The notes under the pieces: model-generated | Database searches by the model: none | Told to the model about the DNA's origin: nothing | The model's input: the letters and a program-made list of their open reading frames with translations, nothing else | Shown: piece by piece, positions 1 through 64,000 of the stretch | Layout: each line of letters starts with the position of its first letter | Position numbering within the stretch: the first letter of the stretch is position 1 | Source: Nemertoderma westbladi | Lineage: Eukaryota; Animalia; Xenacoelomorpha | Length of the DNA stretch: 64,000 nt | Direction of reading: 5' to 3' | NCBI GenBank assembly: GCA_032718475.1 | Contig: JAUCBJ010007243.1 | Location: forward strand, 88,079 to 152,078 | Translations under genes and position numbers: made by a program

Positions 1-1154
1 TTGCCCTCTGACCGATGAGTAAATTTTTACGTGGGATAAAAAAATAATTTTGAGTTGAAGACCGAGTTTTATATCTATGAGTAGGCCTATCAAGGGTAAA
101 TGAGAAAAGTGTTTTTAAGCCAGAACAGTCGTAATTATATAAAATACTGCGCATTAAAGAAGCAAGTTGTAGTGTGTTTTTTGGATTGGAAGTGGGGTGA
201 ACTGGCGAAAGGTTACCATAACATGTCACAGTAACCATGACAACCGTTGCTAAGTCCAATAGGATCTCCATAGACCCCCTCTCAACCAGCGATATATGCA
301 TTATATTATGACTATGATATCAAGATATACTGTATATATACCACTGTACCGCTAACTGTTCCCTTTGAGTGAATATTGCCCCGACCAATCATTAAAAGAC
401 ATAGATATCGTAACCATGTTCATAGATACAGTACAGGCCACCAGAAAAAGCAGATTTCATCCAATGTGATCACATGTGAACACATTTGTTCAAGTCATCT
501 GATTGGCAGGTTATGGCGAGTTATCTTCTAGATCACACAGCAGGAGGCTAACTTGCTGGGACCGACAAAAGCTTTGTGTGCGGTGCGCCTGTATGTCTGA
601 TATCAGGTAGATGAGAGAGCCGCCAGGGCGTAACATTGCGGACATGGGCTGTATTGGTAGAGAGAGAACTACATACAAGACCACATGGAGGTTCATTGAG
701 TGTTTGGGAGTGGATGGGTATATGGATGGAGGAGCCTAGACCATTGAATAATTGATTTAGTGCAGGGAGATGTCGCGCCTAGTCTGACACCGAGAGGGCA
801 CAGAGAAACACCAGAAGATGCCTTAACATCACTAACTAACTATAGGCCTGCCTACTAGACACTATTAACCGCACACTATAAAGGTAAACAAAATCCTTAT
901 CGCATTTCCAGCTGCAGTGAGTGACAGTTAGCGGCAAACTACAGAGAGTTTCCAGATTACTAAGCGTTTCAAAAGTATTCAATTGTATCCTTTGGCGAAA
1001 AAATTTTGGTTGTTGCCATTTCAATTATGTTCAATTATGTTCAATTGTCCCGTTCAACAACATTACATTACACTGCGGTACACATTTGATAAAATGTGTT
1101 CACAATTGTACAATTCTGCGTTTTCTGGTGGCCTGTACTGTATAATACAATACT

Positions 1155-1345
1155 TGGTGAGGGTGAAGACCTTAGGATACGTAAGTGAAAGGCATGGGCA
1201 GCATTTTAATAGTCGGTCCAGGATTTGGAAGTCCCATATAATACAACGGAAAGGTTCGATTATTTATGGCAGCAGTAGTACCAGTACTCTTATGGGATTC
1301 AATGCTGGGCTCTAACCGCAGAGGATACCAAATCTCTGGATGGCC
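1155..1345 (+). mobile_element. Degenerate RTE-clade LINE fragment (RT C-terminal region)
   Basis: Reads EDLRIRK*KAWAAF / SRIWKS / VRLFMAAVVPVL with frameshifts. Nucleotide-similar to the reverse complement of 11130-11290 and 12921-12960. Confidence 0.75.
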
Positions 1346-1586
1346 GCTAGGGGGCGAGCAGTAGTCTTGAGGACGGGGTAGCAGCGGTTGTTCCCCCGAG
1401 GTCATTGACCGGTGGATCTTGCAACTGCAGGCGATTCTAGGCCCATTATCTCAAGGTTTGAGTACCGAGGTCGGGCAACAGATCTGTTTGTGCGAAGGTT
1501 GCGTGGTCTCATACCAACGTCGTGCACACGGCCAGTATCTTTGTTATGCTATACCAGTATAGGTTCTGTAGTTTGTAACGGTAAAA

Positions 1587-2338
1587 CGAACATAGATCCT
1601 GCATGGCCTGACTTTGATGAATTTAGATCTTTGCGAACTTAGGTCCTACTGTATACATGCGAACATAGATCCTATTTGAGTGAACTTAGATCCTAACTAT
1701 AGGTGAACTTAGATCCTAACTAGGTGAACTTAGATCCTAACGAGGTGAACTTAGATCCTAACTAGGCGAACTTAGATCCTAACTAGGTGTACTTAGATCA
1801 CAATTTATGCTATTAAAAGCCTTTAGTAATCATCATGGTTGTCGCGAAGCAAACTTAGATCCCACGTGTATTATGCGTTGTCCGCGTTTTGTCGATATTA
1901 TACTGTAGTATATTGTACGGTGTTACAATAAGCAAATAAAAGTACTTATAATGCAAATAAGTCGTACACTAAAAGTAGTTGCAGAGTGACTCACCAACAA
2001 ACTATAATTTTTCAATTAATAGCCAATTCATTGCAATGTATTGGTGGTAGGATCTAAGTTCGTTTCCCTTCAAGCGTGATAATTACAGTCAGGTCTGCTG
2101 GTCTATGGGAATGACATTTCACATTAACACAGCTACGGTAAGGCAATTTATGGAAAGGTGGGATCTAAGTTCGTACGCTGAGGATCTAAGTTCCTATGGG
2201 AAGGATGTAAGTTCGTATAGGAAGGATCTACTGTAAGTTCGTATGGGAAGGATCTTAGTTCGCATGGGAAGGATCTATGTTCACCAAGATCTAAGTTCGT
2301 TCAGGATCTAAGGTGCTCTACTGCTCTAGGATCTAAAG
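1587..2338. mobile_element. Foldback/MITE-like element with inverted blocks of ~20-bp tandem subrepeats
   Basis: GAACTTAGATCCT is repeated about 10 times at 1587-1862, and its reverse complement AGGATCTAAGTTC about 10 times at 2049-2338. Confidence 0.65.
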
Positions 2339-2678
2339 CCGGGGAACCGTTTGTAACATACGGACTGACAGACATGCTGTCTCTGTTAGTCTGCTGGTCT
2401 GTCTGTCTGTGTACTGACAGACTGTTGTACTGCAGTACTGTACTGTAAGTACACCAAGTACAGAACTGCAGAAGTACGTACAAAGTACATGACTGCATGA
2501 AGTAGGTCAGTAAATAGGTCAGAATCACAATCACTACACAGCACTATCAGTAGGTACCGGGCTGCCGGGCACTGCCTGACTGCTGCACCCGGTGCTGGGA
2601 ACCGGTAATATATTTTTTTATGGACATGGCAGTATGACATGCTGACATGACATGGCTTGACTGAATAACTAATAACTG

Positions 2679-2778
2679 ATGGAAACTTCACAAGATTCCG
2701 CAGATGGTGATGTCGATGGCTTTGACAATGATATCGGCCTATCAAATTCAAATACCGGTATTCACATTCTAGAAGAAG
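2679..2778 (+). CDS. NR2C2: Putative first coding exon of NR2C (TR2/TR4-like) nuclear receptor (METSQDSADGDVDGFDNDIGLSNSNTGIHILEE-)
   Basis: ATG at 2679, 33 open codons + 1 nt, then GAAG|GTGGGT donor. The phase-1 end matches the phase-1 start of exon 3662. Acidic, A/B-domain-like sequence with no recognisable homology. Confidence 0.55.
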
Positions 2779-3448
2779 GTGGGTGTTTTATTTTCACTTT
2801 TCGACATGCGTTATACCAGTAGGCCTATACCAGTTGCCAGTCTACCAGTCAGCCAGTACTGCAGTAGGTACCGGACCGGTATATGTCATATGTTATAGCC
2901 TACTGTACGTACGTACACGTACCGGTACAGTACAATTCCCCCATCGGCAGATCGGGCTTGCACGGCCAGCTTTCCTTCTGGCATCTGGCAGATTGGTACC
3001 AATACCAACAAACACTGAAACAGCTACATATACAATACAGGACAGCTATGTTCATATTGCAGGACAATATGGAGTACGGTAATGCAGCGGTGCTTAGTAG
3101 GCCTACAATGGCAGGTTATTACCTAAACAATTAATACAGAAATACGATAGAATAGCCTACTATGTACTAGCAGACTAGCTCAGGTCTGCAGGATCAGATT
3201 CTGGTACCGGTTCCAGCTTCATTTTTTGTCCGTAATGCTGTAATTGTAATCCCCGTTGTCGGCTGTGGTTATCCGCAATCGGTATAGCGTAAAGCTAATT
3301 CCATAATCAATTTGGTGCACACCACTTGTGATTTTTTTTCAAAATTGCTCATTTATAGGCCTAGGGAAAGGAGCAGGTTACAGAGGCGGGCTTTTCTATC
3401 CAAAATAATAAACATCACTTTACCAATTGACTGATTGATGGAAACCAT

Positions 3449-3520
3449 ATGGTCAGACACAGACAGTCAGTAGTCGCATGGTCAGACACAGACAGTCAGT
3501 AGTCGCATGGTCAGACAGTC
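3449..3520. repeat. 29-bp tandem duplication (ATGGTCAGACACAGACAGTCAGTAGTCGC, ~2.4 copies)
   Basis: Direct repeat read from the sequence. Confidence 0.85.
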
Positions 3521-3661
3521 AATATATAGTCACTCTATAGGCCTAACCAAAAAAAATCAGGCGGTCAAGTGGCGGTCCTACGAATTACCCCAAAACACCC
3601 CAAGTACTGCCTTTTTAATAAACACGACATGACTTCTTGAAACCTCATTCATTTTGTTTAG

Positions 3662-3886
3662 ATAAAACGATTACAGAGAGTACCGGTAACTTTAGCTTAC
3701 CTGGAAGCAGCGACAGTCCCACCGAGAATGGCGAAGATGCCACCGATGATAACGCCAGTTTATGCGAGGATGCGCAAGGTGACATTGATACAGCAGGCGC
3801 GGTCGGCCCTAACCTACCTTACAGCATACTAGCTCCAACCCTCAACGCAATGTTCGCTGCTCCCTTCAACACACCCTTTACAGGAA
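3662..3886 (+). CDS. NR2C2: NR2C-like receptor exon 2 (N-terminal A/B region)
   Basis: Acceptor ttttgtttag at 3652-3661, 225-nt open GC-richer stretch (DKTITESTGNF...PFTG), donor GAA|GTTAGT. Phase 1 to phase 1, joining in frame to exon 8394. Confidence 0.7.
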
Positions 3887-4139
3887 GTTAGTATATTACT
3901 ATTACAATGTGAGTGCAAGAATTGTTAAACTGAATTTAATTTTGTGGAAACTGTATCCGAAGGATGCGGGAGATTTGATTCAGATTTAACAGAGATTTCA
4001 CGAGCGTTGTAAAATCTCCGTTGATCATTGCCATTGCACCTATTACATTGTAGTTATTCTTCAACCTTTTATAAATAAGACTGAAGAATAACTACAATGT
4101 AATTGTATTGAATTGATATGAATATGAATTGATATGAAC

Positions 4140-4257
4140 ACGAATAACTTTCAGATTGTGTTACATAATTTGGAATCCCCGTATGGCCAGATTTCCAGCA
4201 GGACCAGCGAATCACTATATAGTGATACGTATGTAACACAATCTGAAAGTTATTCGT
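4140..4257. mobile_element. Small MITE-like element with 28-bp terminal inverted repeats
   Basis: ACGAATAACTTTCAGATTGTGTTACATA ... TATGTAACACAATCTGAAAGTTATTCGT. A separate hairpin lies just upstream at ~4047-4100. Confidence 0.6.
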
Positions 4258-4372
4258 ATTGCATGCATTGTTGCCCAGCAGCTATTGGATGAACAAAATG
4301 TTCCAAAATATGTATTTTTAAATAAAATAAAGGTAACAGTTCCGTATAGCACTACATTTGTATAACTTAAAT

Positions 4373-4990
4373 CATTGTTACCATGGTAACATTGTGGAGT
4401 TCTAGAACAACATATACATATTATACACTATTCTAGAACATAAATAAAATAAAAATATAATGTTCTAGAACATAGCTAGTTATTTTTCAAATTTAAAATA
4501 GATAGTAATTAGAAAAAATTATTCGATAATTGTTGGGGTGTGAAATGCAAAAGCCAAATTATGGCAATTATAAGACAGGTATGAAGAAAAATAAGGAAAA
4601 TATACGACGCCAGAGCTTTGTGTGGGGAGGGCATTAACTATGAAGATTAATTCTCCGAAAAACTGACAACACATGTGGAGGCAACAGATAAGAAAAGGAA
4701 AAATAAACGGATTTCATGAGATATTAAAGGCCAACAAAAGCCAATACCCAAGGGATAATTAAACTAATTAGTTACCGTACATCAGTTTACAAAAATTATA
4801 TTATCAATATTAATTTAAATGTATTCAGAAATTTATTTAAAAATATTTTTAATTTACTAGCTATTTTAAAATTATATAAAACTAGCTATATGATTAGAAC
4901 ATTATATTTTTTATTTTATTTATGTTCTAGAATAGTGTATATTACTTTTCTATTGTTCTAGAACTCTTCAACGTTGCCATAGTAACAATG
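4373..4990. mobile_element. AT-rich MITE-like element with ~130-bp imperfect inverted arms
   Basis: CATTGTTACCATGGTAAC...TTCTAGAACA at the left end is mirrored by TGTTCTAGAA...GTTGCCATAGTAACAATG at the right end. Confidence 0.65.
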
Positions 4991-5214
4991 GATATATATT
5001 TTAATAATGTAGTAATCCAAGTCTAACCAAAATAAAATACCGTCGCGCAAAAGTAAAACCTTTGTACCGGTACGGTAACTTTCGAACGCCCAAATCTCAT
5101 CTAATTTTTCATCTTAATATCATGTTCATGTTGGGCCACTAAGCTATAGTTTTATTATACCCCCTCGACCTCGGTATAATATTAGACAATGTAATGAGAA
5201 TTACATATTGAACT

Positions 5215-5565
5215 GGAACATGAGATAACTGAAAAGGTATTTTGTTTGGTTCCAAAAGAAAGTTAAAGAAGGTAACTAAGTTTGAAGTCACTAGTAATGG
5301 ACATAAGATTGAAAATAAAAAGGAAGTTAAATATTTAGGCGCCACATTGGATAACTGCTTATCAGGAGAAAGCATAGTGAAAAATATTTTCTCGAAAGTT
5401 AACAGTAGGCTTAGGTTTCTATACAGAAACCAAAATAGTTTAAACACCGACTCCCGCAAGTTACTTTGCTCTTCTTTAATACAGTGTCACATGGACTATG
5501 CATGCTCTTCTTGGTATGAAGGCTTAACCAAACAGCTTAAATGTAAATTACAAGTAGCTCAGAAT
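5215..5565 (+). mobile_element. CR1/L2-group non-LTR retrotransposon RT fragment
   Basis: LFGSKRKL...VKYLGATLDNCLS...SKVNSRLRFLYR...SLIQCHMDYACSSWY...KLQVAQN is the typical RT thumb region of CR1/L2/Crack elements. Truncated on both sides. Confidence 0.85.
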
Positions 5566-5873
5566 GAGATCAGTTCTGATCCTCGTGTGGCTTTATTTTC
5601 ACTCACTCACTAACGTTCGTTCGTGTAACAAAGCCACTCGGATCATCACACTGTAAAGTGCTACTTTACACACAAGTAAAGTATGTAAATCGTTATTTCT
5701 TATTGGCATCATACATTTATAGTGTGAAAAGTAAAACTTTCAGCTATTTGAGCCGCGTCTTTATGTACACATTGAGAAAAGCAATTTAAATAGGCTACCA
5801 ATTAATTAAAGTCATTATTATTTATTATATTTATTATATTATTCATTATATTACACCACATTATATAATGTGA

Positions 5874-6293
5874 CCCCAAAAAAAATTATTCATCACCAAA
5901 TAAAATAAAGTCACCCCCAAATAAAATTATTCAAGCACCAAAATAAATTTTTCAACACCAAAAACAATTATTCAACACCAAAACCAATTATTCAACACCA
6001 AAACCAATTATTCAATACCAAAATAAATAAATGCTCCCCAAAACCAATTATTAGCACCAAAATAAATGACAAATCCCCCAAAATAATTACAAATTTTCCA
6101 TGTTTTCCCAAATCAAATACATTTCCGCCCAAAATAAATACATTTTCCCCCAAAACAAATACATTTTCCCCCAAAACAAATACATTTTTCCCCAAAACAA
6201 GTACATTTTTCCCCAAAACAAGTACATTTTTCCCCAAAACAAGTACATTTTCCCCCAAAACAAATACATTTTCCCCCAAAACAAATACATTTT
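5874..6293. repeat. Minisatellite: degenerate ~20-bp CACCAAAACCAATTATTCAA grading into 21-bp CCCCAAAACAAATACATTTTC
   Basis: Visible periodicity. It generates the spurious PQNKYIF and MYLFWGK ORFs. Confidence 0.85.
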
Positions 6294-7268
6294 ATTCTTA
6301 AATTGTTACCTTTTCGCTCGAATATACCCCAAAATCGGGAGACAATTTTTCACTTTTTTCCCTAGGTAAAAAAAGTATTCTTTAGGATTGCATTGATTTT
6401 ACTTTTTTTCCCGGTGAAAAAAGTAAAGTAAACTATTTTTGGTGGAATTTCTTAAATTTTATTACGTATATTGATAATAATAATAATAATAATATATATT
6501 TATTTATATAGCGCCAAATTTACATAATATACGTACTCTAAGGCGCTGACAACACATAGTACACAGTAATTAATAGTTCGTGACTGCAATAGCAATAGTT
6601 ATGAAATAAAAAATCAACTAAAATAATGTAGTAATTAAAAACCAACAATAAAAACATCATAAAATATAGTAAAAACAAACAATAAAAACGATCATCGTAA
6701 ATATTGTAGCATATAGTAAAAAACAAACAATAAAAAAACGATCAACGCAAGCATTCCAGTGCGGGTTAAATTAAAATGTACAGAAAAAGTACATTGAAAG
6801 AGTATCGACGTAGAAAAGGTTTGCAAGTATTTTGAACAAAATCCATCACACACTCAAAAGTTATTGCAACTTTAGTGTCTGCAAGGCGAACTCAAAAACG
6901 GACTCAATATCCTATATTGGGAGTTAAAGAGTACAGTAATTTGAATTGCAGTAACTATGGAAACAATATAGTTAATTACTGTAGTTCAATTTAATTTATT
7001 TTGTAACACTACTGTCATATTATCAACCAACACTGACATATTAATAAATAAACTTGCCTGTTTAAGATACCGAAAAAAAACATCAAATAATACGAAAAAA
7101 TTGAATTCGTATCGTATAATACGATGAATATTTTTCGTATTTCGTATCGTATTTTCGTATCTTACTATTTTGTAAATATTAATGTTTTCAACAGTCAAGC
7201 CAAAGATCACACACCACTTATTTCTTTACAATTTTTTTCTCTCAAAATTGGTGTATAAATTAGGTTTA

Positions 7269-7320
7269 TTACAGTTTTACACTACAGTTTTACACTACAG
7301 TTTTACACTACAGTTTTACA
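7269..7320. repeat. 13-bp tandem repeat (CTACAGTTTTACA x4)
   Basis: Direct repeat read from the sequence. Confidence 0.85.
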
Positions 7321-8393
7321 TTATTGCAGTTTTACTATGTCAATAAAATGTGTAAGAAAGGAGGATCGTTAATCGCATGGTAATTATCTTTAGAATATTA
7401 ATAAAAATACCACTGAAATATAATCTATTTACAGTTTAAATAAACTAGTGAGGAAAACTCTAATAGCGCCTACAAGGCCGTGATGTTATGATAAGGCATT
7501 CTAGTGAGAGAATAAAAGAAATAAACCATAGTTTTATTGTAGTATTAGTTTGACTTCGAGTTTTGAATCAAATTCATGGTAGGGCCCTACATCAAATTCA
7601 AAATTATTCCAGATATAACGGTAGTTGGCCTAGGTACATCAGTACAGTATGCACAAAGTGGCATGGTAATATGGTAAGGCCTACTATTTGGGCCGTGTTG
7701 CATAACGTCCTTATGGATAGTTGGCAAAATACAATACATCTACAATACATACAATACAACACGATAAAATACGTATCTTGAATTTTTTGTGTTGTATCAT
7801 ATTTTCTTAAAATTGCATTCGTATCGTATCGTATCGTGAAAAATTGGTTTGTATCGTATCGTATCCTATCCCGGCTCAACGGTACGGTTGCGATACCGCT
7901 AAAGTTCTATTGTGGTAATAGGTGTGTTGTGTAGAGTAGGTCTACTTGGGACTTTTTTCCGAGACGTTTTTTGGGACGGATTTTCGGATGTTTTTTCAGA
8001 TGGAAATCTTGCCCAAAAATGCGCAGAATGCTACCATTATTTATTAATATAAAGTAAAACTATTCTAGAACAAAATAGTAACAAATGTGCCAAGAAATGT
8101 GCGAAATTAAACCTCCAAACGAAACGGTACTTAAGAGGTTAGAAAATTGTCTTTAATATTATAATATGGAATCCCTGCCAAAAAACAGAGAGCTGTTTAA
8201 GTTGTTCTTTCTAACTAATAGTTCTGGTTTCTCATTTGAATTAATTTTATTTTACCCTGTAAGATTAGGAGATCCTACCCAGTGGGGCATTCAAAAGAAA
8301 TGAATAGATTGGTGCAAAATATAATATGGATTGGATATATGGATGGATTGATCAGATGTAAATTGTAAACATAATATTTTCTATTTTTTTTAG

Positions 8394-8762
8394 GTTCTCC
8401 TCAACTGAATCGCCTACTAACAGTCTCAGTTCCCGGTGACGTCAACGACGTTGCTGTGACGTCACAGAAAAGCGACGTATCCATGGAGATGGATGGTTTC
8501 CAGGTAGAGGGGGCCACAGCCACAGATTGCTTTGTATTCGGACGGGATTACCTCTGTTTGGTGTGCGGGGACAAGGCCTCCGGTAGACACTACGGGGTGC
8601 TCAGTTGCGAGGGTTGCAAGGGATTCTTTAAGCGGAGTATCCGTAAAGGTATTCGTTACGCTTGTCGCGGGCAGCGGGATTGCACCGTCACCAAACACCA
8701 TCGCAACCGGTGTCAGTTCTGTCGGCTAAAGAAATGTTTGGATATCGGGATGCGGATAGATG
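8394..8762 (+). CDS. NR2C2: NR2C-like receptor exon 3: complete C4 zinc-finger DNA-binding domain
   Basis: [31 protein letters not shown]...[31 protein letters not shown]-box [15 protein letters not shown] and KHHRNRCQ are typical of TR2/TR4. Acceptor ttttttttag, donor G|GTAAGA. Confidence 0.95.
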
Positions 8763-8837
8763 GTAAGAGTCAATAAAAGTATCATTTCAGTCATTCCAAA
8801 ATCTAAGCTAACTCTAATCTAAGTTTTAATATCACAA

Positions 8838-8878
8838 TCACAACGCGTTTCGAATTTATTAAATTCGTCATCAGGTGA
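8838..8878 (-). ncRNA. Minimal type I hammerhead ribozyme (antisense copy)
   Basis: Exact reverse complement of 9245-9285. Confidence 0.78.
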
Positions 8879-9244
8879 GAACAGTAAAACACAATCAGCA
8901 GTATTAATTGTAGTACCTACGACAAGATAACGTTTAAAGTGTGCAGTACAGAAAACTCCATAATATTTCAATTTGAATGTCCCTCTCAAATAATCCCAAA
9001 CCTTCAATCATTGTCTACAACATTGGTGACCCGAGTTAGGTACTGGACTCTGGTCTCTTGTAGACTCTGGTACCAGAGTTGTAGAGAGACTCCTAGCTCC
9101 GTTTGCTTGAAATTTTATGCAAATTGGGATTATTTTGGAGGGACATTCAAATTGAAATATTATGGAGTTTTCTGGACTGTACACTTTAAACTTTATCTTG
9201 TCGTAGGTACTACAATTAATACTGCTGATTGTGTTTTACTGTTC

Positions 9245-9285
9245 TCACCTGATGACGAATTTAATAAATTCGAAACGCGTTGTGA
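9245..9285 (+). ncRNA. Minimal type I hammerhead ribozyme
   Basis: TCAC-CTGATGA-C-GAATTT aat AAATTC-GAA-ACGCGT-T-GTGA: stem I TCAC/GTGA, intact core, 6-bp stem II, palindromic stem III ACGCGT, cleavage triplet GUU. Confidence 0.8.
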
Positions 9286-9884
9286 TTGTGATATTATGTT
9301 TATATTTTTATAATGTTGACACTTGCTTCTCTTGCAGTAATCTATATCATTAGAACCGCCTTTGTCAGCAGATACCGAATCTCCAAAGACTACAAATAAT
9401 GCCGACTAAGATGGTTAAATATTGCCAAATATGCATTTTTTAACGGCTTGTTGTAGCTAAATAATATTTGAAACTTGGAAAATCCGGCCAGGCCAGCATT
9501 AACACGTTAGCTGCTGCTCAGAAACCACTGTTTCTTTGTAACTGCGGATTGTGCATTTTGTGGGAATGCCTTTGGGCACCGGCGTTCAGATTCACTCTCA
9601 TTGTATTTATAAAACAACGGAGAACCACCCTGGAAAAACCGCATCTCAATAACTCCGCCCAGTCTAGAGGTTGTAGTTTGAATTTTATCTAAATTCTATT
9701 TTATTTTTTGGTGCATGATTTTAATCTTACATGATTAAAATATTTCCATCACATTTATAAATTTATTATTATTACTTTTGGCCACGTTTCGGTATATCAT
9801 GCCTCTTCAGTAGGCCTGACATTCACCTTTTTATTTATTACACTTATACTGAAGAGGCAGTCTTTAGTTGCATCTAATTTAGTT

Positions 9885-9928
9885 GCGCTACTGAAGAGGC
9901 CTGATAGACCGAAACGTACGTATAACGC
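9885..9928 (+). ncRNA. Minimal type I hammerhead ribozyme, second family
   Basis: GCGCTA-CTGAAGA-GGCCT gat AGACC-GAA-ACGTACGT-A-TAACGC: core intact, one mismatch each in stems I and II, palindromic stem III, triplet GUA. A degenerate minus-strand copy lies at ~9783-9815. Confidence 0.65.
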
Positions 9929-10268
9929 TGGTTCAACCCCCGGTGACGCGTTTTCTCATTTTTTCCATTTCTGAACAACTTATTACAATATCATTCATTA
10001 AAGTTGCATTAACAACTCAACTACAATTTATTTATTGTATTAAAGGATATGATGTAATTGATAACTAACTTACACCCCTCTCTCTCATTTAATTCGGCCT
10101 GGTAATGTACCCAGTTATTTTGTCCGCCTTGTTTTTAATTACCAGAAATTGTGTTCATTTGGGATCCCGGCTACACATATTGACTTACTACAGGCTCCCT
10201 ATAGCAGAGGAAAGTTGCTCATTGTTATGCTCAAATCATAACATTGTTTTTGTTTACATTCGATTCAG

Positions 10269-10564
10269 CTGTTCAATGCGAACGGAATCTCAACTCTCCG
10301 TTTAAGTTGTTTTCTAATGCCTTCGAGATGTGCAACGATGAGGATTCACCTTGCCCATCCCTAACCAATCACAGTGAGTCTCCTCCTAACGGCGAACAAT
10401 TTCCTACCTCTCGGGGTCTGCAGATGTTTACAGACGGCTCCTTCGGTCTATCGCCGTTACCAACCTCGGCGGTACAGAGCAATGCTGCCTGTCCCGGTGA
10501 TACTCAGAATACCGTGGCGCCGGAGGTCTACGATACGTTGTACGACCGGCCAATTTCAGAACAG
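10269..10564 (+). CDS. NR2C2: NR2C-like receptor exon 4 (T-box AVQCER and hinge)
   Basis: Acceptor gattcag. Splicing gives GMRID-AVQCER, the NR2 T-box. Open frame to ISEQ, donor CAG|GTATGT, phase 0. Confidence 0.9.
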
Positions 10565-10745
10565 GTATGTTCATTGTTCAATTCGAGAACAGATATGTTC
10601 AATTCTAGAACAGATATGTTCAATTCTAGAACATATATGTTCAATTCTAGAACATATATGTTCAATTCTAGAACATATATGTTCAATTCTAGAAAAGGTA
10701 TGTTCAATTCTTGAAAAGGTATGTTTAATTCTAAAACGGTCAAAC
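10551..10745 (+). repeat. 21-bp minisatellite (CAATTCTAGAACAGATATGTT, ~9 units) derived from the exon 4/intron 4 junction
   Basis: The junction CAATTTCAGAACAG|GTATGTT (10551-10571) is followed by copies starting at 10579, 10600, 10621, 10642, 10663, 10684, 10705 and a degenerate one at 10726. Confidence 0.92.
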
Positions 10746-11287
10746 TACTTGGATCGGCATGCTGCATTGCAGCTGCATTTTTCAGAATGCTGTGCCGTCT
10801 TGTCGACAAAATTGCGCCGCCACTACTCCCTATCACCCATGACATTTGCTAGTTCATCCGCATCTTCAAGGCCAGTGTACTTTAAGATGCGTCTCGAGAA
10901 AGTCATGGGCTGTCCACCATGCTTATTCACTCCATGAAGCTGCCAAAGCACAAGATTATGCTCTGACTGGTCCTCACGGCGAAAGCAATGTCCTGCAAAG
11001 CGGAGGCGACTTTGTTCTAGTGTCAAGCTGTGGGGAACCATTGATACACTTCCAATGTTATATAGTGTCTGGTTGGAGATGTGTGCATTGTACTTGACAC
11101 AATGAACCCGGCGTAGCATTCTTGTGAATGTGCCATCCAGAGATTTGGTGTCCTCGGCAGTTGGAGCCCAGCATGAACTCCCATAGAGGAGTACTGGAAC
11201 TACTGCTGCTCTAAATAATCGGACCTTAAGTTTCCGATTAATTCTCTGTGACTTCCAAATCCTGGAAAGCCTATTCAGGGCTGCCCT
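10745..11287 (-). mobile_element. RTE-clade LINE, 3' portion
   Basis: Minus strand reads AALNRLSRIWKS...VRLFRAAVVPVLLYGSSCW...LDGTFTRMLRRV...RLRFAGHCFRR...LVLW...VMGDRE*WR, the canonical RTE ORF C-terminus. Confidence 0.88.
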
Positions 11288-11529
11288 GTTTGTAATAATA
11301 ATAGGCCTACAGTAATACTGTAAAAAAAAATAATAATAATATCAATTTGTTCAAGATTATATTTTATACAGCCCACTGCCTTGTAGATACAGAGATAAAC
11401 CTACAATATATTACAATAAATAATCGATTTAAATTTTGTTTTAAAAAGGGATAGGGTAATTAATATTAGTCAGTCCAGCAGTGAGGTTTTATTGTCAGTA
11501 TAGTTTAAGACAGAAACTCAAGAGTCTGT

Positions 11530-12923
11530 GCATTAGGGCGGTGCGTTTTTTACTTTTTTTTCGATTTCATTGTTCTACCGGTGCACAAAAGTTACCAAAT
11601 GGTAAAAAAATTTCTTTAAATTTCGTCTATGTCTTCACGGATCCCAAGAGGGTTGAAATTTTGTGCCATCGCGATGCACCATAATGAAATTTATAACAAT
11701 ATAACACATTGATGAAAGATCAATGACTCAAAAAAGAACTTCCTGCATGCATCAAATGTCATCAAATGGGTCCAAACTTAGTTAGATACCAAAATTTTAA
11801 TTTTTGGATTAAGGGAAGTAGTGCCACAGGCACATAGCCAGAACTTACTCTTTGGCGCAAGTGATGATTATTCTCAATTTTGGTGATGGACAACTTTTAG
11901 TTCTCCTACGGCATTATTATTATGCTCATTTGAACCGCAATGACCGATTTATTTAGTGGGGGTAGACACCATCAAAATAAGCATAGAGCGAATAGTTCTT
12001 GAGATATTACAGAAAATGTTAATTACGGCACAAGTCAACATTACTGCCTTGATGATTTATAGACAAATACACAAAAATGTTACTTCTAATTATCTTAAGG
12101 CATCAAAAATAGACACATCACTGCAACAAATTGATTTAGTGTATACAGGAACCTTCAAAATTAAAGAGCAGTGATTAATTCACTATAGTTTTTGTACAAA
12201 ATGTGTGGAATGGGTCAACTCAATATCAAGTATTAATTGGTGGATATAGTCTTGACATTTTGTAAAATAACTCAAAAACTAATGACTCTACTCTTATTTT
12301 GAAGGTGTCTTCACCCATTATATCGATCATTTCTGTGATGTGTCTATTCTTGATTCCTTGAGATAATTCAATATATCATTTATAGTGTATTTGTCCATAT
12401 CACATCAAGGCGGTAATGTAGACTTGTGCCGTACTTCACATTTTCTGCGATATCTCAAGAACTATTCGCTCTATGCTTATTTTGATGGTGTCTACCCCCA
12501 CTAAATCGGAAATTGCGGTTCTAATGAGCATAATATGAATGCAGTAGGAGAACTCAAAGTTGGCCATCGCGAAAATTGAGAATAATCATCACTTGCGCCA
12601 AATGGTAGGTTCTGGCCATTTTCCTGTGGCACTAGTTTCCTTGACCCAAAAATTAAAATTTTGGTATCTAACTAAATTTGGATCCATTTGATGACATTTG
12701 ATGCATGCAGGAAGTTCTTTTTTGATTCATTGATCTTTCATCAATGTGTTATATTGTTATAAATTTCATTAGGGTGCATCGCGATGGCACAAAATTTCAA
12801 CCCTCTTGGGATCCGTGAAGATATAGACGAAATTTAAAGAAATTTTTTTACCATTTGGTAACTTTTGTGCACCGGTAGAACAATGAAATCGAAAAAAAAG
12901 TAAAAAACGCACCGCCCTAATGC
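11530..12923. mobile_element. ~1.39 kb almost fully palindromic non-autonomous DNA transposon (foldback/MITE)
   Basis: GCATTAGGGCGGTGCGTTTTT... is mirrored by ...AAAAACGCACCGCCCTAATGC. The arms pair for ~670 bp, near-perfectly at the outside and more diverged inward, around a ~50-bp loop near 12205-12254. Confidence 0.88.
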
Positions 12924-13065
12924 CCATGCCTTTCCCTTACGTATTCGAAGATCCTCACCTGACTTCCGGATCCATAACTTCCATACTTCCGTACTCCTAA
13001 GTCATCAGCAAAGTTTAGATCAGCAGTATTTCCTTGACTTTGTTGTTCGATGTTTGATGAACTCG
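12921..13065 (-). mobile_element. RTE LINE 5' remnant, same copy as 10745-11287
   Basis: Minus strand encodes ADLNFADDL (RT catalytic FADD motif) and EDLRIRKGKAWA, which continues into AALNRLSRIWKS at 11287. Confidence 0.75.
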
Positions 13066-13552
13066 ATGTTTAATTCTAAAACGTCAAATGTTTGTTGTGG
13101 ATATATTGGCTTGATAAAACCAGTGTGGAGTTTTCGAAACTGAAATGCTGCAGCAAGTAATAAATAATTAGCTAATTAAAGGCCATTTTTTTAATTAGAG
13201 AGCAGCTTATTTTTGACCATTACTTCGCGAGTTTTGATCGTAAGGCCTTGATTTTGTGCTCATTCTGTTCAAATTCACTTACAATTTTATGATTTTATAT
13301 GATATTTTCTCATTCAAAACCGCTGCGAAAAATACAACCTTTTAAAAATTGTGTTCCAACATTCGAGATTTTGCACTCAAATAGATCAGTAATTATTGCT
13401 GTTTTCAAAAATATAGGGGTTTAAGGGTTTTTAAAATAAGCTGACTGACTGCCTAATTTACAAAATGAATTTTAGTTAGTGTTACTATTTCATTCGGAGT
13501 AGTAATAAGTCATTACTTTGGACAGCCTATGATTTGCTGCTTTTCCTTTCAG

Positions 13553-13628
13553 GATTCGAATGATGACAGCTCCTCCCGAAGTACCGGTATAAATAGAGCT
13601 AACGGCACAGTGCAACCAAATAATACCG
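13553..13628 (+). CDS. NR2C2: NR2C-like receptor exon 5 (hinge; DSNDDSSSRSTGINRANGTVQPNNT)
   Basis: Strong acceptor cttttcctttcag and donor CCG|GTGAGT. Phase 0 to phase 1 bridges exons 4 and 6 exactly. Confidence 0.8.
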
Positions 13629-13875
13629 GTGAGTTAGTATCAGTATCCACTGGGAGCAGCTGCATTCCATTGCGCTGCAGCCGTGTGTGGTGCTGCATTG
13701 TACGCACATCCAGCGTTTTGTGAGTTCGTTTATAAACACAAAATATTTCAAATACATTTAAGTCGGAACTTAAATATTATGATCATTGCTAACTATATCC
13801 TTTAACATTCCAATTATTAACTATATTATTAGTTAATTTTATTATCTTATTGTAACTTAATAGTATTACGTTTAG

Positions 13876-14024
13876 ACCGGATACTCAATCAACATCGATA
13901 CGAGTTCCAACTGACCACCCCCCAACCGATTCCAGACCCTCTTACCGTTCACTATATCTGCGAGTCTGCGTCCCGGTTACTCTTCCTTACTATTAATTGG
14001 GCGAGAACAATTCCCGCATTCCAG
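13876..14024 (+). CDS. NR2C2: NR2C-like receptor exon 6 (start of ligand-binding domain)
   Basis: Hand translation (not in the ORF track): DRILNQHRYEFQLTTPQPIPDPLTVHYICESASRLLFLTINWARTIPAFQ. This matches the TR4 signature VHYICESASRLLFLSMHWARSIPAFQ. Acceptor tttag, donor CAG|GTGCGT. Confidence 0.95.
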
Positions 14025-14277
14025 GTGCGTCGAGAATAGGAAGTATTAATCAATCGGTATTTATAATAATTCACTGCCGAAATCCCAGTGTCAGAGTGGA
14101 TGCAGCGGCTAACCGCTTTCACATAGTGTTTGGGGTGCAGGTTCAAATCGGGGTAGTAATTTCGCACTGTTCCCTAATGCCAGACTCTTTAGAAGTTAGC
14201 TAACAGCTGTGGCTTAACAGCCAAGATAGTGAATCATTCGGTGTTTCGTTTATAACGTTCACATATTATTGTTCTAG

Positions 14278-14563
14278 AACCTGGGTCTGGATTGCAGTAG
14301 GGACATGCTACGGGCTACATGGTGCGAGGCGTTCGTGCTGGGACTAGCTCAGTTCGCCCACACAATGTCACTAGCTACCATGCTCACCGCAATAATGAAC
14401 CATCTACAGGCCAGTCTGCAGCAGGGTCGTCTCACAGCCGATCGTGTCCGTCATGTGATGGACCACATCTGGAAACTACAGGAGTTTGTGTCGGCAGTCC
14501 TCAGACTCAATGTTTCTGATAGAGAGTACGCCTATCTACGGGCCATTGTATTGTTCAGTCCAG
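14278..14563 (+). CDS. NR2C2: NR2C-like receptor exon 7 (LBD, ends ...EYAYLRAIVLFSP); gene continues beyond the window
   Basis: NLGLDCSRDMLRATWCEAFVLGLAQ...VMDHIWKLQEF...EYAYLRAIVLFSP aligns with TR4 (VMEHIWKLQEF...EYAYLKAIVLFSPD). Acceptor ttgttctag, phase-1 donor CCAG|GTATGT at 14563/14564. The expected DHP.../AF-2 exon was not found in 63388-64000. Confidence 0.95.
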
Positions 14564-17500
14564 GTATGTTGTATTGTTCAATCCAGGTATGTTGTATTGG
14601 ACAGTCCAGGTATGTTGTATTGTTCAGTCCAGGTATGTTGTATTGTTCAGTCCAGGTATGTTGTATTGTTCAGTCCAGGTATGTTATATTGTTCAGGCCA
14701 GGTATGTTGTATTGTTCAGTCCAGGTATGTTGTATTGTTCAGTCCAGGTATGTTGTATTGTTCAGTCCAGGTATGTTCTATTGGACAGTCCAGGTATGTT
14801 CTATTGGACAGTCCAGGTATGTTGTATTGGACAATCCAGGTATGTTATATTGGACAGTCCAGGTATGTTATATTGGACAGTCCAGGTATGTTCTATTGGA
14901 CAGTCCAGGTATGTTCTATTGGACAGTCCAGGTATGTTGTATTGGACAGTCCAGGTATGTTGTATTGTTCAGTCCAGGTATGTCCTATTGGACAGTCCAG
15001 GTATGTTCTATTGGACAGTCCAAGTATGTTGTATTGTTCAGTCCAGGTATGTTGTATTGTTCAGTCCAGGTATGTTGTATTGTTCAGTCCAGGTATGTTC
15101 TATTGGACAGTCCAGGTATGTTCTATTGGACAGTCCAGGTATGTTGTATTGGACAATCCAGGTATGTTATATTGGACAGTCCAGGTATGTTATATTGGAC
15201 AGTCCAGGTATGTTCTATTGGACAGTCCAGGTATGTTCTATTGGACAGTCCAGGTATGTTCTATTGGACAGTCCAGGTATGTTGTATTGTTCAGTCCAGG
15301 TATGTTGTATTGTTCAGTCCAGGTATGTTCTATTGGACAGTCCAGGTATGTTCTATTGGACAGTCCAGGTATGTTGTATTGTTCAGTCCAGGTATGTTCT
15401 ATTGGACAGTCCAGGTATGTTGTATTGTTCAGTCCAGGTATGTTCTATTGGACAGTCCAGGTATGTTGTATTGGACAGTCCAGGTATGTTGTATTGTTCA
15501 GTCCAGGTATGTCCTATTGGACAGTCCAGGTATGTTCTATTGGACAGTCCAAGTATGTTGTATTGGACAGTCCAGGTATGTTCTATTGGACAGTCCAGGT
15601 ATGTTGTATTGTTCAGTCCAGGTATGTTGTATTGTTCAGTCCAGGTATGTTGTATTGTTCAGTCCAGGTATGTTCTATTGGACAGTCCAGGTATGTTCTA
15701 TTGGACAGTCCAGGTATGTTGTATTGTTCAGTCCAGGTATGTTGTATTGTTCAGTCCAGGTATGTTGTATTGTTCAGTCCAGGTATGTTCTATTGGACAG
15801 TCCAGGTATGTTCTATTGGACAGTCCAGGTATGTTGTATTGTTCAGTCCAGGTATGTTGTATTGGACAATCCAGGTATGTTCTATTGGACAGTCCAGGTA
15901 TGTTCTATTGGACAGTCCAGGTATGTCCTATTGGACAGTCCAGGTATGTTCTATTGGACAGTCCAGGTATGTTCTATTGGACAGTCCAGGTATGTCCTAT
16001 TGGACAGTCCAGGTATGTTCTATTGGACAGTCCAGGTATGTTCTATTGGACAGTCCAGGTATGTTGTATTGGACAGTCCAGGTATGTTCTATTGGACAGT
16101 CCAGGTATGTTCTATTGGACAGTCCAGGTATGTCCTATTGGACAGTCCAGGTATGTTCTATTGGACAGTCCAGGTATGTTGTATTGTTCAGTCCAGGTAT
16201 GTTCTATTGGACAATCCAGGTATGTTCTATTGGACAGTCCAGGTATGTTCTATTGGACAGTCCAGGTATGTCCTATTGGACAGTCCAGGTATGTTCTATT
16301 GGACAGTCCAGGTATGTTCTATTGGACAGTCCAGGTATGTCCTATTGGACAGTCCAGGTATGTTCTATTGGACAGTCCAGGTATGTTCTATTGGACAGTC
16401 CAGGTATGTTGTATTGGACAGTCCAGGTATGTTCTATTGGACAGTCCAGGTATGTTCTATTGGACAGTCCAGGTATGTCCTATTGGACAGTCCAGGTATG
16501 TTCTATTGGACAGTCCAGGTATGTTGTATTGTTCAGTCCAGGTATGTTCTATTGGACAGTCCAGGTATGTTCTATTGGACAGTCCAGGTATGTTATATTG
16601 GACAGTCCAGGTATGTTCTATTGTTCAGTCCAGGTATGTTGTATTGGACAGTCCAGGTATGTCCTATTGGACAGTCCAGGTATGTTCTATTGGACAGTCC
16701 AGGTATGTTCTATTGGACAGTCCAGGTATGTTCTATTGGACAGTCCAGGTATGTTCTATTGGACAGTCCAGGTATGTTGTATTGGACAGTCCAGGTATGT
16801 TCTATTGGACAGTCCAGGTATGTTCTATTGGACAGTCCAGGTATGTTGTATTGTTCAGTCCAGGTATGTTGTATTGTTCAGTCCAGGTATGTTGTATTGG
16901 ACAATCCAGGTATGTTCTATTGGACAGTCCAAGTATGTTGTATTGTTCAGGCCAGGTATGTTCTATTGGACAGTCCAGGTATGTTCTATTGGACAGTCCA
17001 GGTATGTTGTATTGGACAGTCCAGGTATGTCCTATTGGACAGTCCAGGTATGTTCTATTGGACAGTCCAGGTATGTTCTATTGGACAGTCCAGGTATGTT
17101 CTATTGGACAGTCCAGGTATGTTCTATTGGACAGTCCAGGTATGTTCTATTGGACAGTCCAAGTATGTTGTATTGTTCAGGCCAGGTATGTTCTATTGGA
17201 CAGTCCAGGTATGTTCTATTGGACAGTCCAGGTATGTTGTATTGGACAGTCCAGGTATGTCCTATTGGACAGTCCAGGTATGTTGTATTGTTCAGTCCAG
17301 GTATGTTCTATTGGACAGTCCAGGTATGTTCTATTGGACAGTCCAGGTATGTTGTATTGGACAGTCCAGGTATGTTCTATTGGACAGTCCAGGTATGTTC
17401 TATTGGACAGTCCAGGTATGTTCTATTGGACAGTCCAGGTATGTTCTATTGGACAGTCCAGGTATGTTGTATTGGACAGTCCAGGTATGTTCTATTGGAC

Positions 17501-20500
17501 AGTCCAGGTATGTTCTATTGGACAGTCCAGGTATGTTCTATTGGACAGTCCAGGTATGTTGTATTGTTCAGTCCAGGTATGTTCTATTGGACAGTCCAGG
17601 TATGTTCTATTGGACAGTCCAGGTATGTTGTATTGGACAGTCCAGGTATGTTCTATTGGACAGTCCAGGTATGTTCTATTGGACAGTCCAGGTATGTTGT
17701 ATTGGACAGTCCAGGTATGTTGTATTGGACAGTCCAGGTATGTTCTATTGGACAGTCCAGGTATGTTCTATTGGACAGTCCAGGTATGTTCTATTGGACA
17801 GTCCAGGTATGTTGTATTGGACAGTCCAGGTATGTTCTATTGGACAGTCCAGGTATGTTCTATTGGACAGTCCAGGTATGTTCTATTGGACAGTCCAGGT
17901 ATGTTGTATTGGACAGTCCAGGTATGTTGTATTGGACAGTCCAGGTATGTTGTATTGGACAGTCCAGGTATGTTCTATTGGACAGTCCAGGTATGTTCTA
18001 TTGGACAGTCCAGGTATGTTCTATTGGACAGTCCAGGTATGTTGTATTGGACAGTCCAGGTATGTTGTATTGGACAGTCCAGGTATGTTCTATTGTTCAG
18101 TCCAGGTATGTTCTATTGGACAGTCCAGGTATGTTATATTGGACAGTCCAGGTATGTTTTATTGGACAGTCCAGGTATGTTCTATTGGACAGTCCAGGTA
18201 TGTCCTATTGGACAGTCCAGGTATGTTCTATTGGACAGTCCAGGTATGTTCTATTGGACAGTCCAGGTATGTTGTATTGGACAGTCCAGGTATGTTGTAT
18301 TGGACAGTCCAGGTATGTCCTATTGGACAGTCCAGGTATGTCCTATTGGACAGTCCAGGTATGTCCTATTGGACAGTCCAGGTATGTTCTATTGGACAGT
18401 CCAGGTATGTTCTATTGGACAGTCCAGGTATGTTCTATTGGACAGTCCAGGTATGTTGTATTGGACAGTCCAGGTATGTCCTATTGGACAGTCCAGGTAT
18501 GTTCTATTGGACAGTCCAGGTATGTTCTATTGGACAGTCCAGGTATGTTGTATTGGACAGTCCAGGTATGTTGTATTGGACAGTCCAGGTATGTCCTATT
18601 GGACAGTCCAGGTATGTTCTATTGGACAGTCCAGGTATGTTGTATTGGACAGTCTAGGTATGTCCTATTGGACAGTCCAGGTATGTTCTATTGGACAGTC
18701 CAGGTATGTTCTATTGGACAGTCCAGGTATGTTGTATTGGACAGTCCAGGTATGTCCTATTGGACAGTCCAGGTATGTTCTATTGGACAGTCCAGGTATG
18801 TTCTATTGGACAGTCCAGGTATGTTGTATTGGACAGTCCAGGTATGTTGTATTGGACAGTCCAGGTATGTCCTATTGGACAGTCCAGGTATGTTCTATTG
18901 GACAGTCCAGGTATGTTCTATTGGACAGTCCAGGTATGTTCTATTGTTCAGTCCAGGTATGTCCTATTGGACAGTCCAGGTATGTTGTATTGGACAATCC
19001 AGGTATGTTCTATTGGACAGTCCAAGTATGTTGTATTGTTCAGGCCAGGTATGTTCTATTGGACAGTCCAGGTATGTTCTATTGGACAGTCCAGGTATGT
19101 TGTATTGGACAGTCCAGGTATGTCCTATTGGACAGTCCAGGTATGTTCTATTGGACAGTCCAGGTATGTTCTATTGGACAGTCCAGGTATGTTCTATTGG
19201 ACAGTCCAGGTATGTTCTATTGGACAGTCCAGGTATGTTGTATTGGACAGTCCAGGTATGTTCTATTGGACAGTCCAGGTATGTTCTATTGGACAGTCCA
19301 GGTATGTTGTATTGTTCAGTCCAGGTATGTTGTATTGGACAATCCAGGTATGTTCTATTGTTCAGTCCAGGTATGTTCTATTGGACAGTCCAGGTATGTT
19401 ATATTGGACAGTCCAGGTATGTTTTATTGGACAGTCCAGGTATGTCCTATTGGACAGTCCAGGTATGTTCTATTGGACAGTCCAGGTATGTTCTATTGGA
19501 CAGTCCAGGTATGTTCTATTGGACAGTCCAGGTATGTTGTATTGGACAGTCCAGGTATGTTGTATTGGACAGTCCAGGTATGTCCTATTGGACAGTCCAG
19601 GTATGTTCTATTGGACAGTCCAGGTATGTTCTATTGGACAGTCCAGGTATGTTCTATTGTTCAGTCCAGGTATGTCCTATTGGACAGTCCAGGTATGTTG
19701 TATTGGACAATCCAGGTATGTTCTATTGGACAGTCCAAGTATGTTGTATTGTTCAGGCCAGGTATGTTCTATTGGACAGTCCAGGTATGTTCTATTGGAC
19801 AGTCCAGGTATGTTGTATTGGACAGTCCAGGTATGTCCTATTGGACAGTCCAGGTATGTTCTATTGGACAGTCCAGGTATGTTCTATTGGACAGTCCAGG
19901 TATGTTCTATTGGACAGTCCAGGTATGTTCTATTGGACAGTCCAGGTATGTTGTATTGGACAGTCCAGGTATGTTCTATTGGACAGTCCAGGTATGTTCT
20001 ATTGGACAGTCCAGGTATGTTGTATTGTTCAGTCCAGGTATGTTGTATTGGACAATCCAGGTATGTTCTATTGTTCAGTCCAGGTATGTTCTATTGGACA
20101 GTCCAGGTATGTTATATTGGACAGTCCAGGTATGTTTTATTGGACAGTCCAGGTATGTTCTATTGGACAGTCCAGGTATGTCCTATTGGACAGTCCAGGT
20201 ATGTTCTATTGGACAGTCCAGGTATGTTCTATTGGACAGTCCAGGTATGTTGTATTGGACAGTCCAGGTATGTTGTATTGGACAGTCCAGGTATGTCCTA
20301 TTGGACAGTCCAGGTATGTCCTATTGGACAGTCCAGGTATGTCCTATTGGACAGTCCAGGTATGTTCTATTGGACAGTCCAGGTATGTTCTATTGGACAG
20401 TCCAGGTATGTTCTATTGGACAGTCCAGGTATGTTGTATTGGACAGTCCAGGTATGTCCTATTGGACAGTCCAGGTATGTTCTATTGGACAGTCCAGGTA

Positions 20501-23500
20501 TGTTCTATTGGACAGTCCAGGTATGTTGTATTGGACAGTCCAGGTATGTTGTATTGGACAGTCCAGGTATGTCCTATTGGACAGTCCAGGTATGTACTAT
20601 TGGACAGTCCAGGTATGTTGTATTGGACAGTCCAGGTATGTCCTATTGGACAGTCCAGGTATGTTCTATTGGACAGTCCAGGTATGTTCTATTGGACAGT
20701 CCAGGTATGTTGTATTGGACAGTCCAGGTATGTCCTATTGGACAGTCCAGGTATGTTCTATTGGACAGTCCAGGTATGTTCTATTGGACAGTCCAGGTAT
20801 GTTGTATTGGACAGTCCAGGTATGTTGTATTGGACAGTCCAGGTATGTCCTATTGGACAGTCCAGGTATGTTCTATTGGACAGTCCAGGTATGTTCTATT
20901 GGACAGTCCAGGTATGTTCTATTGTTCAGTCCAGGTATGTCCTATTGGACAGTCCAGGTATGTTGTATTGGACAATCCAGGTATGTTCTATTGGACAGTC
21001 CAAGTATGTTGTATTGTTCAGGCCAGGTATGTTCTATTGGACAGTCCAGGTATGTTCTATTGGACAGTCCAGGTATGTTGTATTGGACAGTCCAGGTATG
21101 TCCTATTGGACAGTCCAGGTATGTTCTATTGGACAGTCCAGGTATGTTCTATTGGACAGTCCAGGTATGTTCTATTGGACAGTCCAGGTATGTTCTATTG
21201 GACAGTCCAGGTATGTTGTATTGGACAGTCCAGGTATGTTCTATTGGACAGTCCAGGTATGTTCTATTGGACAGTCCAGGTATGTTGTATTGGACAGTCC
21301 AGGTATGTTGTATTGGACAGTCCAGGTATGTTCTATTGGACAGTCCAGGTAGGTTGTATTGTTCAGTCCAGGTATGTTGTATTGGACAATCCAGGTATGT
21401 TCTATTGGACAGTCCAAGTATGTTGTATTGTTCAGGCCAGGTATGTTCTATTGGACAGTCCAGGTATGTTCTATTGGACAGTCCAGGTATGTTGTATTGG
21501 ACAGTCCAGGTATGTCCTATTGGACAGTCCAGGTATGTTCTATTGGACAGTCCAGGTATGTTCTATTGGACAGTCCAGGTATGTTGTATTGTTCAGTCCA
21601 GGTATGTCCTATTGGACAGTCCAGGTATGTTGTATTGGACATCCAGGTATGTTCTATTGGACAGTCCAAGTATGTTGTATTGTTCAGGCCAGGTATGTTC
21701 TATTGGACAGTCCAGGTATGTTCTATTGGACAGTCCAGGTATGTTGTATTGGACAGTCCAGGTATGTCCTATTGGACAGTCCAGGTATGTTCTATTGGAC
21801 AGTCCAGGTATGTTCTATTGGACAGTCCAGGTATGTTCTATTGGACAGTCCAGGTATGTTGTATTGGACAGTCCAGGTATGTTCTATTGGACAGTCCAGG
21901 TATGTTCTATTGGACAGTCCAGGTATGTTGTATTGGACAGTCCAGGTATGTTCTATTGGACAGTCCAGGTATGTTCTATTGGACAGTCCAGGTATGTTGT
22001 ATTGGACAGTCCAGGTATGTCCTATTGGACAGTCCAGGTATGTTCTATTGGACAGTCCAGGTATGTTCTATTGGACAGTCCAGGTATGTTGTATTGGACA
22101 GTCCAGGTATGTTGTATTGGACAGTCCAGGTATGTCCTATTGGACAGTCCAGGTATGTTCTATTGGACAGTCCAGGTATGTTCTATTGGACAGTCCAGGT
22201 ATGTTGTATTGTTCAGTCCAGGTATGTCCTATTGGACAGTCCAGGTATGTTGTATTGGACAGTCCAGGTATGTTCTATTGGACAGTCCAAGTATGTTGTA
22301 TTGTTCAGGCCAGGTATGTTCTATTGGACAGTCCAGGTATGTTCTATTGGACAGTCCAGGTATGTTGTATTGGACAGTCCAGGTATGTCCTATTGGACAG
22401 TCCAGGTATGTTCTATTGGACAGTCCAGGTATGTTGTATTGGACAGTCCAGGTATGTCCTATTGGACAGTCCAGGTATGTTCTATTGGACAGTCCAGGTA
22501 TGTTCTATTGGACAGTCCAGGTATGTTGTATTGGACAGTCCAGGTATGTTCTATTGGACAGTCCAGGTATGTTCTATTGGACAGTCCAGGTATGTTGTAT
22601 TGGACAGTCCAGGTATGTTCTATTGGACAGTCCAGGTATGTTCTATTGGACAGTCCAGGTATGTTGTATTGTTCAGTCCAGGTATGTTGTATTGGACAAT
22701 CCAGGTATGTTCTATTGGACAGTCCAGGTATGTTCTATTGGACAGTCCAGGTATGTTCTATTGGACAGTCCAGGTATGTTCTATTGGACAGTCCAGGTAT
22801 GTTCTATTGGACAGTCCAGGTATGTTCTATTGGACAGTCCAGGTATGTTGTATTGGACAGTCCAGGTATGTCCTATTGGACAGTCCAGGTATGTTCTATT
22901 GGACAGTCCAGGTATGTTCTATTGGACAGTCCAGGTATGTTCTATTGGACAGTCCAGGTATGTTCTATTGGACAGTCCAGGTATGTTCTATTGGACAGTC
23001 CAGGTATGTTGTATTGTTCAGGCCAGGTATGTTCTATTGGACAGTCCAGGTATGTTCTATTGGACAGTCCAGGTATGTTGTATTGGACAGTCCAGGTATG
23101 TCCTATTGGACAGTCCAGGTATGTTCTATTGGACAGTCCAGGTATGTTCTATTGGACAGTCCAGGTATGTTCTATTGGACAGTCCAGGTATGTTGTATTG
23201 GACAGTCCAGGTATGTTGTATTGTTCAGTCCAGGTATGTTGTATTGGACAGTCCAGGTATGTTCTATTGGACAGTCCAGGTATGTTCTATTGGACAGTCC
23301 AGGTATGTTCTATTGGACAGTCCAGGTATGTTCTATTGGACAGTCCAGGTATGTTCTATTGGACAGTCCAGGTATGTTGTATTGTTCAGTCCAGGTATGT
23401 TGTATTGTTCAGTCCAGGTATGTTCTATTGGACAGTCCAGGTATGTTCTATTGGACAGTCCAGGTATGTTGTATTGGACAGTCCAGGTATGTCCTATTGG

Positions 23501-26500
23501 ACAGTCCAGGTATGTTCTATTGGACAGTCCAGGTATGTTGTATTGTTCAGTCCAGGTATGTTCTATTGGACAGTCCAGGTATGTTGTATTGTACAGTCCA
23601 GGTATGTTGTATTGGTCAGTCCAGGTATGTTGTATTGTTCAGTCCAGGTATGTTCTATTGGACAGTCCAGGTATGTCCTATTGGACAGTCCAGGTATGTT
23701 CTATTGGACAGTCCAAGTATGTTGTATTGTTCAGTCCAGGTATGTTCTATTGGACAGTCCAGGTATGTTCTATTGGACAGTCCAGGTATGTTCTATTGGA
23801 CAGTCCAGGTATGTTGTATTGGACAGTCCAGGTATGTCCTATTGGACAGTCCAGGTATGTTCTATTGGACAGTCCAAGTATGTTGTATTGTTCAGTCCAG
23901 GTATGTTCTATTGGACAGTCCAGGTATGTTGTATTGTTCAGTCCAGGTATGTTGTATTGGACAGTCCAGGTATGTCCTATTGGACAGTCCAGGTATGTTC
24001 TATTGGACAGTCCAGGTATGTTGTATTGTTCAGTCCAGGTATGTTCTATTGGACAGTCCAGGTATGTTCTATTAGACAGTCCAGGTATGTTGTATTGTTC
24101 AGTCCAGGTATGTTCTATTGGACAGTCCAGGTATGTTGTATTGTTCAGTCCAGGTATGTTGTATTGGACAGTCCAGGTATGTCCTATTGGACAGTCCAGG
24201 TATGTTCTATTGGACAGTCCAAGTATGTTGTATTGTTCAGTCCAGGTATGTTCTATTGGACAGTCCAGGTATGTTCTATTGGACAGTCCAGGTATGTTGT
24301 ATTGTTCAGTCCAGGTATGTTGTATTGTTCAGTCCAGGTATGTTCTATTGGACAGTCCAGGTATGTTCTATTGGACAGTCCAGGTATGTTGTATTGGACA
24401 GTCCAGGTATGTTGTATTGTTCAGTCCAGGTATGTTCTATTGGACAGTCCAGGTATGTTGTATTGGACAGTCCAGGTATGTTCTATTGGACAGTCCAGGT
24501 ATGTTGTATTGGACAGTCCAGGTATGTTGTATTGTTCAGTCCAGGTATGTTCTATTGGACAGTCCAGGTATGTTGTATTGGACAGTCCAGGTATGTTCTA
24601 TTGGACAGTCCAGGTATGTTCTATTGGACAGTCCAGGTATGTTGTATTGGACAGTCCAGGTATGTTGTATTGTTCAGTCCAGGTATGTTCTATTGGACAG
24701 TCCAGGTATGTTGTATTGGACAGTCCAGGTATGTTGTATTGGACAGTCCAGGTATGTTGTATTGGACAGTCCAGGTATGTTCTATTGGACAGTCCAGTCA
24801 GGTATGTCTATTGGACAGTCCAGGTATGTTGTATTGGACAGTCCAGGTAGGTTGTATTGTTCAGTCCAGGTATGTTGTATTGTTCAGTCCAGGTATGTTC
24901 TATTGGACAGTCCAGGTATGTTGTATTGGACAGTCCAGGTATGTCCTATTGGACAGTCCAGGTATGTTCTATTGGACAGTCCAGGTATGTTGTATTGGAC
25001 AGTCCAGGTATGTTCTATTGGACAGTCCAGGTATGTTGTATTGTTCAGTCCAGGTATGTTCTATTGGACAGTCCAGGTATGTTGTATTGGACAGTCCAGG
25101 TATGTTCTATTGGACAGTCCAGTTCAGGTATGTCCTATTGGACAGTCCAGGTATGTTGTATTGGACAGTCCAGGTAGGTTGTATTGTTCAGTCCAGGTAT
25201 GTTGTATTGTTCAGTCCAGGTATGTTCTATTGGACAGTCCAGGTATGTTGTATTGGACAGTCCAGGTATGTCCTATTGGACAGTCCAGGTATGTTCTATT
25301 GGACAGTCCAGGTATGTTGTATTGGACAGTCCAGGTATGTTCTATTGGACAGTCCAGGTATGTTGTATTGGACAGTCCAGGTATGTTGTATTGTTCAGTC
25401 CAGGTATGTTCTATTGGACAGTCCAGGTATGTTCTATTGGACAGTCCAGGTATGTTGTATTGGACAGTCCAGGTATGTTCTATTGGACAGTCCAGGTATG
25501 TTGTATTGGACAGTCCAGGTATGTTCTATTGGACAGTCCAGGTATGTTCTATTGGACAGTCCAGGTATGTTCTATTGGACAGTCCAGGTATGTTGTATTG
25601 GACAGTCCAGGTATGTTCTATTGGACAGTCCAGTTCAGGTATGTCCTATTGGACAGTCCAGGTATGTTGTATTGTTCAGTCCAGGTATGTTCTATTGTTC
25701 AGTCCAGGTATGTTCTATTGGACAGTCCAGGTATGTTCTATTGGACAGTCCAGGTATGTTATATTGTTCAGTCCAGGTATGTTCTATTGGACAGTCCAGG
25801 TATGTTGTATTGGACAGTCCAGGTATGTTCTATTGGACAGTCCAGTTCAGGTATGTCCTATTGGACAGTCCAGGTATGTTGTATTGGACAGTCCAGGTAG
25901 GTTGTATTGTTCAGTCCAGGTATGTTCTATTGGACAGTCCAGGTATGTTGTATTGGACAGTCCAGGTAGGTTGTATTGTTCAGTCCAGGTATGTTGTATT
26001 GGACAATCCAGGTATGTTCTATTGGACAGTCCAGGTATGTTGTATTGGACAGTCCAGGTAGGTTGTATTGTTCAGTCCAGGTATGTTGTATTGTTCAATC
26101 CAGGTATGTTCTATTGGACAGTCCAGGTAGGTTGTATTGTTCAGTCCAGGTATGTTGTATTGTTCAGTCCAGGTATGTTCTATTGGACAGTCCAGGTATG
26201 TTGTATTGGACAGTCCAGGTATGTTCTATTGGACAGTCCAGGTATGTTGTATTGGACAGTCCAGGTATGTCCTATTGGACAGTCCAGGTATGTTGTATTG
26301 GACAGTCCAGGTATGTCCTATTGGACAGTCCAGGTATGTTGTATTGTTCAGTCCAGGTATGTTCTATTGGACAGTCCAAGTATGTTGTATTGTTCAGTCC
26401 AGGTATGTTGTATTGGACAGTCCAGGTATGTCCTATTGGACAGTCCAGGTATGTTCTATTGGACAGTCCAGGTATGTTCTATTGTTCAGTCCAGGTATGT

Positions 26501-29500
26501 TCTATTGGACAGTCCAGGTATGTTGTATTGGACAGTCCAAGTATGTTGTATTGTTCAGTCCAGGTATGTTGTATTGGACAGTCCAGGTATGTCCTATTGG
26601 ACAGTCCAGGTATGTTCTATTGGACAGTCCAGGTATGTTCTATTGTTCAGTCCAGGTATGTTCTATTGTTCAGTCCAGGTATGTTGTATTGGACAGTCCA
26701 GGTATGTCCTATTGGACAGTCCAGGTATGTCCTATTGGACAGTCCAGGTATGTTATATTGGACAGTCCAGGTATGTTGTATTGTTCAATCCAGGTATGTT
26801 GTATTGGACAGTCCAGGTATGTTCTATTGGACAGTCCAGGTATGTTATATTGGACAGTCCAGGTATGTTCTATTGGACAGTCCAGGTATGTTGTATTGTT
26901 CAGTCCAGGTATGTTGTATTGTTCAGTCCAGGTATGTTGTATTGGACAGTCCAGGTATGTTGTATTGTTCAATCCAGGTATGTTCTATTGGACAGTCCAG
27001 GTATGTTGTATTGGACAGTCCAGGTATGTTGTATTGTTCAGTCCAGGTATGTTATATTGGACAGTCCAGGTATGTTGTATTGGACAGTCCAGGTATGTTG
27101 TATTGTTCAGTCCAGGTATGTTCTATTGGACAGTCCAGGTATGTTGTATTGGACAGTCCAGGTATGTTCTATTGGACAGTCCAGGTATGTTCTATTGGAC
27201 AGTCCAGGTATGTTATATTGGACAGTCCAGGTATGTTCTATTGGACAGTCCAGGTATGTTATATTGGACAGTCCAGGTATGTTCTATTGGACAGTCCAGG
27301 TATGTTGTATTGTTCAGTCCAGGTATGTTGTATTGTTCAGTCCAGGTATGTTGTATTGTTCAGTCCAGGTATGTTGTATTGTTCAGTCCAGGTATGTTCT
27401 ATTGGACAGTCCAGGTATGTTCTATTGGACAGTCCAGGTATGTTATATTGGACAGTCCAGGTATGTTCTATTGGACAGTCCAGGTATGTTGTATTGTTCA
27501 GTCCAGGTATGTTGTATTGTTCAGTCCAGGTATGTTCTATTGGACAGTCCAGGTATGTTGTATTGGACAATCCAGGTATGTTGTATTGGACAGTCCAGGT
27601 ATGTTCTATTGGACAGTCCAGGTATGTTGTATTGTTCAGTCCAGGTATGTTGTATTGGACAGTCCAGGTAGGTTGTATTGTTCAGTCCAGGTATGTTGTA
27701 TTGTTCAATCCAGGTATGTTCTATTGGACAGTCCAGGTATGTTGTATTGGACAGTCCAGGTATGTTGTATTGGACAGTCCAGGTATGTTCTATTGGACAG
27801 TCCAGGTATGTTATATTGTTCAGTCCAGGTATGTTGTATTGGACAGTCCAGGTATGTTGTATTGGACAGTCCAGGTATGTTGTATTGGACAGTCCAGGTA
27901 TGTTGTATTGGACAGTCCAGGTATGTTCTATTGGACAGTCCAGGTATGTTGTATTGTTCAGTCCAGGTATGTTCTATTGGACAGTCCAGGTATGTTATAT
28001 TGTTCAGTCCAGGTATGTTGTATTGTTCAATCCAGGTATGTTCTATTGGACAGTCCAGGTATGTTGTATTGTTCAGTCCAGGTATGTTATATTGTTCAGT
28101 CCAGGTATGTTGTATTGTTCAATCCAGGTATGTTCTATTGGACAGTCCAGGTATGTTGTATTGTTCAGTCCAGGTATGTTATATTGTTCAGTCCAGGTAT
28201 GTTCTATTGGACAGTCCAGGTATGTTGTATTGGACAGTCCAGGTATGTTGTATTGGACAGTCCAGGTATGTTGTATTGGACAGTCCAGGTATGTTCTATT
28301 GGACAGTCCAGGTATGTTGTATTGTTCAGTCCAGGTATGTTATATTGTTCAGTCCAGGTATGTTGTATTGTTCAATCCAGGTATGTTCTATTGGACAGTC
28401 CAGGTATGTTGTATTGTTCAGTCCAGGTATGTTGTATTGTTCAATCCAGGTATGTTCTATTGGACAGTCCAGGTATGTTGTATTGTTCAGTCCAGGTATG
28501 TTGTATTGGACAGTCCAGGTATGTTGTATTGTTCAGTCCAGGTATGTTGTATTGTTCAGTCCAGGTATGTTCTATTGGACAGTCCAGGTATGTTGTATTG
28601 TTCAGTCCAGGTATGTTGTATTGGACAGTCCAGGTATGTTGTATTGTTCAGTCCAGGTATGTTGTATTGTTCAGTCCAGGTATGTTGTATTGTTCAATCC
28701 AGGTATGTTCTATTGGACAGTCCAGGTATGTTCTATTGGACAGTCCAGGTATGTTGTATTGGACAGTCCAGGTATGTTGTATTGTTCAGTCCAGGTATGT
28801 TCTATTGGACAGTCCAGGTATGTTGTATTGGACAGTCCATGTATGTTGTATTGTTCAATCCAGGTATGTTCTATTGGACAGTCCAGGTATGTTGTATTGT
28901 TCAGTCCAGGTATGTTCTATTGGACAGTCCAGGTATGTTGTATTGGACAGTCCATGTATGTTGTATTGTTCAGTCCAGGTATGTTCTATTGGACAGTCCA
29001 GGTATGTTGTATTGGACAGTCCAGGTATGTTCTATTGGACAGTCCAGGTATGTTCTATTGGACAGTCCAGGTATGTTGTATTGTTCAGTCCAGGTATGTT
29101 CTATTGGACAGTCCAGGTATGTTCTATTGGACAGTCCAGGTATGTTCTATTGGACAGTCCAGGTAGGTTGTATTGGACAGTCCAGGTATGTTATATTGTT
29201 CAGTCCAGGTATGTTGTATTGTTCAGTCCAGGTATGTTGTATTGTTCAGTCCAGGTATGTTCTATTGGACAGTCCAGGTATGTTGTATTGGACAGTCCAT
29301 GTATGTTGTATTGTTCAGTCCAGGTATGTTCTATTGGACAGTCCAGGTATGTTGTATTGTTCAGTCCAGGTATGTTCTATTGGACAGTCCAGGTATGTTG
29401 TATTGTTCAATCCAGGTATGTTCTATTGGACAGTCCAGGTATGTTGTATTGTTCAGTCCAGGTATGTTCTATTGGACAGTCCAGGTATGTTGTATTGTTC

Positions 29501-32500
29501 AGTCCAGGTATGTTCTATTGGACAGTCCAGGTATGTTGTATTGGACAGTCCATGTATGTTGTATTGTTCAATCCAGGTATGTTCTATTGGACAGTCCAGG
29601 TATGTTGTATTGTTCAGTCCAGGTATGTTCTATTGGACAGTCCAGGTATGTTGTATTGGACAGTCCATGTATGTTGTATTGGACAATCCAGGTATGTTGT
29701 ATTGTTCAGGCCAGGTATGTTGTATTGTTCAATCCAGGTATGTTCTATTGGACAGTCCAGGTATGTTGTATTGGACAGTCCAGGTATGTTCTATTGGACA
29801 GTCCAGGTATGTTGTATTGGACAGTCCATGTATGTTGTATTGTTCAGGCCAGGTATGTTGTATTGTTCAATCCAGGTATGTTCTATTGGACAGTCCAGGT
29901 ATGTTGTATTGGACAGTCCAGGTATGTTCTATTGGACAGTCCAGGTATGTTGTATTGGACAGTCCATGTATGTTGTATTGTTCAATCCAGGTATGTTCTA
30001 TTGGACAGTCCAGGTATGTTGTATTGTTCAGTCCAGGTATGTTCTATTGGACAGTCCAGGTATGTTGTATTGGACAGTCCAGGTATGTTGTATTGTTCAA
30101 TCCAGGTATGTTCTATTGGACAGTCCAGGTATGTTGTATTGTTCAGTCCAGGTATGTTCTATTGGACAGTCCAGGTATGTTGTATTGGACAGTCCATGTA
30201 TGTTGTATTGTTCAATCCAGGTATGTTCTATTGGACAGTCCAGGTATGTTGTATTGGACAGTCCAGGTATGTTCTATTGGACAGTCCAGGTATGTTGTAT
30301 TGGACAGTCCATGTATGTTGTATTGGACAGTCCAGGTATGTTGTATTGGACAGTCCAGGTATGTTGTATTGTTCAATCCAGGTATGTTCTATTGGACAGT
30401 CCAGGTATGTTGTATTGGACAGTCCATGTATGTTGTATTGGACAGTCCAGGTATGTTGTATTGGACAGTCCATGTATGTTCTATTGGACAGTCCAGGTAT
30501 GTTGTATTGGACAGTCCATGTATGTTGTATTGGACAGTCCAGGTATGTTGTATTGGACAGTCCATGTATGTTCTATTGGACAGTCCAGGTATGTTGTATT
30601 GGACAATCCATGTATGTTGTATTGGACAGTCCAGGTATGTTGTATTGGACAGTCCATGTATGTTGTATTGGACAGTCCAGGTATGTTGTATTGGACAGTC
30701 CAGGTATGTTGTATTGTTCAATCCAGGTATGTTCTATTGGACAGTCCAGGTATGTTGTATTGGACAGTCCAGGTATGTTGTATTGTTCAATCCAGGTATG
30801 TTCTATTGGACAGTCCAGGTATGTTGTATTGGACAGTCCAGGTATGTTCTATTGGACAGTCCAGGTATGTTGTATTGGACAGTCCAGGTATGTTGTATTG
30901 TTCAATCCAGGTATGTTCTATTGGACAGTCCAGGTATGTTGTATTGGACAGTCCATGTATGTTGTATTGGACAGTCCAGGTATGTTGTATTGGACAGTCC
31001 ATGTATGTTCTATTGGACAGTCCAGGTATGTTGTATTGGACAGTCCATGTATGTTGTATTGGACAGTCCAGGTATGTTGTATTGGACAGTCCATGTATGT
31101 TCTATTGGACAGTCCAGGTATGTTGTATTGGACAGTCCATGTATGTTGTATTGGACAGTCCAGGTATGTTGTATTGGACAGTCCATGTATGTTGTATTGG
31201 ACAGTCCAGGTATGTTGTATTGGACAGTCCAGGTATGTTGTATTGTTCAATCCAGGTATGTTCTATTGGACAGTCCAGGTATGTTGTATTGGACAGTCCA
31301 GGTATGTTGTATTGTTCAATCCAGGTATGTTCTATTGTTCAGTCCAGGTATGTTCTATTGGACAGTCCAGGTATGTTGTATTGGACAGTCCATGTATGTT
31401 GTATTGTTCAATCCAGGTATGTTCTATTGGACAGTCCAGGTATGTTGTATTGGACAGTCCAGGTATGTTCTATTGTTCAGTCCAGGTATGTTCTATTGGA
31501 CAGTCCAGGTATGTTGTATTGGACAGTCCAGGTATGTTCTATTGTTCAGTCCAGGTATGTTCTATTGGACAGTCCAGGTATGTTGTATTGGACAGTCCAG
31601 GTATGTTCTATTGTTCAGTCCAGGTATGTTCTATTGGACAGTCCAGGTATGTTGTATTGGACAGTCCATGTATGTTGTATTGTTCAATCCAGGTATGTTC
31701 TATTGGACAGTCCAGGTATGTTGTATTGGACAGTCCAGGTATGTTCTATTGTTCAGTCCAGGTATGTTCTATTGGACAGTCCAGGTATGTTGTATTGGAC
31801 AGTCCAGGTATGTTCTATTGGACAGTCCAGGTATGTTGTATTGTTCAGTCCAGGTATGTTGTATTGGACAGTCCAGGTATGTTCTATTAGACAGTCCAGG
31901 TATGTTCTATTGTTCAGTCCAGGTATGTTCTATTGGACAGTCCAGGTATGTTGTATTGGACAGTCCATGTATGTTGTATTGTTCAATCCAGGTATGTTCT
32001 ATTGGACAGTCCAGGTATGTTGTATTGGACAGTCCAGGTATGTTCTATTGTTCAGTCCAGGTATGTTCTATTGGACAGTCCAGGTATGTTGTATTGGACA
32101 GTCCAGGTATGTTCTATTGGACAGTCCAGGTATGTTGTATTGGACAGTCCAGGTATGTTGTATTGGACAGTCCAGGTATGTTGTATTGGACAGTCCAGGT
32201 ATGTTCTATTGGACAGTCCAGGTATGTTGTATTGGACAGTCCAGGTATGTTCTATTAGACAGTCCAGGTATGTTCTATTGTTCAGTCCAGGTATGTTCTA
32301 TTGGACAGTCCAGGTATGTTGTATTGGACAGTCCATGTATGTTGTATTGTTCAATCCAGGTATGTTCTATTGGACAGTCCAGGTATGTTGTATTGGACAG
32401 TCCAGGTATGTTCTATTGTTCAGTCCAGGTATGTTCTATTGGACAGTCCAGGTATGTTGTATTGGACAGTCCAGGTATGTTCTATTGGACAGTCCAGGTA

Positions 32501-35500
32501 TGTTGTATTGTTCAGTCCAGGTATGTTGTATTGGACAGTCCAGGTATGTTCTATTAGACAGTCCAGGTATGTTCTATTGTTCAGTCCAGGTATGTTCTAT
32601 TGGACAGTCCAGGTATGTTGTATTGGACAGTCCATGTATGTTGTATTGTTCAATCCAGGTATGTTCTATTGGACAGTCCAGGTATGTTGTATTGGACAGT
32701 CCAGGTATGTTCTATTGTTCAGTCCAGGTATGTTCTATTGGACAGTCCAAGTATGTTGTATTGTTCAATCCAGGTATGTTCTATTGGACAGTCCAGGTAT
32801 GTTGTATTGTTCAGTCCAGGTATGTTGTATTGTTCAGTCCAGGTATGTTCTATTGGACAGTCCAGGTATGTTGTATTGTTCAATCCAGGTATGTTCTATT
32901 GTTCAGTCCAGGTATGTTCTATTGGACAGTCCAAGTATGTTGTATTGTTCAATCCAGGTATGTTCTATTGGACAGTCCAGGTATGTTGTATTGTTCAGTC
33001 CAGGTATGTTGTATTGTTCAATCCAGGTATGTTCTATTGGACAGTCCAGGTATGTTGTATTGTTCAGTCCAGGTATGTTGTATTGTTCAGTCCAGGTATG
33101 TTCTATTGGACAGTCCAGGTATGTTGTATTGGACAGTCCATGTATGTTGTATTGTTCAATCCAGGTATGTTCTATTGGACAGTCCAGGTATGTTGTATTG
33201 GACAGTCCAAGTATGTTGTATTGTTCAATCCAGGTATGTTCTATTGGACAGTCCAAGTATGTTGTATTGTTCAATCCAGGTATGTTCTATTGGACAGTCC
33301 AGGTATGTTGTATTGTTCAATCCAGGTATGTTCTATTGGACAGTCCAGGTATGTTGTATTGTTCAGTCCAGGTATGTTCTATTGGACAGTCCAGGTATGT
33401 TGTATTGGACAGTCCATGTATGTTGTATTGTTCAATCCAGGTATGTTCTATTGGACAGTCCAGGTATGTTGTATTGTTCAGTCCAGGTATGTTCTATTGG
33501 ACAGTCCAGGTATGTTGTATTGGACAGTCCATGTATGTTGTATTGTTCAATCCAGGTATGTTCTATTGGACAGTCCAGGTATGTTGTATTGGACAGTCCA
33601 GGTATGTTGTATTGGACAGTCCAGGTATGTTCTATTGGACAGTCCAAGTATGTTGTATTGTTCAATCCAGGTATGTTCTATTGGACAGTCCAGGTATGTT
33701 GTATTGTTCAGTCCAGGTATGTTGTATTGGACAGTCCAGGTATGTTGTATTGTTCAGTCCAGGTATGTTGTATTGGACAATCCAGGTATGTTGTATTGTT
33801 CAGTCCAGGTATGTTGTATTGGACAGTCCATGTATGTTGTATTGTTCAATCCAGGTATGTTCTATTGGACAGTCCAAGTATGTTGTATTGTTCAATCCAG
33901 GTATGTTCTATTGGACAGTCCAGGTATGTTGTATTGTTCAATCCAGGTATGTTCTATTGGACAGTCCAAGTATGTTGTATTGTTCAATCCAGGTATGTTC
34001 TATTGGACAGTCCAGGTATGTTGTATTGTTCAATCCAGGTATGTTCTATTGGACAGTCCAGGTATGTTGTATTGTTCAGTCCAGGTATGTTGTATTGGAC
34101 AGTCCATGTATGTTGTATTGTTCAATCCAGGTATGTTCTATTGGACAGTCCAAGTATGTTGTATTGTTCAATCCAGGTATGTTCTATTGGACAGTCCAGG
34201 TATGTTGTATTGTTCAATCCAGGTATGTTCTATTGGACAGTCCAGGTATGTTGTATTGTTCAGTCCAGGTATGTTCTATTGGACAGTCCAGGTATGTTGT
34301 ATTGGACAGTCCAGGTATGTTGTATTGTTCAATCCAGGTATGTTCTATTGGACAGTCCAGGTATGTTGTATTGTTCAGTCCAGGTATGTTCTATTGGACA
34401 GTCCAGGTATGTTGTATTGGACAGTCCATGTATGTTGTATTGTTCAATCCAGGTATGTTCTATTGGACAGTCCAGGTATGTTGTATTGTTCAGTCCAGGT
34501 ATGTTCTATTGGACAGTCCAGGTATGTTGTATTGGACAGTCCATGTATGTTGTATTGTTCAATCCAGGTATGTTCTATTGGACAGTCCAGGTATGTTGTA
34601 TTGGACAGTCCAGGTATGTTCTATTGGACAGTCCAGGTATGTTGTATTGGACAGTCCATGTATGTTGTATTGTTCAATCCAGGTATGTTCTATTGGACAG
34701 TCCAGGTATGTTGTATTGTTCAGTCCAGGTATGTTCTATTGGACAGTCCAGGTATGTTGTATTGGACAGTCCAGGTATGTTGTATTGGACAATCCAGGTA
34801 TGTTCTATTGGACAGTCCATGTATGTTGTATTGTTCAATCCAGGTATGTTCTATTGGACAGTCCAGGTATGTTGTATTGGACAGTCCAGGTATGTTCTAT
34901 TGGACAGTCCAGGTATGTTGTATTGGACAGTCCATGTATGTTGTATTGTTCAATCCAGGTATGTTCTATTGGACAGTCCAGGTATGTTGTATTGTTCAGT
35001 CCAGGTATGTTCTATTGGACAGTCCAGGTATGTTGTATTGGACAGTCCAGGTATGTTGTATTGGACAATCCAGGTATGTTCTATTGGACAGTCCATGTAT
35101 GTTGTATTGTTCAATCCAGGTATGTTCTATTGGACAGTCCAGGTATGTTGTATTGGACAGTCCAGGTATGTTCTATTGGACAGTCCAGGTATGTTGTATT
35201 GGACAGTCCATGTATGTTGTATTGTTCAATCCAGGTATGTTCTATTGGACAGTCCAGGTATGTTGTATTGTTCAGTCCAGGTATGTTCTATTGGACAGTC
35301 CAGGTATGTTGTATTGTTCAATCCAGGTATGTTCTATTGGACAGTCCAGGTATGTTGTATTGGACAGTCCAGGTATGTTCTATTGGACAGTCCAGGTATG
35401 TTGTATTGGACAGTCCATGTATGTTGTATTGTTCAATCCAGGTATGTTCTATTGGACAGTCCAGGTATGTTGTATTGGACAGTCCATGTATGTTGTATTG

Positions 35501-38500
35501 TTCAATCCAGGTATGTTCTATTGGACAGTCCAGGTATGTTGTATTGTTCAGTCCAGGTATGTTCTATTGGACAGTCCAGGTATGTTGTATTGGACAGTCC
35601 AGGTATGTTGTATTGGACAATCCAGGTATGTTCTATTGGACAGTCCATGTATGTTGTATTGGACAGTCCAGGTATGTTCTATTGGACAGTCCAGGTATGT
35701 TGTATTGGACAGTCCAGGTATGTTCTATTGGACAGTCCAGGTATGTTGTATTGGACAGTCCATGTATGTTGTATTGTTCAATCCAGGTATGTTCTATTGG
35801 ACAGTCCAGGTATGTTGTATTGTTCAGTCCAGGTATGTTCTATTGGACAGTCCAGGTATGTTGTATTGGACAGTCCAGGTATGTTGTATTGGACAATCCA
35901 GGTATGTTCTATTGGACAGTCCATGTATGTTGTATTGTTCAATCCAGGTATGTTCTATTGGACAGTCCAGGTATGTTGTATTGGACAGTCCAGGTATGTT
36001 CTATTGGACAGTCCAGGTATGTTGTATTGGACAGTCCATGTATGTTGTATTGTTCAATCCAGGTATGTTCTATTGGACAGTCCAGGTATGTTGTATTGTT
36101 CAGTCCAGGTATGTTCTATTGGACAGTCCAGGTATGTTGTATTGTTCAGTCCAGGTATGTTCTATTGGACAGTCCAGGTATGTTGTATTGGACAGTCCAT
36201 GTATGTTGTATTGTTCAATCCAGGTATGTTCTATTGGACAGTCCAGGTATGTTGTATTGGACAGTCCAGGTATGTTCTATTGGACAGTCCAGGTATGTTG
36301 TATTGGACAGTCCATGTATGTTGTATTGTTCAATCCAGGTATGTTCTATTGGACAGTCCAGGTATGTTGTATTGTTCAGTCCAGGTATGTTCTATTGGAC
36401 AGTCCAGGTATGTTGTATTGGACAGTCCATGTATGTTGTATTGTTCAATCCAGGTATGTTCTATTGGACAGTCCAGGTATGTTGTATTGGACAGTCCAGG
36501 TATGTTCTATTGTTCAATCCAGGTATGTTCTATTGGACAGTCCAGGTATGTTGTATTGTTCAGTCCAGGTATGTTGTATTGGACAGTCCAGGTATGTTGT
36601 ATTGTTCAGTCCAGGTATGTTGTATTGTTCAGTCCAGGTATGTTGTATTGTTCAATCCAGGTATGTTCTATTGGACAGTCCAGGTATGTTGTATTGTTCA
36701 ATCCAGGTATGTTGTATTGTTCAGGCCAGGTATGTTGTATTGTTCAATCCAGGTATGTTCTATTGGACAGTCCAGGTATGTTGTATTGTTCAGTCCAGGT
36801 ATGTTCTATTGGACAGTCCAGGTATGTTGTATTGTTCAGTCCAGGTATGTTGTATTGGACAGTCCAGGTATGTTGTATTGTTCAGTCCAGGTATGTTGTA
36901 TTGTTCAGTCCAGGTATGTTGTATTGTTCAATCCAGGTATGTTCTATTGGACAGTCCAGGTATGTTGTATTGTTCAGTCCAGGTATGTTGTATTGGACAG
37001 TCCAGGTATGTTGTATTGTTCAGTCCAGGTATGTTGTATTGTTCAGTCCAGGTATGTTGTATTGTTCAATCCAGGTATGTTCTATTGGACAGTCCAGGTA
37101 TGTTGTATTGTTCAATCCAGGTATGTTGTATTGGACAGTCCAGGTATGTTCTATTGGACAGTCCAGGTATGTTGTATTGGACAGTCCAGGTATGTTCTAT
37201 TGGACAGTCCAGGTATGTTCTATTGGACAGTCCAGGTATGTTGTATTGTTCAGTCCAGGTATGTTGTATTGTTCAGTCCAGGTATGTTGTATTGTTCAAT
37301 CCAGGTATGTTCTATTGGACAGTCCAGGTATGTTGTATTGTTCAGTCCAGGTATGTTGTATTGGACAGTCCAGGTATGTTGTATTGTTCAGTCCAGGTAT
37401 GTTGTATTGTTCAGTCCAGGTATGTTGTATTGTTCAATCCAGGTATGTTCTATTGGACAGTCCAGGTATGTTGTATTGTTCAATCCAGGTATGTTGTATT
37501 GGACAGTCCAGGTATGTTCTATTGGACAGTCCAGGTATGTTCTATTGGACAGTCCAGGTATGTTGTATTGTTCAGGCCAGGTATGTTGTATTGTTCAATC
37601 CAGGTATGTTCTATTGGACAGTCCAGGTATGTTGTATTGTTCAGTCCAGGTATGTTCTATTGGACAGTCCAGGTATGTTGTATTGTTCAGGCCAGGTATG
37701 TTCTATTGGACAGTCCAGGTATGTTGTATTGTTCAGTCCAGGTATGTTGTATTGGACAGTCCAGGTATGTTGTATTGTTCAGTCCAGGTATGTTGTATTG
37801 GACAGTCCAGGTATGTTGTATTGGACAGTCCAGGTATGTTGTATTGGACAGTCCAGGTATGTTCTATTGTTCAATCCAGGTATGTTCTATTGGACAGTCC
37901 AGGTATGTTGTATTGGACAGTCCAGGTATGTTCTATTGGACAGTCCAGGTATGTTGTATTGGACAGTCCATGTATGTTGTATTGTTCAATCCAGGTATGT
38001 TCTATTGGACAGTCCAGGTATGTTGTATTGTTCAGTCCAGGTATGTTCTATTGGACAGTCCAGGTATGTTGTATTGGACAGTCCATGTATGTTGTATTGT
38101 TCAATCCAGGTATGTTCTATTGGACAGTCCAGGTATGTTGTATTGGACAGTCCAGGTATGTTCTATTGTTCAATCCAGGTATGTTCTATTGGACAGTCCA
38201 GGTATGTTGTATTGTTCAGTCCAGGTATGTTGTATTGGACAGTCCAGGTATGTTGTATTGTTCAGTCCAGGTATGTTGTATTGTTCAGTCCAGGTATGTT
38301 GTATTGTTCAATCCAGGTATGTTCTATTGGACAGTCCAGGTATGTTGTATTGTTCAATCCAGGTATGTTGTATTGTTCAGGCCAGGTATGTTGTATTGTT
38401 CAATCCAGGTATGTTCTATTGGACAGTCCAGGTATGTTGTATTGTTCAGTCCAGGTATGTTGTATTGTTCAATCCAGGTATGTTCTATTGGACAGTCCAG

Positions 38501-41500
38501 GTATGTTGTATTGTTCAGTCCAGGTATGTTGTATTGGACAGTCCAGGTATGTTGTATTGTTCAGTCCAGGTATGTTGTATTGTTCAGTCCAGGTATGTTG
38601 TATTGTTCAATCCAGGTATGTTGTATTGTTCAGGCCAGGTATGTTCTATTGGACAGTCCAGGTATGTTATATTGTTCAGTCCAGGTATGTTGTATTGTTC
38701 AATCCAGGTATGTTCTATTGGACAGTCCAGGTATGTTGTATTGTTCAGTCCAGGTATGTTGTATTGTTCAATCCAGGTATGTTCTATTGGACAGTCCAGG
38801 TATGTTGTATTGTTCAGTCCAGGTATGTTGTATTGGACAGTCCAGGTATGTTGTATTGTTCAGTCCAGGTATGTTGTATTGTTCAGTCCAGGTATGTTGT
38901 ATTGTTCAATCCAGGTATGTTCTATTGGACAGTCCAGGTATGTTGTATTGTTCAATCCAGGTATGTTGTATTGTTCAGGCCAGGTATGTTGTATTGTTCA
39001 ATCCAGGTATGTTCTATTGGACAGTCCAGGTATGTTGTATTGTTCAGTCCAGGTATGTTCTATTGGACAGTCCAGGTATGTTGTATTGTTCAGTCCAGGT
39101 ATGTTGTATTGGACAGTCCAGGTATGTTGTATTGTTCAGTCCAGGTATGTTGTATTGTTCAGTCCAGGTATGTTGTATTGTTCAATCCAGGTATGTTCTA
39201 TTGGACAGTCCAGGTATGTTGTATTGTTCAGTCCAGGTATGTTGTATTGGACAGTCCAAGTATGTTGTATTGTTCAATCCAGGTATGTTCTATTGGACAG
39301 TCCAGGTATGTTGTATTGTTCAGTCCAGGTATGTTGTATTGGACAGTCCAGGTATGTTGTATTGTTCAGTCCAGGTATGTTGTATTGTTCAGTCCAGGTA
39401 TGTTGTATTGTTCAATCCAGGTATGTTCTATTGGACAGTCCAGGTATGTTGTATTGTTCAGTCCAGGTATGTTGTATTGGACAGTCCAGGTATGTTGTAT
39501 TGTTCAGTCCAGGTATGTTGTATTGTTCAGTCCAGGTATGTTGTATTGTTCAATCCAGGTATGTTCTATTGGACAGTCCAGGTATGTTGTATTGTTCAAT
39601 CCAGGTATGTTGTATTGTTCAGGCCAGGTATGTTGTATTGTTCAATCCAGGTATGTTCTATTGGACAGTCCAGGTATGTTGTATTGTTCAGTCCAGGTAT
39701 GTTCTATTGGACAGTCCAGGTATGTTGTATTGTTCAGGCCAGGTATGTTCTATTGGACAGTCCAGGTATGTTCTATTGGACAGTCCAGGTATGTTGTATT
39801 GTTCAGTCCAGGTATGTTGTATTGGACAGTCCAGGTATGTTGTATTGTTCAATCCAGGTATGTTGTATTGTTCAGGCCAGGTATGTTGTATTGTTCAATC
39901 CAGGTATGTTCTATTGGACAGTCCAGGTATGTTGTATTGTTCAGTCCAGGTATGTTCTATTGGACAGTCCAGGTATGTTGTATTGTTCAGGCCAGGTATG
40001 TTCTATTGGACAGTCCAGGTATGTTCTATTGGACAGTCCAGGTATGTTGTATTGTTCAGTCCAGGTATGTTGTATTGGACAGTCCAGGTATGTTGTATTG
40101 TTCAATCCAGGTATGTTGTATTGTTCAGGCCAGGTATGTTGTATTGTTCAATCCAGGTATGTTCTATTGGACAGTCCAGGTATGTTGTATTGTTCAATCC
40201 AGGTATGTTCTATTGGACAGTCCAGGTATGTTGTATTGTTCAGTCCAGGTATGTTCTATTGGACAGTCCAGGTATGTTGTATTGTTCAATCCAGGTATGT
40301 TGTATTGTTCAGGCCAGGTATGTTGTATTGTTCAATCCAGGTATGTTATATTGGACAGTCCAGGTATGTTGTATTGTTCAATCCAGGTATGTTGTATTGT
40401 TCAGGCCAGGTATGTTGTATTGGACAATCCAGGTATGTTCTATTGGACAGTCCAGGTATGTTGTATTGTTCAGTCCAGGTATGTTGTATTGGACAGTCCA
40501 GGTATGTTGTATTGTTCAGGCCAGGTATGTTGTATTGTTCAATCCAGGTATGTTATATTGGACAGTCCAGGTATGTTGTATTGTTCAGTCCAGGTATGTT
40601 CTATTGGACAGTCCAGGTATGTTGTATTGTTCAATCCAGGTATGTTGTATTGGACAGTCCAGGTATCTTGTATTGGACAGTCCAGGTATGTTGTATTGTT
40701 CAGTCCAGGTATGTTGTATTGGACAGTCCAGGTATGTTGTATTGTTCAGGCCAGGTATGTTGTATTGGACAATCCAGGTAGGTTGTATTGTTCAGTCCAG
40801 GTATGTTGTATTGGACAATCCAGGTATGTTCTATTGGACAGTCCAGGTATGTTGTATTGTTCAGTCCAGGTATGTTGTATTGTTCAGTCCAGGTATGTTG
40901 TATTGGACAGTCCAGGTATGTTCTATTGGACAGTCCAGGTATGTTGTATTGTTCAGTCCAGGTATGTTGTATTGTTCAGTCCAGGTATGTTGTATTGGAC
41001 AGTCCAGGTATGTTGTATTGTTCAGGCCAGGTATGTTGTATTGTTCAGTCCAGGTATGTTCTATTGGACAGTCCAGGTATGTTGTATTGTTCAGTCCAGG
41101 TATGTTCTATTGGACAGTCCAGGTATGTTGTATTGTTCAGTCCAGGTATGTTCTATTGGACAGTCCAGGTATGTTGTATTGTTCAGGCCAGGTATGTTGT
41201 ATTGTTCAGTCCAGGTATGTTCTATTGGACAGTCCAGGTATGTTGTATTGTTCAATCCAGGTATGTTATATTGGACAGTCCAGGTATGTTGTATTGTTCA
41301 GTCCAGGTATGTTGTATTGGACAGTCCAGGTATGTTCTATTGGACAGTCCAGGTATGTTGTATTGTTCAGTCCAGGTATGTTGTATTGTTCAGTCCAGGT
41401 ATGTTGTATTGGACAGTCCAGGTATGTTGTATTGTTCAGGCCAGGTATGTTGTATTGTTCAGTCCAGGTATGTTCTATTGGACAGTCCAGGTATGTTGTA

Positions 41501-44500
41501 TTGTTCAGTCCAGGTATGTTCTATTGGACAGTCCAGGTATGTTGTATTGGACAGTCCAGGTATGTTGTATTGTTCAGTCCAGGTATGTTCTATTGGACAG
41601 TCCAGGTATGTTGTATTGTTCAGTCCAGGTATGTTGTATTGTTCAGTCCAGGTATGTTATATTGGACAGTCCAGGTATGTTGTATTGTTCAGTCCAGGTA
41701 TGTTCTATTGGACAGTCCAGGTATGTTGTATTGTTCAGTCCAGGTATGTTCTATTGGACAGTCCAGGTATGTTCTATTGGACAGTCCAGGTATGTTGTAT
41801 TGTTCAGTCCAGGTATGTTGTATTGGACAGTCCAGGTATGTTGTATTGTTCAGGCCAGGTATGTTGTATTGTTCAGTCCAGGTATGTTCTATTGGACAGT
41901 CCAGGTATGTTGTATTGTTCAGTCCAGGTATGTTGTATTGTTCAGTCCAGGTATGTTATATTGGACAGTCCAGGTATGTTGTATTGTTCAGTCCAGGTAT
42001 GTTCTATTGGACAGTCCAGGTATGTTGTATTGTTCAGTCCAGGTATGTTCTATTGGACAGTCCAGGTATGTTCTATTGGACAGTCCAGGTATGTTCTATT
42101 GGACAGTCCAGGTAGGTTGTATTGTTCAGTCCAGGTATGTTGTATTGTTCAATCCAGGTAGGTTGTATTGTTCAATCCAGGTAGGTTGTATTGTTCAGTC
42201 CAGGTATGTTCTATTGGACAGTCCAGGTATGTTCTATTGGACAGTCCAGGTATGTTCTATTGGACAGTCCAGGTAGGTTGTATTGTTCAGTCCAGGTATG
42301 TTGTATTGTTCAATCCAGGTAGGTTGTATTGTTCAGTCCAGGTATGTTCTATTGGACAGTCCAGGTATGTTCTATTGGACAGTCCAGGTAGGTTGTATTG
42401 TTCAGTCCAGGTATGTTGTATTGTTCAATCCAGGTAGGTTGTATTGTTCAGTCCAGGTATGTTCTATTGGACAGTCCAGGTATGTTCTATTGGACAGTCC
42501 AGGTAGGTTGTATTGTTCAGTCCAGGTATGTTCTATTGGACAGTCCAGGTATGTTCTATTGGACAGTCCAGGTAGGTTGTATTGTTCAGTCCAGGTATGT
42601 TGTATTGTTCAATCCAGGTAGGTTGTATTGTTCAGTCCAGGTATGTTCTATTGGACAGTCCAGGTATGTTCTATTGGACAGTCCAGGTATGTTCTATTGG
42701 ACAGTCCAGGTATGTTCTATTGGACAGTCCAGGTATGTTCTATTAGACAGTCCAGGTATGTTCTATTGGACAGTCCAGGTATGTTCTATTAGACAGTCCA
42801 GGTATGTTATATTGTTCAGTCCAGGTATGTTCTATTGGACAGTCCAGGTATGTTGTATTGGACAGTCCAGGTATGTTATATTGTTCAGTCCAGGTATGTT
42901 CTATTGGACAGTCCAGGTATGTTCTATTGGACAGTCCAGGTATGTTGTATTGTTCAATCCAGGTATGTTATATTGGACAGTCCAGGTATGTTGTATTGTT
43001 CAGTCCAGGTATGTTCTATTGGACAGTCCAGGTATGTTGTATTGGACAGTCCAGGTATGTTGTATTGTTCAGGCCAGGTATGTTGTATTGTTCAATCCAG
43101 GTATGTTATATTGGACAGTCCAGGTATGTTGTATTGTTCAGTCCAGGTATGTTCTATTGGACAGTCCAGGTATGTTGTATTGTTCAGTCCAGGTATGTTG
43201 TATTGTTCAGTCCAGGTATGTTCTATTGGACAGTCCAGGTATGTTGTATTGTTCAATCCAGGTATGTTATATTGGACAGTCCAGGTATGTTGTATTGTTC
43301 AGTCCAGGTATGTTCTATTGGACAGTCCAGGTATGTTGTATTGGACAGTCCAGGTATGTTGTATTGTTCAGGCCAGGTATGTTCTATTGGACAGTCCAGG
43401 TATGTTCTATTGGACAGTCCAGGTATGTTGTATTGTTCAGTCCAGGTATGTTGTATTGTTCAGGCCAGGTATGTTGTATTGTTCAATCCAGGTATGTTCT
43501 ATTGGACAGTCCAGGTATGTTCTATTGGACAGTCCAGGTATGTTGTATTGTTCAATCCAGGTATGTTCTATTGGACAGTCCAGGTATGTTCTATTGGACA
43601 GTCCAGGTATGTTCTATTGGACAGTCCAGGTATGTTGTATTGGACAGTCCAGGTATGTTGTATTGTTCAGTCCAGGTATGTTCTATTGGACAGTCCAGGT
43701 ATGTTCTATTGGACAGTCCAGGTATGTTGTATTGTTCAGTCCAGGTATGTTGTATTGTTCAGGCCAGGTATGTTGTATTGTTCAATCCAGGTATGTTCTA
43801 TTGGACAGTCCAGGTATGTTGTATTGTTCAATCCAGGTATGTTGTATTGTTCAGTCCAGGTATGTTGTATTGGACAGTCCAGGTATGTTGTATTGGACAG
43901 TCCAGGTATGTTCTATTGGACAGTCCAGGTAGGTTGTATTGTTCAGTCCATGTATGTTGTATTGGACAGTCCAGGTATCTTGTATTGGACAGTCCAGGTA
44001 TGTTGTATTGTTCAGTCCAGGTATGTTGTATTGGACAGTCCAGGTATGTTGTATTGTTCAATCCAGGTATGTTATATTGGACAGTCCAGGTATGTTGTAT
44101 TGTTCAGTCCAGGTATGTTCTATTGGACAGTCCAGGTATGTTGTATTGTTCAGTCCAGGTATGTTGTATTGTTCAGTCCAGGTATGTTCTATTGGACAGT
44201 CCAGGTATGTTGTATTGTTCAATCCAGGTATGTTATATTGGACAGTCCAGGTATGTTGTATTGTTCAGTCCAGGTATGTTCTATTGGACAGTCCAGGTAT
44301 GTTGTATTGGACAGTCCAGGTATGTTGTATTGTTCAGGCCAGGTATGTTGTATTGTTCAATCCAGGTATGTTATATTGGACAGTCCAGGTATGTTGTATT
44401 GTTCAGTCCAGGTATGTTCTATTGGACAGTCCAGGTATGTTCTATTGGACAGTCCAGGTATGTTGTATTGTTCAATCCAGGTATGTTGTATTGTTCAGTC

Positions 44501-47500
44501 CAGGTATGTTGTATTGGACAGTCCAGGTATGTTGTATTGGACAGTCCAGGTATGTTCTATTGGACAGTCCAGGTAGGTTGTATTGTTCAGTCCATGTATG
44601 TTGTATTGGACAGTCCAGGTATCTTGTATTGGACAGTCCAGGTATGTTGTATTGTTCAGTCCAGGTATGTTGTATTGGACAGTCCAGGTATGTTGTATTG
44701 TTCAGGCCAGGTATGTTGTATTGGACAATCCAGGTAGGTTGTATTGTTCAGTCCAGGTATGTTGTATTGGACAATCCAGGTATGTTCTATTGGACAGTCC
44801 AGGTATGTTGTATTGTTCAGTCCAGGTATGTTGTATTGGACAGTCCAGGTATGTTGTATTGTTCAGTCCAGGTATGTTGTATTGGACAGTCCAGGTATGT
44901 TGTATTGTTCAGTCCAGGTATGTTGTATTGTTCAGTCCAGGTATGTTGTATTGGACAGTCCAGGTATGTTCTATTGGACAGTCCAGGTATGTTGTATTGT
45001 TCAGTCCAGGTATGTTGTATTGTTCAGTCCAGGTATGTTGTATTGGACAGTCCAGGTATGTTGTATTGTTCAGGCCAGGTATGTTGTATTGTTCAGTCCA
45101 GGTATGTTGTATTGTTCAGTCCAGGTATGTTGTATTGGACAGTCCAGGTATGTTCTATTGGACAGTCCAGGTATGTTGTATTGTTCAGTCCAGGTATGTT
45201 GTATTGGACAGTCCAGGTATGTTGTATTGTTCAGTCCAGGTATGTTGTATTGGACAGTCCAGGTATGTTGTATTGTTCAGTCCAGGTATGTTGTATTGTT
45301 CAGTCCAGGTATGTTGTATTGGACAGTCCAGGTATGTTCTATTGGACAGTCCAGGTATGTTGTATTGTTCAGTCCAGGTATGTTGTATTGTTCAGTCCAG
45401 GTATCTTGTATTGGACAGTCCAGGTATGTTGTATTGGACAGTCCAGGTATGTTGTATTGTTCAGTCCAGGTATGTTGTATTGGACAGTCCAGGTATGTTG
45501 TATTGTTCAGTCCAGGTATGTTGTATTGTTCAGTCCAGGTATGTTGTATTGGACAGTCCAGGTATGTTCTATTGGACAGTCCAGGTATGTTGTATTGTTC
45601 AGTCCAGGTATGTTGTATTGTTCAGTCCAGGTATGTTGTATTGGACAGTCCAGGTATGTTGTATTGTTCAGGCCAGGTATGTTGTATTGTTCAATCCAGG
45701 TATGTTCTATTGGACAGTCCAGGTATGTTCTATTGGACAGTCCAGGTATGTTGTATTGTTCAGTCCAGGTATGTTGTATTGTTCAATCCAGGTATGTTCT
45801 ATTGGACAGTCCAGGTATGTTCTATTGGACAATCCAGGTATGTTGTATTGTTCAGTCCAGGTATGTTCTATTGGACAGTCCAGGTATGTTGTATTGTTCA
45901 ATCCAGGTATGTTCTATTGGACAGTCCAGGTATGTTCTATTGGACAGTCCAGGTATGTTGTATTGGACAGTCCAGGTATGTTGTATTGGACAGTCCAGGT
46001 ATGTTCTATTGGACAGTCCAGGTATGTTCTATTGGACAGTCCAGGTATGTTGTATTGTTCAATCCAGGTATGTTCTATTGGACAGTCCAGGTATGTTCTA
46101 TTGGACAGTCCAGGTATGTTGTATTGTTCAGGCCAGGTATGTTGTATTGTTCAATCCAGGTATGTTCTATTGGACAGTCCAGGTATGTTGTATTGTTCAG
46201 TCCAGGTATGTTGTATTGGACAGTCCAGGTATGTTGTATTGTTCAGTCCAGGTATGTTGTATTGTTCAGGCCAGGTATGTTGTATTGTTCAATCCAGGTA
46301 TGTTCTATTGGACAGTCCAGGTATGTTGTATTGGACAGTCCAGGTATGTTGTATTGTTCAGGCCAGGTATGTTGTATTGTTCAATCCAGGTATGTTATAT
46401 TGGACAGTCCAGGTATGTTGTATTGTTCAGTCCAGGTATGTTCTATTGGACAGTCCAGGTATGTTGTATTGTTCAATCCAGGTATGTTGTATTGTTCAGT
46501 CCAGGTATGTTGTATTGGACAGTCCAGGTATGTTGTATTGGACAGTCCAGGTATGTTCTATTGGACAGTCCAGGTAGGTTGTATTGTTCAGTCCATGTAT
46601 GTTGTATTGGACAGTCCAGGTATCTTGTATTGGACAGTCCAGGTATGTTGTATTGTTCAGTCCAGGTATGTTGTATTGGACAGTCCAGGTATGTTGTATT
46701 GTTCAGGCCAGGTATGTTGTATTGGACAATCCAGGTAGGTTGTATTGGACAGTCCAGGTATGTTGTATTGGACAGTCCAGGTATGTTGTATTGTTCAGTC
46801 CAGGTATGTTGTATTGGACAGTCCAGGTATGTTGTATTGTTCAGGCCAGGTATGTTGTATTGGACAATCCAGGTAGGTTGTATTGGACAGTCCAGGTATG
46901 TTGTATTGGACAGTCCAGGTATGTTGTATTGTTCAGTCCAGGTAGGTTGTATTGGACAATCCAGGTATGTTCTATTGGACAGTCCAGGTATCTTGTATTG
47001 GACAGTCCAGGTATGTTGTATTGTTCAGTCCAGGTATGTTGTATTGGACAGTCCAGGTATGTTCTATTGGACAGTCCAGGTATGTTGTATTGTTCAGTCC
47101 AGGTATGTTGTATTGGACAATCCAGGTATGTTCTATTGGACAGTCCAGGTATCTTGTATTGGACAGTCCAGGTATGTTGTATTGTTCAGTCCAGGTATGT
47201 TGTATTGGACAGTCCAGGTATGTTCTATTGGACAGTCCAGGTATGTTCTATTGGACAGTCCAGGTATGTTGTATTGTTCAGGCCAGGTATGTTGTATTGT
47301 TCAATCCAGGTATGTTCTATTGGACAGTCCAGGTATGTTGTATTGTTCAATCCAGGTATGTTGTATTGGACAGTCCAGGTATGTTCTATTGGACAGTCCA
47401 GGTATGTTCTATTGGACAGTCCAGGTATGTTGTATTGTTCAGGCCAGGTATGTTGTATTGTTCAATCCAGGTATGTTCTATTGGACAGTCCAGGTATGTT

Positions 47501-50500
47501 GTATTGTTCAATCCAGGTATGTTCTATTGGACAGTCCAGGTATGTTGTATTGTTCAATCCAGGTATGTTGTATTGGACAGTCCAGGTATGTTGTATTGGA
47601 CAATCCAGGTATGTTGTATTGTTCAGGCCAGGTATGTTGTATTGTTCAATCCAGGTATGTTCTATTGGACAGTCCAGGTATGTTGTATTGGACAGTCCAG
47701 GTATGTTCTATTGGACAGTCCAGGTATGTTGTATTGGACAGTCCATGTATGTTGTATTGTTCAGGCCAGGTATGTTGTATTGTTCAATCCAGGTATGTTC
47801 TATTGGACAGTCCAGGTATGTTGTATTGGACAGTCCAGGTATGTTGTATTGTTCAGTCCAGGTATGTTGTATTGGACAATCCAGGTATGTTCTATTGGAC
47901 AGTCCAGGTATCTTGTATTGGACAGTCCAGGTATGTTGTATTGTTCAGTCCAGGTATGTTGTATTGGACAGTCCAGGTATGTTCTATTGGACAGTCCAGG
48001 TATGTTCTATTGGACAGTCCAGGTATGTTGTATTGTTCAGGCCAGGTATGTTGTATTGTTCAATCCAGGTATGTTCTATTGGACAGTCCAGGTATGTTGT
48101 ATTGTTCAATCCAGGTATGTTCTATTGGACAGTCCAGGTATGTTGTATTGTTCAATCCAGGTATGTTGTATTGGACAGTCCAGGTATGTTGTATTGGACA
48201 ATCCAGGTATGTTCTATTGGACAGTCCAGGTATCTTGTATTGGACAGTCCAGGTATGTTGTATTGTTCAGTCCAGGTATGTTGTATTGGACAGTCCAGGT
48301 ATGTTGTATTGTTCAGGCCAGGTATGTTGTATTGGACAGTCCAGGTAGGTTGTATTGTTCAGTCCAGGTATGTTGTATTGGACAATCCAGGTATGTTCTA
48401 TTGGACAGTCCAGGTATCTTGTATTGGACAGTCCAGGTATGTTGTATTGTTCAGTCCAGGTATGTTGTATTGGACAGTCCAGGTATGTTGTATTGTTCAG
48501 GCCAGGTATGTTGTATTGGACAGTCCAGGTATGTTGTATTGTTCAGTCCAGGTATGTTGTATTGGACAGTCCAGGTATCTTGTATTGGACAGTCCAGGTA
48601 TGTTCTATTGGACAGTCCAGGTATGTTGTATTGTTCAGTCCAGGTATGTTGTATTGGACAATCCAGGTATGTTCTATTGGACAGTCCAGGTATCTTGTAT
48701 TGGACAGTCCAGGTATGTTGTATTGTTCAGTCCAGGTATGTTGTATTGGACAGTCCAGGTATGTTCTATTGGACAGTCCAGGTATGTTCTATTGGACAGT
48801 CCAGGTATGTTGTATTGTTCAGTCCAGGTATGTTGTATTGGACAATCCAGGTATGTTCTATTGGACAGTCCAGGTATCTTGTATTGGACAGTCCAGGTAT
48901 GTTGTATTGTTCAGTCCAGGTATGTTGTATTGGACAGTCCAGGTATGTTGTATTGTTCAGGCCAGGTATGTTGTATTGGACAGTCCAGGTATGTTGTATT
49001 GTTCAGTCCAGGTATGTTGTATTGGACAGTCCAGGTATCTTGTATTGGACAGTCCAGGTATGTTGTATTGTTCAGTCCAGGTATGTTGTATTGGACAGTC
49101 CAGGTATGTTGTATTGTTCAGGCCAGGTATGTTGTATTGGACAATCCAGGTAGGTTGTATTGGACAGTCCAGGTATGTTGTATTGTTCAGTCCAGGTATG
49201 TTGTATTGTTCAGTCCAGGTATGTTGTATTGGACAATCCAGGTATGTTCTATTGGACAGTCCAGGTATCTTGTATTGGACAGTCCAGGTATGTTGTATTG
49301 TTCAGTCCAGGTATGTTGTATTGGACAGTCCAGGTATGTTCTATTGGACAGTCCAGGTATGTTGTATTGTTCAGTCCAGGTATGTTGTATTGGACAATCC
49401 AGGTATGTTCTATTGGACAGTCCAGGTATCTTGTATTGGACAGTCCAGGTATGTTGTATTGTTCAGTCCAGGTATGTTGTATTGGACAGTCCAGGTATGT
49501 TCTATTGGACAGTCCAGGTATGTTCTATTGGACAGTCCAGGTATGTTGTATTGTTCAGTCCAGGTATGTTGTATTGGACAATCCAGGTATGTTCTATTGG
49601 ACAGTCCAGGTATCTTGTATTGGACAGTCCAGGTATGTTGTATTGTTCAGTCCAGGTATGTTATATTGTTCAGTCCAGGTATGTTGTATTGTTCAGTCCA
49701 GGTATGTTGTATTGGACAGTCCAGGTATGTTGTATTGTTCAGGCCAGGTATGTTGTATTGTTCAGTCCAGGTATGTTGTATTGGACAGTCCAGGTATGTT
49801 GTATTGTTCAGGCCAGGTATGTTGTATTGGACAGTCCAGGTAGGTTGTATTGTTCAGTCCAGGTATGTTGTATTGGACAATCCAGGTATGTTCTATTGGA
49901 CAGTCCAGGTATGTTGTATTGTTCAGTCCAGGTATGTTGTATTGGACAGTCCAGGTATGTTGTATTGTTCAGTCCAGGTAGGTTGTATTGGACAGTCCAG
50001 GTATGTTGTATTGTTCAGGCCAGGTATGTTGTATTGGACAGTCCAGGTAGGTTGTATTGTTCAGTCCAGGTATGTTGTATTGGACAATCCAGGTATGTTC
50101 TATTGGACAGTCCAGGTATGTTGTATTGTTCAGTCCAGGTATGTTGTATTGGACAGTCCAGGTATGTTGTATTGTTCAGGCCAGGTATGTTGTATTGGAC
50201 AGTCCAGGTAGGTTGTATTGTTCAGTCCAGGTATGTTGTATTGGACAATCCAGGTATGTTCTATTGGACAGTCCAGGTATGTTGTATTGTTCAGTCCAGG
50301 TATGTTGTATTGTTCAGTCCAGGTAGGTTGTATTGTTCAGTCCATGTATGTTGTATTGGACAATCCAGGTATGTTCTATTGGACAGTCCAGGTATGTTGT
50401 ATTGTTCAGTCCAGGTATGTTGTATTGTTCAGTCCAGGTAGGTTGTATTGTTCAGTCCATGTATGTTGTATTGGACAATCCAGGTATGTTCTATTGGACA

Positions 50501-53500
50501 GTCCAGGTATGTTGTATTGTTCAGTCCAGGTATGTTGTATTGTTCAGTCCATGTATGTTGTATTGGACAATCCAGGTATGTTCTATTGGACAGTCCAGGT
50601 ATGTTGTATTGTTCAGTCCAGGTATGTTGTATTGTTCAGTCCATGTATGTTGTATTGTTCAGTCCATGTATGTTGTATTGGACAATCCAGGTATGTTCTA
50701 TTGGACAGTCCAGGTATGTTGTATTGTTCAGTCCAGGTATGTTGTATTGTTCAGTCCAGGTAGGTTGTATTGTTCAGTCCATGTATGTTGTATTGGACAA
50801 TCCAGGTATGTTCTATTGGACAGTCCAGGTATGTTGTATTGTTCAGTCCAGGTATGTTGTATTGTTCAGTCCAGGTAGGTTGTATTGTTCAGTCCAGGTA
50901 TGTTGTATTGGACAGTCCATGTATGTTGTATTGGACAGTCCAGGTATGTTCTATTGGACAGTCCAGGTATGTTGTATTGTTCAGTCCAGGTATGTTGTAT
51001 TGTTCAGTCCAGGTATGTTGTATTGGACAGTCCAGGTATGTTGTATTGTTCAGGCCAGGTATGTTGTATTGTTCAATCCAGGTATGTTATATTGGACAGT
51101 CCAGGTATGTTGTATTGTTCAGTCCAGGTATGTTCTATTGGACAGTCCAGGTATGTTGTATTGGACAGTCCAGGTATGTTGTATTGTTCAGGCCAGGTAT
51201 GTTGTATTGTTCAATCCAGGTATGTTATATTGGACAGTCCAGGTATGTTGTATTGTTCAGTCCAGGTATGTTCTATTGGACAGTCCAGGTATGTTGTATT
51301 GTTCAATCCAGGTATGTTGTATTGTTCAGGCCAGGTATGTTGTATTGTTCAATCCAGGTATGTTATATTGGACAGTCCAGGTATGTTGTATTGTTCAATC
51401 CAGGTATGTTGTATTGTTCAGGCCAGGTATGTTGTATTGTTCAATCCAGGTATGTTGTATTGGACAGTCCAGGTATGTTGTATTGTTCAGGCCAGGTATG
51501 TTGTATTGTTCAATCCAGGTATGTTATATTGGACAGTCCAGGTATGTTGTATTGTTCAGTCCAGGTATGTTCTATTGGACAGTCCAGGTATGTTGTATTG
51601 TTCAATCCAGGTATGTTGTATTGTTCAATCCAGGTATGTTCTATTGTTCAGTCCAGGTATGTTGTATTGTTCAGTCCAGGTATGTTCTATTGGACAGTCC
51701 AGGTATGTCCTATTGGACAATCCAAGTATGTTGTATTGTTCAGTCCAGGTATGTTGTATTGTTCAGTCCATGTATGTTGTATTGTTCAGTCCATGTATGT
51801 TGTATTGTTCAGTCCAGGTATGTTGTATTGGACAATCCAGGTAGGTTGTATTGTTCAGTCCAGGTATGTTGTATTGTTCAGTCCAGGTATGTTGTATTGG
51901 ACAATCCAGGTATGTTCTATTGGACAGTCCAGGTAGGTTGTATTGTTCAGTCCAGGTATGTTGTATTGTTCAGTCCATGTATGTTGTATTGTTCAGTCCA
52001 TGTATGTTGTATTGTTCAGTCCAGGTATGTTGTATTGGACAATCCAGGTAGGTTGTATTGTTCAGTCCAGGTATGTTGTATTGTTCAGTCCAGGTATGTT
52101 GTATTGGACAATCCAGGTATGTTCTATTGGACAGTCCAGGTAGGTTGTATTGGACAATCCAGGTATGTTCTATTGGACAGTCCAGGTATGTTCTATTAGA
52201 CAGTCCAGGTATGTTGTATTGGACAGTCCAGGTATGTTGTATTGTTCAGTCCAGGTATGTTGTATTGGACAATCCAGGTAGGTTGTATTGTTCAGTCCAT
52301 GTATGTTGTATTGGACAATCCAGGTATGTTCTATTGGACAGTCCAGGTATGTTCTATTAGACAGTCCAGGTATGTTGTATTGGACAGTCCAGGTAGGTTG
52401 TATTGTTCAGTCCAGGTATGTTGTATTGGACAGTCCAGGTATGTTGTATTGTTCAGTCCAGGTATGTTGTATTGGACAATCCAGGTAGGTTGTATTGTTC
52501 AGTCCATGTATGTTGTATTGGACAATCCAGGTATGTTCTATTGGACAGTCCAGGTATGTTCTATTAGACAGTCCAGGTATGTTGTATTGGACAGTCCAGG
52601 TAGGTTGTATTGTTCAGTCCAGGTATGTTGTATTGTTCAATCCAGGTATGTTGTATTGGACAATCCAGGTATGTTCTATTGGACAGTCCAGGTAGGTTGT
52701 ATTGTTCAGTCCAGGTATGTTGTATTGGACAGTCCAGGTATGTTGTATTGGACAGCCCAGGTATGTTGTATTGGACAGTCCAGGTATGTTGTATTGTTCA
52801 GTCCAGGTATGTTGTATTGGACAATCCAGGTATGTTCTATTGGACAGTCCAGGTAGGTTGTATTGTTCAGTCCAGGTATGTTGTATTGTTCAGTCCATGT
52901 ATGTTGTATTGGACAGCCCAGGTATGTTGTATTGGACAGTCCAGGTATGTTGTATTGTTCAGTCCAGGTATGTTGTATTGGACAGTCCAGGTATGTTGTA
53001 TTGGACAGTCCAGGTAGGTTGTATTGTTCAGTCCAGGTATGTTGTATTGTTCAGTCCATGTATGTTGTATTGGACAGCCCAGGTATGTTGTATTGGACAG
53101 TCCAGGTATGTTGTATTGTTCAGTCCAGGTATGTTGTATTGGACAGTCCAGGTATGTTGTATTGTTCAGTCCAGGTATGTTGTATTGGACAGTCCAGGTA
53201 TGTTATATTGTTCAGTCCAGGTATGTTGTATTGGACAGTCCAGGTAGGTTGTATTGTTCAGTCCAGGTATGTTGTATTGTTCAGTCCAGGTATGTTGTAT
53301 TGGACAGTCCAGGTATGTTGTATTGTTCAGTCCAGGTATGTTGTATTGGACAATCCGGGTATATTCTATTGGACAGTCCAGGTATGTTGTATTGGACAAT
53401 CCAGGTATGTTGTATTGGACAGTCCAGGTATGTTGTATTGGACAATCCAGGTATGTTCTATTGGACAGTCCAGGTATGTTGTATTGTTCAGTCCAGGTAT

Positions 53501-56500
53501 GTTGTATTGTTCAGTCCAGGTATGTTCTATTGGACAGTCCAGGTAGGTTGTATTGTTCAGTCCAGGTATGTTGTATTGGACAATCCAGGTATGTTCTATT
53601 GGACAGTCCAGGTATGTTGTATTGGACAATCCAGGTATGTTGTATTGTTCAGTCCAGGTATGTTCTATTGGACAGTCCAGGTATGTTGTATTGGACAATC
53701 CAGGTATGTTCTATTGGACAGTCCAGGTATGTTTTATTGGACAGTCCAGGTATGTTGTATTGGACAGTCCAGGTATGTTTTATTTATTGGACAGTCCAGG
53801 TATGTTGTATTGTTCAGTCCAGGTATGTTGTATTGTTCAGTCCATGTATGTTGTATTGGACAATCCAGGTATGTTCTATTGGACAGTCCAGGTATGTTGT
53901 ATTGGACAATCCAGGTATGTTCTATTGGACAGTCCAGGTATGTTCTATTGGACAGTCCAGGTATGTTGTATTGGACAGTCCAGGTATGTTGTATTGGACA
54001 ATCCAGGTATGTTCTATTGGACAGTCCAGGTATCTTGTATTGGACAGTCCAGGTATGTTATATTGTTCAGTCCAGGTATGTTGTATTGGACAGTCCAGGT
54101 AGGTTGTATTGTTCAGTCCAGGTATGTTGTATTGGACAATCCGGGTATATTCTATTGGACAGTCCAGGTAGGTAGGTTGTATTGTTCAGTCCAGGTATGT
54201 TGTATTGGACAATCCAGGTAGGTTGTATTGGACAGTCCAGGTATGTTGTATTGGACAGTCCAGGTATGTTGTATTGTTCAGTCCATGTATGTTGTATTGG
54301 ACAGCCCAGGTATGTTGTATTGGACAGTCCAGGTAGGTTGTATTGTTCAGTCCAGGTATGTTGTATTTTTCAGTCCAGGTATGTTGTATTGGACATCCCA
54401 GGTATGTTATATTGTTCAGTCCATGTATGTTGTATTGGACAGTCCAGGTAGGTTGTATTGTTCAGTCCAGGTATGTTGTATTGTTCAGTCCAGGTATGTT
54501 GTATTGGACAGTCCAGGTATGTTGTATTGTTCAGTCCATGTATGTTGTATTGGACAGCCCAGGTATGTTGTATTGGACAGTCCAGGTAGGTTGTATTGTT
54601 CAGTCCAGGTATGTTGTATTGTTCAGTCCAGGTATGTTGTATTGTTCAGTCCAGGTATGTTGTATTGTTCAGTCCAGGTATGTTGTATTGGACAGTCCAG
54701 GTATGTTGTATTGTTCAGTCCATGTATGTTGTATTGGACAGCCCAGGTATGTTGTATTGGACAGTCCAGGTAGGTTGTATTGTTCAGTCCAGGTATGTTG
54801 TATTTTTCAGTCCAGGTATGTTGTATTGGACATCCCAGGTATGTTATATTGTTCAGTCCATGTATGTTGTATTGGACAGTCCAGGTATGTTGTATTGGAC
54901 AATCCAGGTATGTTCTATTGGACAGTCCAGGTAGGTTGTATTGTTCAGTCCAGGTATGTTGTATTGTTCAATCCAGGTATGTTCTATTGGACAGTCCAGG
55001 TAGGTTGTATTGTTCAGTCCAGGTATGTTGTATTGGACAATCCAGGTATGTTCTATTGGACAGTCCAGGTAGGTTGTATTGTTCAGTCCAGGTATGTTAT
55101 ATTGGACAGTCCAGGTAGGTTGTATTGTTCAGTCCAGGTATGTTATATTGGACAGTCCAGGTAGGTTGTATTGTTCAGTCCAGGTATGTTGTATTGGACA
55201 ATCCAGGTATGTTCTATTGGACAGTCCAGGTAGGTTGTATTGTTCAGTCCAGGTATGTTATATTGGACAGTCCAGGTATGTTGTATTGTTCAGTCCAGGT
55301 ATGTTGTATTGGACAATCCAGGTATGTTCTATTGGACAGTCCAGGTAGGTTGTATTGGACAATCCAGGTATGTTCTATTGGACAGTCCAGGTAGGTTGTA
55401 TTGTTCAGTCCAGGTATGTTGTATTGGACAATCCAGGTATGTTCTATTGGACAGTCCAGGTAGGTTGTATTGTTCAGTCCAGGTATGTTATATTGGACAG
55501 TCCAGGTAGGTTGTATTGTTCAGTCCAGGTATGTTGTATTGGACAATCCAGGTATGTTCTATTGGACAGTCCAGGTAGGTTGTATTGTTCAGTCCAGGTA
55601 TGTTATATTGGACAGTCCAGGTAGGTTGTATTGTTCAGTCCAGGTATGTTATATTGGACAGTCCAGGTAGGTTGTATTGTTCAGTCCAGGTATGTTGTAT
55701 TGGACAATCCAGGTATGTTCTATTGGACAGTCCAGGTATGTTGTATTGGACAATCCAGGTATGTTCTATTGGACAGTCCAGGTAGGTTGTATTGTTCAGT
55801 CCAGGTATGTTGTATTGGACAATCCAGGTATGTTCTATTGGACAGTCCAGGTAGGTTGTATTGTTCAGTCCAGGTATGTTATATTGGACAGTCCAGGTAG
55901 GTTGTATTGTTCAGTCCAGGTATGTTGTATTGGACAATCCAGGTATGTTCTATTGGACAGTCCAGGTAGGTTGTATTGTTCAGTCCAGGTATGTTATATT
56001 GGACAGTCCAGGTATGTTGTATTGTTCAGTCCAGGTATGTTGTATTGGACAATCCAGGTATGTTCTATTGGACAGTCCAGGTAGGTTGTATTGTTCAGTC
56101 CAGGTATGTTCTATTGGACAGTCCAGGTAGGTTGTATTGTTCAGTCCAGGTATGTTATATTGGACAGTCCAGGTATGTTGTATTGTTCAGTCCAGGTATG
56201 TTATATTGGACAGTCCAGGTATGTTGTATTGTTCAGTCCAGGTATGTTGTATTGGACAATCCAGGTATGTTCTATTGGACAGTCCAGGTAGGTTGTATTG
56301 TTCAGTCCAGGTATGTTGTATTGTTCAGTCCAGGTATGTTGTATTGTTCAATCCAGGTATGTTATATTGGACAGTCCAGGTATGTTGTATTGTTCAGTCC
56401 AGGTATGTTCTATTGGACAGTCCAGGTAGGTTGTATTGTTCAGTCCAGGTATGTTCTATTGGACAGTCCAGGTATGTTATATTGGACAATCCAGGTATGT

Positions 56501-59500
56501 TCTATTGGACAGTCCAGGTAGGTTGTATTGTTCAGTCCAGGTATGTTATATTGGACAGTCCAGGTATGTTGTATTGTTCAGTCCAGGTATGTTATATTGG
56601 ACAGTCCAGGTAGGTTGTATTGTTCAGTCCAGGTATGTTGTATTGGACAATCCAGGTATGTTCTATTGGACAGTCCAGGTAGGTTGTATTGTTCAGTCCA
56701 GGTATGTTATATTGGACAGTCCAGGTATGTTGTATTGTTCAGTCCAGGTATGTTGTATTGGACAATCCAGGTATGTTCTATTGGACAGTCCAGGTAGGTT
56801 GTATTGTTCAGTCCAGGTATGTTCTATTGGACAGTCCAGGTAGGTTGTATTGTTCAGTCCAGGTATGTTATATTGGACAGTCCAGGTATGTTGTATTGTT
56901 CAGTCCAGGTATGTTATATTGGACAGTCCAGGTATGTTGTATTGTTCAGTCCAGGTATGTTGTATTGGACAATCCAGGTATGTTCTATTGGACAGTCCAG
57001 GTAGGTTGTATTGTTCAGTCCAGGTATGTTGTATTGTTCAGTCCAGGTATGTTGTATTGTTCAATCCAGGTATGTTATATTGGACAGTCCAGGTATGTTG
57101 TATTGTTCAGTCCAGGTATGTTCTATTGGACAGTCCAGGTAGGTTGTATTGTTCAGTCCAGGTATGTTCTATTGGACAGTCCAGGTATGTTATATTGGAC
57201 AATCCAGGTATGTTCTATTGGACAGTCCAGGTAGGTTGTATTGTTCAGTCCAGGTATGTTATATTGGACAGTCCAGGTATGTTGTATTGTTCAGTCCAGG
57301 TATGTTATATTGGACAGTCCAGGTAGGTTGTATTGTTCAGTCCAGGTATGTTATATTGGACAGTCCAGGTATGTTGTATTGTTCAGTCCAGGTATGTTAT
57401 ATTGGACAGTCCAGGTATGTTGTATTGTTCAGTCCAGGTATGTTGTATTGGACAGTCCAGGTATGTTGTATTGGACAATCCAGGTATGTTCTATTGGACA
57501 GTCCAGGTAGGTTGTATTGTTCAGTCCAGGTATGTTATATTGGACAGTCCAGGTATGTTGTATTGTTCAGTCCAGGTATGTTATATTGGACAGTCCAGGT
57601 AGGTTGTATTGTTCAGTCCAGGTATGTTATATTGGACAGTCCAGGTATGTTGTATTGTTCAGTCCAGGTATGTTATATTGGACAGTCCAGGTATGTTGTA
57701 TTGTTCAGTCCAGGTATGTTGTATTGGACAGTCCAGGTATGTTGTATTGGACAATCCAGGTATGTTCTATTGGACAGTCCAGGTAGGTTGTATTGTTCAG
57801 TCCAGGTATGTTATATTGTTCAGTCCAGGTATGTTGTATTGGACAGTCCAGGTATGTTGTATTGGACAATCCAGGTATGTTCTATTGGACAGTCCAGGTA
57901 GGTTGTATTGTTCAGTCCAGGTATGTTATATTGTTCAGTCCAGGTATGTTGTATTGGACAATCCAGGTATGTTCTATTGGACAGTCCAGGTAGGTTGTAT
58001 TGTTCAGTCCAGGTATGTTATATTGGACAGTCCAGGTATGTTGTATTGTTCAGTCCAGGTATGTTATATTGGACAGTCCAGGTAGGTTGTATTGTTCAGT
58101 CCAGGTATGTTATATTGGACAGTCCAGGTATGTTGTATTGTTCAGTCCAGGTATGTTATATTGGACAGTCCAGGTAGGTTGTATTGTTCAGTCCAGGTAT
58201 GTTATATTGGACAGTCCAGGTATGTTGTATTGTTCAGTCCAGGTATGTTATATTGGACAGTCCAGGTATGTTGTATTGTTCAGTCCAGGTATGTTGTATT
58301 GGACAGTCCAGGTATGTTGTATTGGACAATCCAGGTATGTTCTATTGGACAGTCCAGGTAGGTTGTATTGTTCAGTCCAGGTATGTTATATTGTTCAGTC
58401 CAGGTATGTTGTATTGGACAGTCCAGGTATGTTGTATTGGACAATCCAGGTATGTTCTATTGGACAGTCCAGGTAGGTTGTATTGTTCAGTCCAGGTATG
58501 TTATATTGTTCAGTCCAGGTATGTTGTATTGGACAATCCAGGTATGTTCTATTGGACAGTCCAGGTAGGTTGTATTGTTCAGTCCAGGTATGTTATATTG
58601 GACAGTCCAGGTATGTTGTATTGTTCAGTCCAGGTATGTTATATTGGACAGTCCAGGTATGTTGTATTGTTCAATCCAGGTATGTTCTATTGGACAGTCC
58701 AGGTATGTTGTATTGGACAGTCCAGGTATGTTGTATTGTTCAGTCCAGGTATGTTGTATTGGACAGTCCAGGTATGTTGTATTGGACAGTCCAGGTATGT
58801 TGTATTGTTCAGTCCAGGTATGTTCTATTGGACAGTCCAGGTATGTTCTATTGGACAGTCCAGGTATGTTGTATTGTTCAGTCCAGGTATGTTGTATTGT
58901 TCAATCCAGGTAGGTTGTATTGTTCAGTCCAGGTATGTTGTATTGGACAGTCCAGGTATGTTGTATTGTTCAGTCCAGGTATGTTGTATTGTTCAGTCCA
59001 GGTATGTTCTATTGGACAGTCCAGGTATGTTCTATTGGACAGTCCAGGTATGTTGTATTGTTCAATCCAGGTAGGTTGTATTGTTCAGTCCAGGTATGTT
59101 GTATTGTTCAGTCCAGGTATGTTGTATTGGACAGTCCAGGTATGTTGTATTGTTCAGTCCAGGTATGTTGTATTGTTCAGTCCAGGTATGTTCTATTGGA
59201 CAGTCCAGGTATGTTCTATTGGACAGTCCAGGTATGTTGTATTGTTCAATCCAGGTAGGTTGTATTGTTCAGTCCAGGTATGTTGTATTGGACAGTCCAG
59301 GTATGTTGTATTGTTCAGTCCAGGTATGTTGTATTGTTCAGTCCAGGTATGTTCTATTGGACAGTCCAGGTATGTTCTATTGGACAGTCCAGGTATGTTG
59401 TATTGTTCAATCCAGGTAGGTTGTATTGTTCAGTCCAGGTATGTTGTATTGTTCAGTCCAGGTATGTTGTATTGGACAGTCCAGGTATGTTGTATTGTTC

Positions 59501-62500
59501 AGTCCAGGTATGTTGTATTGTTCAGTCCAGGTATGTTCTATTGGACAGTCCAGGTATGTTCTATTGGACAGTCCAGGTATGTTGTATTGGACAGTCCAGG
59601 TATGTTGTATTGTTCAATCCAGGTAGGTTGTATTGTTCAGTCCAGGTATGTTGTATTGTTCAGTCCAGGTATGTTCTATTGGACAGTCCAGGTATGTTCT
59701 ATTGGACAGTCCAGGTATGTTGTATTGGACAGTCCAGGTATGTTGTATTGTTCAATCCAGGTAGGTTGTATTGTTCAGTCCAGGTATGTTGTATTGGACA
59801 GTCCAGGTATGTTGTATTGTTCAGTCCAGGTATGTTGTATTGTTCAGTCCAGGTATGTTGTATTGTTCAGTCCAGGTATGTTGTATTGTTCAGTCCAGGT
59901 ATGTTGTATTGGACAGTCCAGGTATGTTGTATTGGACAGTCCAGGTATGTTCTATTGGACAGTCCAGGTATGTTCTATTGGACAGTCCAGGTATGTTCTA
60001 TTGGACAGTCCAGGTATGTTCTATTGGACAGTCCAGGTATGTTCTATTGTTCAGTCCAGGTATGTTGTATTGTTCAGTCCAGGTATGTTGTATTGTTCAG
60101 TCCAGGTATGTTGTATTGTTCAGTCCAGGTATGTTGTATTGGACAGTCCAGGTATGTTGTATTGGACAGTCCAGGTATGTTCTATTGGACAGTCCAGGTA
60201 TGTTCTATTGGACAGTCCAGGTATGTTCTATTGGACAGTCCAGGTATGTTCTATTGGACAGTCCAGGTATGTTCTATTGGACAGTCCAGGTATGTTGTAT
60301 TGTTCAGTCCAGGTAGGTTGTATTGTTCAGTCCAGGTATGTTCTATTGGACAGTCCAGGTAGGTTGTATTGTTCAGTCCAGGTATGTTATATTGGACAAT
60401 CCAGGTATGTTCTATTGGACAGTCCAGGTATGTTGTATTGTTCAGTCCAGGTATGTTGTATTGGACAATCCAGGTATGTTCTATTGGACAGTCCAGGTAG
60501 GTTGTATTGTTCAGTCCAGGTCTGTTCTATTGGACAGTCCAGGTATGTTCTATTGGACAGTCCAGGTCTGTTCTATTGGACAGTCCAGGTATGTTCTATT
60601 GGACAGTCCAGGTATGTTCTATTGGACAATCCAGGTATGTTCTATTGGACAGTCCAGGTATGTTGTATTGTTCAGTCCAGGTATGTTATATTGGACAGTC
60701 CAGGTATGTTGTATTGTTCAGTCCAGGTATGTTGTATTGTTCAGTCCAGGTATGTTGTATTGTTCAGTCCAGGTATGTTGTATTGGACAGTCCAGGTATG
60801 TTGTATTGTTCAGTCCAGGTATGTTGTATTGTTCAGTCCAGGTATGTTGTATTGTTCAGTCCAGGTATGTTGTATTGTTCAGTCCAGGTATGTTGTATTG
60901 GACAGTCCAGGTATGTTGTATTGGACAGTCCAGGTATGTTCTATTGGACAGTCCAGGTATGTTCTATTGGACAGTCCAGGTATGTTCTATTGGACAGTCC
61001 AGGTATGTTCTATTGGACAGTCCAGGTATGTTCTATTGGACAGTCCAGGTATGTTGTATTGGACAATCCAGGTATGTTCTATTGGACAGTCCAGGTATGT
61101 TCTATTGGACAGTCCAGGTATGTTGTATTGGACAGTCCAGGTATGTTGTATTGGACAGTCCAGGTATGTTGTATTGTTCAGTCCAGGTCTGTTCTATTGG
61201 ACAGTCCAGGTATGTTGTATTGTTCAGTCCAGGTATGTTGTATTGGACAATCCAGGTATGTTGTATTGTTCAGTCCAGGTATGTTGTATTGTTCAGTCCA
61301 GGTATGTTGTATTGTTCAGTCCAGGTATGTTGTATTGTTCAGTCCAGGTATGTTATATTGGACAGTCCAGGTATGTTGTATTGTTCAGTCCGGGTATGTT
61401 GTATTGTTCAGTCCAGGTATGTTGTATTGGACAATCCAGGTATGTTCTATTGGACAGTCCAGGTATGTTATATTGTTCAGTCCAGGTATGTTCTATTGGA
61501 CAGTCCAGGTATGTTGTATTGTTCAGTCCAGGTATGTTGTATTGTTCAGTCCAGGTATGTTGTATTGTTCAGTCCAGGTATGTTGTATTGGACAATCCAG
61601 GTATGTTCTATTGGACAGTCCAGGTATGTTATATTGTTCAGTCCAGGTATGTTCTATTGGACAGTCCAGGTATGTTCTATTAGACAGTCCAGGTATGTTC
61701 TATTGGACAATCCAAGTATGTTGTATTGTTCAGTCCAGGTATGTTGTATTGGACAGTCCAGGTAGGTTGTATTGGACAGTCCAGGTATGTTGTATTGTTC
61801 AGTCCAGGTATGTTGTATTGTTCAGTCCAGGTATGTTATATTGTTCAGTCCAGGTATGTTGTATTGGACAATCCAGGTATATTCTATTGTTCAGTCCAGG
61901 TATGTTGTATTGGACAGTCCAGGTATGTTGTATTGTTCAGTCCAGGTATGTTATATTGTTCAGTCCAGGTATGTTCTATTGGACAGTCCAGGTATGTTGT
62001 ATTGTTCAGTCCAGGTATGTTGTATTGGACAATCCAGGTATGTTCTATTGGACAGTCCAGGTATGTTATATTGTTCAGTCCAGGTATGTTCTATTGGACA
62101 GTCCAGGTATGTTCTATTAGACAGTCCAGGTATGTTCTATTGGACAATCCAAGTATGTTGTATTGTTCAGTCCAGGTATGTTGTATTGGACAGTCCAGGT
62201 AGGTTGTATTGGACAGTCCAGGTATGTTGTATTGTTCAGTCCAGGTATGTTGTATTGTTCAGTCCAGGTATGTTGTATTGGACAATCCAGGTATATTCTA
62301 TTGTTCAGTCCAGGTATGTTGTATTGGACAGTCCAGGTATGTTGTATTGTTCAGTCCAGGTATGTAGTATTGTTCAGTCCAGGTATGTTGTATTGTTCAG
62401 TCCAGGTATGTTGTATTGGACAATCCAGGTATGTTCTATTGGACAGTCCAGGTATGTTATATTAGACAGTCCAGGTATGTTCTATTGGACAGTCCAGGTA

Positions 62501-63387
62501 TGTTCTATTGTTCAGTCCAGGTATGTTCTATTGGACAATCCAAGTATGTTGTATTGTTCAGTCCAGGTATGTTGTATTGGACAGTCCAGGTAGGTTGTAT
62601 TGGACAGTCCAGGTATGTTGTATTGTTCAGTCCAGGTATGTTGTATTGTTCAGTCCAGGTATGTTGTATTGGACAATCCAGGTATGTTCTATTGGACAGT
62701 CCAGGTATGTTCTATTGGACAGTCCAGGTATGTTCTATTAGACAGTCCAGGTATGTTCTATTGGACAATCCAAGTATGTTGTATTGTTCAGTCCAGGTAT
62801 GTTGTATTGGACAGTCCAGGTAGGTTGTATTGGACAGTCCAGGTATGTTGTATTGTTCAGTCCAGGTATGTTGTATTGTTCAGTCCAGGTATGTTGTATT
62901 GGACAATCCAGGTATATTCTATTGTTCAGTCCAGGTATGTTGTATTGGACAGTCCAGGTATGTTGTATTGTTCAGTCCAGGTATGTAGTATTGTTCAGTC
63001 CATGTATGTTGTATTGGACAGCCCAGGTATGTTGTATTGGACAGTCCAGGTAGGTTGTATTGTTCAGTCCAGGTATGTTGTATTTTTCAGTCCAGGTATG
63101 TTGTATTGTTCAGTCCAGGTATGTTGTATTTTTCAGTCCAGGTATGTTGTATTGTTCAGTCCAGGTATGTTGTATTTTTCAGTCCAGGTATGTTGTATTG
63201 GACAGTCCAGGTATGTTGTATTGTTCAGTCCAGGTATGTTGTATTTTTCAGTCCAGGTAGGTTGTATTGTTCAGTCCAGGTATGTTGTATTTTTCAGTCC
63301 AGGTATGTTGTATTGTACATCCCAGGTATGTTGTATTGTTCAGTCCAGGTGTGTTGTTGTCTAGGACAGCCCCGGTATGTTAGTATT
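14546..63387 (+). repeat. ~48.8 kb intronic satellite, ~2,120 copies of a 23-bp unit TT(G/C)TATTG(TT/GA)CAGTCCAGGTATG derived from the exon 7/intron 7 junction
   Basis: Uninterrupted 23-nt periodicity with very few indels. The first unit (14546-14568) overlaps the last 18 coding nt and the first 5 intron nt. The array degenerates at 63300-63387. Confidence 0.98.
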
Positions 63388-64000
63388 AAGCATACAGTCA
63401 GTCTTTGGTACTATTTATTAAAACGTTTATAGTTTCGATTCGCACACAGTGCAGGATCCCTAGCTGCTATCGTAGCTGTTCTAGGCCATTTCAGTGTGCT
63501 AAAGCAATTATTATGGCTACTTATAGCTGAATTGATATTAAATAACAATATCAGCTATTTATGTACGCTAAGAACATTTAGGCATCGTTTAATGTTATAA
63601 ATTACTTATTTAACTTTGTAACATATATAATAACATAACACATATAACTTTGGTTGTTATGTGTCCCTTTTCTAATGATTCTCCCACAATTTCTATGATA
63701 GCAACACAACCTGATACATTATTTACACAGTTATAGTATAGGAAATGTACCCCGTTCATAAATAACGTCATGGAATTTCGGTCTTAATTTCCCTCAACAT
63801 TACGTCACAAAAATAATGAATTATATTTCATTATAATGTGACCTAATGTATACGGATACAACTGCAGAATAAACTAATATATCAATATATTATTACAATA
63901 TGAACTGAACATCAGTAAACAATTATAATTGATGATAATTTATTATTTTTAATATTTTTACGCAGTCTATTATTCGCAACAAATAATATTTTTTTTTTTT

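Follow-up and report, generated by a model that had tools for sequence, protein, structure and literature searches.

A 49-kb satellite made of a splice-donor junction in an NR2C nuclear receptor gene: probable birth from the junction, first-donor splicing in one RNA assembly and likely tolerance

Introduction

The window analysed here is a stretch of 64,000 nucleotides of Nemertoderma westbladi (assembly GCA_032718475.1, contig JAUCBJ010007243.1, positions 88,079 to 152,078 of the forward strand), in which the junction between exon 7 and intron 7 of a nuclear receptor gene is repeated in tandem for 48.8 kb. The locus raises the question of how the gene is spliced when so many donors follow the true one, where the array came from, and whether it is kept for some purpose. 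The explanation that we regard as probable is that this is a junction array in an expressed gene that is spliced from the first donor, as found in one RNA assembly, the array having likely been born by slippage and shaped by repeat turnover, and being likely tolerated.

Results

Host gene

Judged from its domain matches and open frame, the host gene is an intact NR2C (TR2/TR4) nuclear receptor gene. The best solved match is NR2C2 for the DNA-binding domain (E 1.9e-35, against 4.1e-30 for COUP-TF) and NR2C2 (TR4) for the ligand-binding domain (2.8e-32, against 1.1e-09 for COUP-TF). The seven visible exons, when joined, give 500 stop-free codons, in agreement with an earlier, sequence-only reading of the locus that all exons seen are intact. 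Several joints come from the public run X4. This run is labelled 'DNA?', and among the 6 public runs listed none is on record as RNA; we treat it as RNA because three introns are left out of its contig at GT..AG, and because intron 6 is uncovered.

2679..2778, + strand: NR2C exon 1, predicted, from ATG to a phase-1 donor (open frame and GT)
3662..3886, + strand: NR2C exon 2, predicted; an alternative acceptor 15 nt downstream is also possible
8394..8762, + strand: NR2C exon 3, C4 zinc-finger DNA-binding domain (PF00105, E 4.6e-32; NR2C2 best solved match)
10269..10564, + strand: NR2C exon 4, first donor used (X4 joint 10561>13550, GT..AG at cut +3)
13553..13628, + strand: NR2C exon 5 (X4 joints)
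13876..14024, + strand: NR2C exon 6, where the ligand-binding domain begins (X4 joints; tblastn)
14278..14563, + strand: NR2C exon 7 (PF00104; TR4 3P0U), authentic donor at 14563/14564

In run X4, the loose end that precedes 10268 consists of the last letters of exon 3. The reading of exon 7 closes with A-I-V-L-F-S-P, followed by one base, the first of the Asp codon. The conservation of IVLFSP in NR2C, asserted in the earlier reading, is borne out, with the peptide being identical in human TR4 (3P0U, E 2.8e-32) and present in 118 of the 120 relatives listed, the majority of which are redundant vertebrate NR2C2 isoforms. Over exon 7 the closest of the relatives listed reach at most 63% identity, and a scan of metagenome contigs for exon 7 gave 192 pattern matches and zero relatives. 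In 14 of the 120 listed relatives the alignment passes FSP-G and then diverges or ends, and one partial model stops at FSP; since such break-offs fit a phase-1 intron at the same position, intron 7 likely predates the array. A tblastn search of the window for exon 8 with 4 relatives gave no match downstream of exon 7. Because exon 8 lies outside the window, intron 7 is at least 49,437 nt long, with tandem repeat making up 98.8% of its visible part.

The 23-nt array

14546..14568, + strand: founder unit, the final 18 nt of exon 7 (14546-14563) and the first 5 nt of intron 7 (14564-14568)
14546..63387, + strand: 23-nt donor-junction satellite of ~2,122 units over 48.8 kb; variants are grouped in regional domains, and blocks of several units are duplicated locally
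63388..64000, + strand: non-repeat rest of intron 7, without exon 8

TRF calls a single array at 14546-63387 with period 23 and 2121.2 copies, and a parse into units counts 2,122 of them, the phase shifting 8 times by -1 to +5 nt. These figures reproduce the ~2,120 copies and 49 kb that had been read from the letters, and the description of a unit that starts in the coding exon (18 exon and 5 intron nt), spans the donor and runs in the sense of the NR2C gene holds as well. The repetition is likewise uninterrupted, in that the unit parse over 14546-63387 contains no foreign insertion, though it has the phase shifts. Elsewhere in the window no other copy of the unit was found, the best candidate having 7/23 mismatches.

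In a count that omits one unit at an indel, the 2,121 units are of 57 variant types. Exact CAG/GTATGT occurs 1,876 times, the true-junction context (18 exon nt plus GTATGT) is exact in 464 units, and sites with GT and at least 8/9 matches to the donor consensus number 1,988 in the array (81 per 2 kb) against 1 in 1-14545. The claim of about 2,000 competing donors, many of them exact, stands in these counts, but the most frequent unit, with 571 copies, differs from the exon-identical one, of which there are 464. A change of TT to GA in the exon-derived part is found in 1,324 of the 2,105 clean units. Exon-type TT stands at 37% overall, whereas at the array ends it is kept by 9 of the first 10 full units and by 10 of the last 12. 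Variants are distributed in regional domains along the array, with the ends less affected by local homogenisation, and no exact repeat of the unit string is longer than 34 units (782 nt). Stops are few, and the frame of exon 7 stays open for 4.1 kb into the array, which makes a trap for annotation. The array is devoid of GATC, GANTC, TTAA and CTNAG sites.

Origin from the junction

The birth of the array from the exon-7/intron-7 junction, as the earlier reading had argued, is supported by the features of the unit. The array appears to have grown out of the junction because the exon letters of the unit encode the conserved IVLFSP; the chance that random DNA fits the IVLFSP codons and GT is ~3e-9, and exon-type units are enriched at both array ends. 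In the scheme that we propose, a slipped 23-nt duplication across the junction would have copied 18 exon and 5 intron nt, and the letters right after the array, which resemble the first letters of the unit, could have primed the slip. Unequal exchange or slippage would then have amplified blocks of units, giving the regional variant domains, with the ends staying exon-like.

Reality and copy number of the array

The array is real, an artefact or a multi-locus satellite being unlikely. Contigs from the DNA runs X1 and X2 cross the border between unique sequence and the first unit, reach 14574-14575 and have 0 letters that differ from the window. The depth ratio is 4,078 in X1 and 2,415 in X2, versus 3,700-5,100 simulated for the array alone, and the summed word depth of the two runs, which suggests of the order of 1,200-2,300 units, is, to within about twofold, what the NR2C locus by itself would supply. 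It is extremely improbable that a pre-existing satellite family landed at the junction or that the assembly created the array. Read support is present at the near end only, with the far end and the total length coming from the assembly, and the search for other unit copies was confined to the window, all of which would leave room for such an origin. Against it, the unit carries in-frame codons for a conserved peptide, the regional domains and the short longest exact repeat are unlike a looped assembly, and the X1 and X2 contigs and depths match this array alone. None of the three objections raised in the earlier reading itself (artefact, multi-locus satellite, pseudogene) came true, as the gene is expressed in X4 and the depth fits an array of about this size, with little space for many further loci.

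In a third run, X3, the depth ratio is 168, which would correspond to roughly 130-190 units, and its single-copy contigs are 1-2% different from the window; such a drop is also expected from a library made by restriction digestion. X3 is not accepted as proof of length polymorphism, since the array has none of the four restriction sites listed above and loss from a restriction library fits. The difference between X3 and the two other runs does bear on the proposal that the 49-kb form is rare or harmful, that short arrays are usual and that the mRNA described below comes from a short allele, as does the lower expression and increased exon skipping of long alleles reported in the cited account of ABCA7 (PMC5954066). 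We consider this proposal unlikely: at least of the order of 1,000 units are present in two runs from two samples and two studies (one of them maybe the source of the window), X3 is possibly a biased library in which holes in cover adjoin the array, and the exon pieces listed for X4 are identical to the window.

Splicing of exon 7

Read contigs of runs X1 to X4 were compared with positions 10200-14620 of the window. A 611-nt contig of X4 (depth 4,907) joins exons 4-5-6-7 by GT..AG, with 0 other letters relative to the window in the pieces listed. It departs from the window after 14563, i.e. at the first donor, and continues for 22 letters that by hand reading give D-H-P-G-L-S-N, with DHPG matching most relatives. 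In this RNA assembly, exon 7 is spliced at the first donor and continues into a downstream exon; the mature mRNA in this one contig is regular, with the terminal unit as the authentic boundary. First-donor use, one of the possibilities named in the earlier reading, is supported by this contig. The other X4 contigs in the same bin amount to at most ~3,700 depth-bases, 1-2.4% of the main form; it is noted that the first-donor product is one contig from one study, and that contigs lose rare forms (below ~1-2%). Since the X4 sample differs from those of the DNA runs, the join is that of the X4 animal's allele, which may be long or short. Array sequence is nearly absent from the X4 RNA contigs, where the library type or contig building could hide array RNA.

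Two simple explanations of the first-donor product were rejected. RNA decay after a frameshift cannot be the whole filter because every third donor is in-frame and stop-free (first 12 tested), and hiding of the donors by RNA structure fails because the first 276 nt of array RNA fold no better than shuffles (z 0.25).

Recursive (ratchet) splice sites have an AG/GT that rebuilds the donor, a pyrimidine tract without a near upstream AG, and, in nascent RNA, intermediate junctions or a saw-tooth cover. The array could in this manner be removed stepwise, with the first donor joining to the AG of a later unit and rebuilding the same donor, and the mature product would be identical to that of first-donor splicing in the X4 contig. 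AG/GT is present, as exon 7 and the units end in CAG before GT and CAG/GT occurs 2,013 times, and very long satellite introns are described as needing splicing during transcription (PMC11207136, as far as the cited account goes). The strong-acceptor feature is lacking: in the 2 unit types examined, the tract has 11-12 pyrimidines in 18 nt, where the 6 real acceptors of the gene have 11-16, and an extra AG lies 5 nt upstream of the unit AG while 5 of the 6 real acceptors have none within 15 nt. Use of that upstream AG would insert a 5-nt piece, which is missing from the X4 contig. Stepwise removal is, in our judgement, quite unlikely.

In the first-donor reading that we favour, exon 7 would be defined by its only real acceptor together with the first donor while the RNA emerges, and this definition would precede the appearance of the next acceptor by tens of minutes. 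The later donors, which lack an exon and an upstream acceptor to pair with and are spaced by 23 nt, would be silent, as in the human F7 repeat. Rare use of a later donor would shift the frame in 2 of 3 cases, and the product would likely be degraded.

A second junction repeat at exon 4

10551..10737, + strand: small donor-junction repeat at exon 4, 21-nt unit (14 exon and 7 intron nt), ~8 copies after a 7-nt spacer

The same repeat process has hit a second donor of the NR2C gene, where GT is mostly lost. TRF calls this repeat at 10575-10737; AT replaces GT in 5 of the 7 full copies. Relative to the junction, the copies have 3-4 differences in 21 positions, whereas the closest match elsewhere on either strand of 1-14545 has 6/21. 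Of the 7 donors, 2 have junction copies within 600 nt; of the 6 acceptors, none has.

The remaining TRF arrays, at 1661-1799, 2161-2300, 3449-3517, 5876-6293 and 7270-7320, lie away from splice sites.

Is the array kept for its donors?

If the donors were under selection, their positions should stand out among those of the unit. Conservation is no higher at the donor positions than at the others (8 distinct changes over 9 positions versus 13 over 14, p 0.56), and variants that weaken the donor (changes at -1, +4 and +5) reached 18-111 copies. GT is intact in 2,105 of 2,105 clean units, with 7 of the 14 non-donor positions equally invariant. On this absence of a conservation signal, the array is likely tolerated rather than functional.

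These data also bear on the proposal that the array is kept for loading U1 snRNP, for a splicing-factor condensate or for delaying the transcript. Near-consensus donors are dense (81 per 2 kb) and not hidden by a strong fold, and with transcription rates of 1-4 kb per minute the array would cost ~49 to 12 min. One RNA can carry several U1 (PMC3413131), and chicken LL2R RNA, for which another method predicts >5 donors per 2 kb, is reported to gather spliceosomal snRNAs (bioRxiv 10.64898/2026.03.19.712899, as described there). We nevertheless find the proposal very unlikely: donor-specific conservation is absent, the weakening changes have spread, the sister array at exon 4 has lost its donors, there is almost zero array sequence in the RNA contigs (which library type or contig building could mask), and the array is without poly(A) signal. 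The U1 sponge or loading array of the earlier reading finds no backing here, and its shield against early polyadenylation has nothing to protect against, AATAAA and ATTAAA each occurring 0 times in the array. Binding of U1 to the array is plausible as a side effect; selection for such binding has no support. A combined proposal, in which the long allele is expressed, ~2,000 U1 sites form a condensate or recursive ladder, removal is stepwise and length tunes the timing or level of the receptor, has in our view a small chance of being right.

Comparison with known systems

The array is a junction minisatellite of a known kind, and only its size exceeds the published cases found. The earlier reading knew of no described intron built this way at this scale; the architecture is described, and the size alone goes beyond what we found: in largely open-access literature without supplements we found no larger published junction repeat, which may exist, and the units number about 5 times those of the largest published case found (427 units, ABCA7, as reported in PMC5954066). 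No new mechanism or function is shown.

The amphioxus 'mirage' minisatellites of Adh3, the globins BflGb6 and BflGb9, troponin C and PGBD5 share with the NR2C array, as described in the accounts cited, a unit that spans the exon/intron boundary, a repeated splice site with a regular mRNA, local homogenisation that spares the boundary units, and the occurrence of several cases per gene or genome; the globin units reported there are of 10-160 bp in 3-6 copies, whereas NR2C has 2,122 copies over 48.8 kb with multi-unit blocks (PMC3087553, PMC3902484).

Similarly, in the human repeats covered by one account (the 37-bp VNTR of F7 intron 7, and those of 6-16, CBS intron 13, LMNB2 and PDGF), the true donor lies in the first unit with identical pseudo-donors after it, and the most upstream is used in F7, LMNB2 and PDGF (PMC1557585). 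According to the same account, the later F7 donors work once the first is mutated, and in 6-16 and CBS two further donors are used, whereas in NR2C none is seen at contig sensitivity; these repeats have 5-26 copies, the NR2C array 80-400 times more, and the unit contains 4 exon nt in F7 versus 18 protein-constrained ones in NR2C (PMC1557585). The 25-bp VNTR of ABCA7 intron 18, as reported, resembles the NR2C array in its unit size, in beginning at the donor, in being kilobases long and in a read depth that tracks its length; it differs in that its largest allele is 10,678 bp (~427 units), its unit starts from GT and not inside the exon, a second donor is used, and long alleles raise exon skipping (PMC5954066). 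Chicken LL2R likewise gives a tandem-repeat RNA with donor excess and few poly(A) signals, but in the description available it is a non-coding unit of ~160 kb with long monomers, does not come from its own gene's junction and has shown recruitment of splicing factors, whereas the NR2C array belongs to an intron that is spliced out of a coding transcript and is at most a candidate for such recruitment (bioRxiv 10.64898/2026.03.19.712899).

The present case shows that a junction repeat can expand from minisatellite to satellite within a gene that is both conserved and expressed; this is one way in which giant introns can arise. The simple repeats of Drosophila Y genes are not known to be copies of the host splice junction. 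The giant introns of these genes are, in the accounts cited, like that of NR2C in being nearly all tandem repeat within an expressed gene, and differ in their megabase scale (PMC11207136, PMC6508621).

Finally, the rules for equal donors are in conflict. In the F7 repeat the most upstream of equal 5' splice sites wins, according to the account cited (PMC1557585), while in HeLa systems with two strong donors at least 45 nt apart the downstream one is spliced (PMC3413131), a preference that counts against a simple choice of the first donor, as does the use of one or two following copies in CBS, 6-16 (PMC1557585) and ABCA7 (PMC5954066). The NR2C array puts these rules to an extreme natural test, with ~2,000 near-consensus donors, among which 464 reproduce the 24-nt context of the true donor exactly, and the one RNA assembly favours the first donor.

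Results

The host gene and its seventh intron

Seven exons of the NR2C gene lie within 2679–14563 and join into 500 codons with no stop. A C4 zinc finger is encoded in exon 3 and part of a ligand-binding domain in exon 7, and for both human NR2C2 is the best solved match. A protein search gave 603 relatives, and among the best 120 of them, which were examined, the identity is at most 63%, the best named ones being from sea cucumber and vertebrates. The last codons of exon 7 read A-I-V-L-F-S-P, with one base over, the same as in TR4, and IVLFSP is present in 118 of the 120 listed relatives, most of which are redundant vertebrate isoforms. Of the 120, 14 have FSP-G followed by divergence or by the end of the sequence, and another finishes at FSP; this suggests that vertebrate genes have an intron at the same place, and intron 7 is thus likely older than its array. 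No further exon was found after exon 7 within the window, which gives intron 7 a minimum length of 49,437 nt; the array makes up 98.8% of the part lying in the window.

The window also contains five inverted-repeat elements whose arms measure 64–425 nt or more, and which are likely non-autonomous DNA transposons, together with two fragments whose translations presumably resemble the C-terminal part of LINE reverse transcriptases, and four short tandem arrays in intron 1 or 2, none at a splice site.

Other elements in the window
426–1143, inverted-repeat element
1656–2282, inverted-repeat element
4373–4990, inverted-repeat element
8827–9296, inverted-repeat element
11527–12926, inverted-repeat element, multi-copy by depth
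about 5180–5570, + strand, LINE-like fragment
10744–11286, − strand, LINE-like fragment, summed depth near 2 million in the DNA runs
3449–3517, short tandem array
5876–6067, short tandem array
6107–6293, short tandem array
7270–7320, short tandem array

The 23-nt array

The splice-donor array of about 2,120 copies and 49 kb that was noticed in the sequence-only reading is confirmed. Tandem Repeats Finder gives a single array at 14546–63387 with a period of 23 nt and 2121.2 copies. Divided into its single repeats, it yields 2,122 units; the phase slips slightly at 8 places, and no foreign DNA lies between them. There are 57 unit variants, the top three having 571, 464 and 324 copies, the second of which is identical to the true exon 7/intron 7 junction. 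The variants are grouped in regional domains along the array, and blocks of up to 34 units have been duplicated locally. The near-consensus donor CAG/GTATGT occurs 1,876 times, and 1,988 sites match the donor consensus (given in PMC1557585) at 8 or more of 9 positions, versus 1 in the 14.5 kb before the array.

Only 4 CG dinucleotides are present in the 48.8 kb. Stop codons are also scarce: the open reading of exon 7 continues through 14564–18655 and the longest open runs reach 4,374 codons, and gene callers may invent repeat proteins there. The commonest variant, TT>GA (in the region of unit positions 7–18), is present in 1,324 of 2,105 units, with both letters always changed together, and it gives the middle of the unit the form of a perfect inverted repeat, with 5-bp arms on either side of a single base (1,198 copies). 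Where −1 G>A is added, the arms grow to 6 bp (24 copies); this second change was not found in units with TT. These variants may have arisen by template-switch mutation.

Origin of the array

The proposed direction of origin, from the junction to the array rather than by insertion beside it, is supported. The first unit consists of 18 exon nt, which code for the conserved peptide, and 5 intron nt; the chance of random DNA fitting these codons and GT is about 3e-9, and no near match to the unit was found elsewhere in the window. Moreover, the exon-like TT (unit positions 9–10) is common at both ends, with 9 of the first 10 full units and 10 of the last 12 carrying it, versus 37% overall. This is what one would expect of an ancestral exon form with later turnover of the interior.

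Size of the array

The near edge of the array is covered in two public DNA runs, X1 and X2, by contigs that extend from 13363 into the first unit and match the window letter for letter, with depths of 25.3 and 18. The summed depths in the last bin are 103,164 and 43,467 (ratios 4,078 and 2,415), which are not copy numbers and were calibrated against a simulation in which the sum was taken over error-free unitigs built from the array in the window. The simulated ratios are 3,700–5,100 for 2,122 units, 2,400–3,300 for 1,500, 1,300–1,900 for 1,000 and 80–130 for 100, giving roughly 1,800–2,300 units for X1 and 1,200–1,500 for X2, within a factor of about two, where X1 or X2 may be the window's own source. 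The closeness of the ratios to the simulation argues against an assembly artefact, with the read check covering the near end, and large arrays of the 23-mer at other loci, as would be expected of a pre-existing satellite, could account for little of the depth.

A third DNA run, X3, shares its sample record with X1, but 1–2% of the letters in its single-copy contigs are not those of the window. Its depth ratio is 168, and relative to the transposon bins its array depth is about 80-fold less. X3 may carry a short allele. Note that GATC, GANTC, TTAA and CTNAG have no site in the 48.8-kb array, so that a restriction-based library would under-sample it and would give the same drop.

Donor choice

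Four of six public runs, none on record as RNA, were compared with window positions 10200–14620. Run X4 is labelled 'DNA?' and behaves as an RNA run, skipping introns at GT..AG. Its 611-nt contig (depth 4,907) skips 10561>13550, 13627>13875 and 14022>14276, all GT..AG, and departs from the window directly after 14563 with 22 further letters, which together with the last exon base read as D-H-P-G-L-S-N, where DHPG is the continuation in most relatives. Thus the gene is expressed rather than being a silent pseudogene, exon 8 exists, and the first donor is used at both junction arrays, as seen in one contig of one study.

The strict first-donor selection that was proposed in the presence of about 2,000 donors holds for the main form in X4, among the joins listed. 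Minor forms may hide, as contigs lose rare forms: the other X4 material in the last bin (3,674 depth-bases) amounts to at most 1–2.4% of the main form, if it is one alternative join. The splicing is that of the X4 animal's allele, whose array length may differ from the window's. Random donor use followed by decay would not be expected to yield the X4 picture, because one in three of the later donors stays in frame and meets no stop (12 tested).

A second junction repeat

A 21-nt repeat (10551–10737) follows the exon-4 donor after a 7-nt spacer. Its copies differ from the exon-4 junction at 3–4 of 21 letters, the best match elsewhere differing at 6, and GT is lost in 5 of the 7 full copies; here too the first donor is used in X4. 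The peptide at this junction is too weakly conserved to fix the direction of origin. Junction copies thus occur at 2 of the 7 donors and none of the 6 acceptors in the gene, a pattern that suggests a mutational bias and not a device confined to a single intron.

Discussion

Most likely, exon 7 would be defined before transcription of the intron is complete, through its own acceptor together with the first donor, and the later donors, having no exon of their own, would stay unused. In the human F7 repeat, too, splicing takes the most upstream of the identical donors (PMC1557585). By contrast, PMC3413131 describes a downstream preference for strong donors at least 45 nt apart, starting beyond about 30 nt, to which the first-donor choice is opposed; it is noted that neighbouring donors in the array are only 23 nt apart. 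A less likely route is that the array is removed stepwise, with each join to a later unit's AG rebuilding the donor. Every unit ends in CAG/GT, so that a join would restore a donor, but the units are weak acceptors. We consider it improbable that such stepwise removal, or a U1 condensate, tunes the gene.

The suggested functions of the array, a U1 sponge or loading array or a shield from premature polyadenylation, are not borne out. Among 2,105 clean units (17 were dropped: the neighbours of indels and the final three), no donor-specific conservation and no other sign of selection for donors was found: there are 8 distinct substitutions in the 9 donor positions versus 13 in the other 14 (p 0.56), and 6 of 9 donor positions versus 7 of 14 non-donor positions are nearly invariant. 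GT is unchanged in all of these units, and so are seven non-donor positions, while donor changes have spread at −1 (103 copies), +4 (111) and +5 (23). Neither AATAAA nor ATTAAA occurs in the array, and no notable RNA fold was found in its first 276 nt. The array might plausibly bind U1 as a by-product: one RNA can carry several U1 (PMC3413131), and spliceosomal snRNAs collect on a donor-rich repeat RNA of chicken (bioRxiv 10.64898/2026.03.19.712899).

By the features testable here, the array is a true member of the kind in which a tandem unit spans an exon/intron boundary. This kind includes the amphioxus 'mirages', with regular mRNA and 3–6 copies in the globin case (PMC3087553, PMC3902484), human cases of the F7 type with 5–26 copies (PMC1557585), and the ABCA7 repeat with up to about 427 units and 10.7 kb (PMC5954066). 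The statement that no intron built in this way at this scale was known holds for the scale, while the kind has been described: no larger published junction repeat was found in a search with limited reach into subscription papers and no supplements. Compared with ABCA7, the largest published case found, the array has about five times the copy number and a satellite-like internal structure, and it is its size, not its kind, that goes beyond the published cases found.
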